NCBI GenBank assembly: GCA_024679065.1
Contig: JAGIQG010000023.1
Span: forward strand, 9,920,001 to 9,984,000
DNA from: Sphyrna mokarran
Lineage: Eukaryota
Reading direction: 5' to 3'
DNA length: 64,000 nucleotides
The notes under the pieces: model-generated
The model's database searches: none
What the model saw: only the letters and a program-made list of their open reading frames with translations
What the model was told of the DNA's origin: nothing
Position numbers and translations under genes: made by a program
In this document: positions 1 to 64,000 of the stretch, one piece after another
Layout: the number at the start of each line of letters is the position of its first letter
Position numbering within the stretch: the stretch's first letter is position 1

Positions 1-609
1 AATAGGATTTCTTATGTGAAGTGATGACATCACTCAAAAATGGATCTATCTTTTGGGAGGTACTTTGAGAAGTGCTAAGGATTTGATGCCCTCCTATTGA
101 ATTACATGTTTTTCCTTTCTGGCAGACCCAAAAACTGGGCAATTGAGAAAATGTCAACTTTATAAAAGGGAGGGAAGAAAATCCAGAATTTCCATTCATG
201 TTGCTAATATCTGAGTGGCATAAGCAGAATCTTTGCCATGGGAACCACCCTCTTTATCATTCCATATAGGCAGACAGAATAATGTGCTGCAGACAGAAAG
301 TGAATAAATATTTAATCAAAGACTTACCTGTCTTTCCCAATTCCTTTTACTGAAATTTGAAATTGTTCATAGTAGAATTAAAACAGACATGAATGGGCAT
401 TAAATTTTTAAAAAATGAAGACAAGCCTATCTTCAAATAGAAGTTGCAGAAGAATCCCAATCATCTCTGATGATCATAACTCATCAGGGGTTTTTATAAG
501 CATCTTCCTTTCGAAATTATGTTGGCACCAATCCTTTTTCAAAGACAATGAACTAAATTCTAAGTGGGTTATCTGAAGTACAAAGTTGACTGGACAACAC
601 TTTGGTGAT

Positions 610-2473
610 AAGTTCCCTCAAGGAGAGCATTTAAAGAAGCTTGAAGAGACCCTCAGGAGGTTACAAGAACATGGAGTGCAATTAGAAAAAGAGAAATGAA
701 AATTCTTTAAGGATTTGATGGATACATTGGCCATGTCATTGATAACGAGTGACTTCACAAGGTGCCCAAGAAAGTAGAAAATATCATGAAAGCTCCCAGA
801 CTAGAGAATGAATCGCAGTTACGATCACTCCTGGGGTTCATAAACTATATGGCAGAATTGTGTCAGATTTGGTCAATGTAGTGAATCTCTTATACTGTGT
901 GCTGGGTAAAGGCCAACCCTGGAGATGGGCCCAAGATTTGAAGGAGCTTAATGGGAGCTAAAACATGCCTTACAAAGTTCAGAGGTGTTGGTACACTTAG
1001 ATCCAAAGTTGTCATTGCAGTTGACCTTATGCAGCTGGCATGTTACTGTCACACGTATTGTCCAATGAAGAACAACATTTCCCAAGGGGCTGGATCCCTT
1101 GGAAGGTGAGTAAATAAGACCATAAGATATAGAAGGAGGAATAGGCCATTCAGCCATCGAGTCTGCTCTGCCATTCAGTCATAGCTGATAAATCTTTCCC
1201 TGTAACCCTTGATCCCTTTATCAATCAAGAACCTATCTAAATCTATCTTAAATGGATTCAGTGACGTGACTTCCACAGCCCTCTGTAGCAATGAGTTTTA
1301 TACATTCACCACCCTCTGGTTGAAGAAATTCTTTCTCATCTCAGTTCTAAAGCATTGTCTGTTTACTCTGAGGTTGCACCCTTGGATCCTAGTCTCTCCT
1401 ATAAATTGAAACATCTTCTGCTTGTGCACTCTATCCAGACTTTTCACTATTCTGTAAGTTTCAATGAGATCCCCTGTATCCTTTACTCCATCAAGTACAG
1501 ATCCAGAGTGTGCAGATGCTCCTTGAATGTCAAGCTTTTCATTCCTGGAAACAATCTTAAGCACATATCACAACACACCTATGCAACGACCAAAGTTTCC
1601 CCCCAGTGTCATTGGTTGGCTGCAGATTGGGGACCACTTTTGACTTGATATGGCCTGAGGAGACACAGGAATTGACAACAAAAAAGCAAGAAGGATAGAT
1701 GACCTGTAGAGAGGGAAAGACAAGGAAGTCAGGAAGGGAGAAATTGTGTTAGCGAGGAACTATGTGGCAAGGGAAAAATGGGTTCCTGCCAGACAGGGCC
1801 AGTGTCACAATGTTCAGCTCCAGGACGAACGGGTCTGAAGGACATACATGAATCAGCTGATGGCTACTCCACATCAAAGCAACGAGGTCCTCCATGATAT
1901 TGACTTGTTGCAAGAGGTGTCTGAGGAACTGAGTCTTGTATTCCTGAAACTGAGGCAGTTCTTACCAGAGAAAAACCGTTGGCATAAGTTACTGATGACT
2001 GTAACCAGGATAAAGAGGAAGATCGAGAGCTTCTGGAAATACGGGACAGAATACCCAGGTGGCAAAAAGATGGTCATTCAGAAACTGTCATCCCCTATCT
2101 AGATCGTGTTTATGTAGAACTTGTAATGGATGTTGATACTGATTTTTCATAGTTGGTGTTCACGTTTTGTATGTAGTTGACTTGTGGATTTGTATGAGTG
2201 TGTAAATAATGTATGTATAAACGGAGAGGGGGTTGCCCGGAAGGTTGGTTAGAATTAAGAGGGGAGAAGTGTTATGTATCTTGGAGCATACCCCTTTAAG
2301 AGAACAAGTCAGGTGACCCAGGACTCAAGCCGCGACTTGGGTGGAGGTTGCCGAAGGCACTCGTGTGCTAACTGTGCTAGGAGAAAAACGTGAAATAAAC
2401 TGATCTGTTAGTTTACTATCACTGACCTTGTAGTCTTTATTAGTCTTCGGTATCATACCTCAAACATAATACA
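610..2473 (+). mobile_element. Degenerate Ty3/Gypsy LTR retrotransposon (RT and integrase C-terminal remnants, PPT, 3' LTR 2270-2473)
   Basis: Broken RT text (HLKKLEETLRRLQEHGVQL..., IGHVID..., QLRSLLGFINY) and VLARNY..KWVP integrase tail. Polypurine tract AAGAGGGGAGAAG (2257-2269) directly before TGTTATGT...ACATAATACA, with AATAAA at 2394. Confidence 0.75.
1112..1560 (-). mobile_element. CR1 LINE 3' fragment nested in the Gypsy element
   Basis: GDLIETYRIVKSLDRV...FRTEMRKNFFNQRVVN is the CR1 ORF2 C-terminus, followed by the CR1 3' tail. Confidence 0.8.
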
Positions 2474-2992
2474 ACCAGCATGCAAATGTAAAGTCTGCTT
2501 GGAAACTCATGCTTGTCCTTCATGTTGTTTGACATTGGTACCTTACCGATCAGAATGTGGAGCACTATTATCAGTGTCAGTGAAAAACAAGACAGCTGGT
2601 AGCGATGGCATTTGCTGTCAGCACATTTTTATCTCCCCAGCACTCAATGTAACACAGAGCTCCCCTCTGTGTCCATCACTGAAGGAAAGTGATTGCTTCT
2701 CAACAGCATCTCAGCTTGAAGAAACAATTACACACCTGGTTGGTAATTAGGATAAATGAGATTAATTTTAATTATTTATTACTGTTTAGATAGATGTCTG
2801 AAGTTCTAATTGCCTCCACTTAATGCCAGCTAAGTAGGTTATCTCGGAAATCGACAGAACCATGTTCATATTTGTTTTCTCCTGAGAAAGATACTGGATC
2901 AGAAATTGATTTTTTTTCAAAAAATATGCTTCATTCATAAAATTTGTAAAGTATATTACAGAACAGTTCAAAGTTAATAGACAGAAAACAGT

Positions 2993-3335
2993 CATTCCTG
3001 GATTGGCAAGTACCCACGGGGTACTAAAGGATCAGTGCTTGGGGCCATTTCAATGATTTGGATGTGGGGACCAATTGTAACATGTCCATGTTTGCTGAGG
3101 ACACAAAACTAGGAGGGACTGTGTGCTGTGAGAAGGATGGAATGAGGATTTAATAAAGTTTACACAGATTACACAGGGTGCGCTAGAACATGGCAATTGG
3201 AATAAAATGTGAAGAATTATGAACTAATTCACTGTGGTAGAAAAAACATTTCTTAAATGGTGAGAGATTGGGAAGTAGTGATATCCAAATGGACCTGAAT
3301 GTTCTTGTTCATAAGTTATTGAAAGCTGACATATA
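2993..3335 (+). mobile_element. CR1 RT fragment
   Basis: Degenerate GV..GSVLGP and FAEDTKLGG motifs. Confidence 0.65.
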
Positions 3336-3339
3336 AATG

Positions 3340-3810
3340 AAAACCCACTAGCACTTCTACTTTCTCAGGATGCTAAGGAAATTTGGCATGCATGCTACAA
3401 CTGTCACCAATTTTTACAGTTGCATCATTTGAAAGCATCCTTTCTGGATATATCATGGCATAGTATGGCTCCTGCTCTGACCAAAGCCACAAGAAACTGC
3501 AGAGGTTTGTGACCGTAGCCCAATTCATCACACAGTCCAGCTTCCCATTCATTGAATCTATCTACACTTCCCACTGCCTTGGGAAAGCAGCCAGCCTAAT
3601 CAAGGACCCCGCATATCCTGGACATATTCGCTTCCACCTTCTTCCATCAGGAAAAAGATACAAGAGTAAGAAAACGCATACAACAGACTCAAGAACAGCT
3701 TTTTTCAGCAGACTTTTGAATGAACCTATCTTATGTTAAGCTGATCTTTCTCTTCGCCCTATCTATAACTGCAACACTATATCCTGCATCCTTTCCTGTC
3801 CTTCTCATAT
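3340..3810 (+). mobile_element. Rex1/Babar-type LINE 3' fragment
   Basis: FLRMLRKFGM...SILSG..WYGSC...LPSGKRY; homologous to 24620-25070. Confidence 0.75.
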
Positions 3811-4163
3811 AATTGTACAGCACTGAAGGAGGCTGTTCAGCTCACCTCAGTTCATTCAGGGGACTGCCACTCAGGGTGCTGTTTCTTTCACTGAGAACCT
3901 AATTTCAGAAAATGTGTGTCAATGTTCATCTCCATCATACATCAAGCCTGGCAGTTTGCAGAGTGTAACATGGCTAAAAAGTTGAGAAATCAACTGTGTG
4001 TTCAAAATATACTTGAGGAAATCATTTTAACTTTGATTCCTGATGTTGAAGTTTATATTAGGACAATGATCTTTCACCCAATATGTAACATGTGTCCTGC
4101 ATTGCAAGGCCAAAAACTGTGCATGGAGATCTGTTCAAAGTGCCTAAGTCATTGTGATGATAT

Positions 4164-4929
4164 TGTAACTTTAAGAAACACATTTGAATTATATGTCTTA
4201 TGCAGGGATTGTTTTTTTAACAGATTGTTCTAATCATTGCCCCAGGATCTATAACTTGTATGGTAACTGCAGCAGCATAATTGATTCTAATTGCTAGAAT
4301 GCTTGTTTTAATCTGGACTAATGTAATTCTGTTGCTTTTAGTGTTTCACTGGGATTTTGCAGAGTAGGGCTTGATTAACTGATAAGGCCATGTGTAGAGC
4401 TAGGCTCACACAGTATATTCAAGTTTAAATGCTGCTTGGAGCTGGAGAGAACAGTGTCTCTCTTTTCCCAACTCTGTAGTCTGGAGATTGGGAGCTGTCA
4501 GAGATTAGGTTTACTTCTCTCAAATTTTGCTGTTATGAGGATGTATCCTCTGGAAACTGCTGCCTGTGTCTCCATCCAGAAATATCAAAAAGCTAGAAAT
4601 CTAGCATCATGTGAGTACACTTGTTTTGGGGTAACTAATTTTGAAGAAAGGTGCATATCCTTATCTATGGGAATATTGCTTTAAATTGGAACCATAGAGG
4701 TAGTTTGCTGTTAAGAATTATACTTTGTCATGTTAGTATTTTAATTGGTAAAAGTTATGTGAATGCTTAAGTAAAGTTTATTTTGAGAAAAACTTCCTAG
4801 TGAGTCACTTGAATTGTACCTGGAGTGAAACATTTTACACTCACCCTAATGCTAAAATCAAATGTAAAAGTTGGGGTATAGGCTAACTTTGTCACATACC
4901 ATGGTATATTTCTGGTCTGGTCTTCAACA
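4164..4929 (+). mobile_element. Possible solo LTR
   Basis: TGTAAC...TTCAACA termini and LTR-like composition; no convincing target-site duplication. Confidence 0.3.
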
Positions 4930-5801
4930 CCATTTCTACGCTTCCTCCCATCAATTCCTGGCAATTATTGTGAATTTTTTTTACCTTATAGCTCAAAGAA
5001 TCCCATCAATTAGTTTCCAGCAGAATCCTCACCTTCTGGGACTATCAAACTTTCATCTACATGCTAATATTAATTCCAAAACCTTAATGGAACAAGTCTT
5101 CGGAAATGATGGGAAAATTATTTCTGCAGAATTCAACTCAACAATATAACTGCTAAATTAGTACCACTGATGAGGGTTTCAGTGATGTACTGGAGAAGAT
5201 GGAGTTCTTCTTCAAAGGGAACAGAAGTCATGCAGAGATTGAATAGAGATATTCAATATTGTGAAGATGCAGTGGCAGGAACATCAGAAACATCATCCGT
5301 ACAAACGATTGATGATGACAACCAGAAGTGAGCAAATTATGAAATGGAATGCACTGCTTGAACGGACAGTAGAAGTACGTGGAATAATACCTTTCTAAAC
5401 AGAGTAGGACAAGCTTTTACCGAAGAGTGTGACTAACTCTTTCAAAGAGCCAGCACTGGCATAAAGGCTAATGGCCGTGGTCTGCGCTCAGTGGTTTGCC
5501 CCCTCCCCTCACCCCACCTCCATCTACCCTCGGCTTCCCTCTCCTCACCCCATGTCTTGTTTTCTGGTGGTGGAGACAGCTCACAATTGGCTGCCAGTGG
5601 GATCTTCTGGTCTCATGGACGTCTATGGCAATTTATGTGGCTCACCCATCCTGCCACTGATGAACCGTCATGAGAGGGATGCCTTCAATGGGATGGGCTG
5701 GAAAATTCCACCCACAGTTGCTGCAGCTGTTTTATTACACGAAGATAAAATTGGTAAATTCATTTCATCAGGATCATCATGAGCAGAGTTGAGTAAGTTT
5801 T

Positions 5802-6112
5802 GGGTGCACAATAGCACAGTGGTTAGCACTCCTGACTCACAGCGCCAGGGACCCAGATTCAATTCCATCCTTGGGTGACTGTCTGTGTGGAGTTTGCATG
5901 TTCTCCCAATGTCTGCCTGAGTTTCCACTGAGTCCTCCGGTTTCCGACCACACCTTAAAGATGTGCAAGTTAGGTGATTGAATTATTGTAAATTACTCCT
6001 TAGTGTCAGGAGGATTAGCAGGGTAAATGTACAGGCGTTATGGGTATAGGCCTAGATGGGGCTGTTTGATGGGCCAAATGGCCGCCTTCTGCATTGTAGA
6101 TATTCTAGGTTC
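5802..6112 (+). mobile_element. HE1-like V-SINE (tRNA-derived)
   Basis: tRNA A/B boxes (GCACAGTGGTTAGC...GATTCAATTCC), V-domain core (TGTGTGGAGTTTGCATGTTCTCCC...) and CR1-like tail. Confidence 0.85.
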
Positions 6113-7395
6113 TGCAGACCTGTGCCATTTTGGTGAAGATTGCACGGTTGTAACTTTTATTGGCAGAGCGGTTCTGTTGGTTGAGGATCAGAGGCCACAT
6201 CCTTAAAGAAAGGTGCTAGACCCTCTGATCAGATAATTTCATGGTGGTACAATTCTGGAAAGGGGTAAATAAAAACGTGCAGCAAAGAATCAGGTTTCAC
6301 TAATTATAAAGAGTGTCATATTACCTTTCTGAAATAGAATATAATTGTACCGTGAGACAGATGTAATTATAAATATTTTCAGTGCTGCAGCTGTGTGATT
6401 TATGTTGGGATATCAGCATTCATCCTTCTCTTGTATCATCAATAATGTACAGAAATATGTGAAGGTGGCAGGTTAGGCTGGAGGACTATTCGAAAAGAAA
6501 ATTGCATCCTTAGCCTTATTAATGAGGGAGTAGAGTATAAAAGTAAGGAAATCCTTTATAAATGTTAAGTCTTTACTGAATTCAATTCAAGACATTACAG
6601 GGATAAAATAAATGCAGAATATAGTTTTTGCAGGATAGCATTTGGTGTAAACGATACTTTGAAATTGATGTAGTTGGGCATATTCTTTTTATTGCATTTT
6701 ATTCATATTTGAAGACATTATAGTATCACATACTTTATACCAGTAGCAGACAATATGTAGATAATTCAACAAAATAATATACATTTTAATTAATACACAC
6801 AATTATACATAAATTCAAAATGACTCAGTTGAAATTAAGACAAAATCTTTTGGGAAAAGAACTGGAAAACAAAAATGAATAAAACTAAAATCATTTAAAA
6901 TATTGATATGAGTTTGCATTGAATTGCATAGAGTGTTCAGTACAAAAATAGCCCAAGTAGCTATGCTGTTTATGCTCCATACAAGTTTCTTTTCATTTTG
7001 TCTACTTAATCGCATCTTGTTACTCCCTTTTCACTCATATGGTTTCCATTTGTAAGCATCAAAGTTTGTAATAACTCATCCGAGATTGGTGTCCCTTCAC
7101 TCAAATTGGATTTATTTACATAAGTCAGCAACACTCAGACAGGCATTTCCTCATACAGAGTATAAACCTGGAGTGCCAATAACCCTGACATTCCACACTA
7201 TATACACATGCAATGTTTCCGACTGAGCAAGCCACTACTGCCTTAATCAGGGACTTCGTATTCCAAGAGGTCCACATTGTGTACCTTATCAAAATCATGA
7301 CATTGTTATTTGCTTCAATCACTTCCTTTGATTGCAGTACGCTATTGTCTAAGAGATTTCTCCCTTTTTCCCTGTTGGATTTATTAGTAACTATG

Positions 7396-7680
7396 TGTTG
7401 GCGCAGTGGTTCACATTGCTGCCTCACAGTTCCAGGGACCTGGGTTCGATCCCTGGGTCACTGTCTGTGTGGAGTCTGTATGTTTTTTATGCGTCTGCAT
7501 ATGTTTCTTCTAGGTGCTTCGGTTTTCTCCCACAGTCTGAAAGACGTGCTTGTCTTTCATGCTAAATTCTCCCTCAGTGTACCCAAACAGGTATCAGAGT
7601 ATGGCAAATAGGGAATTTTCATAGTAACTCAATTGCAGTATTAATTTAAGCCTACTTGTGACAATAATAAATAAACTTTA
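7396..7680 (+). mobile_element. HE1-like V-SINE, alternative tail
   Basis: A/B boxes, V core, tail ending AATAATAAATAAAC. Confidence 0.8.
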
Positions 7681-8094
7681 AAAAAACATAAGACCTGAAT
7701 TCTCCATTTCACACACCCTACTACTATTGCCAGTGGAAACATAGAACTTAACACAGCCAAATCTCTATTTACAACGGTGGGACTGGAGAATCCCAGCGGC
7801 AGGCGAGGTCAGAGAATTCCAGTCTACACTTTACAGTCTTTAGTTTTGCACTGTCCCACAAGTGGAAACACTCATCTATATCAATTCAGCAATTTGCCCT
7901 TTGACTCCATGTGAATTAATGTTTGTCATGAGTCTATTGTGTAGTATCTTATCAAATATTTCATTAAAATCAAATAACATTACATCTGGTATATTAACCT
8001 TCATTAACCATCTTCCAAAAATACTATAGGGTGAGGCATTTTGCAACTCATGTTGACTATTTTTAATTATATTTTCCATTTTTTAAAGTTTAGT

Positions 8095-9400
8095 TACAGG
8101 ATATGTGTTTTGCTGGCTAGGCCAGCATTTATTGCCCTTGAGACCTTGAGAAGGTAGTGGTGAGCTGTCTTCTTGAACCACTGCAATCCCTGTGATGTAT
8201 GTACATCCACAATGCTGTTAGGGAGGGAGCTCCAGGATTTTGACTCAAAGACAGTGAAGGTACGGCGATATATTTTCAAGTCAGGATGGTGATTGGCTTG
8301 GAGGGGAACATGTAAGTGATGGTGTTCCCTTATGTTTGTTGCCTGTGTCCTTCCTATGTTTACAGTTGTGAGTTTGGAAGATGCTGCCTATGGAGCCGTG
8401 GTGAATTCATGCAATGCATCTTTTAATTGTATACACTGCTGCTACTCTGCATCAGTAGTGGAGGGAGTCAATGTTTGTGCAAGGCATACCAATCAAGAGC
8501 ACTGTTTTGTTCTGGATGGTGTTGTGCTTTTGAGTGTTGTTGGAGCTGCACTCATCCAGACAAGGGGAAAGTATTCCATTACACTCTTATTTTGTGCCTT
8601 GTAGATGGTGGATGGGTTTTGAGGGAAGGCAGGGTGTAATTTGCCCACTGCAGGATTCTTTGTCTCTGACCTGCTTTGGGAGTCACATTATTTATAAAGG
8701 TAATCCAGCTCAGTTTCTGGTCAAATGGTAACCTCCAGGATGTTAATGTTGAGGGATTCAGCCATTGAATAACAAGGGGATATGGTTAGTGAGGTAACTT
8801 GACATAGGTAGACAAATTTGTTTTGATACTTAACCTTCATTACCTACAAAAGTATAAAATAAACAGTACAACGTGGACACTGACAATTATGCACAGATCA
8901 TTCATAGCTACAGTAATAACCTGCATAATCTGATACGACCAATGTTATCACTTTGCATGCTTACACTTACTAAAGACATCACCATATATATTCAAATAGG
9001 AAAATGCTTACTGTTAGATTTTTTCTTGTTGGAGATGGTCATCACTTGGCATTGGTGTCTAAGGAGTCTTCAAATGGTGTTGAACATTGTACAATCATTA
9101 GTGAACATTCCACTTCTGGCTTTATGATGGAAGGAAAGTCACTGATGAAGCAGCTGAAGATAGTGGGGGCTGGAACATTTCCTTGAGAAATTCTTGCAGG
9201 AACGCTCTCAAACTCAGATGATTGACTACCAACAACCACAAACATTTTTGTTTGTCTAGATATGACTCCAACCAGGAGAGAACTTTATTCCTGATTTCCA
9301 ATGACTCCAGTTTAGCTTGGCCACACTTGCCTTGATATCATGGGCAGTCACTTGAACCTCACTGTAGAATTCAACTGTTTTGTCCACATTTGAAACAAGA
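8095..9400 (-). mobile_element. Degenerate CR1/L2-clade LINE 3' portion
   Basis: SQGNVPAPTIFSCFISDFPSII (QGSVLGP.IFSCFINDL-like) RT text. Tail GGGCAATAAATGCTGGCC is shared with the SINEs at 12465, 19635 and 56098. Confidence 0.65.
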
Positions 9401-9842
9401 ACAGAAAATGCTGAAGAAACTCAGCAGGTCCGACAGCATCTATGGACAGAGAATCGAACCAAGGCTGCACTGAAGTCAGAAGCTGAGTGCCATCAACTCC
9501 TGACCTCATTATAGATGTTCTTCTGTCAGTAACTTAGAGCTCAAACATATAATTTCCTGACTTGGAGACAAAAGTTTGATGTTCAACAAAGCAGATCTCT
9601 GAGAGCTGTTATATTATGGAGGATTTGTTTGGGTACTTGGGGAAATAAGCACTGGTTTGGGTGCCTCGAAGTTTAATATTGGGAAGAGTGTAATGCACTA
9701 CTATTTCTCATTAATACAAATGATCTGGACTTAAAACTTAAAGTAAATTGATTACATTTGTTGATAATTCCAAACTGGGACGATCAGTGGAAATAACTCT
9801 CAAGTTATAAAAGTTGCATGGGGTCACTACTCGGGTGACTCC

Positions 9843-10168
9843 ATAGAACCACAGAACCTCACAGTGCAGAATGAAGCTATTCAGCTCATCAGGTCTGCAC
9901 CGACCACAATCACACCAAGGTCCTATCCCCATAACCCATATTTATGCTAGCTGGTCCCCCTGACACTAAGGGGCAATTTAGCATCGTTAATCTACCTAAC
10001 CTGCACATCTTTGGACTATGAGAGGAAACCGGAGCACCTGGAGGAAATCCACACAAAGACGGGGAGAACATGCAAACTCCACACAGACAGTGACCCAAGC
10101 CGGGAATCGAACCCAGGTCCCTGGTGCTGTGAGGCAGTAACGCTAACCGCTGTGCCATCGTGCCACCC
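9843..10168 (-). mobile_element. HE1-like V-SINE about 95 bp past the gene A stop codon
   Basis: Complete tRNA head, V core and tail on the minus strand. Confidence 0.88.
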
Positions 10169-10262
10169 AGTCTTCCGAATCTTGTCATAAGAAATTCAAT
10201 GAAACTGAAATACAAAATAAGATGGAACAATGAAAAACACTTGCACCACAAGAATGACTTTC

Positions 10263-10571
10263 CTAACAATTAACAGTAGCATAAACTGTCATTTGAGAAT
10301 CTTGCGGAGTATCGAGTGATGGAGCATTTTTGTTGGGTTGGCTTTGAACACTGATGGTACTGTAGGTGATTGTGTCCGTGTTGTCAACTGAGTGCCTTTC
10401 CACCTCACCACTCAGTGCTGGTGATTTCTTTTGAAACTGCACTGCTGTATAAGTGACTTTGCTTTCATTATTATTGAACTGGACATTTCCCTCGCTGTGC
10501 ACTCCTGCGGAGATACTTTGAGTGGCATTTGTGTTTGCATAAACAGTACTCTCTTCCGCTGCTTCCAGTTG
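10263..10571 (-). CDS. Gene A exon 7, cytoplasmic signalling exon with TVYANT, VTYTAV, ITYSTI and TVYATV
   Basis: Acceptor ttttttttatattgtag, phase 0, 102 aa to TAG. Two ITIM-type motifs, one C-terminal ITSM (TxYxxV) and one YxN site. Confidence 0.88.
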   Translation of the reverse strand, partial: QLEAAEESTVYANTNATQSISAGVHSEGNVQFNNNESKVTYTAVQFQKKSPALSGEVERHSVDNTDTITYSTISVQSQPNKNAPSLDTPQDSQMTVYATVNC

Positions 10572-13500
10572 CTACAATATAAAAAAAAATAATCCAATTT
10601 ATTCCTGATGAACTTGAACAGTGATTTGTGCTGTTATGATGAAAAATATCTTTTTTGATTATTATGTTAGTTTATAAAACATTGAAATGTATTTATAGCA
10701 CAGAAACAAGCCATTGGCCCAACAGGTCAATGCTGGTGTTATTCTCCTCGATGAGGAGATGCTGGCATTGGACTGGGGTAAGCACAGAAAGAAGTTCATA
10801 CCTCCAGGGTAAAGTCCAACAGGTTATTTGGTAGCACATGCTTTCAAAATATCGCTCCTTCTTCAGACTTCTTCAAACTCTTCACTCACTTGAAGAAGGA
10901 GCAATGCTCCAAAAGTTTGTGCTGCCAGATAAACCTGTTGGACTTTAACCTGGTGTTGTGAGACTTCTTACTGTTATTCTCCCCATCAGCCTCCTCCCAT
11001 CCTTTGTCATCTAATCCTGCCAATTTATCTTTCTGTTCCTTTCTTCCTCATTTGGTAATCCAGCTTACCCCCCCAACAGATTTATGGTATTTGCTTCAAC
11101 TACTCTCTATGATAAGGAAGATTGAATAGTGGGCAAACATGTTGGGGGGTGGGGTGATCTCACAGGTTCATCATGCCAGTCAATTGGCATGGCCAGTAAA
11201 ATCACACAAGAAGCCAAAAATTGGGTTTGTGCACAGTTTTTTGCCTCTCATGATATTACTGGCCCTATTCTGTACGGTGTGAAACTGAAGTTTAATATTC
11301 ATGAACTTATCTTAATATTATTAATGAACCTGGGATGCCATCGTCCGGGTGCACTTGCCTTAACAGCTTCACCTGTGGAAGTCCTTACCGGTGAGTATCA
11401 TGTATGCTCCCCAGCAACAGGGACCCAACGTGATGGTCTTGCCAGTGGGACTGGAGGCCATTAAAGCCCCTTGGTGGTTGGGGCAGGAGCAGATAATGTC
11501 CCTTGGACAATGCCATCTTGGTACTGTCAGCCTAGTACCTCAGCACTGCCAGACACTCTCATAGTGCCCACTACATACCTAGGCATTGCCCACTGGACAG
11601 TGCCAACAAATGAGGCCAAAAGGGAAGGGATGGGGCCTGAACAGGAGGGCTGGGGCCTGAACGGGTTGGGGGGGGCATGGCATGGGGAGCTCCATTGGGG
11701 ATTACCAGGGCGGGTGTGGGGTTGGAAACAGGGCCACTAGGCCATGGGATGAAATTGGGGGCAGCGAACGGCTAGGTGGGATCCTGGGTGGCGATTGGGG
11801 GAATTGCAATCAAGGGTGGTGATCAGGTATTGCCACTGGGGGGTGGGAGTATGATCTTCAGGGGAATGGAAGGCGTGCCAGATCCTTAGTGCACTAGTAC
11901 TCTTGTACACAGCACACTGAGAGATCGGAGTGCAAGCACAATAGCCCCATCTATCAGTCAGCAACCAGCCACCTGGCATCAATAGACTGTTCATGCCCCC
12001 TATTGGCGAGAATGACAACTAGTCATTATTTTTCTAAGTGACATAAGATTGCATCTGGGCGCTTGCCCAAAAAATGGTTGCAATTCTTTCTCATTCTCAT
12101 GCACATTCAGCACTTAGATATTTTTGTTAAGATTGCCCCCTTTGAGTGTTCAGTTGTTGCAGAAAGAATTGCCACAAACAGCTGTGGCTCCCTGAGACAG
12201 ATGTTGTTCATGAATCAAAGACATACATGAGTTTCCAATTGTTAATGCAGTTCCAGAGTCTGATTTCTCACAGCGAAACTATTATTTCTGGCTATGTTGA
12301 TGTTGGATATGGTGATAATTTCTGCATCCATCACATCTGTACACCACATTGCTGTAAATTAGTCAGGGGTAAGGAATTCCTCAGCCTTTCTTTTATCTTT
12401 TCTAATGATCGATTGTGGCAAATTGAACGATTTCAATTCGGGGAAAACTAGGTAAGCACATGAGGGAGGTGGTGGCACAATGGTATTGTCATTGCTCTAG
12501 TAATCTAGAGGCACAGGGTGATGCTCTGGGTACTGGGTTCGGATCTTCCCATAGCAGATGATGAAATTTGAATTCAAAAATCTGGAATTAAAAGTCTAAT
12601 GATGGCCTCAAAACCATTGTTGATTGTTGGAAAAAAAAATCCATCTGATTCACTATTATCCTTTAGGGAAGAAAATCTGTCATCCTTACTCAGGTCTGTT
12701 TTACATGTGATTCCAGACTCAAAGCAATGTGGTTGACTTCTAACTGGCCTCAGAGATGGACAATAAATGCTGGCCCAGCTAGTGATGTGCACATCACGTG
12801 AATGAATAAAAATAAGACAGAGAGAGGAAAGCATGAGGAAATGCTGATAGAGTTAGAGGAATCAGTAAGACTAAATGACCTGTTTCTGTGTATATCTCAC
12901 CCAGTTCCACAAATTTCCAAACATTGTTCAGAGAATTCATACTTAATATTCTTACCCGATTATCATTTAGAGTCTTGTCTTTTCGATGAAATTCATTGCC
13001 ATTTGTATCTGAAAAGTTACAATTTTATTGTTGAAAGAACTGTAACAGGGATATTTAATATGCTTAAAATCTCTAGATTGATTGTGTCTTGCAGTGTGTG
13101 TAACATTAGATTCATCTACATTCATGTGAACCGCATTTGGTTTCCCTATATAGTTCAAAATTGGTTTTGGTTATTCTGCATAATGATCAGAAAGGTTGGA
13201 GATACTTTTCATCAGAGCAGAGCAGAAAACCTGCTGGTTATAATCGATTCTGATTTTCATCACAGTTATCCCTGCGTGGTGCTCTGTCAGATCACTGAAG
13301 GTGAAATTCAACCCCTATCTCCATGTGTTTAGGATTTTGTAGAATAAAAATCCTTTCAGTTCTACTCTGAAATGGAACTCTTGTCCTGTTGCGCTATCAG
13401 TGAAAGACTAAACAATACAGGGAAAAAATCAGTACCCAATTTAAACTCAAATTGGATTTACTTACACAGAGATAAAAGTAGGCTCTGTTTGTTGATTCAT

Positions 13501-16500
13501 TGGGATAAATTTTCCAGTCCTGCCAATCCTTGGATATATCCCAGTCGGACAGAAGTTTTGGCGGACTATTTAAAAGTCTGGTGATGGCGAGTGGGAAACT
13601 CTGGGCAGGAATGACCAGGAAATCCTGCCCACTGATTTTATTGGAGACGAGGAGGAACCAATTTATCAAACAAAATCTATTGACTCAGTACACAATTAAG
13701 TGAATGAATTCCATTTACCCAGAAGGGTCTACCCAAAAAGTGCACAGCAGCAAACAGTCTGCAGAATCTACTTTGAAAGAATCCCTGCTAGATGGAATAA
13801 ACAGAATTGATGACAGAAAAAGTTTCAAATTCTCATTTTAAAAACAGAGTCATTTTTCCAGTAAAATCAGCATGGAATGCAAATTTTGTCCTTGTAGTTG
13901 ATTCTAGTCTGCTACCGGATGGTTTCTACCGCAATTTATTGCTGATGCCATGCACTTACTAAACTGAAGTGTAGTGAAACATGGTCAAGTTGACTAATCC
14001 TGCTATTACTTACTGCAGCATCAGTAATAAGGTGCAGCCCTGTTAGTACAATCACTTCCTCTCAAGATTAATTGCTGCAGAGTAAGAGTAATGATGGGTG
14101 AAAAATGAGAAAATAATGGGTTCTAATAGATTTTCTAAACATCTTGTAGTGCTGTCTCTGCTTTAATTAACATCCCAGCCTACACCATACCATCGTTAGT
14201 GCTTACCCTTTGGAATTACATGTCTGGCTTTAGCTTCAGATGTCAAAGCCAAACACATCTGGATGCCTGCTGTGCAAAGTTTTGACTTCAAACTTGAACT
14301 GTTTCAATCAGTAGCTTTTTTTTCAGAGTTGGTTTCACAGGGAAAATAGTTTGATCTGCACAATTTTTTTGAGTAGCCTTTTGATGCGCTCTCAACAAGT
14401 TCATGCACGCATCAATTCAAGGTAATCATTCCATTCATGGTGCCTTAACCTATCATGGGCAGAGATTTGGTGAACTTACAAAAGGCTTTTCTCCAGAAAA
14501 ATTACTCATTGAAAGATTTCACCTCATAGGATTTAGGGAAGAATGGGCTTGAACCTAAGTAGACCTGTGGGCAGCATGGTGGCACAGTGATTAGCACTGC
14601 TGCCTAACACCATCAGAGGCCTGGGTTCAATTTCAGCCTCAGGTCACTGCTTGTGTGGTGTTTGCACTTTCTCCCCATGCCTGCATGGGTTTCCTACCAC
14701 AATCCAAAAATGTTTAGATTGATTGGCCATGCTAAATCAACCCTAGTGTCAGGGGGATTAGCAGGATAAATGTGTGGGGTTAACAGAACAGGGACTGGGT
14801 AGGATTGTGGTTGGTACAGACTCGATGGGCCAAATAGCCTCTCTCTGAGATTCTATGATCCTATGTATTACAGAGAGTAACCAGGAAGAATTAGATTACA
14901 TTCTCGTAACCCACAGACAATCTAAAAAGTCCTTGAGTAACTCCACAGAGTCCAATAACACCACTAGTGCCTATATCAGGAAAAAAAGAGCCCAGGATTT
15001 TCCAGGATACATGATCTGTCAGTACCTCCAGAAAAGACAAGCAAAAATTTCTTAATCCCAAAATAACAAGACCAAATACCAATAATTCTGATAGGGATTT
15101 TCCTCACCCACAATGAGGGCTTATAAGGCCATATCAATCACCTCTATACCAAACCATCTACCCACAACCTTGCTGTGCTGCTACTTACTTTACTGATAAA
15201 CAATTGAAGGGTACCAAGGATTCCAGCACATTAAAAAAAGGTAAATAGCTTTTTTAAAAAAACCTCAAGTACAACCAATTCAGCATGCTCCCCAGTGGAA
15301 ACAATCCCCAAACAAGGAAATATCTCCATATTGCAAACATTGAAAGCCAAAAATTAGAATTTGGCACAGGGCCAGAAGCAGAATGGGTAGAACCCTTTAT
15401 CCACTCCAATCCCACACATCAAAATCAAGGTTGAATGCAAGTGGTAACATATGGTAAACTAAGGCGTTCCTTGTTCTATCATCAGAGCATGCATGTGAAT
15501 GAATTCCAAAGAGAAGAAAAGAACAATCGTGATATTTGCTGTGTAACAGGACACCATAAAAGCCTATGTGCTCATATATCATATATCCTTGTCAAGATAA
15601 AAAAACAACAGCGCAAAATCAGGAATTTTATCACAAAAGAGCAAACCTCAGGACGAAAAACACGTCAAAATGGAAAAAAAAATTCTCATCAGAGAATTTC
15701 TCAAGTTGAAGAAAAAAATCTTTGTCTGAATTGTTGTTCCTGTTGTCAATTTCAATATCTTTTACATCTCTTGTAAATTTCTCGTTGTCCAGCTTCCTTT
15801 CTTCAAGCTCTTATTCTCCTGATTCGATTCTCCATTGGACTAGTTCTTATTTTCTGATTGCTTTTCATAGACTTTAGTTTATTCTCCATTGCTTCATTAA
15901 CTTCTCTTATCTTAGCTTCATTTTTCTTAACTGTCGCAATTTTCTTTTTTCAAGTTTTCAGTCAGTCACTTCATCTGGTTGTTTTAATCTCATAAAATCT
16001 TAGAATCATACAGCGCAGAAAAGGCCCTTCGGCCCATTGAGTCTGTACTGGCAATAACTACCACTAAAGCATACTAATCCCATTTTCCTGCACTTGGCTC
16101 ATTCCTTAAATGTTATGATATTTCAAGGGCACATGCAAATATTTTTTAAATGTTGTAAGGTTTCCGGCCTCCAATACCTTCCCAGGCAGTGCAATCCAGA
16201 TTCCTATCATCCTCTACATGAAAAGAGTTTTTCTCAAAAATGAAACGATGGAAAATCTCTACCATCCGCAGAAAGGTAGAAGTTTTTAAAACTGTTCAAG
16301 GGAACATTAAGGTAAAAGCATATCATATAACTTCTCCCATTGGGAATTTTTGAGCAGATGAATTGATAAAATAAGGTGCTCGAGAAAGAACAACACACCA
16401 GCCTCCTGTTGGTGAACAGATTGATGTTGTTTCTGTTAACCAGATGCACATGGAAGATATTAAGCAGATTCAGTGTAGTGACAATGATTCAAAACAACTA

Positions 16501-19500
16501 CAGGATAGAGCCCACCCAGGGTAGGTCTTATGAGGAAAGACTAAGGGACTTGAGGTTATTTTCATTAGAGAGAAGAAGGCTAAGAGGTAACCTAATTGAG
16601 ACATATAAGATGATCAGAGAGTTAGATAGGGTGGATAGTGAGTGCCTTTTTCCTCGGATGGAGATGGATAATATGAGGGGACGTAGCTTTAAATTAAGGA
16701 GTGGTAGTTATAGGATGGATGTTAGAGGTGGATTCTTTACTCAAAGGGTAGTAAGGGCGTCAAGTTTAAGGGCATTCAAATGGTCAGTGGAAAGGCATAT
16801 GGATAGCATTGGAATAGTTTAGGTTACAGGGTCATAAAATTGGTTCCATTGGTTGGCGCAATGTTGAGGGCCGAAGGGCCTATACTGCACTGTAATGTTC
16901 TATGTTCTATGTTCTACTTCTCATAGCAAATGGAAAGATAAGTTCCAACCACAGGATGCACTTTTTCATAAGAATGGACAGTATGTGATGCCAACCCGGG
17001 ATCATAATCAAATCATTTACCAATACCATGATTTTCAGGGTCATTAAGGAGCAGAAAAGCTACCCTTAGCCTTGAAAAAGCTGTATAATAATTCTTGGGA
17101 ATGTTCAAGCTGCTCAGATGTCTCAGATGTTCCATTAAAAATGGAACAGAAAAGGAAGCAGAGTAAGGCTTATTTTGATGTTAAATCTGTTTAAGTCACA
17201 GGTAGATAGATTTTTAACCAATAGGGAAATTAAGGGTTTTGGGGAGCAGAGGGGTAAGTGGAACTGAACCCACTATCGGATCAGCCATGACCTTATTGAA
17301 TGGCGGAGCAGCCTTGAGGGGCCAGATGGCCTACTCCTGCTCCTATTTCTTATGTTTTTATGACAGTAAAGTGAATCCTATAGAGTACAAGATGGGACAA
17401 CTGATTATGCTTCCAGTTTACCAACCTGATACATTCTTATCCCCCAGATATTCTGGGCCTCACCCTATTCAGAGTAGTCAGCCTATTCAGAGTGTTCGGA
17501 GTAGTCATCAATATCGTGTGATGTGGGAAACATATTATCGAAATAATACCAGTGATATTTGCCAGTTTGATTCTAGTACATTGGATTCATGAATTTTGCA
17601 TTTAGATAATGAATCACTAAGTATTTGAGCAGGGAATTCATCAGATGGTTCATCAGTTCAGTCAAAGGATACACTAAGATTACAATATTAGGAGATGAGG
17701 AAAATCTTCTAGTTGATGTCCTAGATAGACAGAGAAGAGGAATGACATTGAGGATGATGATGAGGAGAATGATGAGGAAGTGAATGTTCAGGTTACAGGA
17801 AAGCAAGATTAGGGTCAGATGGAGGAACAAACAGTTGAACAGAAAGTTGAACCGAAAGTTGAACCGAAGGTTGAGCAAGCAATGGAGCCAGCAGTTGGGC
17901 AACTTTAAATGATGAGACGATTCTCTCCTGCTTAGTCCAGAGCTTAGGAGAAAGCTCTTTCTAATGCCAGGATAAAGTTGTTTCTAATGCCCTCCTCTGC
18001 TTGGTCCTGATGAGTAATCATGGTAGTGGTAGGTAGCAGTTGTTGCTCAGAACCCCTTTCCTCACCATTTCTCCCCCCCCCCCCGCCCCCTCCCCACCAC
18101 ATGTACTCATTCCATCTACTCCCCCGGCTCCTCTCCCACTCCACCCCCACCTCCATCCCCATCCCCACAGCCTCTGCTGTGATCGATAGCTATCTGTTCC
18201 AGCCTCTTCCTTTCCCCATGCCTTTCGGACAGATCCCTGGCCATTTTTTTAAACTTCAATCATTGCTCTCTCTTCTTTCTATTTATTTTCTTTTAAAAAA
18301 ACTCAGCAGCAATTTCCTATCTTGTTTTTTTTTAACTTGAGTTCCACTTCCTTTTTAAATCAAAATCACAGCTTTTGCCTCTGAGGACTATTTTCTCTTC
18401 ATTTTTTTTCCCTCACGGATTTCTAAACCTCAGACTGTACCAACCAACCCACGTTTGTTCTGCATCCATTCCCCAGGGTCTGGGAACAATCTCAACATAT
18501 CACTGAGTCTTATTTACTCAAAAACAGGCATTCGACTGAGTGTCATTTTTCTTCAGACTTCAATTAAAACTAAATACTCACAGGTTGACAATGTCATCAG
18601 AATGCATTTTATTCTCATTGCTGGTGTAATAATGCACTTGACAGACTTTGTCAGGAACACAAAGGGTGATTATTAACAAGAAAAAGCTGTATGGAGGCCA
18701 GCAGCTGCCCTGCACATCCCCACTCCCACTATTCCCCTCACCACACCACCATGGAGCAGCCTACAGACTACCCCAGCCTCTACCTGCCTACTACATGCCT
18801 ATAGTCTGCCTTCTGCCTAAGAGAGAGCTGTACCATAAAATCCCTGCAGTGCAGAAAAAGGCCATTTGGCCTCACTTGCTCTCAGTCCCAATTTGTCCCT
18901 CAAGATAGATGATCCTTGTGCTGCCCTTAAAGGGACAATCGCCACAAGAGTCAACTAATTATGGGTTGTGCATCAAGATTTTTAAAAAAGGATTAAAATA
19001 TGAACGGCCCCAAGCTTGTGAAAGCACATTCACTTACATCATGTGATGCCCAGGTCTTCCATTTTGAACACATCTAATTAGATGTGCAGAATAAAACAAT
19101 CATAGGATTCCAAACAAGTATATATTCTTTATTGTCTGCAAAAATTTACGACATGGAACGAACCAATTGAAGAGAAATAGAAACTCACCTTTGTTGACTT
19201 TCTTCAGGTACAACAGTAGAGAAACAGTGAGCATAATAAGAATGGCCCCCAGCACTGCGAGCACAATGTAAATCACACTGTGGTACAGAGAATAGAAAAG
19301 GGTCAGTGCAAGTTCACAACTGATCATAGCCATTTAGTTATAATTAAAGTAAGTTTTATACTGATAGAGCGTCTTTGAAGATTTCAGGACATCTCAAAAC
19401 ACTTTATGAGATGAAGGAATTTTAAAGTGTAGTTACTGCTGTCATAGAGGAAATGTGGCAGCCAATTTGCGCACAGCATGGTCACAGAAACAGAAATGAG

Positions 19501-22500
19501 AGCGACCAGATAATCTGCTTTTTTTTAAATAAGGGATAATTATTCACCAAGCCATCAGGGAAATGTCCTTTGTTTCTTCAAAGATTATCACAAGCTTTGT
19601 TTTATTCACCTGAGGGAACAAAGGGAAAGCAAAGGCCCAATGGTATTATTGCTAGACTATTAATCCAGAAACTCAGCAAATGTTCTAGGGACCAAGGTTC
19701 AAATCCTGCCATGGCAGTTGGTGGAATTCGAATTCAATAAAAAATATCTGGAATTAAGAATCTACTGATGATCATGAAACCATTGTCGATTGTCAGAAAA
19801 ACCCATCTGGTTCACTAATGTCCTTTGGGGAAGGAAATCTGCTGTTCCTTACTCAGTCTGGCCTACATGTGACTCCAGAGCCACAGCGATGTGGTTGACT
19901 TCCAACTACCCTCGGGCAACTAGGGATGGGCAATAAATGCTGGCCAGCTAGTGTCACCCGATGTCACACGAATGAATAAAAAGAAATGGGGCCTAGGTTT
20001 AACATTGCCTCCTCAAGGTGACACCTCTGACAGCACAGCCCTTCCTCAGGGCTGCACAGGAGTATCTGCCCAGATAATGGGGAGAATTCCATCCTCGCAG
20101 CTGTGTGTTTCTCAGAGGTACGCTGTTCATTGGTGACAGGATTCTGCAATCCCACCTCTGTCAGTGGGATTTTCATTGATGTCACCACATGTTACTTCTG
20201 GGTAAAGGGGTTGAGGGTGAGTGCGGAGTTGGGGAAGGAGGTGAGATTTTGTTAGTACTCAAAAGGACAGGAACTTTGACCTGATTAGTGGGATGGGAAA
20301 TTCTGATCAGGCAATGATAATGTCAGAGACATGTTTGAGGCATATCAAGTCTCACATGTTAGCCTGTGGGGAGTTCCTACTTGGGATACTCAATCGTAGT
20401 AAGAAGTCTCATAACACCAGGTCAGAGTCCAACCAATTTATTTGAAGTAATCTTACAAGCACGTTGGTTAGAATCTAACTTGGTGTTGTGAGACTTCTTA
20501 CTGTGTTTACCCCAGTCCAACGCCAGCATCTCCACATCATGAATACATTTCATTAATTATGTCCTATTTTCTGTGCTCCTGACTATGGTGGTGATGATGG
20601 GAGGTGGTTTGGTACAGTCATTCAAGATAAAAAATTAAGGAGCCTAAAGAGCTGAGTCAGTACTCTCCAGATGTGTATCCATCTCATTGTCAGACGTAGC
20701 TCTTTCAGGGCTTTGGGTTTCTCATTGTGCGTCCTCAGACAATGTCTTACACAATGCATGGGCCAGCTCAGCCTGCAAGTTCAGTCATGCCTCACAGAGT
20801 TGCAACTACAACAGTGGACACTGAGCTAAGCATTCAATAAAGGGTCAATAAAAATGTTCCAATATTGTTCCTGCCACAATAAAGGAAATGTCCCTAACCC
20901 TCCTGCCCCCATCAAGTGAGGTGTGCCAGCAATTTCACTCTGTGCTAATAAAATCTTGACAAATAATGATGACACACACATAAATAGAATGAAAACAGTG
21001 CAATGTGGACTATTCCCAGGTGAGATTTAATTTTCACTCGTGCTACCTCTCTACTCTTTGTGGATGACAAAGGACCTAGGTCGGAAATTTGTGGGGGTGA
21101 TGTACAGCCAGTCTGTCTGACCATGATGCTGCCTATAGATACGGCATCATTGACCGATAGTGGGCTTCACCAATATAAAGCTTTCTCTTGCTATTAAATT
21201 ACAACTGTTTTGCAGGCTCTCCCTAGCACATAAAATTTTAACCACAATTGAATGTGAAAATGTAAAAAAAGAGAGACAATTCCGATTACGACATTGGGAA
21301 TGAAACCCTGTTGACAAAAATCTTGCTGTTGTATTTTTCTTATGCAAACTGTACTAATCAATTCAGCAGCAATGAGTACATTTTACCTTGTGAATCGTAG
21401 GGTTTGGTTTTGATTCTCATTGTGATGTATGTTTGTATTTGTGGATACTGTTGAAGAATCTGGACAAGAATATTCAGGTCCTGTTAAAACAGGGGAAATA
21501 ATGTTCAGATTCACTTCATTGTCACTTCTAGCTAATCAAGAGAGCATCAATGTCAGCTGGAACCTACAGGAAGAGCCTAGATGATATAATGGATTTATAT
21601 GATTTAATTTCTCTCTTTCCTATAGCAATTAGAACTCATGCTGATACCTGACTGAGATTCATTCTTATGATCATTTCAGTTTCTTTCTCACATCTGAGAG
21701 TTGTGCTACAGAGTTCGTACTGAGTAGTTAAACAGTGGATTACAGTCCAGATATATTCTTTTGTACCATGTGAAAACATAGACCCAGATTTTTTCCTTGA
21801 TGGTAGGCTGTACTGTTATGGCAAAAATCCTTCAAAAAGATCTCAGCACACTTTTGGGGAGGTTTGGCACGTTTTTAGGATTGCTAAAATTAAAAATGAT
21901 GATACACATTTTATGGTCAAATGCATTGGAACTGTCAAGCTGTCAAAGAACTGTCCAGCACTCAGTTGACATAGGCTAGGGCACAGGGACTGTTTGGGGG
22001 ACAGAATGAGGGCTGGAGGGCTGCTTTTTGGTTTAAATTATTTTCCTATTTGCTTAAGCACAAATGCCTTCCACTCAGCCCTCCTCCCATCCAGCAATTT
22101 TCACAACAATTCTGGGCAAGGGCTGCAGGTAGTCATTTTTGAAGGTCAGGTTTGCAGAGCACACCCCACTCCATCTGCAAAGCCCCCGCCATTCTCCTGG
22201 TGTCTGCACACCCGGCCCAGAAGCAAAAATCCAGGCCATAAAGTTGCAGGTAGAGAGCTGGCCTCTGCTCCCAATGGAAAATGTATTTCTGGGGACCCAA
22301 TAACCATGATCCTACTCTGGAAAGATGTCCTTGAGGGAAAAGGAATATCAGTTGGGCATTGACTGCAAAAACAAATCAAGCAGCTGATATTTGTGTTAAA
22401 AGAATGCTCTGTTAAAAGAATGTATTTATTCAAACAATTTACAGATAAATGCTATCTTATCATACAAAACAGTCACCTGCTAAAATCGACAATGATCATT

Positions 22501-25500
22501 TTCTTGTCTTTTGAGTTAGTATTCTGGCCTTGCAGTAACAATGGGAAACTTTACCTACTGGCAGTGGCTATCACAAAATCTGACCACTGGGCTGGAACCT
22601 TACCACCATTCACACCGTTGAGAATTTCCCCAGAACTGAAGTTTGGCTGGCTGCCAAGTTCCCCGACGTCCTGCAGCCGGGAGTGTGTTGTGAACAACAC
22701 TCAGATCGCGCCCACCATAATTTGTGTAGTTGGTGTTCAAGCCTTCCTGCCTCTAGTGAGCATTCAGGTAATTGACTCTGGGGAGTTTTAAGTTAACCGC
22801 TTATTTCAAAATGGACAAAAATTACTTTAATTTCTATAATACCTTTCACAACCTTGGGAGGGCTCAAAATGCTTCACAACCAATGAAGAACTATTCTGAA
22901 GTGTCATCATGGTTTTGTGGCAGAGAAATGTGAAAGCCAACTTGCATGCAGCAAAATCCCGTAAGAAGCCATAAGATGAAGCACCAGTTACAGCTTGAAG
23001 TCAGTGGACTGGCCGGTATTTAGAAACTCTGTGACCAGCCTGTAGGAGTACACCACCACAGTCACTGACTTCATTAGTAAGTGTGTAGAAGACTGTATGC
23101 CAAAGAAGCAAATCTGCAAATTTCCCAGCTGGAAACCATGGAGGAACAGGGATATCCACAGCTTGCTAAAGTCCAGGTCTGAGGTGCTCAAGTCTGGTTA
23201 TCCTGATCTATACAAGAAAGACAGGTATGATCTAAGGAGATCCATCAAAGATGCTAAAAGACAATACTGGACCAAACTAGAGTCCCAGGCTAGCCACTCC
23301 AACTCCCACCGACAATGGCAAGGTTTGTAAGACATAACAGGCTACAAGATGAAGGCATGTAAAATTGCCGGCTTCAACACACCCCTCACTGATGAGCTCA
23401 ATGCATTCTATGCCCATTTTGAGCAAGAGGTCAACGAGAGTATGCCCTCTACCCAGGATGAATCTGTATTTGGGTTCATCATTGCAAGTGTCAGAACAGC
23501 TTTCTCAAAGGTCAACCCACAGAAAGCGATTGTTCCAGATGGGGTACCTGAACGAGCACTCAGATCCTGTCTGGATCAGTTGGTAGGGATATTTGTAGAC
23601 ATCTTCAATCTCTCTTTACAACAATCTGAGGTCCCTATCTGCTTCAAGAAGACGGCCATCATTCAGATACTAAAGAAAAGCCTTAATGACTATTGGCCAG
23701 TGGCTCGGACATCCATCATTATGAAATACTTCATAATATTTAGAAATATTACATAGTACTTAGAAGGGAATCGAAGGATTGAGAAAGCAAAATAGAAGAA
23801 GGAAAATCAATATTATATTTAATTTAATGTAAAAGGATGGACAATCTGGAAATGGAACTGAAATTGTTTAAAGATGAAGGTGAGAAAGACCTTAGTCATG
23901 GTTGATTCAATGGCTGGAATTTTACCAGTCAAGGCATGAATCAGTTTCAGCCTCCTGGACTGCCTGGACCCATTACGCTACAACTACCACTACAACAGGT
24001 CCACAACAGACATCATTTCCCTGGTCCTGCACTCAACTGTGGAACATCTAGATAATAAGGACAGGCTCCTATTTATTAACTACAGCTCAGCCTTCAACGC
24101 CATTATTCCTACAAAACTTATCTTCAGATTTTGTGGTCTGGGCTTCGGCTCCTCTCTCTGCAGCTGGATTCTGAACTTCCTAATCCACAGACGACAATCA
24201 GTACAGATAGGCAACAACACATCTTCCACAATCATCCTCAACACAGGTGCCTGACAAGGTTGTGTTCTCAGCCCCCTACTGTACTCCTTATACACCTAAG
24301 ACTGTGCGACCAAATTCTCCTCCAATTCGATTTTCAAGTTTGCTGATGACATACCGTAGTGGGTTGGATCTCAAACAGTGATGAGGCAGAGAACAAGAAA
24401 AAGATAGAGAATCTGGTACGGCAACAATAATCTCTTCCTCAATGTCAACAAAGTGAAGGAGATTTTTAGCGACTTCAGAAAGCATAGAGAATATTCTCTT
24501 CTCAACATCAACGGGGACAAAGTGGAAAAGATTGAGAGGTTCAAGCTTTTAGGTGTCCAGATCACCAACAACCTGTCCTGGTTCCACCCATGCCGACATC
24601 ATAATTAAAAAGCCCATCACATCTCTACTTTCTCAGACGACTAAGGAAATTTGGCATGTTAACTACGACTCTCACCAATCTTCACAGATGCACCATAGAA
24701 AGCATTCTTTCTGGTTCTTTCACAGCTTGGTATGGCTCCTGTTCTGCCCAAGACTGCAAGAAACTACAAAAGGTTGTGAATGGAGCCCAATCCATCACAC
24801 AAACCAACCTCTCATCCATTGACTCTGCCTACACTTCCCGCTGTCTTGGAAAGCAGCTAGCATAATTAAGGACCCCACACACCCAAGATATTCAATCTTC
24901 CACCTTCTCCCATTGGGAAAAAAATACAAAAGTCCGAGGATACCTATCCACCAACTCAAGAACAACTTCGTCCCTGCTTTTGAATGAACTTAGCTTGCAT
25001 TAAGTTGATTGTTCTCTACACCCTAGCTATGATTGTAACACAACATTCTGCACACTCTCATTTCCTTCTCTATGAACGGTATGCTTTGTCTATATAGCGC
25101 ATAAGAAACAATACTTTTCATTGTATACTAATACATATGATAATAATAAATCAAATCAAATCAAATCAGAAATCTGTTCCAGTACCATTGACTGAAAGTT
25201 TGGCGAGGCTCCAAATTCTTCTTTGAACAATGTCATGGAATCTGATACATCTACTTGACCATTATTGTTACATTCTCTCTGAAAGAGCTCCCTACTTAAT
25301 TCCATTGACTTTGTCCACACACTTCAAATGTGCTTCTTTTAACTTCCCTTTTAAAAGTTATTGTTGAACCATTTCCTGACATTAAGGGCAGAATCTTACC
25401 AAGTTTGGCTAAATGTCATTTTTGGCATCAACTCTCGGTCTTTTGCCTAAGATAAAATGTCAGATCAAGCCCAAGATGGGGTATAATGCCTTATCTTGTC

Positions 25501-28500
25501 AGCTTGATCTTATTTGTCTCTTAGGTGGGGACCATGAATTGGATTAATTTGGATTTTGAAGTTGTTTTTTGCAATAAGCAAGGAATGGATTTGGATTTGC
25601 CCGGTTTAATCTCAGCAGCGGCTTTGTAACTTCAAATAGAGTAAAAGGAGTGTTTTTATGAAGCAGTTTTTGATGCAAAACCTGGAGAGAATCCCACCAG
25701 CTCTGTCAGTGCGACCTAGACCAGAATTGTTAGATACTAGAAAAATAATTTGTTTATCGGGATACACCCATGTCCCGTAGCGTTATGTATCTGACTTGCT
25801 CGCCCCTCTAATACCAGTATGTCTTTCCTTAGAAAAGGGGACCAAAGCTGTTCACAATATTTCAGGTGGGGTCCAGTTAGTTCTTATACAATTTAAGCAA
25901 GACTTCTTTTTTGTTTTGTTATTCCATTCCCTTTGAAATAAAGGCCAACATTGCATTTGCCTTCCCTAGTACCCACTGAACTTGCTAGCTTTTTGTGACT
26001 TATATATGAAGCCCCCTGAATATGTACATGTGCAGCTTTCTGCAGTCTTTCTCCACTTAAATAATGCAGTTCCTTTATTCTCCTACCAAAGTGCATAACC
26101 TCACAGTTCCCTACATTATATTCCATTTGCAAGATTTTTTTCCTCTCACTCAACCTACTGACAAACCAAATAAAGTGAATTTCATCAGTTCCTGTAACTT
26201 GGAGTGACTGACAGAACTTAACCTGTGACTGACCAGTTTGGATAAACACTAGTTTAACCATTCAGGCACCAAATGGTTTTGTTTACAGCAACACTTACCA
26301 ATGCTGTTGACTTCTATCATATAACTGCAGTCATTCTTTGATCTGTTGATCAGTGACACTGTAACCATTTCACTGGATTTGTCTCCCTGGTTATTTGAGG
26401 CTGTGCAGTAATATTGATGACGTTGCTGGGTGAAGGATTGACAACGTAGATCCAGTTTATTGGTGTCAGAGATCTTTGAATCTTCAGATCGGGTCTTTTC
26501 GTACCACGTGTACTCAATGGGAATTGATCCCTGGACAGACTCACAGGAGACAGACACTGAGCCCCCAGAACACGAGGCACTTGGTGGTGATAGAAATTTA
26601 AGTTCAAGAACAGACACGGGTTCTGTGGGAAAGGAACAAACGTTCAGAAACTGACTGAATATCCAAACATCAAACATTTCATTTTTCACCACTCCTGTAT
26701 TCCTCCAGGGCCTGTTTGTTGGAATTTCACTAGTATATCTACCTCTCCATATTTCTCTACGCTCCTGCATCCTGAACCACTTCATTATGTCAGAATTTCA
26801 GGTTTCTGGTTGAAACGAGCAGCAATGATACTGAGAACATCTCAATGTGAAAATCAAGGTTAACAATATCTCTCAGTCACAGATAGCCAGTCTCCAATAC
26901 TACTTAATAGTCTAACTCTCAAATGTAATGTTGCCATAGTCCCAGAGTCCACTCAGCCCTTTGAGGGGGAGAGCTGACTGGTGGTGATGAAACCTGAGGA
27001 CCACCACACTCAGGCGAAGGGCAAGGTTGAAAAGTGTTGTCTTCATGGATAACTTCAGCCAGTACAGGAATTGAACCTGCGATGTTGGCATTGCTTTGCA
27101 TCACAAACCAACCATTCAGCCAACTGAGCTAACTGATGCTGACTCTCAAATGTGATCTAGTAATGTATTTTAATATGTTGATCTACAATACTGTCTAATC
27201 AGATCACTCTTCAATGTGAACTGATTGGAGAGAATTGTGGATCAATACATCCATATTATAGAATTAAATTATAGAATAAATTATAAATAAATTATATAAA
27301 TATAAATTATAAATTATAGAAAAATTGCCAGATATCAGTTACAGACAGTGTAGATTTGCACTTGGTTGGGGGAATAAGATGGGGGGGAGGTGTCGAAGGA
27401 GTCCTGCTCCTCCAGAACTACATATGGGCATTGGAATAAACTTCATAGAATCATAGAAACCCTACATCAAGTCTGTATCAACTACAATCTCACCAGCCCT
27501 ATCCCATAACCTCATGCATTTACCCTAGCCTAATCCCCCTGATATTAAGGGATAATTCAGCATAACCAATCTACCTAACCCATCTTTGGACTGTGAGAAG
27601 AAAAGGAGTCCTGGAAGAAATCCATGCAGATATGGGAAGATTGTATGCAAACTCCACACAGACGGTGACCCAAGATTGCAATTGAACCTGGGAGTTCCTG
27701 GCACTGTGAGGCAGCAGTGTTAACCATTGTCACCTACTACATGAGAAATTCCCCACTGCTTTCAGCATCCCAGTCTCCCAAACCCTGGAAAACATAGCCC
27801 ACAACTATTAGATTCAAATGGATCCCAAAATGGGAAAGATGGAGTCATAGTTAGATGTAGTAGTCATTAATCTGTCTCCACAGAGGAGATACTCAGACAA
27901 CTTGAACCTGTACTATAAACAGGGCCTAGTTTTAAGGTTGATAAAATTGGATATCCGAAATTAAAGAATTGGGCATATTAAAATCAATCACAGTCAAACC
28001 ACGGGCAGGCCAATTGTACAATATACAAACATGTCTGGGCCTGTTCATCAATCACCCATTATACAGTTGTGAACAATGTGTGTGGGAGGCCTGTCACTAC
28101 ATCACAGGCTATCGACTGCCGCCTCAATGATCACTCTTTCCATCAAAGACTTCTGGGGCAAGGTCTGGCTGAACACAGTTTTCTCTGCCCTCTGATGCGA
28201 CAGTGAAGGAATGGTGAGATATTCCCAAGTCAGGATGATGTATATTTGGAAGGGAATTTGCACATGGTGGTGCTCCCATGTATCTGCAGCTCTTATCCTT
28301 CAAGGTGGGAGAGATTGTGCATTTAGAGGCTGCTGTATATCATCTGTCTATTAGTTTTAGCCTAATGCAAACATTTGATTATATGATATTTAACAATGTT
28401 CAGATACAGAAATTTGTGCTAGCATCAGAATGAATGTTAACACCAAACCCTGTAATTCTTGGTGATATGAGTCTGTTCCATTGCACAAGGGAGCCAATCA

Positions 28501-31500
28501 AACATGTTAAGCTTTGTCAAGTGATACTATTCTTAAAATTTACTGGGAAGTTAACTCTTGCTTTGATTACTTTGATTATTTGCAGATATTAATTTTAGTG
28601 ATGTGTAATGCAGTTGATAGAATCCCTGCAGTGAACAAGGAGGCTATTCGGCCCACCAACAATAATCCAATCCAGGCCCTATCCCTGTAACCCACACAAT
28701 TGACTCTGATTAAGGGGCGATTTAGAATGTCCAACTTACCTAACCTGCATATCTGTGGACTGTGGGAGGAAACTGGAGTACCCAGAGGAAACCCACGCAG
28801 ACATGGGGAGAACGTGCAAACTCCACACAGTCACCCAAGGTCGGAATTGAACTTGGGTTTCTGGTGCTGTGAGGCAGCAGTGCTAACCACTGTGTTACTG
28901 TGTCTCCCATAGACAAAGAGAGAGAGAGAGAGAGAGACAGAGAGAGGGGGGTATGGTAAACATCCCACATGACATTTGGTCCAATGCCCTAGAGTTAAAG
29001 GAATTGTTAATCTGAACACAGTTGAAGTCCTTGGTCAGAAAGTTGGACAGGCCACAGGTTGGGTTTGTGTCACATGAGTCGGATTACCCAAACTCTGCCC
29101 TCTAGTGGTGAGAGTTTGCATTGCCGCATAGCCTCAGGATATCAGAGCTGTCAATGTTTCCTCGCAGATAAAACATAGAGCAGACATTTCAGTGGAGAGT
29201 AATAAAGAAAATCACTCAGAAACGTACCATCAATTATTTGTAGTTTTACAGAAAATAATTCATCGGGTCCAGATCTATCAATTCCACAGCTGTACCAACT
29301 TGCATCGCTTGACTGAAGATTCTCCATAGTAACCACAAATTTTCCTTGTGAATTGTTATCTGTGATTGACATTCTTCCTTGCCGTCCACCTGGATCACTT
29401 GTTCTGACTAAATATGAGCAGAGATGATTTGAACCTTTGCACCAATATTTCATGTTTTCCCTGAATTTCCCTGCGTCATAGTGACAATTTATTGTGATCG
29501 TTCTTCCCAAAATTCCTGTTATTTTCTTTTCTGCCTGCAATGCACCTGAAACTGAAGAGACAATATTTCAGAAATTGAACTAGAAGTAGCTGCTTAAGAC
29601 AAACAGATCCATTTTAATAGAAATTCCCACTGTGTACCGAGGGAATACTTCACCACATCTTCAAATGCAGTGAAATTCCTTCAAGTTTTTGATCTAAGAA
29701 AATATTGCAACTTCTCACAGCCTCAGGATGCGACAGAGCATTTCACAGCCAATGATTCACTTCTGTAACCTTTGGGGTATTTTAACTTTCTTGATCCGAT
29801 GGTAGCAATGGATATTGAGAGAGAAAGGAGAACCTTGAAATCAGTGTTGTATCACATACTGTGAAGTTTAACTTCATTGCATGTGTGAGATGTCACTGAC
29901 TGATTGACTGTCATCGCTTCCATATGGGTGGGAACATTCTGGAACAGAGCACAGGACCAAATCGGTCTCTATTCATCCCGCAGAGTGTGGAATGTGGTTG
30001 AGTTGCAGAAGGCCCGGGGTTAGGAGTGGATTTGGATTCTGGTTGGATGTGGGACTGGAGGCCTCAGAGTTGGGGCAGTGATGAATGTCTTTGGGAGAAT
30101 CGATGGGTTTTGTGGTGGGCAGGGGAGGGTGTTGAAGAATGAAGGCCAACTGCTTGGATTGTGATATTGTTGGCTTCATGGGTAAGTTGGGGTAGATCGG
30201 GAGTGTCGATATATAATATATATATATATGGGATTTCTGATTGCATTGGAGTTGCCCAGGCAATCGCAGTAGATTGTGAATGCATGTGGCTGAGGCATAA
30301 AATAAAAGCCCATGGAATTGGAGGAAATGTGTTAGCATCAATTGAAGACTGACTTTTCAAAGGAATTGGAATAAGTGTGTCTAATTCGGAGTGGAGGTAC
30401 CACAGGAAATAGGTCTTGGCCAGTAATCATTTATTATTTACATTAATGACCTGGAGGAGGGAACAGAATGTATTGTTTGCAAATTTGCTGATGATATGAA
30501 GACAGGTGGAAAGGCAGATTGTGATGAGGATATTGCGATTCTGCAACAGAATATAGATAGATTGAGTGACTGGGCAAAATCTAGCAAATGAATTTTAATG
30601 TGGGCTGGTGTTGAGGTCATGCATTTCAGTAGGAGGAATCAAAAGGCAAGTTATTACCTAAATTGTGAGAGACTGCAGGTGAGTGAAATAAAAGTTTTTA
30701 AATGTTATTTATTAGTGTCACAAGTAGGCTTACATTAACACCGCAATGTGAAAATCCTGTAACCATCACACTCTGGCCCCATTCACGTACACTGAGGGAG
30801 AATTGAGCATAGTCACTGCATGTAACCAGCACATCTTTCAGATTGTGGGAGAATCATAGAAACCCTACAGTGCAGAAGGAGGTCATTTACCCCATCGAGT
30901 CTGTACAGGCAAAAGTTACATCCTAATCCCTCTAACATGCACATCCCAGGACATCACGGCACAATTTTGCATGGCCAAAGAGCCTAACCTGCATATCTTT
31001 GAACTGTGGGGGGAATCCAGGGCACTCTAAGGAAACCCACGCAGACACAGGGAGAATTTGCAAACTCCACACAGACAGTGACTCAAGCCAGGAATCGAGC
31101 CCAGGTCCCTGGCACTGTGATGCAGCAGTGCTAACCACGATGTCACTGTGACTTGGGTGTTTGAGTACATGAATTACAAAAGCTAACAAGCAAGTCCAAT
31201 GAATACTTAAGAAGGCAAACAGCATTTTGGTATTTGTTGCAAACAGGTTGGAGTTCAAACATAGGAGGTTTTGCTGTAATTGTACAGAATAGTAATGCAT
31301 ACAATTTTGGTCCCTTTACCTTTAAAAAGATATAGTAACATTGGAGGCAGTTCAAAGGAGATTCACTAAGTTAATTCATGGGATGAGAGGGTTGCCCATC
31401 AAGAGAGATTAAAGAGTCTGGCTCTGTATTCCTCGGAGTTTAGAAGAGTGAAAAATGAACTTATTCAAACATATAAGATCCTAAGGGGGCTTGACAGGAT

Positions 31501-34500
31501 GGATGGTCAGATGTTTTTATGAATTGGAGAGACTAGAACAGGGGGACATAGCTACAAAATAAAAACTGAAGTGCATAGAAATTTCTTCTTAAAGAGGTGG
31601 TAAATCTCTAGATTCTTTTGTCCCAAAACGATAATTGAGGCTCGGTCATTTGAAGTATTCAAAGAAGAGCTCAATGAGTATGAGTATGATAGATGAAGAA
31701 GTAGATGGCTATGGGAAATGGCACAGAAAAGAAGTTGATGGAGGCATTGATCAGCCATGATTGCATTGAATGGCAGGGCAGGCTTGAAGGGTCTGGGGGC
31801 TTCTATTTGTAGTGTTTTTTTTTAAATCCCTAAACTAATCCCAGTTGACTCTTTTGGCCTATAGCCATACCCATCTAACTATCTAAATACCTTTTAAAAG
31901 ACAAAATTGTAGCTGCCTTTATTACTACCTCTGGCAGTTTGTTCCAGTCATTCATCATCCTCTGTGTGAAAAAATTGCCCCTTTGGACACTTTTGTATCT
32001 GTCCTCTCTCAACTTAAACCTATGCCTTCTAGTTTTAAATTCCCCTGCTTTGGGAAAAGATACTGACTCTCTATCTTGTCTATGCCCATCGTTATTTTAT
32101 AGGCGTCTATAAGGTCACCCCTCAGCCTCCTACACTCCTGAGAAAAAAGTCCCATTCTGTTCAGCATCGCCTTATAGTTCAATTCATCAAGTCCCAGTAG
32201 CATTCTAATAAATCTTTTCTGCATTCTTTCTAGTTTAATAATATTGTTTCTATATTAGGGTGACCAGAATTGCACACAGTATTCTAAGTGTGGCCTTACC
32301 AATGTCTTGTACAAATTCAACAAGGTGTCCCAACTCCTGTATTCAATGTTTTGACTGATGAAACCAAGCATGTCAAATGCCTTCTTCACCACTCTGTCCA
32401 CCTGTGACTCAAGGAGCTATGAACATGTATCCCTAGATCTCTTGGGAAGAGTGTAACTCTTCCCAACACTCTACTACTAACTGAGTAAGTCTTGCCTGGT
32501 TCAATCTACCAAAATGCATTACCTCACATTTGTCTAAATTAAACTCCATCTGCCATTTGTCAGAGCCCTGGCCCAATTGATCGAGATCCCGCTGCAATTG
32601 GAGATAACTTTCCTCACTATCCACCATGCCACTAATCTTAGTGTCATCTGCAAACTTACTAACCATGCCCCTTATATTGCCATCCAAATCACTAATTTAA
32701 TGACAAATAACAGTAGGTCCAACATTGATCCCTGAGACACACCACTAGGCACAGGCCTCCAGTTTGATAAATAACCCTCTACAATCACCTTCTGACTTCT
32801 GTCAAGAAGCCAATTTTGTATCCATTTAGATACCTCACTCTGGATCCATGAGATTTAAATTTCTGCAACAACCTACCATGGTGGTATCTTGTCAAAGGTT
32901 TTGCTAAATCCATGCAGACAACATTAACTGCACTGCTCTCATCTAACTTCTTGGTTACCCCTTCAAAAAATTCAATAAAATTTGTGAGACATGATTTTCC
33001 ATTCACAAAGCTATGCTGACTTTCCCTAATCAGTCCTTGATTTCTAAATGCCTGTAGGTCTTGTCCCTCAAAATACCTTCCAACAATTTACCCAGCACAG
33101 ATATGAGGCTAACAGGCCTGTAATTCTCAGGCTTTTCGTTGCAACCTTTTTTAAACAAAGGCACAACATTTGCCATTCTCCAATCTTCAGGCACTTCACT
33201 TGTGACTATCCATGATTCAAATATCTTGGTTAGGGGATCTGCAATTTCCTCCCTAGCCCCCAACAATGCCCTTCTCAGGCACTACAGATTTATCTATCTT
33301 GATGCACTTTAAAACTTCCAGCATCTCCTTCTATCTTCTCAGTTCATATCCCTCTATTTCCTTCCTATTCACATATCCATTCAGATACCTCTAATATGTT
33401 GCTAATCTGCTTGTTTCCACAATGTCCTCTGGCAGCACTTTCCAGATACCTATCACCTTCTGCATGAAAAACTTCCCTGCAATTTTACTTAAACTTTCCC
33501 CCTCTCACCTTGAACCTATGCTCCCTGGTAATTGACATTTCCTCGTTTGGAAAAAGCCTCCACCTTGCCTGTGTCCCTCATAATTTTGTAGATCTCTATC
33601 AGGGTTCCCCTCAGCCTCCATCTTTCCAGTGAAAATAATCTGCATTTATTCAATCTCTCCTCATAAAAAACACCCTTAAGATCAGGCAACATCCTGGCGA
33701 AACTTTATTGCATTCTCTCTAAAGCTTCCGCGTCCTTCTGATAATGTGGTGACCAGTTCTGGAAGAGGAGCAGCCTCAAGAGGATGAAGGGACTTGAACC
33801 GTTATCAGACGAATGACTCTGCTGCGTGAGGAACTTTCCAGGTGGGGGAATATTTTACACTGAAATGGTGAATTTAAAACAAGGGAATGAGACAGAGAGA
33901 AGAAAAGAAAATGAGAAGAGTAGTTCTGTTCAGAAAAAGGAAGTATTAAAAAGAGGAAGATTGTTAACGGACAGATGCACGTCAGTTGAATGTGCAGAAG
34001 CACGTAAAATACTCTGCACAAATTGGTAAACCAAAGGTGTTAATTTTATTTGGAATTTTGATTAAATAGAAGAGTTATTAAATAGAGTCAAGATCTGGAG
34101 TCTTCTGAGAGTCTAACATTACTGGATAGAACGTTTATTTATCAGAAGTGCTAGCATTGATCAAAAATTCCACTGCAGTCTTATTTTAAAAGATTAACAT
34201 AGAGTAAGATTGAAACATCAAGGGAGAATTGTTTAATCTAAATGAGTGAGGAAAAAAAATCATCACACATTGGAAGGGAAATATAGATCAACAATCTACC
34301 AGTGTGCTATAAAGTCTTATTTTAAATAGAGCACTTTCAACAGCAGAAGCAATTGTAAATTTGTGACATGTTCCGTTTGAAGATTATTCACAGTCTAGTT
34401 TTCAATATCATTTATATTAGACATCACTTTTTACAGATTAAAGCAGATTATTGGTGTTTAGTAAGTCCTTATCTAGCTTTTTAAATAACTAAATATTTTC

Positions 34501-34775
34501 CTGTTTGCCAATCACAGTTCATAATAAAGTTAGCTGTATATGAACAAACATGTCTGTGTTACAATAGTACAGTTGAAAGGGAAACAAGACTTCACACAGA
34601 TATCATCCATTTATTCCTGCCCAGCTTCTTGTGCCTTTACAAGTCTCCAAGTATTGAAACATTTCTGTGATATAACCTGTAGTTGCAGGTTAAACTAACA
34701 CTGATTACCTAGACTAAGCAGCTCTGGCTTTTACTCACCTGGCAGAGAACAAATGACCAGAATTAAAATCCACAT
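10263..34775 (-). CDS. Gene A: CD300/pIgR-like (MDIR-like) inhibitory Ig-superfamily receptor, 7 exons, 409 aa; join(34775-34739,29551-29228,26622-26299,21480-21387,19277-19189,13008-12956,10571-10263)
   Basis: All six introns are GT-AG with compatible phases (1,1,1,2,1,0). Exon lengths 37+324+324+94+89+53+309=1230 nt, open to TAG. Product is leader-IgV-IgC2-stalk-TM-tail with tyrosine motifs. Confidence 0.88.
10750..10975. mobile_element. Penelope-like terminal repeat in inverted (hairpin) arrangement with decayed hammerhead cores
   Basis: AAAGTCCAACAGGTT...AACCTGTTGGACTTT arms; TTGAAGA-AGGAGC-AAT-GCTCC-AAAA is a mutated CTGATGA...GAAA core; terminus shared with 56050-56093 and 20500-20540. 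Confidence 0.65.
12465..12812 (+). mobile_element. tRNA-derived SINE (second family, LINE-derived tail)
   Basis: GGTGGCACAATGG...GGGTTCGGATC head; about 350 bp shared with the copies at 19635 and 56098. Confidence 0.8.
12956..13008 (-). CDS. Gene A exon 6, juxtamembrane cytoplasmic exon (DTNGNEFHRKDKTLNDNR)
   Basis: Acceptor cttttcag, donor CGG|GTAAGA. 53 nt supplies exactly the phase 1->0 change needed between exons 5 and 7. Confidence 0.75.
14567..14860 (+). mobile_element. HE1-like V-SINE
   Basis: A/B boxes, V core, tail. Confidence 0.85.
14870..15990 (-). mobile_element. Possible highly decayed L1/Tx1-like LINE remnant
   Basis: Minus-strand text resembling a C-terminal C..C...H.FW.C....FW knuckle near 15330-15420 and a coiled-coil-like stretch near 15780-15950; heavily broken. 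Confidence 0.25.
16510..16915 (+). mobile_element. CR1 LINE 3' fragment
   Basis: SYEERLRDLRLFSLERRRLRGNLIETYK...FFTQRVV; (GTTCTAT)n tail. Confidence 0.88.
17690..18170. repeat. Low-complexity tract: GAT/GAG-rich, short (GTTGAACCGAAA)n tandem and C-rich run
   Basis: Imperfect 12-mer repeats at 17833-17875; poly-C/CCA stretch at 18070-18170. Confidence 0.6.
19189..19277 (-). CDS. Gene A exon 5, transmembrane segment (VIYIVLAVLGAILIMLTVSLLLYLKKVNK)
   Basis: Uncharged 24-aa hydrophobic helix followed by basic stop-transfer residues. Acceptor taccacag, donor AAG|GTGAGT, phase 2-1. Confidence 0.9.
19355..20110 (-). mobile_element. Deu-domain SINE (SacSINE1/AmnSINE1-like), interrupted by a younger SINE at 19635-19982 (+)
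   Basis: GCAGCCAATTTGCGCACAGCA...ACCAGATAATCTG before the insertion and CACCTCTGACAGCACAGC after it; colinear with the copy at 44378-44810. Confidence 0.6.
20398..20540. mobile_element. Short Penelope-like inverted terminal repeat
   Basis: AGTAAGAAGTCTCATAACACCA ... TGGTGTTGTGAGACTTCTTACT arms; same family as 10750 and 55316. Confidence 0.7.
21387..21480 (-). CDS. Gene A exon 4, Ser/Thr/Asn-rich stalk (GPEYSCPDSSTVSTNTNIHHNENQNQTLRFT)
   Basis: Acceptor ttttaacag, donor AAG|GTAAAA, phase 1-2. The G-x-EYSC start is shared with the gene B stalk exon. Confidence 0.85.
22990..25168 (+). mobile_element. Rex1/Babar-type LINE, 5'-truncated and degenerate, with an unrelated insert near 23740-23930
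   Basis: KPW.N...AKRQY..KLE...WQGL, FNLSLQQSEVPICFKK, LLFINYSSAFNAI, KFADD; (AAATC)n tail at 25148-25168. Confidence 0.88.
25780..26160 (-). mobile_element. CR1 RT fragment
   Basis: QMEYNVGNCEVMHFGR motif. Confidence 0.75.
26299..26622 (-). CDS. Gene A exon 3, IgC2 domain of FcR-like (FCRL/PECAM-type) class
   Basis: EPVSVLEL...VSVSCESVQGSIPIEYTWY...QYYCTASNNQG...SEMVTV. The C-x4-GS-x-PI-x-Y-x-W and YYCxAxN motifs are typical of FCRL-type domains. Acceptor cccacag, donor G|GTAAGT, phase 1-1. Confidence 0.92.
26925..27135 (-). mobile_element. Short tRNA-derived SINE (third family); further copies at about 53275-53495 (+) and 46020-46135 (+, partial)
   Basis: TAGCTCAGTTGG...GGTTCAATTCC head on the minus strand; body matches 53275-53495. 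Confidence 0.75.
27444..27735 (-). mobile_element. HE1-like V-SINE
   Basis: Head, V core and tail on the minus strand. Confidence 0.8.
28616..28908 (-). mobile_element. HE1-like V-SINE with adjacent (AG)n microsatellite (28916-28946)
   Basis: Head, V core and tail on the minus strand; AG repeat visible. Confidence 0.85.
29094..29111 (-). promoter_or_regulatory. CTCF-binding consensus
   Basis: Minus strand reads CACCACTAGAGGGCAG, a near-perfect match to CCACYAGRKGGC, in apparently non-repeat intron sequence about 120 bp downstream of the gene A V exon. Confidence 0.5.
29228..29551 (-). CDS. Gene A exon 2, IgV domain of CD300/pIgR/TREM type
   Basis: VSGALQAEKKITGILGRTITINCHYD...KYWCKGSNHLC...GRMSITDN...FVVTMENLQSSDASWYSCGI...VKLQIID. 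Has the CxY, KYWC-x6-C extra disulfide and DxxWYxC motifs. Acceptor tctcttcag, donor G|GTACGT. Confidence 0.93.
30280..31810 (+). mobile_element. Degenerate CR1 ORF2 interrupted by V-SINE copies (30695-31147, -)
   Basis: KIKAHGIGG, YINDLEEG..KFADD, and C-terminal text resuming after the SINEs. Confidence 0.8.
31855..33760 (-). mobile_element. Degenerate CR1 ORF2 (31855-33330) plus a second CR1 3' fragment (33340-33760)
   Basis: VPEDWRMANVVPLFKKG, GKSCLTN, SKFADDTK, RRLRGDLI motifs in successive short ORFs. Confidence 0.88.
34739..34775 (-). CDS. Gene A exon 1, signal peptide MWILILVICSLP
   Basis: ATG, hydrophobic leader, donor CAG|GTGAGT, phase 1; joins in frame to VSGAL of the V exon. Confidence 0.85.
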
Positions 34776-34870
34776 CGTTTTGTTGGAGATCAGGTCACTG
34801 CTTATTGTTAGTCACCCAGCTCCTGTATCTCATGTTGAAATAAATCTCAGAAATAAAAGGACAAAGAATT

Positions 34871-34900
34871 AGAAGGGGAAGGAGATAGCAGGAAGTTAAA
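34871..34900 (-). promoter_or_regulatory. Putative proximal promoter of gene A: ETS/PU.1-type (CAGGAAGT) and GATA (AGATAG) motifs
   Basis: Adjacent AGATAG (34883-34888) and CAGGAAGT (34889-34896) about 110-120 bp upstream of the ATG, a typical leukocyte promoter arrangement. Short motifs, so chance occurrence is possible. Confidence 0.35.
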
Positions 34901-35579
34901 TGACCGTAAACCGTCTGATGAAATAAGGACATCAGAACAAGAAACAGGAATCGCCCACTCTGCCCCATCAAACCTGGTCTATCATTCAATACAATCATTG
35001 GTCACCATTTTCCTTAACCCCAGGTTTCTGTCCTCTTCCCAAACCCCTTGATTACCTGTGAGGTTAAATCTCTGTCTGTCTCACTCTTAAGTATTGTTGG
35101 AATTAATCATCATTTTTTTTTGAGACAGACAGATTACAAAAGAAAAATAAGGCAGAAAACAGAAAAGGGAAGCGGAGAAAGGAAACAGATGGAATGTCTA
35201 CAGCGTTCTGAGGTAGCCAATATTGAAAGTCTCACATCCCTTTGAGTGAAATAAGTTTTCATTTCATTTCTAAATGATTGGTCCCTTATTGTAACTCTCT
35301 GTCCCATCAATCCCTTACGTCTCTTCAGAATCTAATAGGTTTCAATCAGGTCACCCCCTTGTTCTTCTAAACTCCAGAGAGTATTTTTTTCTTTATTCAT
35401 TGATGGGATGTGGATGTTGCAGGCTGGGTCAGCATTCATTGTCCTCCCTAATCACCCTTAAAGTGAGTGGCTGACTAAGCCATTTCAGAGAGCATTGAAG
35501 TATCAATCCATCTCTGATGGCCTGGAGTCACTTCTAGGCCAGACAAGGTAAGAAGGGCAGACTTCTTTCCCTATAGGGT

Positions 35580-37580
35580 ATGAAGCAGATAGGTTCACTG
35601 CAGTAGGATGGAAAAATACCACGGTGAGAATGGTGGTAAGATTCTGGCCAATGTGGCAGTGAAGAAAGCCACACGGAGTGTTAATGGACTGGTACCAGAG
35701 GCTTAAAGACAATAGGTTAGAGCTGCAATGAAACAATCTGGACAGACTTACATTGATTGAGAGAGCAAAGGAGATTTCTGCGTTTGTGACATCACGAGGA
35801 TTTTATAAATTTAAGATAAAGCCATTCAAGATGAAGAATGCTCCAACAACTTTTCAGCAGCACAGGAAGCGGGTAATTGGAGGATTGAGTCACTATGACT
35901 AGACGTTGATGATTTGATGGTATTTAATGGGAGTTGGAATGAGCGTTGTGCCATCTCAAGGAACTGTTTGACAACTTATAAGCCAAACTTGTGATAAACC
36001 AAACAAAAAGTGAATTTGCTCAGGCCCAAATTTCCTGTCTGGGACACAGAGTGGGAGATGGTCAAATGGCCCCACAGGCCTCAAAAGCACAGGTCATTTG
36101 GAGTTTTCTAAAACCACCAATCAAAAAGGAATTCGAAGCTTTCTGAGCATGAGTAGATGCTATTGCAAGTGCATTCCAAATTTTAGCAGCAAGGTAACAT
36201 CACTCACAGAGCTGTCAAAAAAGAACAAGCACTTTATCTGGACGGAGGACTGCCAAACAAGCAATCAACCATTTGAAAACAGCACTGGTGACAAACCCAG
36301 CATTAGCAACACTCAACTATGACAAACAGCTCAAACTAGCAGTGGATGCCAGTGACACTGGGATAGGATTTGTGTTATTGCAGGAAAACTGACTTTGCTT
36401 TGAGAAATTGATGGATATTTCTTAAGAAAGTTAAATCACCATCAACAAAAGTATTGGACAATTGAAAAAGAGAGTTTAAGCCTGATGCAGGCATGAATAA
36501 CATTTCTAGATTCATGTTGTCAGCAACGCAGCGGAGACAATTTTATGCACAGATCATAACTCTTTAAAGTTCCAGAAAAAATTCAGAGACTGGAAATCCA
36601 AATTATTCCGATGGAGTTACTTTCATGTGGCCATGAGAAAAAGCGTCATTGTTGACGCATTATCCCGAGTGTAAAAGAGATTTCCGGGAACAGTTGGTGT
36701 ATGTTTATGGGATTTCCTCAATGTTAATGCATGTTTTTGAATGTTACAATATTTAATAAGATAGCACAAATACGAAAAAGATTAAGAAATGAAAGTCTTT
36801 CAAATGAAGTTATTTCATTTTCAAAAATGGGGGACGTGTCATGAATGTGCCAACAGGTTAGAAACCAACAGTATTTCAAAAGGTATTTCACAGGATGTGA
36901 AGTTGAAGGGTCAGACAGACAATATATCTTCAGAAGAAAATAGTGATATAATTGGCAGCCTTTTTCTGGAAGCAGGAACATTACCCAACTAGCAGAATCA
37001 GGCGCAGAGTTCAGCTCGTAGCCTGTAAGCCGGTGCATGTTGCCAGACCAGAAGCAAGACTACAGCAAACCTTTGTGGAGACTGTTAAAACCTATATCTT
37101 CTCTGAACCAAGAAGAGATGTTCCCCAAAACAACTATTCAATTATATAGTGTATGGTAACAAAAAGCTGGCTTTTTCTTATAGGTAGATTGAATTGGATG
37201 TTGTTAGAAGAAATGAGGATAGTCTGGTATGAAAAGACTAATAAAATCAGGGTAAGTTAATTTAGAAATGAGTATGATGCAGAAAAGGTATGACATACTG
37301 GAAGTACAAAGGTACAGATGCACAGAACCACATATAACCACTGTAGGGATTTTAAATATGTATTTTTAAAGAATTCTGTATGTCTTGGCCAAATACGGTC
37401 TGCCTCAAGGCATAATAGAATGAAAGATAAGTGAGATGAATCATATTCTTTAAGAACAATCCAGTCATAGAGCATAGTCTTGATCAGGATAGTTCTCAGA
37501 CACTTTGTGAATGGGACAATTCATTTAGTGCTGATAAGGGATGCTGAGTCGACAACGCTTGAACTTTGTGAAGTGACAGT
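35580..37580 (+). mobile_element. Degenerate Gypsy-superfamily LTR element (RT-RNase H end, PPT, LTR starting at 36837; right end uncertain)
   Basis: AFVT..G.YKF...PF.MKNAPTTFQ, LAVDASDTGIGFVLLQE, TIEKE, TDHNSL, VIVDALSRV*; purine tract AAAAATGGGGGACG then TGTCATG. Confidence 0.75.
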
Positions 37581-38101
37581 GAAAAAAAAAACCTTTGAAC
37601 TTTGTTTTTATATAATTGAGGTTGCTAAGAATCAACTGGATGGAAACGTCTGGATTCAATGGCCCAATGAATACTCATGTTGCCAGAGAGTAGGATGTAA
37701 TTGGTCAAGGTAAATAAGCTACATTAACATTATTGATCCATCTATTAAGATGGACAGAGTAGGTTGGCGGATGGTTTCTGAAGTGTAATTACAAACTGTC
37801 TTGATAATTTAACTAGAATAATTTGATCTGTCTTAAATCATTCTCGCTCCATGGTAGAAACTGGGTCTGGGTCAATAAAATATATCGTCAATCAGAAACT
37901 ACAGCCTCCAACGAGTTATTTGCATTTGCTAGCTGTATTCACAAAGAGAAATCTTCTGCATGAAGCTAGCACAGTACAAAGCTCTCTGAAATACTCTTAC
38001 AGATGTTGTTTGGAAAGAGGAAAGTTCAGATCTAGTAAATATATTTCAGATCAGAAATAAAATTCCTGCTTAAACTGTGAGGTGTGTTTAGTAGTCTTGT
38101 A

Positions 38102-38625
38102 CATAGAACATAGAACATAGAACAATACAGCACAAACAGGTCCTTCGGCCCGCAAGTTGCGCCAATCACATCTACCAATCCACAGACCTATCTATAATCC
38201 CCTATCCTATTCTTTTCCATATACTCATCCAGAAGTCTTTTAAAAGACCCCAGTGAGTTTGCCTCAACAACCTCCGACGGCAGTCGGTTCCAATCACTCA
38301 CCATCATCTGAGTGAAAAACCTCCCCCTGACATCTCCTTTGTATTTGCTTTCCTGCACCTTAAATCTGTGTGCTCTCGTAGTGACCATTTCAGCTCGGGG
38401 AAATGTCTCTGAGAGTCCACCCTATCTATTCCTCTCAACATTTTATAAACCTCTATCAGGTCGCCTCTCAACCTACGTCTCTCCAGTGAGAAGAGTCCCA
38501 GCTCCCTCAACCTATCTTCATAAGGCCTGCCTCCCAATCCAGGCAGCATCCTTGTAAATCTCCTCTGTGCTCTCTCAATAGCCTCTACATCCTTCCTATA
38601 GTGAGGCGACCAGAACTGCGCACAG
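38102..38625 (-). mobile_element. CR1 LINE 3' fragment
   Basis: YEDRLRELGLFSLERRRLRGDLIEVYK; (CATAGAA)n tail on the plus strand. Confidence 0.9.
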
Positions 38626-40537
38626 TTATTTTTTTTTGGGGTTTCCTCCTACAGTCTAAAGATGTGCAAACTAGGTTGATTGGCTATACTAAAACTACCC
38701 TTACTGAGTTCTCAAATGTACAGATTAGATAGCTTACTAGGGATTATGAGACTAAAGCCTAGATGGGATTATGAACTGTGCAAACTCAGCCGACGAGATG
38801 GAATAATCCAGAATTTCATCTGTTATTACATTGTTTAATAAGTCCCAACAAGGTAGGGGTGACTTATGTTATTATAGCCCTAGTCGTGTATATAGTCTTT
38901 TTCTATTGTAATAAAAAGTCTTTAATAAGTGTTACGCTACGACAGGGCTGGTTACTGTTCTCACTGGGTATCGCACATGTCTCCTTACACTGTACCTGTA
39001 GACAGTATCAGGAATCCATATTTCCAAGTTGGGATACCCTTGCACATAGCGTCAGTTGGGATCATGGCAGGAGGCAATTGATCAGGTTGGATTTGTTCTG
39101 TTTCTTCTGTACAGAACCATACCGAGGCAATTTTCTACATTGTTGGGTAGATATCAGAGCTGTACTTGGATTGGAACAGCTTGACCAGGGGCACAGCAAG
39201 TTCTGGAGCACAGGTCTTCAGTATTGTATTTGGAATATTGTCAGGACCCATAGCCTTTGCAGCATTCAGTGCTGCAAATCCATTTCTTGATATCACGTGA
39301 AGTGAATCAAATTGATTGAGGCACCTGTGATGCTGGAGACTTTTGGAGGAGACTGAGATGGATCACTGTGCCCTCCCACCCCCTACCACCTGGCAGTTCT
39401 GGCTGAAGATTATCACTTGGCGGAAGATCCCACCCAATCATTCAATTCTTCTCCATTGTTGTCAGAATTTTAATTTCGTGAATAAATCACCACAAATCTT
39501 GCAGTTGAGTCCTCTGCGTTTGGAGACATCGCAGGTGTCAGCATGCCTAGAATGCCTCATTTTGGAAGAGCAACCTGATTATTGTCTGTACATGTGACCA
39601 GGAAATGATGTAAGAACAGAGAACGCTGGACAAGCTCAGTAGCTCTGGCAGCATCTGTGGAAAATGAAACAGAGTTAACGTTTCAAATCGATATGACCTT
39701 TCTACTTGTTTAGAAGCTGCAAACACAATGAGAATCAAACAGTTTTGGCTGTTGTTTGTGTTGGGGGTTGCTCAATGTTATGTGCCCATCTGCAGGCTGT
39801 TCGCAAACTTCTGTAATGTCCATTGGTCAATAGTTGACAGCAATTTCATTACGAGCCGAAAAATCTGTCAAACATTTCCAGGAAGTTATATAAATCTTGA
39901 GCTCTGTAGAATTGATAGCTTTACTCATAACACAATTTAACTGCTGACAGCTTCTTCAATGCTTTTGGGAGAACATCATTTAGATCAGTTAAAAATTCTT
40001 TACAATATTCTTGGTATTGTTAGATTGATGTAAAGTACTTAATGAATCTTAAAACATATCTGGAATAGGAAGTTAACTGGAACACATTTTACTAATCTGC
40101 CTTATACCATCCACAATCTATATCAAAGAACATATCACATGATATTGCATCACTTCCTGTAATGATGTGCATAGTCTGGGGTTAACATATTTAGCAGGAT
40201 AGTAGCATTACTCACAGAATCTTAAAAGAAGAATAAGCACTTTATCTGGAAGGAGGATTGTTAAGCAATTATAATTAAGTCATTAACAACACAGTTGCTG
40301 GGATTCTGCCAAATAAGTTCAAAGTCCCCAATTTGCGGGAAAATGGGAGTAAGGCGCACTGATTTTTTTCACAGTAACTTCATGGCAGTGTAAGCTTACT
40401 TGTGTGACACTAATAAATAAATAAACATAAACTTCTTTACATCGCTCAGTAACCATCAAAATATTTGAGGAATCATTGAAATTATGCTAAAATGTGTTCA
40501 TTTAGGATAGAGCATTCAATCTCAGCGTCCTTTACAC

Positions 40538-41004
40538 CAGTGGTTCCCAGCCAGTGTGCTACGAAGAATCCCCAAGCGTACCATGATAAAGATATTCAGC
40601 ATTCAATTTAATTAAATTAAAACTAACTTTTATCTTCAGTTCTATGGTCAGCATCTCCAAGACCTGATGATTCTGGGCCCCCTGTGCGTGCGTCGATTGG
40701 GAAAGTGTCGCATATACACAGTTTAGATTTTTATGTATGTCGTCCCCATGTGTGTGACCAACGGGATTGAAACTGAAGGCAAAAGCCCGCACACACCAAC
40801 ACAAAAAGGAAAAACTCAAAAAAGATGTAAAAATTCTCTGGGAGAAGTGAGAGAGAGAGGATAAAACAACACAGACAAGAGGACAGAGAGAGATTAAAGA
40901 TCAAATTCCCAGAAAGGGAGAAAGACAGAGAAAATAGGAGATGTGCCACAAAATATTGTCTTGTATACAGGTGCGCTGTGAGATATAAAAATTGGGAATC
41001 ACTG
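40538..41004. mobile_element. hAT (Charlie-like) non-autonomous DNA transposon
   Basis: Terminal inverted repeats CAGTGGTTCCCA ... TGGGAATCACTG; flanking 8-mers CTTTACAC / CTACATAC partly match. Confidence 0.6.
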
Positions 41005-42855
41005 CTACATACTGTTGCAATCCGAACTCATGTTACTACTGGACAAGTCATACCCCAGCTTGATAGATCCTAATTTTTATTTGATGTTTAGACACACGAA
41101 AGACAGCTACTGAACAGTCACAGGAGTCAGTTGATGTACTTTTAACCAAAGAATAAAATATTTATTAAACAAGAAAAGATGAACTATTTTGCACTACTCC
41201 TTCACTCCAACTTTACCTTGATTGATATGTACACATTCATAATGATAACACACATTACAAAACTATTCTTTAGCAAAACAAAATTATGATAACATCAGAC
41301 GTAAACAAATATAGGAAAACTCAATCTTAGTTATACCTGTGGGTTTTCCTGTCTTTTACTGTGAGAAAGGTCCATTCTTCCATCTCATGTCAATGCATAA
41401 CTTACTATTGAGAAACTAGTTTCCATTGAATGAATAAGTCAAATATTCAATTTCTTACAGAATATTATTCATGTGTTTGGGATATCCAAAGCTTAAAAAT
41501 TAATGCAAAATATATGACAAGAGAAAGGAAACAATAGTTACCTTGTGCAGATAGAAAGAGGGTAAACAGATTAATTATTCCCAAGAAGATGACAGAGTGA
41601 TACCAACTAAAAAGTTTTAGCCATCATTTTGGTTCTTGATTCTTACCAATTTGATCCATTTTATTATGTACAAATGATTTAAATTAATGTTCAAAGCTGG
41701 GTGAATAATAAATCTTTGATCAGGAGACAAAATTCCACCAATGTAGATGTGAGCTGGGAATCGTCATTTTTCCATATTGATCGCATTGGGATCATTGGAT
41801 TCACTAAGTGACTGGAAAAGAAAATATTTCATGCATCAGATTTAAAGATGACGGAGAAAAATGCGCCATGTTTCATGTCAATTCTGAACAGGATTTTGGA
41901 ACTGGCAGAAAATTGAGACGAAGCTTGTGAGGAACTGGAGCAACGTTATCTGAGGAACTGGAGCTGCTCCCACCAACGCCATCACCCATTGCATGTGTAC
42001 TGGCAAAAGGTGCCAGCTATGTCCCTCTTGGGAATGACTACCACCATTTTCTCAAAGAGAACTAATGCTTCCCTGCAGCTGTGGCACAAATGTCAGAAAA
42101 AAACACCACTGATGTGGTAGTTTAATTAAATATATTCCACATTATCCAGACAAGCTTCCTGGTAACTGTAGTATCACTGCCTGTGTCGGAGACATTTGGT
42201 GTTCGAGTGGATCAATTTTAGTCCCATATTCTGTTTTGAAAACAATTGTCTCTGGTGTACTATGGTGATGTGCTTTTTGTTTCATCCTTCCTATTTCCTT
42301 CCTTTCTTGTAGTGATTGCTTAATAACAATGAATTGCATCATATATGGGAGCAGGAGGTCAGCTTCGGCACCCAGAAACTATCCATTAATTGAAATTTCT
42401 TCCCTGAAGAACTCAGCAAGGGATGAGTTCCATTGTATGAAGGTGTTATTGCTATGGAATGATAACTAATGTTATTTAAAAAAAAATCTTGCAGTGAATG
42501 ATGATAACATTTGATTGGGTTCCAATTCCCCTGCATTTCTGTTTCCCACCACTAACCCCCACCCCACCTTGCAATTGTTTTCTCTCAAGAATTTGAAGTG
42601 TGGCTAATAAGCTGATGTGACAAATGTGAATTTCAGATTTCAGTGAATACTTTTGTGTTCTTTCTGGGCAGAATTTGAACTGTTAAGCTTTGCAAACTAG
42701 GTTATTTTGAAATACTTCAATGAGATGCTATCTGTGGAACAAAGCAGGCAGATTATATCTGAATATAACAACAAGAGCGGCCCATTCAACACCTTCAGGC
42801 TGTTCCACTATTCAATTAGATAGCAACTAAATTCTCAATTCCATTTACTCACTAT

Positions 42856-43020
42856 TGATTTGATTTGATTCATTACTGTCACATTTATTGGTATACAGAG
42901 AAAAGTATTGTTTCTTGCGCATTAAACAGACAAAATACATCGTACATAGAGATGGAAATGAGGCAGTGTTACAGTCATAACTAGGGTGCAGAGAAAGATC
43001 AACTTATTGCGAGGTAAGGT
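42856..43020 (-). mobile_element. Rex1/Babar 3' end
   Basis: (GATTT)n tail and reverse complement of 24995-25168. Confidence 0.75.
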
Positions 43021-44343
43021 CTGTTAGCAGCAAGAAAAAAGTTGACATCTTCTATTGATTCATCTCCTGACTCAGCAAATATCCATTGATCTTAATGGTG
43101 TGAAATTTAATCAGCCCATCATGGTCGGGATGAGACTGGCCTGAATTACTATGATGGAGAGTCATTGCAAGAATGGTGGACGAGCATTGAAATTGGAAGG
43201 CACCATTTGCCATGTGTGGGGAGGGGACTGATGCTGGGCCAGGTTTCGTGCATACATAGTTGATGGAGGCAGCTGGCTATTCAACTCATCAGCTGCCTCC
43301 ACCAATGTGGTATATCGATGTGAAACCGAGTGCGAGCAAATCAGACCAGATCATATCAGTTCTGAGCTCTGTGCATTCACTTGACAAGCATTTTGGAGAG
43401 GTAAAGTACTCCTTTGAATCCAATCACTGGACACTTTTGATAAGGGCAGGTGACCATTGCGGTATGTTGTTAAAAGAAGGCATGAATGAGGCAAAATGTG
43501 TATAAAAACATTAACTGTTAAGCTAATTGAAACTGTCAACAGACCTGTCAAAACCACTTGTCAAAACTATTGAAAGAATCGGTCAAAGAGAGCTGTCAAA
43601 ACTGACAAAATGTCGTAACAGGATTGTCAAGAGCAGATTTTCAAAATGCCAAGTTGTGGAACAATTTGTTGTTTAAAGTTTTTGAAAAGAATGTTTGGAG
43701 TGATTAAAAAAACTGTTTGTCATGTGTAAATGTGTTTAGGTTGAATGGAGAATGTGGGTATTTATGGGTTGTGAATTCAGGAGTATGAGATGCCATGGAT
43801 GGAGACTAGAGGGTATTTGGAGGGCTGAGAGAGGTGAGAATGGTGAGGGGTGGGGGGCTTTCTGCTTCATTGTTCTTTTCTCAATCTTTCATACAGTGCT
43901 TGTGTACAAAAGTAGGCATTCCGGACAGCTCAGCGGTGCACCTGGACACTACAGAAATCATTCCAGGAATGACAGCCCTGACTTCTAGTCCAGTCCACAC
44001 AGAGAAAATCTCAATTTCCTGCTTTTCTCTTCCTGAATCAGGATTGTGGAGCTGGAAAATGTCCCAACTCTGCACCACTGACTTCCCCCGCCTCCAAGAG
44101 CAAAAAATCCAGGTGGCAATTCCAGATTTCCCTGCAGTTGGTGCGGAAACTGCTTCCTAATTTCACTCTTAAATAACTCTGTGCCCAATTGTCAATTCAT
44201 TAAACTCTGAACACTGGCACATGTGCAGCTTCCTCCAACTAGCGACATCATTACAATGTGTATTTTATATTTTAACTATTGTGAGAATGGTGATTCTGTA
44301 AAGGGTAAAACAAATCCTCTTATTTCAGATTAAATTCATATCA

Positions 44344-44355
44344 TTAACACGTCAC
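44344..44355 (-). CDS. Candidate terminal coding mini-exon of gene B (VTC*)
   Basis: Good acceptor (ccactttctaatttcag) followed by GTG ACG TGT TAA TGA in phase 0, 1.5 kb past the TM donor. No other support. Confidence 0.3.
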   Translation of the reverse strand: MTC

Positions 44356-44377
44356 CTGAAATTAGAAAGTGGAATAG

Positions 44378-44810
44378 ACTTGTGTTTCTTTGTGATTTTT
44401 ACCACTATCTAACATCTCTTCAGTGCTTTACAGCCAGTGAAGTATTTTTGATGTTTATTCACTGTTGCAATGTAGGAAATGCGATAGCCAATTTGTATGC
44501 AGCAAGTTCCCCCAAAATGCATCGTGTCGCTGGTCGCAGAATCAGATGTTTTAATGTCATTTGAGGATTTACCCCAGAACAGCAGGGATAATTCCTCTCC
44601 TCTTCTGGGAAAAGTGGCCTGCAGTCTTTTCAATCCACTCGAGCAGCGTGATGGGGCCCGAGAGTTCCAAGTCTCGCCTCAAAGACGGCACCAATGACAG
44701 TGTGGCACTCTCTCAGTACTGCCTTGGATTGTCAGCTTTTGGTTTTTGCCCCCAGAGTAAGTGAACCTTGTGACGCAGAGGGGACAGCGCTACCAACAGA
44801 GCCACAGCTG
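44378..44810 (-). mobile_element. Deu-domain SINE (SacSINE1/AmnSINE1-like)
   Basis: tRNA-like head (TGGCTCTGTTGGTAGC) on the minus strand and CAGTACTGAG...CACACTGTC...GGTGCCGTCTTT core. Confidence 0.6.
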
Positions 44811-45798
44811 ATACACAAGTTGTAATTAAAGAGGTCAGTTATTCCAGAAAGTAAGAGTGATTTGGGTCCTCACTAGATTTTTTTCATAATGTATGAATAT
44901 TCACATGGCTAACTTCTAAAATTTGAAAAAGTGGACAACCTCTATTCAGAATGGCCAAACCTATATCTCTCTATGACCTGATTAAAAGGACCTTTTTGGC
45001 AGTATCAAAACCATTTCATCTTGTTATCTCTGAAGTGACCCTAAGGAATCCCAGTGAGCTGCATTGTCCAAATTCAAGGGGAACCATATAAAGACCATTC
45101 AAGCTTCTTAAGACAGACCTAAGACACTCTTCATCAGAGTCAAAGTGGAGAGATGGGAATCATAAAACACTGCCATTCCTCCCCCATCCATGCCCCCACT
45201 CCACCCATTCCCCCTTGGTGCTGGAAGTAGTAATATTACCTTGCGAGACTGCCATCATTCCATCTACCAAGCAGTAGTATCCCAGTAAAGCTTTTCTGTC
45301 TGGGCTTGACTACCAGGACCCATCTACACTGTATCTAGTGGAAAAAAATGTATCACTTCAGGGACAGCTGAGGATCAATCTTTGCTCTCAGATAGTCTAA
45401 AGATGGTGTTGGAAGAGCTGTCTCTGAATATTTTCGAGGTAGGGGTTGCTAGGTTCTTGGTAAGCAAAACAGGTGAAATGTTATTTGGGGCAGTTTGGAA
45501 TGTGGAGTTGAGAATACAGTCTGATTATCCATGATCTTATTGATGGTGGAGCAGGCTTGAGGGCGGAATGGCCAACTTCTGATTCTAATTTATATCTTTA
45601 TATGTATGCATATTCATATGAATAAGGAATCTACTTGATTTTCCTACTTGACATCAGTAATGACTGAAAACAAACTCATTATTGGCTGGAAAATATTTTG
45701 ATTCATGCTGACAACATGAATGGATTTATATAAATGAAGTTTTTCTTTACAATATCTGTGATCAATATCTTTGAAAGAATTGGTAGAGGTGGAACAAT

Positions 45799-48700
45799 TC
45801 AGGTGATGTTCATAGCACCTACCTTAGATTTTTCTGTATACCATGTGACGGTAACAGCACAAATCACCAAGAGAGTAAAGAGCCCCCAACAAATCAGATT
45901 CCAGGTAACGTAACTGAACAAAATGGTAGAAATACAAAGTCATTTGCAGGAAATGAGAATTCATCATGTTTGAAGCATTAAGCTGCTATTTTGCTATACA
46001 GGTTGAATTTATTCATAAGGCCATGCATTCTCAATCTTGTCCCTTGCCTAAGGTATGATGGTCTTCAGGTAAAATGACCACCAGTCAGCTCCCCTTCAAA
46101 GGGAGGTCATCTGAGACTATCATAGCTTTACCTTTAATCAAGATGAGTAATGATAACAGCATCATCTGAAGGAGACCAAACTGGAAACATTCACTTCTTC
46201 CTCTCATTTCCCAGCACCCTAAATTGCTCCTTCATTGGGAGGATTAGAACATCATGACCCAATTCCTGTCACCATTTCTATTCTGATAAATTCTGCTCTG
46301 AAGCAGTGAATTATTAGAAACAATTAAGCTAAAACTCGGTACCATTGATTCTCATTTGAAAAGCAATGCCAATAAAACAGCTACAATGGGAACCTTGTAC
46401 CTTTCACTGGTGAATGTAGATCCCGAAGATGTGGTTAATGTTACTGTTGATATGGTTTTAAAATCTTCACAAGAATATTCACGTCCTATTGAGACAGAGG
46501 GAATACATTTAGATTTATCCGATTCTCACCCAGTCAACTAAGAAAGCATTCTGCTCAAATAGAACCTCAGTATTTGGGAGGATGGATTTGGGTGTTTTAA
46601 CTATTTCCTTTCTGGTAGCAAGAAAATGACATGTACCAGAGACCCATTTTGCTGCTGATTTCTTATTCATCCCATATTTGAGAGTTGTTGGTATAACAAT
46701 AGTGGGTCTCTGTGCCGTAAGTTCCCCTTTCCGCCTCAGCTGTTTTCCTGGAGGATTTCAATCTGTCCTGTCCACCATACCATGATCTCATCACTGCATT
46801 ATGCCGGGGGGCCATATTTAAACTGCAGCCATGTGCGCACCTCAGTGAGTCCAATTGTCTGAAGACATTGGCCCTGTACTGCCGTGTGTACTGAACTCCA
46901 TTGCTGATGTTGGATTTGACAATGCAGGCACAGACACTCCCCTAGCCAGCCCTGCAAAACTACACCGTTCACATGAACCATGCCGGAGACTGATCCCAAC
47001 CTGAATGAAGACATTGCAAAGGGGGTGCGAGTGCATGATTGTTCCATGGCAAAGATTCATAAGGCGATTGTACCACTGGCCCATCATTCTATTGTTCTGG
47101 AAACTGCCTCCCTCAAAACATTTATTAATTTTGTAGTCTGTGCCTGAGGGGTAAAAAGTTCAGGAGCATTTGATGGCCCGTTCATGCCTCTGCATTCCTT
47201 GAGTGGGAAGATAAGCTAAAGGTCCGAGCATAAAATTGAAGTTTTAATCACAAGTAGGCTTACATTAACAATGCAATGGTAAACTAATGGGGCTGAAGGT
47301 AGATAAGTCCCCGGGACCGGGTGGAATGCATCCCAGGCTTCTGAAAGAAATGGCAAAGGTGATAGCAGATGTCTTTGTAATTATTTATCAAAATTCACTG
47401 GACTGCGGGGAAGTGCCGGAAGATTGGAAAACAGCTAATGTTATGCAGCTGTTTTTAAAAGGTAGCAGATAAAAGGCAGGGAATTATAGGCTAGTTAGTT
47501 TAACGTCTGTCGTTGGAAAAATGCTTGAATCGGTGATCAAAGAAGAAATAGCGAGGCACCTAGAAAAGAATGGTTTGATCAAGCAGACGCAACACGGATT
47601 CATTAAGGGGAAATCGTGTTTGATGAATTTATTGGATTTCTATGAGGATGTGACTATTGCGGTAGATAGAGGAGAACTGGTGGATGTGGTGTTTTTAGAT
47701 TTCCAAAAGCTGTTTGAGGAGATGCCTCACAAAATATTGCTGCAAAGGTTAGGATGCGAGGAGTTGGGGGTAAGGTATCAGCATGGATAGAGGATTAGTT
47801 GTTTAATAGGAAGCAGAGGGTAGGAATCAATGGGTGCTATTCTGGTTGGCAGTTGGTGACTAGTGGAGTGCTGCAGGGATCGGTGTTGGGGCCTCAACTG
47901 TTTACCATATACATAGATGATCTGGAGGAAGGGGCTGAGTGTAGGGTAACAAAATTTGCTGATGACACGAAGATAAGTGGAAAAGCAAATTGCGTGGAGG
48001 GTGTGGAAAGTCTGCAGAGAGATCTGGATAGGTTGAGTGAGTGGGCGAGGACTTGGCAGATGGAGTATAATGTTAGCAAGTGTGAGGTTATCCACTTTGG
48101 TAGAAGTAATATTAGGAGGGATTATTATTTAAAAGGCGAAAAGCTGCAGCATGCTACGGTGCAGAGGGACCTGGGGGTCTTTGTGCACGAATTGCAAAAA
48201 TACAGTCTGCAGGTGTAGCAGGTAATCAAGAAGGCAAATGGAATATTGACCTTTATATCTAGGGGGATAGAACATAAAAGTAGGGGGGTCTTGTTGCAAC
48301 TGTACAGTGTGCTGGTGAGGCTGCAGCTGGAGTACTGTGTGCAGTTTTGGTTGCCACATTTGCAGAAGGATATATTGGCCTTGGAGGGAGTGCAGAGAAG
48401 GTTCACGAGGCTGTATGCCAGAGATGAGAGGGTTAGCCTCTGAAGAGAGATTGAGTAGACTAGGTTTGTACTCATTGGAGTTTAGAAGGCTGAGGGAGGA
48501 TCTTATAGAGACAAATAAGATAATGAAGGGGATGGATAGGGTAGAGGTAGAGAGAATCCTCCTGCTTAGAAAAGATAACAGGACTAGAGGGCACTGCCTT
48601 AAAAGGGGGGGGGGAGGAGTTTAGATTGGAGTTGAGGAGGAATTTCTTCATTCAAAAGGTGATGAATCTTTGGAATTCTCTGCCCATTGAAGTGGTGGAG

Positions 48701-51700
48701 GCTACCTCACTGAATATATTAAGGTACGGGTAGATAGGTTTCTGATAGACAAAGGAATTAAGGGTTATGGGGAGAAAGCGGGAAAGTGGAATCGATCCAC
48801 TTCAAATCAGCCGTGACCTTTTTGAATGGCGTGGCAGGCTTGAGGGCTAGATGGCCTACTCTTGCTTCTATTTCTTACGTTCTTATGTACTGTAAAAACC
48901 CCCTAGCCACCACACTCCGGCATCTGTTTGGGTACATTGAGGGAAAAGTTAGCAAGGCCAGTACATTGAACCAGAATGTCTTTCGGACTGGGGATGGGGG
49001 GAAACCAAAGCACCGCACAGACAATCTGGAAATTGAACCAGGGTCCCTGGAGCTGTGAAGCAGCTGTGCTAACCACTATGCCACCATGCACGTCAATGGA
49101 GCTGTGATGAACTGTGGAATAACGCTCACTTACACAGAATTACAGAATCCCTATTGAAAGTAGGAGCATGTGTTAGTCAATATATCTGAAAAATTAGTTT
49201 GAAACTCTAGTGTATATTTACTATTTCCATGATTTACTGAAAGTATTTGAAAATCTTCAATTCCAACTGTGAGAGGTAAGCTGTTAGCTGCTAGGAGGCA
49301 CCCCAAGAATAAAATCAACTAAGATCAAATTCCCAGGCAGGACATTACAAGTGTTAGATCTCAAGGTCAATAAAAATAATCTGGCATTGTTTCCCAATTT
49401 ATCTGACAACCAGATGGTCTATAGATAACATAATAAGGCAACATTACAGCTTGAACAAAGGATTTGTTTGTCTGCCGAACCTTTCTAACTTGAGAGAATT
49501 CATCTAATTCTAGAGGCCTTGGACATGGGGAGGATAATTGGTATCCCCAAGTCAGACACAAGTTGTTATGTTAAGGACAAATTGTAGCCAGTAGTAAATC
49601 AGACTCGACAGCACGTATCAGCATTGAGTATAGAGATTGACGGGTGATGCTGATGGAACCTTAGTTAGGTCTCATTTAGAATATTGTGAACAAATCTGGT
49701 CGCCACACTACAAGAAGGATGTGGATGCTTTGGATAGGGTATAGAAGAGTCCACCAGAGTGTTGCCTGGTCTGCAGGGTATTAGCTATGAGGAGAGGTTG
49801 GATAAACTCAGTTCGTTCTCACTGGAATGATGGAGGTTGAGAAGGTAACTTGATAGAGATCTACAAGATTGTGAGTGGCATGCTCAGAGTAGATAGTCAG
49901 ATGCTCTTTCCTAGGGTAGAAAAGTCAAGTACTAGGGACATAGGTTTAAGGTGAATGGGGAAATGTTTAGAGGAGATATGCGAGGCAAGTTTTTTACATA
50001 GAGGGGAATAAATGTGCGGAATGCGCTGCCTGAGGAGGTGATGGGAGCAGGTACAATAACGTCATTTAAGGGACAACTAGACAAGTACATGAATAGGATC
50101 AGAATGGAAGGATATAGATTTTGTAAGTGCAGACAGTTTTAGTTCAGTCTCACTCACCTTAAACCTGTGTCCCCTAGTACTTGACTTTTCTATCCCAGGA
50201 AAGACATCTGACTATCTACTCTGTCCATCATGATCGGTGCATGCTTAGAGGACCAAAGGGCCTGTTCTTATGCTGCATTTTTCTTTGTTCTTTATTCATT
50301 TACACTGAATGGATATTATACTCAAGTAGGCATGCACATGTTGTGATTGATCAATTGTGTTTGTACTGTAGGCATGATGTAAACCTAATCGATAGTTGTG
50401 AGTGGATATAGATAACTCCTGTTTCAATATACATCTTTTCACTGGTGTCTGCCAGTTTCTTATAACTGGATTATGTCCATAATTGTTTGAATCATTCTTG
50501 AATCAGAACTTTTACCCTTTATACCACTATTTGGAACACTGGGATTAGTCCACACTATAATTCATAATGAAGTCCTTGTTTGAAACTCCCAGAGTCTTCA
50601 TCAGGTTTTTTCGAGAATGAGAGAGTGAAGTTCATGATAGCCAAACAGCTGTGCTTTCTCCCTAATACTTACAGTACAGAAGGAGGCCATTTGATCCGAC
50701 TATAGTTTGCACAGACCCTCCAACAGATCATGTTTCCCAGGTCCACCCCCATCCATATCGTCATAACCCTACACATTTACCCTGCTAATCTCTCTAACCT
50801 TCACATCTTGGGACACGAAGGGGTAATTTAGCATGGCCAATCCACCTAACCTGTACATCTTTGGAGTGGAAGCAGAGGAAGGTAGAGCCCCAGCTGAAGC
50901 AGAACCCAAGGGGGAATCTGTATCAGTGACTTTGCGACACAGCCAAAAGGTCTCCAATTTGGTTCATACAAATAAGTCTGGTCCTGCCTTAGACTGATTT
51001 TAAGCCAATCACCAGGTTGGGAGTGCTGGGGGGTAAACCAGACTTGAGGGGGGAGGGATATTACGATGACCATGAAGGACAGAGGGGATTGTCAGTAGAT
51101 CTCCCTGAATTCCACAACCGAGCGAATGGCAGTTCACCCAATGGGAAAGGAGCAGCAGGGGATTTCAGTACAGGTGCCTCTACCTGGACTATTGCTATGT
51201 AGATCTTCGGGCTTTGACTTGTGTCGATAGTGTTGTTGGTGGAAGATTGGCCTTGAACAGATTATTACACATATGTCAACAAATCGTGAAATTGCAAAGA
51301 AGTGTTGTTTTGCAACTACACGCTAGCTGTTTCCTTCCAAAAATCCAAAAAATATTTAAATGTCTTGACAACTTGTCATTTCCACTTTATCCATTTGTTT
51401 CGCACATTCATGTCTATTCTTAACAGTCAGCAGTCCCTGACCTCACCCGAACAGCTATTGCAGCTTTTTCAGAAGGATACCAAGCTTCTTTAAATAATAC
51501 CAGCAATTTTACACCTTTTCTTCAAATGCCTAAAGCCCATGGATCATGACTTGGAAATCCCAGTGATGAAAAATTTGAAGCCAGCCACACCTTTTTCACT
51601 TTTAACTGCCTCCACTGACCGCAAATATGCAAGTACAACAATCTGTTCTGCTCGCTCTGCCACTCCCATAGCACAGTGGTTAGCACTGCTGCCTCACAGC

Positions 51701-54700
51701 ACCAAGAACCTGGGTTCAATTGCTGGCTTGAGTCACTCTCTGTGCAGAGTCAGCATGTTCTCCCCATGTCTGCATGGGTTTCCTCTGGGTGGCCTGATTT
51801 CCTCCCACAGTCCAAAAGATGTGCTGGTTAGATGTATAGGCCATGCTAAATTCTCCCTCAGTTTACCCAAATGGGTGCTGGAGTGTGGAGACTAGGGGAT
51901 TTTCACAGTAGCTTCACTGTGCTGCTAATTTAAGCTTACTTGTGACATAATAAATGTAGTTTTAAACTTTAAACTCCCAGTGGAAATGGTGGGTGTTGGA
52001 TTTGGGAGCTGGGCTTCAGGAGTCAGGGGTGGCTTTAATTTATTCACACTTTAATCTCCATTGTCATGCTTTTCTCCTCATAACTAAAATGTTTCAGCCC
52101 AAGTTTTTCTTAAGTTTAATTCTTCCAGCTTAGACCTGAGAGGTTATATTTGCTAGGATTGTTTTTTAATCAAGCAATGTAAGCATCGTTGATAAGGTAA
52201 GAATCTGTCTCCCATGTCTAATTGCTTTTAAACTTGCTTGGCCATTTCAGAGGATATTTAAGTGGCAATCACATTGCTGTTGGTTTGAAGTCATGTGTCA
52301 GTCAGCCCAGGTAAAAATGACAGATCTCAAGAATAAAGAACAGCTAAAATTACAGCACAGGAACAGGCCTTTCGGGCCTCCAAGCCTGCACCGACTGACT
52401 TAACTAAAACCCCCTACCTTCCGGGGACCATATCCCTCTATTCCCATTCTATTTGTCTGTTACAGTCACCATCATATTTGCTTCCACTACCTTTTTTTGG
52501 CAATGGGTTCCAGGCACCCACCACCCTCTGTGTAAAAGATTTGCCTTGTACATCTCCTTTAAACCTTGCCCCTCACAACTTAAACCTCTGCCCCCTTGTA
52601 ATTGATTCTTCCACCTTGGGAAAAAAAACTTCTGATTATCCACTCTGTCCATGCCCCTCATGACCTTGCCAACTGCTGATAGGTCCCCCTTAACCTTCAT
52701 TGTTCCAGTGAGAACAAACAAAGTTTCTTCAACCTCTCCTCATAGCTATTTCTTACCCTAAAGGGCATTAGGGAACAATTGTTGACATCTTCATGGTTTT
52801 AATTACTGATCATGAAATCTTACACTGCAGAAGAAGGCCATTCAGCCCATCGAGTCTGTACTGACCACAATCCCATCCAGGCTCTGTGCCCATAACATTA
52901 CGCATTTACCCTAGCTAGTTCCCCTGACACAAAGGGGGAATTTAACATGGTAATCCACTTAACCAACACATCATTGGACTGTGGGAGGAAACTGGAGCAC
53001 CCACACAGGAAACCCACACAGGCACGGGAAGAATGTGCATGCTCCACACAGACTGTGGCCCAAGAGAGGAATTGAACCTTGATCCCTGGGGCTGCGAGGC
53101 AGCAGTGCCACCATGCCGCCCATTTGGTAATATTAGCTTTCAATTCCCAATTTATTAATTAATTGAATTCAATTCCATCAGCTACCATGGTGGGATTTGA
53201 ACCCATGCTCCTTGAGCATTAGCTGGGCCTCTGGGTTGCTGGACCAGTGGCATTAGCAAAATGCACTTTCACTCAGGGCAGGCTCAGTTGGCTGAACAAC
53301 AGATTTGTGGTGCAAGGTGATGCCAGCAGCGCAGGTCCAATTCCCAGACCAGCTGAGGTTATTCATGAAGGCCCCACCTTCTCAGCATTGTCCCTCCCCT
53401 GAGATGTGGTGACCCTCAAATTAAATCACCAGTGGTCAGCTCTCCCCATTAAAGGGGGGAGTAGCCTCTGGTCATCTGGGACCACAACGACTTTAACTTT
53501 GCACAATCTCCTAAATGGGCATTTAGATCTATGCAGCTCAGCAATTAAAAACTATTTTCATTTATTGGGATGATTGAGTTGTAATATTTATTCATATTCT
53601 GGGGATATTTTTTGACCCTGTCATTTTCCATGAAAAATTAAGATCAAATATTTTTCAGGTTGATAATTAAAATTAACTAGCAACTGGTATAAATGGACAT
53701 TAATCATAAAAATCATTAACCTCAATGTTAGTTTAAAGTAACACTTACCAATGTTGCTTTGTATCACATAACTGCAATTCCCAGTTGTATTTAAAACCAA
53801 TACATTAACCATTTCACTGTATTTTTCTCCCTGGTTATTTGAGGCTGTGCAGTAATATTGATGATGTCGCTGTGTGAAGGATTGACAATGTAGATCCAGT
53901 TTATTGGTGTCAGAGATCTTTGAATCTTCAGGCGGGGTCTTTTCATACCATGTGTACTGAATGGGAAGTGATCCCTGGACAGACTCACAGGAGACGGACA
54001 CTGAGCCCCCAGAACATGAGGCATTTGATCGTGTTAAAAATCTAAGTTCAGGATTTGTGGTTTCTGTGGGGAAAAAAACATTCAGAAACTGACTGACATT
54101 CTAAAAATCAAACACTCTGTGAATTTCATCCCTTCAGCATCTCAGCCAGGGGCAGCCATGTTGGAATCTCACCAGCACATCCACATCTCCACGGGCAAAT
54201 GCTTAATCGGGATTTGTATGTGGGAAGTGCTGGGCAAAAAGTTAGAAATGCCAGGAAAGTCAAGTTTGTGCTGAATTTAACAGCAAAACCAGATTAGAAC
54301 TCTCCCAGAATTGAGAGACTGGCTGGAGTTTGAGTAGAAAAGTCTGTCGTGTAAAATTTGGAATTGGTAGGAGTGTGGGCCCAGAGGACAGTAGCGAGGA
54401 GGGAATCAAGAAGGCTTTATTGGTTAGGGCAGAATTGGCCAATCAAGGAATGTTGGGGGGGGAGGTGCAGTGATGGTAAAATGCATTTGCCTGGGAGCCA
54501 AGATGAAGCTTCTCTGTGCCTTCGGAACCACAATCCATGCTGGAAAAGCTGCTGGACCTATCAAATCCCATTGCCATGAACAGATTGGATCCAGAGTTTT
54601 GTGTTGTACTGCTGTGTGTGCTGAACTCCATCACTGATACCATAGTTGGCAGCTCAGATGCAGATGTTCCTCTAGCCCATCCTGCAAGACTGCACCATTC

Positions 54701-57700
54701 GCTTGAATCATGGGACAGACTAACCTGAATGTGACTCATGTCATGCTGAGGTTATGTTAGTGAGGGCAGTAAATTCACCATGTGGGGATGATCCCAATGG
54801 CAGGGATGATGATAAGATGCAAATGGATTAAAATTATGTTCTCGCCATTTGACTAATCAAGACTAATTTTTGACCATTCTGCCATATTTTCTGTTCACGA
54901 TTTCAAGCGCGCCCATTACCAACTCCACACTGTTCCTCTTCTGGTCACTGCTGTGTTGTTGCAGCCCGAACTGGATAACTGTCAGCCAATCAGATGGAAC
55001 TCTCCAAGACAGGACTCCCTCTGGAGCAAGGGCCGAACCTCTTGCCCAATAACAATCAACACACATTTGAGTGTTAAATGACATCATGCTATTCCAAAAC
55101 TTCAGACATCTGGATCCTGTTAAATTCTGTGGATTGATTCTATTTTGTTATATTTGAGGGCATTACACCATCGCTAACAGCTAGCTCTTAACTATTTGTC
55201 ATTTCGTTTTAATCTAAAAGCAAACATCTGACAGTGTGACAAATTGATCAGTCCATGAATTGGATTTGTATGAGGCAGATTTCCCCAACTCTGACCTCTG
55301 GGGGGAGTTAGTGGCCTGACAACACCAGGTTTAAGTCTAACCAATTTATTTGATAGTAAACTCACAAGCTTTCGGGATTTGTCCCTTCGTCAGGTGAAGG
55401 AGAGTTCTGGCCTTAGACAGAGCATATAGCAGCATAGACAGTTTACAGATTACTGATTAGAATGCGAGTCTTTGCCACTAACCTGCTATTCAAATCTTAA
55501 AGATGCCAACAATGTGAGTGGAAAAAGCATTAAGCACAGGTTAAAGAGATGTGTATTGTCTCCAGACTGTACAGTAAGTGAGGTTTTGCAAACCCAGGCA
55601 AGTCATGGGGATTACAGATAGTGCACCATGAACCCAAGATCCCTGTTGAGACCATCCTCATGTGTGTGGAACTTGGCTATCAGACTGTTCCAAGTTCCGC
55701 ACACGAGGACAGTCTCAACAGGGATCTTGAATTCATGTCGCACAATCTGTCACACCTATGACTTGCCTGGGTTTGCAAAACCTCACTTACTGTTCTGTCT
55801 GGAGACAATACACATCTCTTTAACCTGTGCTTAATGCTTTTTCCACTCACGTTGTTGGCATCTTTAAGACTTGAATAGTAGGTTAGTTGTAAAGACTCAT
55901 ATTCTAATCAGTAATCTGTAAACTGTCTATGCTGCTATGTGCTCTGTCTGAGGCCAGAACTCTCCTTCACCTGATGAAGGGATGAATGCCAAAAGCTTGT
56001 GAGATAACTATCAAATAAATTGGTTGGGCTTAAACCTGATGTTGTCAGACTTCTTACTGTGTTTACCCCAGTCCAATGCCGGCATCTCCACATTGGGAGC
56101 TAGTGGCACATAATATTGTCACTGGTCTAGTAATCCAGCAAACCCAGGATCATGCTCTGGGGACCTGAGTTCAAATCCTGCCAGTAGCGGATGAATTTGA
56201 GTTCACTAAAAATCTTGAATTGAAAGTCTAACAATGACCATGGAACAATGATAAAAACCCAACTGGTTCACTAATGTCCTTTAGAGAAGGAAATCTGCTG
56301 TCCCACTGTCCTTATCTTGTCTGGCCTATGTGTGACTCCAGATCCAGAGCAATGTGGTTGAATCTTAAAATGCCCTCATGGGTGGGCAATAAATGCTGGC
56401 CTTGTCAATGATGCCCACATCCAATGAACAAATGAAAAAACAATCTGCCCGAGTCTGCGTTGCAGTGGACCCTCGGGATATCACAGTTGTCAATTCCACA
56501 GCTGTACCATCCTGCATCTCCTGAGCGAAGATCCTTCATAGTGACAACAAAGTCTCCTTGTGTCTTGTTATCTGTGATTGATATTCTGCCATTTTGCCGA
56601 TTTGTTGCTGCTATAACAACACACTGGCGAGTCCAGCCCTGACACCAATATTTCACATTTGACCGGTACCACACATCATAGTGACAATCTATTGTGATTG
56701 CTCTTCCCACAATTCCTCTTACTTCCTTTTTTGCCCACAATGCACCTGAAACTGAGGAGACAACATTTCAAAAATTTCCTCCCAGAGAAAAGCATGGCCT
56801 GAATTTTTTGCTTGTAGTGTGTATGTGTGTGTGTGCACTCAGCGAGTCTGGATACGTGTATGAAACATCAGCCCCAAAGCACAGTTTCACACTGGCTAAA
56901 TTGATACCTATGGCCTCCAGCTATCCTCCAAGGCCACCGATCCCGTGCACCATCACCGAAGTTGGCAATCTTCACCTCCTGAAATCCCCAAATCCATCCA
57001 AGATCTGAAAATCCCTCCTGCCAGGATTTAATGTGTGTGTCACATCCCATCCCTACTGCCTACACCATCTATCAGGTCAGATCAAGGATCTCTTTGCTGC
57101 TGTCATCTCCTCGGGGTTGCTTACCAACTAACTGCAAGTGTGACCTGTCAATTAGGTTTGTTTCTCGGTCTGGAACCTCTTGATGATGGGGGAATGAATG
57201 GGAGAAGAGCCACCGTGAAGCTGTCTTCAGGGTATTGTTGACTTGTGAAGAATATCAGTGTTAAAATGATACCGAGAGTGTCAGGGCAGCACGATCTCAC
57301 ACACACACAGCTCGGCCCCCAGACACATTTTTTTTTTAATATGAACCCTGACCTTTCATTCTGCCCTGCATTGGGGTTGCAGCTAAAATGTAAAGGTCAC
57401 CTGACCAATTGGGCCGCCTGCCAATTGTAAAGACAGACAGACAACTTAAAGTTCTGGATAATTGGTGTTTAATGAATTTAAATTGAATTTTGGATGGCTG
57501 CAGGTGCATTTCCAACTTGCTCATGTGCCTGGCGACTGAGATATTGGGTGAAGGCATATTGCCATAGGGGTCTGATTTTACCCACATTCGGGTAGGGCAC
57601 GTGTCTGATCTTTATACATAAAATTCTGGCCACTGATAGGAGATTTCAGCAGAGAGTAATAAAGATAACCACTGAGAATAACGTACCGTTAGATATTTGT

Positions 57701-57998
57701 AGTTCTACGTCATACAATGGATCGAGGCCGGGTGTTTCAATTCCACAGCTGTACCATCCTGCATCTCCTGAGCAAAGATCCTTCATAGTGACAACAAAGT
57801 CTCCTTGTGTCTTGTTATCTGTGATTGATATTCTGCCATTTTGCCGATTTGTTGCTGCTACAACAACACACTGGCGAGTCCAGCCCTGACACCAATATTT
57901 CACATTTGATCGGTACCACACATCATAGTGACAATCTATTGTGATCGCTCTTCCCACAATTCCTCTTACTTCCTTTTTTGCCCACAATGCACCTGAAA
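45799..57998 (-). CDS. Gene B: paralogous CD300/pIgR-like receptor, activating-type TM and short tail, 5'-incomplete; join(57998-57687,54063-53749,46485-46401,45913-45823...)
   Basis: Four exons homologous to gene A exons 2-5, with intact GT-AG sites and the same internal phases (1,1,2). No leader exon found in the window. The 3' end is either read-through (KSKVGAMNIT*, stop at 45799) or a spliced mini-exon. Confidence 0.8.
45823..45913 (-). CDS. Gene B transmembrane exon (YVTWNLICWGLFTLLVICAVTVTWYTEKSK)
   Basis: Acceptor ttttgttcag in phase 2 matching the stalk exon; hydrophobic helix; donor AAG|GTAGGT, phase 0. Confidence 0.82.
46401..46485 (-). CDS. Gene B stalk exon (GREYSCEDFKTISTVTLTTSSGSTFTSE)
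   Basis: Acceptor tctcaatag, donor AAG|GTACAA, phase 1-2. EYSC motif as in gene A; Thr/Ser-rich. Confidence 0.82.
47270..48888 (+). mobile_element. CR1 LINE, 5'-truncated, RT through 3' tail; V-SINE fragment follows (48888-49088, -)
   Basis: KSPGPGGMHPRLLKE, QHGFIKGKSCL, GVLQGSVLGPQLF, KFADDTK; stops and frameshifts. Confidence 0.92.
49610..50275 (+). mobile_element. CR1 3' fragment with an internal inverted duplication
   Basis: SYEERLDKL..FSLE text; 50150-50225 is the reverse complement of about 49882-49955. Confidence 0.8.
51668..51970 (+). mobile_element. HE1-like V-SINE, alternative tail
   Basis: A/B boxes, V core; tail as at 7396-7680. Confidence 0.85.
52325..52745 (-). mobile_element. 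CR1 3' fragment
   Basis: VMRGMDRVD...QRVVGAWN text plus CR1 tail. Confidence 0.8.
52815..53120 (-). mobile_element. HE1-like V-SINE
   Basis: Head, V core and tail on the minus strand. Confidence 0.8.
53749..54063 (-). CDS. Gene B IgC2 (FCRL-type) exon
   Basis: ETTNPELRFL...VSVSCESVQGSLPIQYTWY...QYYCTASNNQG...NCSYVIQSNI. 315 nt, phase 1-1, acceptor ccccacag, donor G|GTAAGT. Confidence 0.92.
55316..56093. mobile_element. Penelope-like element 3' ends fused as a palindrome (arms 55316-55676 and 55690-56048)
   Basis: Arms are reverse complements around a 13-nt spacer. Each encodes a GIY-YIG-type C-terminus (LIAKFHTHEDGLNRDLGFMVHYL*) and has a hammerhead-like motif. Confidence 0.85.
55362..55397 (-). 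ncRNA. Minimal type I hammerhead ribozyme motif (Penelope type)
   Basis: UCAC-CUGACGA-A-GGGA-CAAA-UCCC-GAAA-GC-UU-GUGA: stem I UCAC/GUGA, intact CUGAnGA and GAAA cores, stem II GGGA/UCCC, palindromic AAGCUU stem III. Confidence 0.65.
56098..56440 (+). mobile_element. tRNA-derived SINE (second family)
   Basis: Matches 12465-12812 and 19635-19982. Confidence 0.8.
56490..56751 (-). pseudogene. Truncated tandem duplicate of the gene B V exon (lacks G strand and splice donor)
   Basis: 56490-56776 matches 57737-58023 with only 4 substitutions counted. Homology stops right after WYSCGI; the frame then runs into unrelated/SINE sequence and stops at 56405. Confidence 0.88.
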
Positions 57999-58583
57999 CT
58001 GAGGAGACAACATTTCAAAAATTGAACAGAGAACAAATGTTTCATTCAAACACAAACATTCCAATGAATTAAATTCCACCTGGCTTGTGATGAAAATAAA
58101 CATTAATATAAACATTTATTACAGTCTTAGTGTGTCAAAAGCATTTCTGTCAATGATTAATTTTTTAAAATATTTATTGTATTTTCCTGACCCACTGACA
58201 GGGCATGGGCGAACAGGGATGGAGGGCAGGGTCTGGAAATTGGGATTCTGCCTTACACTGTGGGACTTCACTCCAGAGTGTGATTGTGAGATATCATCAA
58301 GAGGTTTCAGACCAAGAAACAAAACTACCTGACAGGTCCAACTTGCAGTTAGTTGGTGAGCAGCCCACAGGAGATGACAGGACCAAAGAGGTCCTTGATC
58401 TGACCTGAAAGATGGTGTAGGTAGTAGGGATAGGATGTGACACACACCTTAAATCCTGGCAGGAGGGGATTTTCAGATCTTGGATGGGTTTGAGGTTTCA
58501 GGAAATGAAGATTGCTAACCTCAGTGATGATGCATGGATTGGTGGCCTTGGAAGATGGCCGGAAGCCTTAAGTATCAATTTAG
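56895..58583. repeat. Inverted repeat pair (56895-57187 and 58293-58583) flanking the gene B V exon
   Basis: For example CCATCCAAGATCTGAAAATCCC...CCTGCCAGGATTTAA at about 56994-57031 versus TTAAATCCTGGCAGG...GGGATTTTCAGATCTTGGATGG at about 58449-58487; roughly 80-85% identity by eye over about 290 bp. Confidence 0.85.
57687..57998 (-). CDS. Gene B IgV exon (CD300/pIgR type)
   Basis: VSGALWAKKEVRGIVGRAITIDCHYDVWYRSNVKYWCQGWTRQC...DAGWYSCGIETPGLDPLYDVELQISN. 312 nt, phase 1-1, acceptor tctcctcag, donor G|GTACGT. Confidence 0.92.
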
Positions 58584-58924
58584 ATAATACTGAGGAGGAG
58601 ATGAGAATAGTGGGGGAAGGCTTGGATGACTCAGGGGAAAGAGGAGGCCTGGGTTTGGGCCATGGGTGATCTGGAGGGAAAAGAAACCCCTTGGAAGGGT
58701 GGCAGTGGAATGACAGGAGCGGGGACAATTTGAAAATAGGTTTTGTTGGAAGTGATGTGAGTTTCATGGGGAGTTCAGGTAACCAATTGCAATGATTGGA
58801 GTTGTGAATGGATTCTCATCAAGTGGGAGTTGAGCACTATGGAGCCAGAAGTCCCTTCACCAAAATCCCTTTATTTACAATTCCAACAGCAGTACACAAA
58901 GTCAGCAGTCTACCTTCAGGAGTG

Positions 58925-61707
58925 AGAGAGCAACACAGCACGGGAAACAGGCCCTTCGGCCCATCGAGCCCGCGCCACCGTCATAACTATATAGTAGCAA
59001 TTCCATTATCCTATTATAGATTTAGGTTATTCCTAATATGGAAGACTCTCACTATAGGGACAATTTGTTTCCCAATCAGCCTAAGAGCGAATTTTTGGGT
59101 TGTGGGAGGAAACCGGAGTGCCCGGAGAAAACCCACGCAACCACGGGGAGAACGCGCAAACTCCCGCAGACACCGGCCCAATTCCAAGTGTCTGCACAGC
59201 CACATCGATAGTCTCTGAGCTGTCATGGTGCCCTTCAGATGGTCCACATAAAGCACTCGTTTACGACATGAGGTACCAGGCAACCCATGAATCAACATCC
59301 AAGAGCTGTACTCGCACCACCTGCCAAATGCATGCTCAATGTTGGTCAAGTATGGACCGAATTACCTGTGGAAAAAAGCCGTAGTTAAACAGTCCTAATA
59401 TATCCCTCTATCTGCATACCGCTCATGTGGCTGTCCAAGAGAACCTTAAACAGCCCCAGCGTGCCTGCTCCCACCACCTTACTCGGCAGTGCATTCCACA
59501 CCCCCACTACCCTTTGTGTGAAAAACTGCCCTCTAATATTCGTCCTATACATAGCCCCCCTCACCCTATGGCCATGACCTCTCGTCCTATCCATTTCTAA
59601 AGGTGGAAAAAGTTTACCTCCATTTACTCTATCTATACCCCTTATAATCTTATACACCTCTATGAGATCCCCTCTAAGCCGACGTCTTTCAAGGGAAAAC
59701 AACCCCAGTCTATCTAATCGTTCCTCATAAGACAGTCCTTCCATACCAGGCAGCATCCTGGTAAACCTCCTCTGCACTCTCTCCAAGGACTCCACATCCT
59801 TCCGATAGTACGGCAGCCAGAACTGGACGCAGTATTCCAACTGAGGCCTAACCAACGTCTATACAACTGCAACATCAAACTCCTACTCTTGTATTCTATA
59901 CCCCTTTTCTATGAAAGCTAACATACTATACGCCTTCTTTATCACCTTCTCCACCTGTGAGGACACCTTCAGAGACTTGTGAACCTGCACCCCCAAGTCT
60001 CTCTGCGTCTCTATGCTCAGTATAGTTTTACCTTTTATCCTATAACTCTCTTCTACATTTTTCCGGCCAAAATGCATCACCTCGCATTTATCCGGATTAA
60101 ATTCCATTTGCCATCTATCTGCCCAGTCTACCAACCTGTCTATGTCCTGTTGTATTTCCTGACACTGCTCTTCTGTACCCGCCAATCCAAGCATCTTGGT
60201 GTCATCAGCAAATTTGCTGATCTCACCACCTACCCCTACTTCCAAGTCGTTTATGTAGACCACAAATAGAAGAGGACCTAGTAATGAGCCTTGTGGCACT
60301 CCACTAGTGACAGGCTTCCAGCCGGAAAAAGAGCCTTCCACTACTACCCTCTGTCTCCTCCTCCTGAGCCAGTTCTCGACCCATCTACATACCCGACCCT
60401 GTATCCCATGCGCCTTCACCTTCTCTATCAGTCTACCATGAGGAACCTTGTCAAACGCCTTACTGAAATCCATGTAGACGACATCAACAGCCTGTCCTTC
60501 ACCAACTGTTTTTGTCACTTCTTCAAAAAATTCCACTAGATTTGTAAGACAAGACTTCCCCTTGACGAAGCCATGCTGCGTATCCCTGATCAGATCGCAG
60601 CGCTCCAGATGCTCATACATCCTGCCCCTAAGGATCCTCTCCATTAGCTTACCTATAACTGAAGTCAAGCTCACCGGCCTATAGTTCCCTGGGTGATCCC
60701 TCTGACCTTTTTTAAACAACGGTACTACGTTTGCTATCCTCCAGTCCTCTGGGACCTCACCTGTGTCCAAGAAAGAGACAAAGATTTGCGTCAGAGGCCC
60801 AGCCAAGTCTTCCCTCAACTCCCTTAGCAGCCTGGGGTAAATGCCATCAGGCTCCGGAGCTTTATATGTCTTTAAGCTGCCTAACAGCCCCAACACCTCT
60901 TTCCTCGTAATCCTTATTTCCCTCAACCAATCTTCAACTTTGTCAACATCAGACACAGACATCTGTCCAGTCTCCTGCGTGAATACCGACGCAAAGTATT
61001 CATTCAGGATCTCCCCCATTCCCTCAGGCTCTAAGCATAGATCCCTTCCTCTGTCCCTAAGAGGTCCAATCTTGCCTCTAACCATCCTTTTGCTCCTTAC
61101 ATAGGTGTAAAATGCCTTTGGATTTTCCTTAATCCTACCTGCCAGAGCCACCTCGTGGCCCCTTTTTTGCCTTTCTAATACCCCTTTTAAGATCCCGTCT
61201 ACACTCTCTATAAGCTTCCAGCGCTGTCTCAGTCCCTAGTTGCCTAGGTCTAATGTAAGCCTCTCGCTTTTTCCTGATCAAGTCCTCAATCTCCCTGGTA
61301 AGCCACGGTTCTCTAATCCTACCTTTCCCATCCTTCCTCCTTGCCGGCACGTATCTTTCTGCAGAGAGTTTAGTTTTCCCTTGAAAGACTCCCACATGTA
61401 CCTCGTCGACCTGCCCTCGAAAAGCTTATCCCAGTCGGTATCTTTAAGATCTTGCCTAATCTGGCTGTATCTAGCCCCCCCCCAGTTAAATACCTTCCCT
61501 TTTGGGCCGGTCTCGTCCTTTTCCATTAATATCCTAAAGCAGACAGAGTTGTGATCACTATTTGACACCTGCTCTCCTACCTTGACGTCAACCACCTGGC
61601 CTGGCTCATTCCCCAGAACCAAATCCAGTATAGCCCCATCTCTAGTCAGGCCATCCACATACTGCTCCAAGAACCCTTCCAAAACACACTGTACAAATTC
61701 CTCCCCG
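58925..61707 (-). mobile_element. Young 5'-truncated CR1 LINE (endonuclease end + RT + C-terminus, about 3 frameshifts) with a long 3' UTR containing a V-SINE core
   Basis: ORFs 61682-61278, 61395-61135, 61151-59883 and 59855-59385 carry AILDLVL, SDHNSV, GVPQGSLLGPLLF, YINDL and KFADDTK. CpGs retained. Tail GATGGGCCGAAGGGCCTGTTTCCCGTGCTGTG at about 58965-58933. Confidence 0.92.
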
Positions 61708-64000
61708 TGCCAAAGGAACTGACAGTCCTAGTTAAGCACAAGGAAAAGACTCCCTGATTGACCCATTAATTGACTCCTTAATCAGGAACTTCACATTCCA
61801 ATAGGCCAACCTGAATTGAAGTCTTTATGAGAGGCAACCATCATGACACTATCTGCCCTCCCGGGTGGGTGTAAACCCTCCCATGGTGGTTTTGTGAAGA
61901 GGAGCAGGTGAATTCTCCAGTGTGTCTTCACCAATATTTATCTTGCTGAAAAAAACGATTATTCAGTCATTATTGTGTTGCTGTTTGAGTGAAATGGTGT
62001 TTTATTTTCTACATTACAACAATGATGCTATGGAAATGCAATTCTTTCTTTCAAACACAACAACAACTTTATTCAGAGTGTCTTCTCCAATTCAACCAGC
62101 AAAACGTAAACAGTCTCCAACCTCTTGTCCTTGGTCTCTGCGGCCAGTTCTGAAGGAGGATTTAGAAAGGGGAGGATCAGGCAAACGAGAGCATAGAAAG
62201 GCAGAGAGCCGAGAAGGTTCAGAAATTGGAGACTGATCACTGAGTAGAACCTGGAGGGCAATAAACACAGAATCATTCCCAGTGTCATATTGTGGTCAGG
62301 ATAAGAATGTTAATAAAACAAAAGAAGTAATTTTTCAGGCAAGATGATTCATGTGAAAGTGCCCAAATTCCTGACATGTTGGACCGAAGTATGGAAATGG
62401 ACCAGCCTGAGGAATGGGTGAGCTTGACCTGAAGAGATATTGGACCAATGGCTTTTGCGGCTGGGTGGCCAATGGCAGCAGCAGCAACAGGAATTGTTCA
62501 GTGCTACAATGAAGCATGCTGGGAATTTTAGCCAAGCTGAATTAAACTTGACCAAAAGAAGGTCAAGGCATTTAGAGAGGCAAGGACTGATTAGGGACAG
62601 TCAGCATGGCTTCATGAGTGGAAGTCTTTTAATGAACGTGCAGATTTCGCACAGTGACCCAGGCCAGGAATTGAACTTAGATTCCTTGCACCCTGGGGCA
62701 ACACTGCTAAGTGTTATGCCACCATGCCTGGAGCTTTAAACAGAGTAATTTGAGATATTCTTTATGATGATGAAAATACTATATTTGCAGGAAATCACTT
62801 AAAGAAGAAGCTTATTATGTTTTTCATCACATAAAGAAGGAAACTAAACCTAGTGTTGCTCCTACAAAAATACCTGTATCTATAGTGACACTTGTCAGGA
62901 TTACAAAATGAGCTAGTATGAAGGAAAGTGGTAAAATTCTATTAACTAACGTTCTTCATGACTTAATACTTGCACTGTTAGATACAGCTGGGATTTAGCA
63001 ACCAGAATGGTGTCCCTTCTCAAATTGGGGATCTGTGTTTTCATTTTGACTCAGAAATTGTTAGAACAAGAGACAGGGAATAGTCAAAGGGAAATAAATT
63101 TACAATCAAATGGTCAGCAAAATAGGGAATTGTTCATCGACTTAGTAACAGCTTGCTGTGTAAGCACTTGGACTGTTAATAGATAAAATTATTCCAGGAA
63201 TCATCTGTGAAGGAATTGAGCTTTTACTGTAGAAATGAAATTAAAGAATAACCACAAGCCTGTGGTGAACACAACATGTTCCACCCAGGATTAAGAGGTT
63301 AATGGATTTTCTCTGGGTTCTGCTAAATTGTACAATAGGAACTAAAAATCTTGATACAATTATGACAAGGATAACACTTAAGAATGGGGGAGAATATTGT
63401 GTTACTGCTTCACTGAAGGAATATCAATGTGGTAAAGAATATGTCGTATTATTAACAGCGCTTTTTGCTTTACACCTCAAATACCAGCTGGAATAAGCTA
63501 CATGGGATTAATTGATACACATAAGGGAAAGGAAGTTTCTTTCAATGTTACAGATAATCTTAAGGGATATTGTGAAAAATATGATACTATTGAACTTTTA
63601 ACTGGGAATCTGATACAAATTAAGAAATAGTTTGCTAATGTCTATCAAACTTTTACTAAAGTAGTTCAAAGAACTGAAGAAATTAAAAGGGACATTCAAG
63701 TTATCAAAGTCACCAAGTGGTGAGGTGATTTATGGGACTGGAGTACAAATATGCACCTCCATCCATGGATTTGTCTCATGTGATATGTTGCACTGTTAAT
63801 AATATTGTGTGCTTTAACTTATTTAATATTACTTATGATTCAGTTTGTTAAATGGAATAAAGAGACAACCCAAACCTTGAACATGGAATTGATGTTACAT
63901 AAGTGAATATTTAGTTTATTGCAAGAATATAATTATGATTATATGTTAATTGTTAGTTTGACTGGAATCTTAAGACTAACCTGTGAGAGGGAACTTGCTC

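What the first reader, a model, noticed from the sequence alone, without database searches (positions are those of the whole stretch)
10263..57998. Tandem inhibitory/activating paired-receptor system built from a CD300/pIgR-type V domain plus an FcR-like C2 domain
Seen: two same-strand paralogues share the V-C2-stalk exon series and phases but have unrelated TM/tail exons. A has an uncharged TM and four tyrosine motifs; B has a YxxxNLI[R/C] TM and at most about 10 cytoplasmic residues. Known: this opposite-signal pairing is the hallmark of CD300, LILR/PIR, SIRP and fish LITR/NITR clusters; in mammals CD300/pIgR V domains and FCRL-type C2 domains are in separate gene families; modular domain immune-type receptors (MDIRs) of skate mix Ig domain types. 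Inference: this is an elasmobranch MDIR-like cluster whose V+C2 hybrid could be an Ig-binding (pIgR/FcmuR-like) or lipid-binding (CD300-like) receptor pair, and it is likely annotated only as generic 'CMRF35-like'.
Basis: partly seen in the sequence, partly recalled or inferred. Interest (0 to 1): 0.85.

Follow-up and report, generated by a model that had tools for sequence, protein, structure and literature searches.

The report
Shark MDIR immune-receptor gene pair
Two neighbouring shark genes belong to the already described MDIR family of immune receptors: one is an intact inhibitory type, and the other is an activating type that has lost the membrane arginine such receptors need.

Summary
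On the minus strand lie two paralogous genes, each with a V exon, a C2 exon and a stalk exon in the same splice phases, followed by unrelated TM exons.

- **Gene A (34775-10263):** a complete 7-exon model of 409 codons. It has an uncharged TM and a tail with two ITIMs, one ITSM-like motif and one YxN motif.
- **Gene B (57998-45823):** V, a truncated V duplicate, C2, stalk and a TM exon. No leader for it lies in the window, and its last exon was not found.

This is not a new hybrid. Both genes are members of the modular domain immune-type receptor (MDIR) family, first named in the clearnose skate. Their exons are 49-58% identical to skate MDIR2 and MDIR5. Relatives occur in sharks, rays and chimaera under miscellaneous automatic names.

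The "activating" reading of gene B is only half right. Its TM is of the family's Arg-bearing type, but it has Cys where all 29 homologous TM segments I hold have Arg. The two V domains share only 54% of residues, so A and B are neighbours of opposite lineage rather than a matched pair.

No RNA evidence was obtained. The scan's first readers noted related MDIR-like clusters elsewhere in this genome. Verdict: an ordinary new member of a known kind.

The parts
34739..34775 (-). Gene A leader exon (12 codons plus 1 base, phase 0 to 1, donor GTGAGT)
   Evidence: Signal-peptide scan. tblastn with white-shark P0021 gives 68% over 22 aa, E 5e-4. The 12 residues equal the N-terminus of Mustelus asterias P0207. 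It is the only leader of this type in the window.
29228..29551 (-). Gene A V exon (CD300/pIgR-type V-set Ig domain)
   Evidence: Pfam V-set, E 2.2e-13. PDB: CLM-1/CD300f 2.5e-15; mouse pIgR best single domain 50 bits. 79% identical to Mustelus P0207 and 49% to skate MDIR2. AG/GT, phase 1 to 1.
26299..26622 (-). Gene A C2-set Ig exon, with extra conserved cysteines
   Evidence: 54% identical to skate MDIR2, E 9e-35. PDB best match FCRL5. AlphaFold2 model with mean pLDDT 86.8 has a C2-set fold; CD22 d3 gives Z 9.1. Conserved Cys columns in alignment A1. AG/GT, phase 1 to 1.
21387..21480 (-). Gene A stalk exon (Cys-containing, Ser/Thr/Asn-rich), phase 1 to 2
   Evidence: blastp fragment match to B's stalk, 12/22. 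tblastn with P0021, 52% over 29 aa, E 0.002. Splice sites.
19189..19277 (-). Gene A transmembrane exon, no charged residue in the membrane span, phase 2 to 1
   Evidence: tblastn: P0025 63% over 30 aa, E 1.8e-6; P0021 54% over 35 aa. Translation and splice sites.
12956..13008 (-). Gene A juxtamembrane cytoplasmic exon (53 nt, phase 1 to 0) that restores the frame between the TM exon and the last exon
   Evidence: Local alignment with the homologues' juxtamembrane peptides; best score 43, with Heterodontus P0189. AG acceptor, GTAAGA donor, phases fit.
10263..10571 (-). Gene A last exon: tail with YxN, two ITIMs and an ITSM-like motif, then the stop codon
   Evidence: Motifs by script. 60.6% over 99 aa with P0021 and 46.6% over 103 aa with P0025. 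34% over 80 aa with the skate MDIR2 tail, E 9e-9.
57687..57998 (-). Gene B V exon (V1)
   Evidence: Pfam V-set, E 2.6e-10. 58% identical to skate MDIR5 V domains, E 6e-38. AG/GT, phase 1 to 1. It has Cys where the V2 copy has Arg.
56486..56776 (-). Truncated duplicate of B's V exon (V2). The acceptor is kept, but the last part of the domain and the donor are missing.
   Evidence: 98.3% identical over 291 nt to 57734-58023. The reading frame leaves V homology after the F-strand Cys and runs to a stop near 56405.
53749..54063 (-). Gene B C2-set Ig exon
   Evidence: 87.7% nt and 75% aa identity to A's C2. tblastn with family proteins down to E 3e-40. AG/GT, phase 1 to 1.
46401..46485 (-). Gene B stalk exon, phase 1 to 2
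   Evidence: Same phases and the same Cys-containing start as A's stalk.
45823..45913 (-). Gene B TM exon of the family's Arg-bearing type, but with Cys (TGT, 45891-45889) in place of Arg. Six residues follow the membrane span. Phase 2 to 0, donor GTAGGT.
   Evidence: 70% identical to catshark P0038 TM, E 7e-13, with Cys opposite Arg. 40% identical to skate MDIR5 TM. 29 of 29 homologous TM segments have Arg. A DNA contig of run X1 agrees with 0 differences over 45534-46700.

Best explanation
The window holds two adjacent members of the cartilaginous-fish MDIR family. These are type I membrane receptors whose ectodomain is a module of one CD300/pIgR-type V domain and one C2-set domain.

Gene A is an intact MDIR2-type inhibitory receptor. 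Inferred mechanism: ligand binding by the V-C2 ectodomain, phosphorylation of the ITIM/ITSM tyrosines by Src-family kinases, and recruitment of SHP-1/SHP-2/SHIP-type phosphatases that damp activation.

Gene B descends from the family's second lineage. In that lineage an invariant Arg in a W-x-x-x-R-W membrane motif and a short tail imply pairing with an acidic-TM ITAM adaptor. In this genome the Arg is Cys, so B most likely cannot recruit an adaptor. It is then a signalling-dead decoy-like form or a decaying gene.

Shown here: exon structure, paralogy, family membership, motifs, and the Arg-to-Cys difference. Inferred: all signalling steps, the ligand, and whether either gene is expressed.
For: - Exon models with consistent AG/GT sites and phases.
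- A's seven exons sum to 1230 nt, which is 409 codons plus the stop. Homologues are 405-425 aa.
- Family membership: 776 proteins match A's C2 at E<=1e-3, and the closest are cartilaginous-fish V-C2 proteins. Named relatives include Rostroraja eglanteria MDIR2 and MDIR5 and Callorhinchus MDIR2.
- Pairwise identity to skate MDIRs is 49-58% for the Ig exons, and the tail and TM are homologous too.
- Of the 102 family proteins I hold, 28 have the Arg-type TM, 34 have two or more ITIM/ITSM-like motifs in the tail, 1 has both (a 1059-aa model, probably two fused genes) and 41 have neither.
- Arg stands at the critical place in 29 of 29 homologous TM segments, where B has Cys.
- In other species, activating and inhibitory forms share near-identical ectodomains within a lineage: Heptranchias P0025/P0165 and orectolobiform P0194/P0199.
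Against: - No transcript evidence. No listed run is on record as RNA. The one guessed RNA run of the same organism (X12, 98 million letters) has no contig on B's stalk or TM exon.
- B's first and last exons were not found, so B may be incomplete or part of a larger gene.
- The Cys rests on the assembly and one DNA run, which may be the same individual. It could be an allele.
- A polar Asn and Cys in the TM might still allow some partner.
- A's first Tyr motif is not a canonical ITIM.
- The ligand is unknown.
- The C2 tree is poorly resolved: 2 of 33 inner branches are starred.
Confidence: 0.75

Rival explanations
1. A and B are a working inhibitory/activating pair. B still signals, through the remaining polar TM residues (Asn, Cys), a disulphide or a co-receptor, and shares ligands with A.
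For: B's four exons are all open with good splice sites. Its TM is 70% identical to an annotated catshark activating-type receptor. The C2 domains of A and B are 75% identical. Paired forms are the rule in this family.
Against: 0 of 29 homologous TM segments lack the Arg. V domains, the likely ligand-binding part, are only 54% identical and fall in different V lineages: A's V groups with Mustelus P0207 at 98 SH-aLRT, and B's V is elsewhere. There is no RNA support.
Confidence: 0.12
2. Gene B is a pseudogene or gene fragment, left over from duplications in a fast-turning-over cluster.
For: - No leader in the 6 kb upstream inside the window. A LINE with a 422-aa reverse-transcriptase ORF sits there.
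- A truncated V copy with an intact acceptor lies between V1 and C2 and would bring in a stop.
- The invariant Arg is lost.
- V1 has an unpaired Cys where its own copy keeps Arg. Both changes are C-to-T at CpG.
- The terminal exon was not found.
Against: No stop or frameshift in any of the four exons, and all splice sites are intact. The leader may simply lie beyond the window's end. Short terminal exons are hard to find by similarity.
Confidence: 0.35
3. B's V1-C2-stalk-TM exons are the 3' end of a larger multi-module (V-C2)n gene whose first exons lie beyond the window.
For: Multi-module relatives exist: skate MDIR5 is V-C2-V-C2-TM with the same TM type, and Mustelus P0001 has six C2 stretches. 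The scan's first readers noted V-C2 modules 21 kb beyond the window's end (untested). B has no leader in the window.
Against: The gap to those modules is more than 21 kb and their strand is unknown to me. V1 starts with the residues that follow a leader in single-module relatives, although internal V exons of P0001 start the same way. So this does not decide the question.
Confidence: 0.2

Closest known systems
Modular domain immune-type receptors (MDIR) of the clearnose skate, especially MDIR2 (inhibitory, V-C2) and MDIR5 (V-C2-V-C2 with an Arg-bearing TM)
   Same: Same domain module, same stalk/TM/tail types, and 49-58% identity in the Ig exons. The tail and TM are homologous. It is a multigene cluster that holds both signalling types.
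   Different: The species is a shark whose nearest annotated relative is Mustelus asterias (79% in A's V). Gene B lacks the TM Arg. There is an extra truncated V exon.
CD300 / CMRF35-like molecules (mammals)
   Same: The V domain is of the same subtype: CLM-1/CD300f E 2.5e-15, CMRF35-H 6.6e-14. The family logic is the same: ITIM forms and charged-TM forms side by side in a cluster.
   Different: By recalled knowledge, CD300 proteins have a single V domain and no C2 domain. Their activating members use Glu or Lys in the TM, not the W-x-x-x-R-W motif. Lipid binding was not tested here.
Polymeric immunoglobulin receptor (pIgR)
   Same: V-domain similarity: best single domain 50 bits against mouse pIgR D5. 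Many relatives are auto-named 'pIgR-like'.
   Different: pIgR is a chain of V-type domains only, with a long sorting tail (recalled). Here the domains alternate V-C2 and the tails are ITIM-bearing or short. No Ig or J-chain binding is shown.
FCRL / CD22-type C2-set receptors
   Same: C2 exon: FCRL5 is the best PDB sequence hit. CD22 d3 and d6-7 are the best fold hits, Z 9.1 and 8.9. The nearest bony-fish proteins are auto-named CD22-like or sialoadhesin-like, at 24-36% identity.
   Different: Those families have no CD300-type V domain at the tip. The similarity is at the level of the C2-set class and is not specific to FCRL (FCRLA Z 7.9, within about 1 Z of many others).

Membership tests
MDIR (modular domain immune-type receptors) | Significant sequence similarity of the Ig domains to the named skate MDIR proteins | tested here: met
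   A V against MDIR2: 49%, E 3e-35. A C2 against MDIR2: 54%, E 9e-35. B V1 against MDIR5: 58%, E 6e-38.
MDIR (modular domain immune-type receptors) | Ectodomain built from modules of different Ig subtypes (a CD300/pIgR-like domain plus a C2/I-type domain) | tested here: met
   Pfam V-set for the V exons and weak Ig_3/Ig_2 for the C2 exons. PDB matches. C2-set fold. The family definition is recalled from the abstract of Cannon et al. 2006, which is not held.
MDIR (modular domain immune-type receptors) | Family members carry either ITIM tails or a positively charged TM residue | tested here: inconclusive
   Gene A meets it: two ITIMs plus an ITSM-like motif. Gene B has the TM type but Cys in place of Arg.
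MDIR (modular domain immune-type receptors) | Multigene family of cartilaginous fishes | tested here: met
   Of the names I looked up, relatives at 45% identity or more in C2 come only from sharks, rays, skates and chimaera, apart from P0017, which has no name (10 proteins, 76). Two genes lie in this window. Further clusters were noted by first readers (untested).
CD300 family | Single V-type Ig domain followed directly by stalk and TM (recalled definition) | tested here: not met
   A C2 exon lies between V and stalk in both genes.
pIgR | Tandem V-type domains only, and binding of polymeric Ig (recalled definition) | tested here: not met
   The architecture is V-C2. Ig binding is not testable with these tools.
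FCRL | Ectodomain made only of FCRL-type C2/Ig-like domains (recalled definition) | tested here: not met
   The N-terminal domain is a CD300/pIgR-type V domain. The C2 similarity to FCRL5 is modest per domain (26 bits) and not specific by fold.
Paired activating/inhibitory receptors (functional class) | Closely similar ligand-binding domains joined to opposite signalling parts | tested here: inconclusive
   C2 is 75% identical but V only 54%. The inhibitory half is present. The activating half lacks its Arg.

The most novel reading that the evidence does not exclude
The Arg-to-Cys change in gene B is not decay but a functional switch. A receptor of the activating lineage would have become adaptor-independent: a neutral-TM decoy that competes for ligand without signalling, or one that couples through the new Cys.

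More broadly, the V-C2 MDIR module could be the cartilaginous-fish stand-in for the pIgR/FcR-type Ig receptors that one survey reported missing from sharks (PMC4016189, passages read).
Probability: 0.1. Interest if true: 0.6.

Novelty: new member of a known kind. Interest (0 to 1): 0.25.

Why it matters
It gives a clean, exon-level model of an inhibitory MDIR gene and of an Arg-less activating-type neighbour in a shark genome.

It shows that the CD300/pIgR-type V plus C2 module is the conserved building block of a family spread over sharks, rays and chimaera. That family is currently hidden under many unrelated automatic names.

It also bears on an older statement that sharks have no pIgR or FcRL homologues (PMC4016189). 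Sharks do have both domain types, joined in one family. Whether any member binds immunoglobulin remains open.

As a discovery it is modest, because the family and its paired logic were described in 2006.

Tried and rejected
- **Direct TM-to-last-exon splicing in gene A.** Rejected. The phases clash and the other frame stops after about 33 codons.
- **Two earlier candidates for A's missing exon.** A 14-nt micro-exon near 18337-18350 was considered and dropped for weak splice sites. A splice-site scan gave nothing like the homologues. The real exon came from alignment with homologues.
- **An earlier C2 donor.** I first took a donor just after the last Cys codon. It was replaced by the GTAAGT donor 27 nt further on, which homologues support.
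- **An earlier V acceptor.** The acceptor first taken for the V exon was moved 6 nt upstream to fit the homologues.
- **Gene B's last exon.** A pattern scan found nothing. The local-alignment candidates near 45585 and 44883 score low (30 and 25, against 37 for an unrelated top hit) and lack an in-frame acceptor. Left unresolved.
- **Gene B's leader.** Not found in 58030-64000.
- **ITIM-like strings between B's TM exon and A's leader.** Two open fragments on that strand hold two such strings each (41468-41623 and 42700-42807). Three such fragments occur on the other strand, one of the two lies in a hyper-abundant repeat, and none has family homology. I took them as chance.
- **Fold searches.** Foldseek against PDB gave no match at E<=0.001. 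The wide structural search gave a generic C2-set answer.
- **Reads.** The single read-laying run showed no RNA contig on B's exons. The rows shown did not include the Cys codon for the related species X3.
- **Literature.** Searches found only PMC3031540 mentioning MDIRs. The original MDIR paper and a 2010 review are not held, so what I say of their content is recalled. Supplementary files were not consulted, and no claim here depends on them.
- **Joined step.** All searches were made exon by exon. I built, typed and searched no joined coding sequence or protein of either gene. Only exon lengths were added up.

Full report
**What is there**

The window is vertebrate DNA of about 40% G+C with many LINE and SINE fragments. 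Both genes of the finding lie on the minus strand. A self-comparison finds two exon pairs in the same order. The C2 exons and their flanks are 87.7% identical over 316 nt (26362-26676 against 53806-54114, E 1e-100). The V exons are 75.1% identical over 406 nt (29183-29584 against 57640-58030). Pfam calls the V exons V-set (E 2e-13 and 3e-10) and gives the C2 exons only sub-threshold Ig_3/Ig_2/Ig_C17orf99 matches.

The exon borders, all AG/GT, are as follows.

| Exon | Gene A | Gene B |
|---|---|---|
| leader | 34775-34739 | not found in the window |
| V | 29551-29228 | 57998-57687 (V1) |
| C2 | 26622-26299 | 54063-53749 |
| stalk | 21480-21387 | 46485-46401 |
| TM | 19277-19189 | 45913-45823 |
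| cyt1 | 13008-12956 | - |
| last | 10571-10263 | not found |

V, C2 and stalk have the same phases in both genes (1-1, 1-1, 1-2), and both TM exons start in phase 2. The TM exons themselves are unrelated.

**Gene A**

The leader was found by a signal-peptide scan. It is matched by homologues, and its 12 residues equal the start of Mustelus asterias P0207.

The TM exon ends in phase 1 and the last exon begins in phase 0. Read directly together they give a different frame that stops early. All full-length homologues have 14-18 extra residues at this point. Aligning those peptides to the intron found a 53-nt exon at 13008-12956 with a good acceptor, a GTAAGA donor and phases 1 to 0.

The seven exons add up to 1230 nt, which is 409 codons plus the stop. 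Homologues are 405-425 aa. I added lengths only.

The TM has no charged residue. The last exon has TVYANT (YxN), VTYTAV and ITYSTI (ITIM) and TVYATV (ITSM-like). It is 60.6% identical over 99 aa to the tail of a white-shark relative and 34% over 80 aa to the skate MDIR2 tail (E 9e-9).

**Gene B**

V1, C2, stalk and TM are open and well spliced.

- *TM exon.* It is 70% identical (21/30, E 7e-13) to that of catshark P0038, an annotated 304-aa V-C2-stalk-TM protein, and 40% identical to skate MDIR5. In both alignments B's Cys stands opposite Arg.
- *The Arg is invariant in the family.* A pattern with free residues between the two Trp picked up 30 segments in 29 of the 242 proteins I held. Twenty-nine have Arg. 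The thirtieth (P0131, a 999-aa protein, at residue 233) is not a homologous TM. So 0 of 29 homologues lack the Arg.
- *The neighbouring residue.* It is Asn in B and Asp in seven shark sequences, but it varies across the family (K, D, T, N, S, M, E). I give it little weight.
- *Support for the Cys.* The Cys codon is TGT at 45891-45889. A DNA contig of run X1 (organism A) covers 45534-46700 with no difference (table 8). This run may be the assembly's own sample, so it is not independent. A related species (X3) covers the exon, but the rows shown did not include that place.

Five further points weigh on B:

- No leader lies in the 6 kb upstream inside the window. A LINE with a 422-aa reverse-transcriptase ORF does.
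- A 291-nt copy of the start of the V exon, 98.3% identical to V1, lies between V1 and C2. It keeps the acceptor but loses the end of the domain and runs into a stop.
- V1 has Cys where that copy keeps Arg (TGC against CGC).
- The roughly 15-residue terminal exon seen in homologues could not be found.
- If the TM exon's donor is not used, seven more codons and a stop follow.

No homologue of the ITIM tail lies between B's TM exon and A's leader. tblastn with 21 family proteins hits only eight places in the window, all of them exons named here.

**Expression**

No listed run is on record as RNA. The one guessed RNA run of the same organism (X12, 98 million letters) has contigs only on repeats in 41000-46700, and depth 0 on the stalk and TM exons. 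This neither supports nor refutes transcription.

**What family it is**

A search of 1.84 billion representative proteins with A's C2 exon gave 776 hits at E<=1e-3, 200 at 1e-10 and 38 at 1e-30. The close hits (45-88% identity) are V-C2 proteins. Their names, looked up for 10 proteins and listed for 76, show the following:

- Species: Mustelus, Scyliorhinus, Carcharodon, Cetorhinus, Hemiscyllium, Chiloscyllium, Rhincodon, Heterodontus, Heptranchias, several rays and skates, and Callorhinchus.
- Named family members: 'Modular domain immune-type receptor 2' and '5' of Rostroraja eglanteria (P0208, P0171) and 'modular domain immune-type receptor 2' of Callorhinchus (P0164).
- Other automatic names: pIgR-like, Fc receptor-like 2/5/6, CMRF35-like 1/4/5/8, A33 antigen-like, CXADR-like, allergin-like.

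Skate MDIR2 has exactly gene A's layout. Skate MDIR5 is V-C2-V-C2 with B's TM type. Identities to these are 49% (A V), 54% (A C2) and 58% (B V1). Both genes are therefore MDIR family members.

The species is a shark. The nearest annotated relative is Mustelus asterias, at 79% in A's V exon, and A's V groups with it at 98 SH-aLRT.

**Domain types**

- *V domain.* It matches CLM-1/CD300f (E 2.5e-15), CMRF35-H, pIgR domains (best single domain 50 bits), then NKp44, TREM2, TLT-1 and, far weaker, FcmuR. The CD300/pIgR-type label is right.
- *C2 by sequence.* FCRL5 is the top PDB entry, but mainly by summing six domains; the best single domain scores 26 bits (i-E 8.8e-5). SYG-2, CD22 d6-7 and FCRL4 follow. 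The nearest non-cartilaginous proteins are bony-fish poly-Ig proteins auto-named CD22-like, sialoadhesin-like, hemicentin-like or CEACAM5-like, at 24-36% identity.
- *C2 by fold.* An AlphaFold2 model of A's C2 exon (30-row alignment, mean pLDDT 86.8, pTM 0.80) found no Foldseek match at E<=0.001. In the wide structural search it matched CD22 d3 (Z 9.1), CD22 d6-7 (8.9), NTB-A, amphioxus IgVJ-C2, CD146, CEACAM5, SYG-2 and FCRLA (7.9), all within about one Z unit.

So the domain is C2-set of the FCRL/CD22 class. 'FcR-like' is acceptable as a loose label but is not specific.

**Is it a pair?**

At family level the paired logic is clear. Of 102 family proteins, 28 have the Arg-type TM, 34 have two or more ITIM/ITSM-like motifs in the tail, 1 has both (a 1059-aa model, probably two fused genes) and 41 have neither. 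In quick trees, activating and inhibitory forms of one lineage sit together. Heptranchias P0025 and P0165 share a clade at 96* for V. Orectolobiform P0187/P0194/P0195 and P0199 share one at 99* for V and 97* for C2. These trees are short (107 columns), quick-search and weakly resolved, so I use them only for these starred groups.

In this window the match is looser. C2 is 75% identical, but V is only 54% and from different V lineages. A and B are neighbours of opposite lineage rather than a matched pair. B also lacks the residue that makes its lineage 'activating'.

**Literature and novelty**

[quoted passage not shown] It cites Cannon et al. 2006, Immunogenetics 58:362. That paper is not held. 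From recall, its abstract describes modular Ig ectodomains, ITIM forms, a charged-TM form and similarity to CMRF35, pIgR, TREM, NKp44 and FcR homologues.

PMC4016189 (passages) reported no PIGR, FcRL or FcR-gamma homologues in sharks. The present family shows that both domain types are there, but this was already implied by the 2006 work.

Searches found no open paper on shark MDIR gene pairs. The original paper lies outside the library, so I do not claim absence from print.

The scan's first readers noted further MDIR-like clusters, Arg-TM genes and giant (V-C2)n genes elsewhere in this genome. I did not test those.

**Verdict**

- Observation: confirmed.
- Interpretation: partly supported.
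- Novelty: a new member of a known kind.

The only unusual point is the Arg-to-Cys change, together with the other signs of decay in gene B. This is more likely loss of function than invention.

Noticed in passing
window 56486-56776 against 57734-58023: A very recent partial duplication of gene B's V exon: 98.3% identity over 291 nt, with 4 mismatches and 1 gap. It keeps the acceptor and lacks the donor. If spliced in, it would bring in a stop near 56405.
   Followed up: partly
window 57687-57998 (V1) against the V2 copy: V1 has TGC (Cys) where its own duplicate has CGC (Arg), in the stretch before the F-strand Cys. Like the TM change (TGT where the family has Arg), it is a C-to-T change at a CpG. 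It adds an unpaired Cys.
   Followed up: partly
window 42719-43100: A hyper-abundant repeat. Summed contig depth is 2-4 x 10^5 in the two DNA-like runs of two species. It is also the only part of 41000-46700 held well by the two guessed RNA runs.
   Followed up: no
window 59883-61151 (minus); also 47799-48218 (plus): LINE reverse-transcriptase ORFs: RVT_1 E 5e-33 for a 422-aa ORF and 1e-11 for a 139-aa ORF. The first lies just upstream of gene B's V1, where a leader would be expected.
   Followed up: partly
window 9855-10158, 28738-28902, 31003-31150, 51668-51862, 52816-53108, 59091-59174: Copies of a short interspersed repeat, 75-87% alike, in both orientations. One copy abuts gene A's stop codon. 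It has no Pfam match.
   Followed up: no
A1 alignment; window 26299-26622 and 53749-54063: Besides the canonical Ig pair (C26, C72), the C2 exon has an invariant Cys (C60) and two nearly invariant ones (C17, C98). The stalk begins with a further conserved Cys. They probably form extra disulphides. Their pairing was not worked out.
   Followed up: no
window about 44840-44885 (minus): A short open stretch ending in a stop loosely resembles the 15-residue terminal exon of batoid activating-type MDIRs. It has a low score (25) and no in-frame AG acceptor. It may be a relic of B's last exon or chance.
   Followed up: partly

Follow-up and report, generated by a model that had tools for sequence, protein, structure and literature searches.

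Short-tailed activating receptors pair a basic residue in their transmembrane (TM) segment with an acidic TM residue of the adaptor through which they signal (PMC4536121). Our window, the whole 64,000-nucleotide stretch of Sphyrna mokarran DNA that was analysed, contains two tandem minus-strand genes, A and B (Table 1), and the TM exon of gene B has a Cys codon where the basic residue of the activating class would be expected. Is this Cys real, how did it arise, and what would it do to the receptor? Both genes resemble the MDIRs (modular domain immune-type receptors), multigene families akin to CD300/TREM/pIgR that comprise activating as well as inhibitory members (PMC3031540); the same cluster organisation is found here, gene A being an inhibitory form in tandem with gene B.

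Table 1. Features of genes A and B in the window.
Feature	Position	Strand	Basis
Gene A, inhibitory twin	10263..34775	-	Same modules, uncharged TM, tyrosine-motif tail
Gene A leader	34775	-	
Gene A V	29551-29228	-	
Gene A C2	~26622-26299	-	
Gene A stalk	~21480-21387	-	
Gene A TM, uncharged	~19290-19190	-	
Gene A tail, tyrosine motifs	~10571-10263	-	
Gene B V-set Ig exon (CD300/pIgR-like, extra C-x6-C pair)	57687..57998	-	Pfam V-set E 2.6e-10; AG/GT, open frame
Shortened V-exon duplicate	56490..56751	-	Acceptor intact, no donor where homology ends; likely skipped
Gene B C2-type Ig exon	53749..54063	-	Open frame, splice sites; up to 90% to Mustelus MDIR-like, 61-63% to MDIR5/MDIR3
Gene B stalk exon, rich in Ser/Thr, phase 1 to 2	46401..46485	-	Homologous to gene A stalk exon; frame
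Gene B TM exon, activating-type (W-x3-R-W class), Arg to Cys	45823..45913	-	Splice sites, frame, homology
Gene B TGT (Cys) codon	45889..45891	-	CGT (Arg) in orthologous contigs X5, X7, X8; TGT in X11
Gene B predicted last coding exon, 15-residue tail without tyrosine, stop	41764..41811	-	In frame after TM exon

The TM exon of gene B is 91 nt long, with the pyrimidine-tract acceptor ...ttttgttcag before 45913 and the donor gtaggt after 45823, and it translates as YVTWNLICWGLFTLLVICAVTVTWYTEKSK. Its first codon is split at the junction (phase 2), with AG supplied by the stalk exon to give AGT (Ser), and this splice phase confirms the string S-Y-V-T-W-N-L-I-C-W-G that the preliminary description had read. 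The TM exon of gene A also starts in phase 2 after its homologous stalk exon, and the activating and inhibitory TM exons can therefore be exchanged without loss of frame. The gene B exon is not a chance reading frame, since it matches the TM of a homologue from Mustelus asterias (77% across 31 aa, E 3.6e-9); a Pfam search gave no model matching it. Within the exon the Cys stands at residue 8, where the hydrophobic span begins, and no other charge precedes exon residue 27. The second basic TM residue present in 19/51 relatives is absent from gene B, and the Glu toward the C-end of its TM is a change from Gly; an acidic residue occurs at that end in 15/51 relatives.

The V, C2, stalk, TM and predicted tail exons of gene B have AG acceptors in all five cases and four internal GT donors, with an open frame, and its V domain is 57.9% identical to that of MDIR5 (E 9e-32). 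The last exon was chosen by its resemblance, judged by eye, to the tail of the homologue P0006, and an AATAAA lies about 600 nt beyond it; alternative tail exons near 44.3 kb were dropped, the exon at 41811 matching homologue tails instead. When conserved columns are defined as those at least 90% conserved in 244 (V) and 236 (C2) homologous domains, none is broken in gene B (V 0/28, C2 0/30), the means in relatives being 0.84 and 1.05. Ig domains so free of decay fit continued use as well as recent loss. No leader exon of gene B was found within the window, the sole leader found there belonging to gene A; relatives often have more Ig units upstream, and the gene B leader may therefore lie beyond base 64000. 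By every sequence feature tested gene B belongs to the MDIRs, and it is of the activating type, but it has Cys in place of the Arg that the W-x3-R-W motif requires of a functional activating MDIR. Gene A carries four tyrosine motifs in its last exon and appears to be an intact inhibitory MDIR.

Several other features surround the V exon of gene B. Its shortened duplicate is a repeat with 99% identity over 287 nt (4 differences in 262 nt) and no GT at its end; it sits between the V and C2 exons, close to two inverted repeats in 55306-58472 (359 nt, 90%; 180 nt, 89%), and could act as a splicing trap yielding a short secreted form. At 57774 on the minus strand, within the V exon, there is a second Arg to Cys change, CGC>TGC, giving D-L-C-S-G against D-L-R-S-G in the duplicate; Cys occupies this column in 1/244 homologous domains and, on the extracellular side, would be without a pairing partner. 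Just upstream of the V exon, at a place where one could look for the leader, the minus strand has an ORF of 450 aa without stops (59883-61235) that is reverse-transcriptase-like and, by appearance, a CR1-type LINE.

The closest described counterparts are the MDIRs of the clearnose skate, among which MDIR5 (ABC86800.1) is a short-tailed form with an Arg-bearing TM and MDIR3 (ABC86797.1) an ITIM form. Gene B shares with them the V and C2 modules (58-63% identical), the short tail, the TM class (W-K-V-G-R-W in MDIR5) and the uncharged, tyrosine-tailed twin, here gene A, but differs from them in having Cys at the Arg site. The preliminary description saw in this locus an NLIR/FcRγ module joined to a CD300-type ectodomain in sharks. 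An Arg-bearing TM on such an ectodomain is no novelty in cartilaginous fish: it is the standard activating MDIR form, already known from MDIR5. The activating CD300/TREM receptors of mammals are like gene B in their V domain type with an extra Cys pair and in their paired-receptor logic, and unlike it in being without the MDIR C2 module. They carry a central TM Lys or Glu.

To what residue the Cys site owes its origin can be judged from the family. A homologue search with the gene B C2 domain gave 132 proteins, and 120 of these were examined; among them, those with names all come from sharks and rays, including skate MDIR5 (61%) and MDIR3 (63%) and a Mustelus asterias protein (90%), and both TM classes, Arg-bearing and uncharged, are present among the 120. 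A pattern that left the site free recovered 42 TMs in 40 of these 120 proteins, with Arg in 42/42. A profile search raised the count to 43/43, and the addition of further proteins brought it to 51/51 TMs from 49 proteins with 35 distinct cores, among the matches listed. This last count leaves out two low-complexity matches (P0129, P0130) and three isoforms, and represents annotated models sharing ancestry, not 51 independent events. A further search for homologues, with the TM region as query, yielded a single protein, again with Arg. Judged by these homologous TMs, skate MDIR5 among them, Arg is ancestral at the Cys site of gene B, as had been proposed; no Cys or other non-basic residue is conserved there in relatives, Cys occurring in 0/51 family TMs.

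The family TM motif is (Y/F)-x-x-W-x-V-x-R-W, with the core W-x3-R-W. Tyr or Phe stands seven residues before the Arg in 37/43 TMs (Tyr in 28/43); across the 51 TMs, the residue three before it is Lys in 19, Asp in 14, Ser in 8, Asn in 6, Thr in 3 and Glu in 1, and the residue two before it is Val in 47, Met in 3 and Ile in 1. The ancestral string NLIR suggested in the preliminary description is at odds with these counts, as Leu is found in 0/51, Asn in 6/51 and the Thr of Y-T-x-x-N in 0/43; the earlier motif was W-N-V-x-R. The Leu is peculiar to the gene B copy, position 45897 differing in every contig compared from other copies. Many RefSeq models of the MDIR-like family fuse neighbouring genes, so that further Ig domains come after an internal TM or leader, and these fused models (P0006, P0009, P0010, P0012, P0023, P0041 and others) go under names such as pIgR-like, FcRL5-like or titin-like instead of MDIR.

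Of twelve sequencing runs, none labelled as RNA, seven (X1, X2, X5, X6, X7, X8 and X11) were compared as contigs, in which second alleles may be hidden. Run X1 contains 0.93 of the window's words and may be the window's own source sample. One of its contigs spans 45534-46700 with 0 differences over 1167 nt, at a depth of 15.7; the neighbouring contig has a depth of 14.9, and an assembly slip is highly unlikely, since the X1 contig is identical to the window and its depth is like that of its neighbour. The TGT codon, with the same base in X1 and at the position first described, is a real observation. A second, short X1 contig represents a paralogous TM, with depth 64.1 and G at plus-strand 45891 (Arg-type). 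Its depth, about four times that of gene B, suggests redundancy, although depth gives no firm copy number.

In each of the six other runs, one low-depth contig aligning through the flanking intron was called as the orthologue, and one paralogue contig was found besides it. The orthologue contigs are about 93-94% identical over the flanks, as measured for the three compared on a long stretch. Their first codon base is C (Arg-type) in X2, X5, X6, X7 and X8 (5/6) and T in X11. For X2 and X6 the differences listed give this first base only; the full CGT is readable in X5, X7 and X8, the X7 contig being weak with a depth of 2, and bears out the single CpG transition CGT>TGT put forward earlier. In X11 only the paralogue (40.7 of a depth of 51) differs at 45891, and its orthologue is thus TGT; this is one contig of depth 10.3, which may be one allele of a heterozygote. 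All seven paralogue contigs have C at the first codon base, four of them with a full CGC. Cys is therefore present in 2/7 orthologues (2/6 studies) and 0/7 paralogue contigs. At sites where Ile, Gly and Val occur in the window, P0006 and P0122, the X11 orthologue has the Ser, Ala and Ile of X5, X7 and X8. X11 thus groups with the Arg carriers, and two separate CpG transitions, one in the window lineage and one in X11, are the most probable history; a single gain followed by reversal, or a long-standing polymorphism, could also account for it. The orthologous contigs X2 and X6 differ from the window at the TM-exon donor +3 (window 45820), where the coding strand has GTT instead of GTA; the donor of the exon may be weaker in those relatives.

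We consider it somewhat probable that gene B has exchanged the family-invariant TM Arg for Cys by a CpG transition and encodes a surface receptor that likely does not recruit an ITAM adaptor and signals weakly or not at all. By analogy with the Arg-TM receptors of mammals and Xenopus, the MDIR Arg would pair with an acidic residue in an adaptor of the FcRγ/CD3ζ type, and its replacement by Cys would uncouple signalling, while ligand binding may remain. Uncoupling is predicted because no other charge precedes residue 27 and there is no second basic residue. The loss of adaptor coupling that the preliminary description put forward can thus soundly be predicted, with the Arg lost, no other TM charge and no tyrosine motif in the tail. 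The Cys would have persisted in a redundant copy under relaxed constraint, in a cluster that keeps Arg paralogues, and would have arisen twice owing to the mutable CpG codon; any decoy effect would be a by-product.

How readily could drift account for this? The TM exon is no better conserved than the sequence around it: it differs from X8 at 7 of 76 listable bases, 6/7 of them residue-changing, against about 6% in the rest of the contig (exon versus flank, Fisher p 0.31). This exon pattern has P 0.18 under no constraint and P 0.009 under halved rates, with small numbers and mostly conservative changes. The CpG observed/expected ratio of the window is 0.26, and 1/35 listed intron differences is a CpG transition, which is too few to yield a local CpG rate, so assumed rates were used. 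If tree lengths are assumed to be 0.08-0.16 and CpG multipliers 3-10, the probability that a single CpG is hit twice under neutrality is 0.03-0.48. Selection, for a decoy included, is therefore not required, and a redundant copy under relaxed constraint suffices as explanation. Counting against this explanation, the equally easy change CGT>CAT (His) was seen in none of the contigs compared.

It is unlikely, in our assessment, that gene B is a young pseudogene in a decaying locus, or is expressed without the TM exon, in either of which cases the Cys would have no effect. Signs of such decay may be seen in the shortened V copy with its live acceptor, the 359-nt inverted repeat at 55306-56058, the LINE-like ORF, the second rare Arg to Cys change in the V exon and the lack of a leader within the window. 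Against them stand the five exons that splice in frame at canonical sites and the conserved Ig columns, none of which is broken, and the missing leader may be accounted for by the further upstream Ig units of relatives.

Selection for a decoy is a rather improbable alternative, in which two lineages each favoured a ligand-binding, non-signalling form that dampens or competes with the Arg paralogues and gene A. In its favour, the ectodomain is intact and NxxR-type receptors often reach the surface without FcRγ (PMC6557307). The same substitution is found in two lineages at one orthologous locus and in 0/51 TMs elsewhere (p ~0.01 with the window's own data set included). This p value is inflated, however, the site having been picked by the window itself; without the window's data set, the comparison is 1/6 orthologues against 0/51 family TMs (p 0.11). 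The recurrence is also explained by the CpG hotspot, and X11, as a single contig, may represent one heterozygote allele.

Quite doubtful, too, is the idea that a Cys near the outer membrane face forms a disulphide homodimer, or a link to the juxtamembrane Cys of an adaptor, that keeps or alters signalling. The location of the Cys at the start of the hydrophobic span is suitable, since the dimer Cys of FcRγ/CD3ζ is located at about that membrane level, the outer start of the TM span. However, the gene B tail is without a signalling motif, leaving a homodimer nothing to signal with, and none of the 51 family TMs has Cys at the site. An assembly or sequencing error is highly improbable: the whole finding does rest on a single base, read from contigs, but X1 has the same base in a contig without differences and X11 carries it too.

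The uncoupling that we favour depends on how the W-x3-R-W segment works. The preliminary description associated the NLIR-type module with LRC receptors in mammals. The NxxR TM of LRC receptors (LILRA, FcαRI, GPVI, OSCAR, NCR1) is not confined to them and is used also by the FCRL and SLAM families of Xenopus (PMC6557307, PMC2413239 and PMC4536121). The Arg of LRC receptors is essential for FcRγ association and their surface arrival is usually FcRγ-independent (PMC6557307), and the FcRγ dependence of Xenopus FCRL proteins with an NxxR TM varies (PMC2413239). The MDIR-like family is like the LRC NxxR TM in having its Arg at the outer TM end, a Tyr or Phe seven residues before it in most members and a short tail; Asn three residues before the Arg site, as in the LRC receptors, is found in gene B and 6/51 relatives. 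It is unlike the LRC form in that the Asn is not conserved, there is no D-Y-T start (Thr 0/43) and the flanking Trp residues are near-invariant; an acid at the C-end is present in 15/51. Gene B itself has no Arg, and has S-Y-V instead of D-Y-T.

When the TM profile was run against 1.84 billion representatives, no receptor from outside the elasmobranchs was found at E 0.001, the 30-column profile being short for remote homology; the 16 matches comprised 14 elasmobranch MDIR-like proteins and 2 low-complexity ORFs (P0129, P0130). The corresponding search of the PDB gave no relevant chain, with one irrelevant match at E 1.4. From the likenesses above, the W-x3-R-W TM may work like the LRC NxxR anchor. 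FcRγ was not found in the shark sequences of 2014 (PMC4016189), a negative that is weak because the survey also missed pIgR-like genes such as these. Our literature search, which covered mainly the main text of openly available papers, gave no report of a shark FcRγ; nor, in a scope without the original MDIR description (Cannon et al. 2006), did it yield a description of the TM motif of MDIRs or of forms lacking the Arg.

In our analysis, gene B is a real, probably recurrent Arg-loss variant in a known paired-receptor family, and most likely a signalling-weak copy under relaxed selection. Taken alone, the loss of one charge in an immune receptor cluster of the birth-and-death kind is of modest significance. 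A natural Arg/Cys pair at one orthologous locus, in two lineages, nevertheless provides a ready test of MDIR signalling via an ITAM adaptor. That Arg is invariant in 51 TMs of sharks and rays implies an adaptor of this kind, despite the survey without a shark FcRγ (PMC4016189), and the identity of the MDIR partner bears on when activating-receptor modules arose. We regard as improbable the most far-reaching interpretation, that sharks repeatedly and adaptively made one activating MDIR a non-signalling, possibly disulphide-linked decoy by Arg to Cys changes, and that the W-x3-R-W anchor is a deep homologue of the LRC NxxR anchor. If the deep homology were true, the activating module and its FcRγ/CD3ζ-type partner would date to the jawed-vertebrate ancestor.
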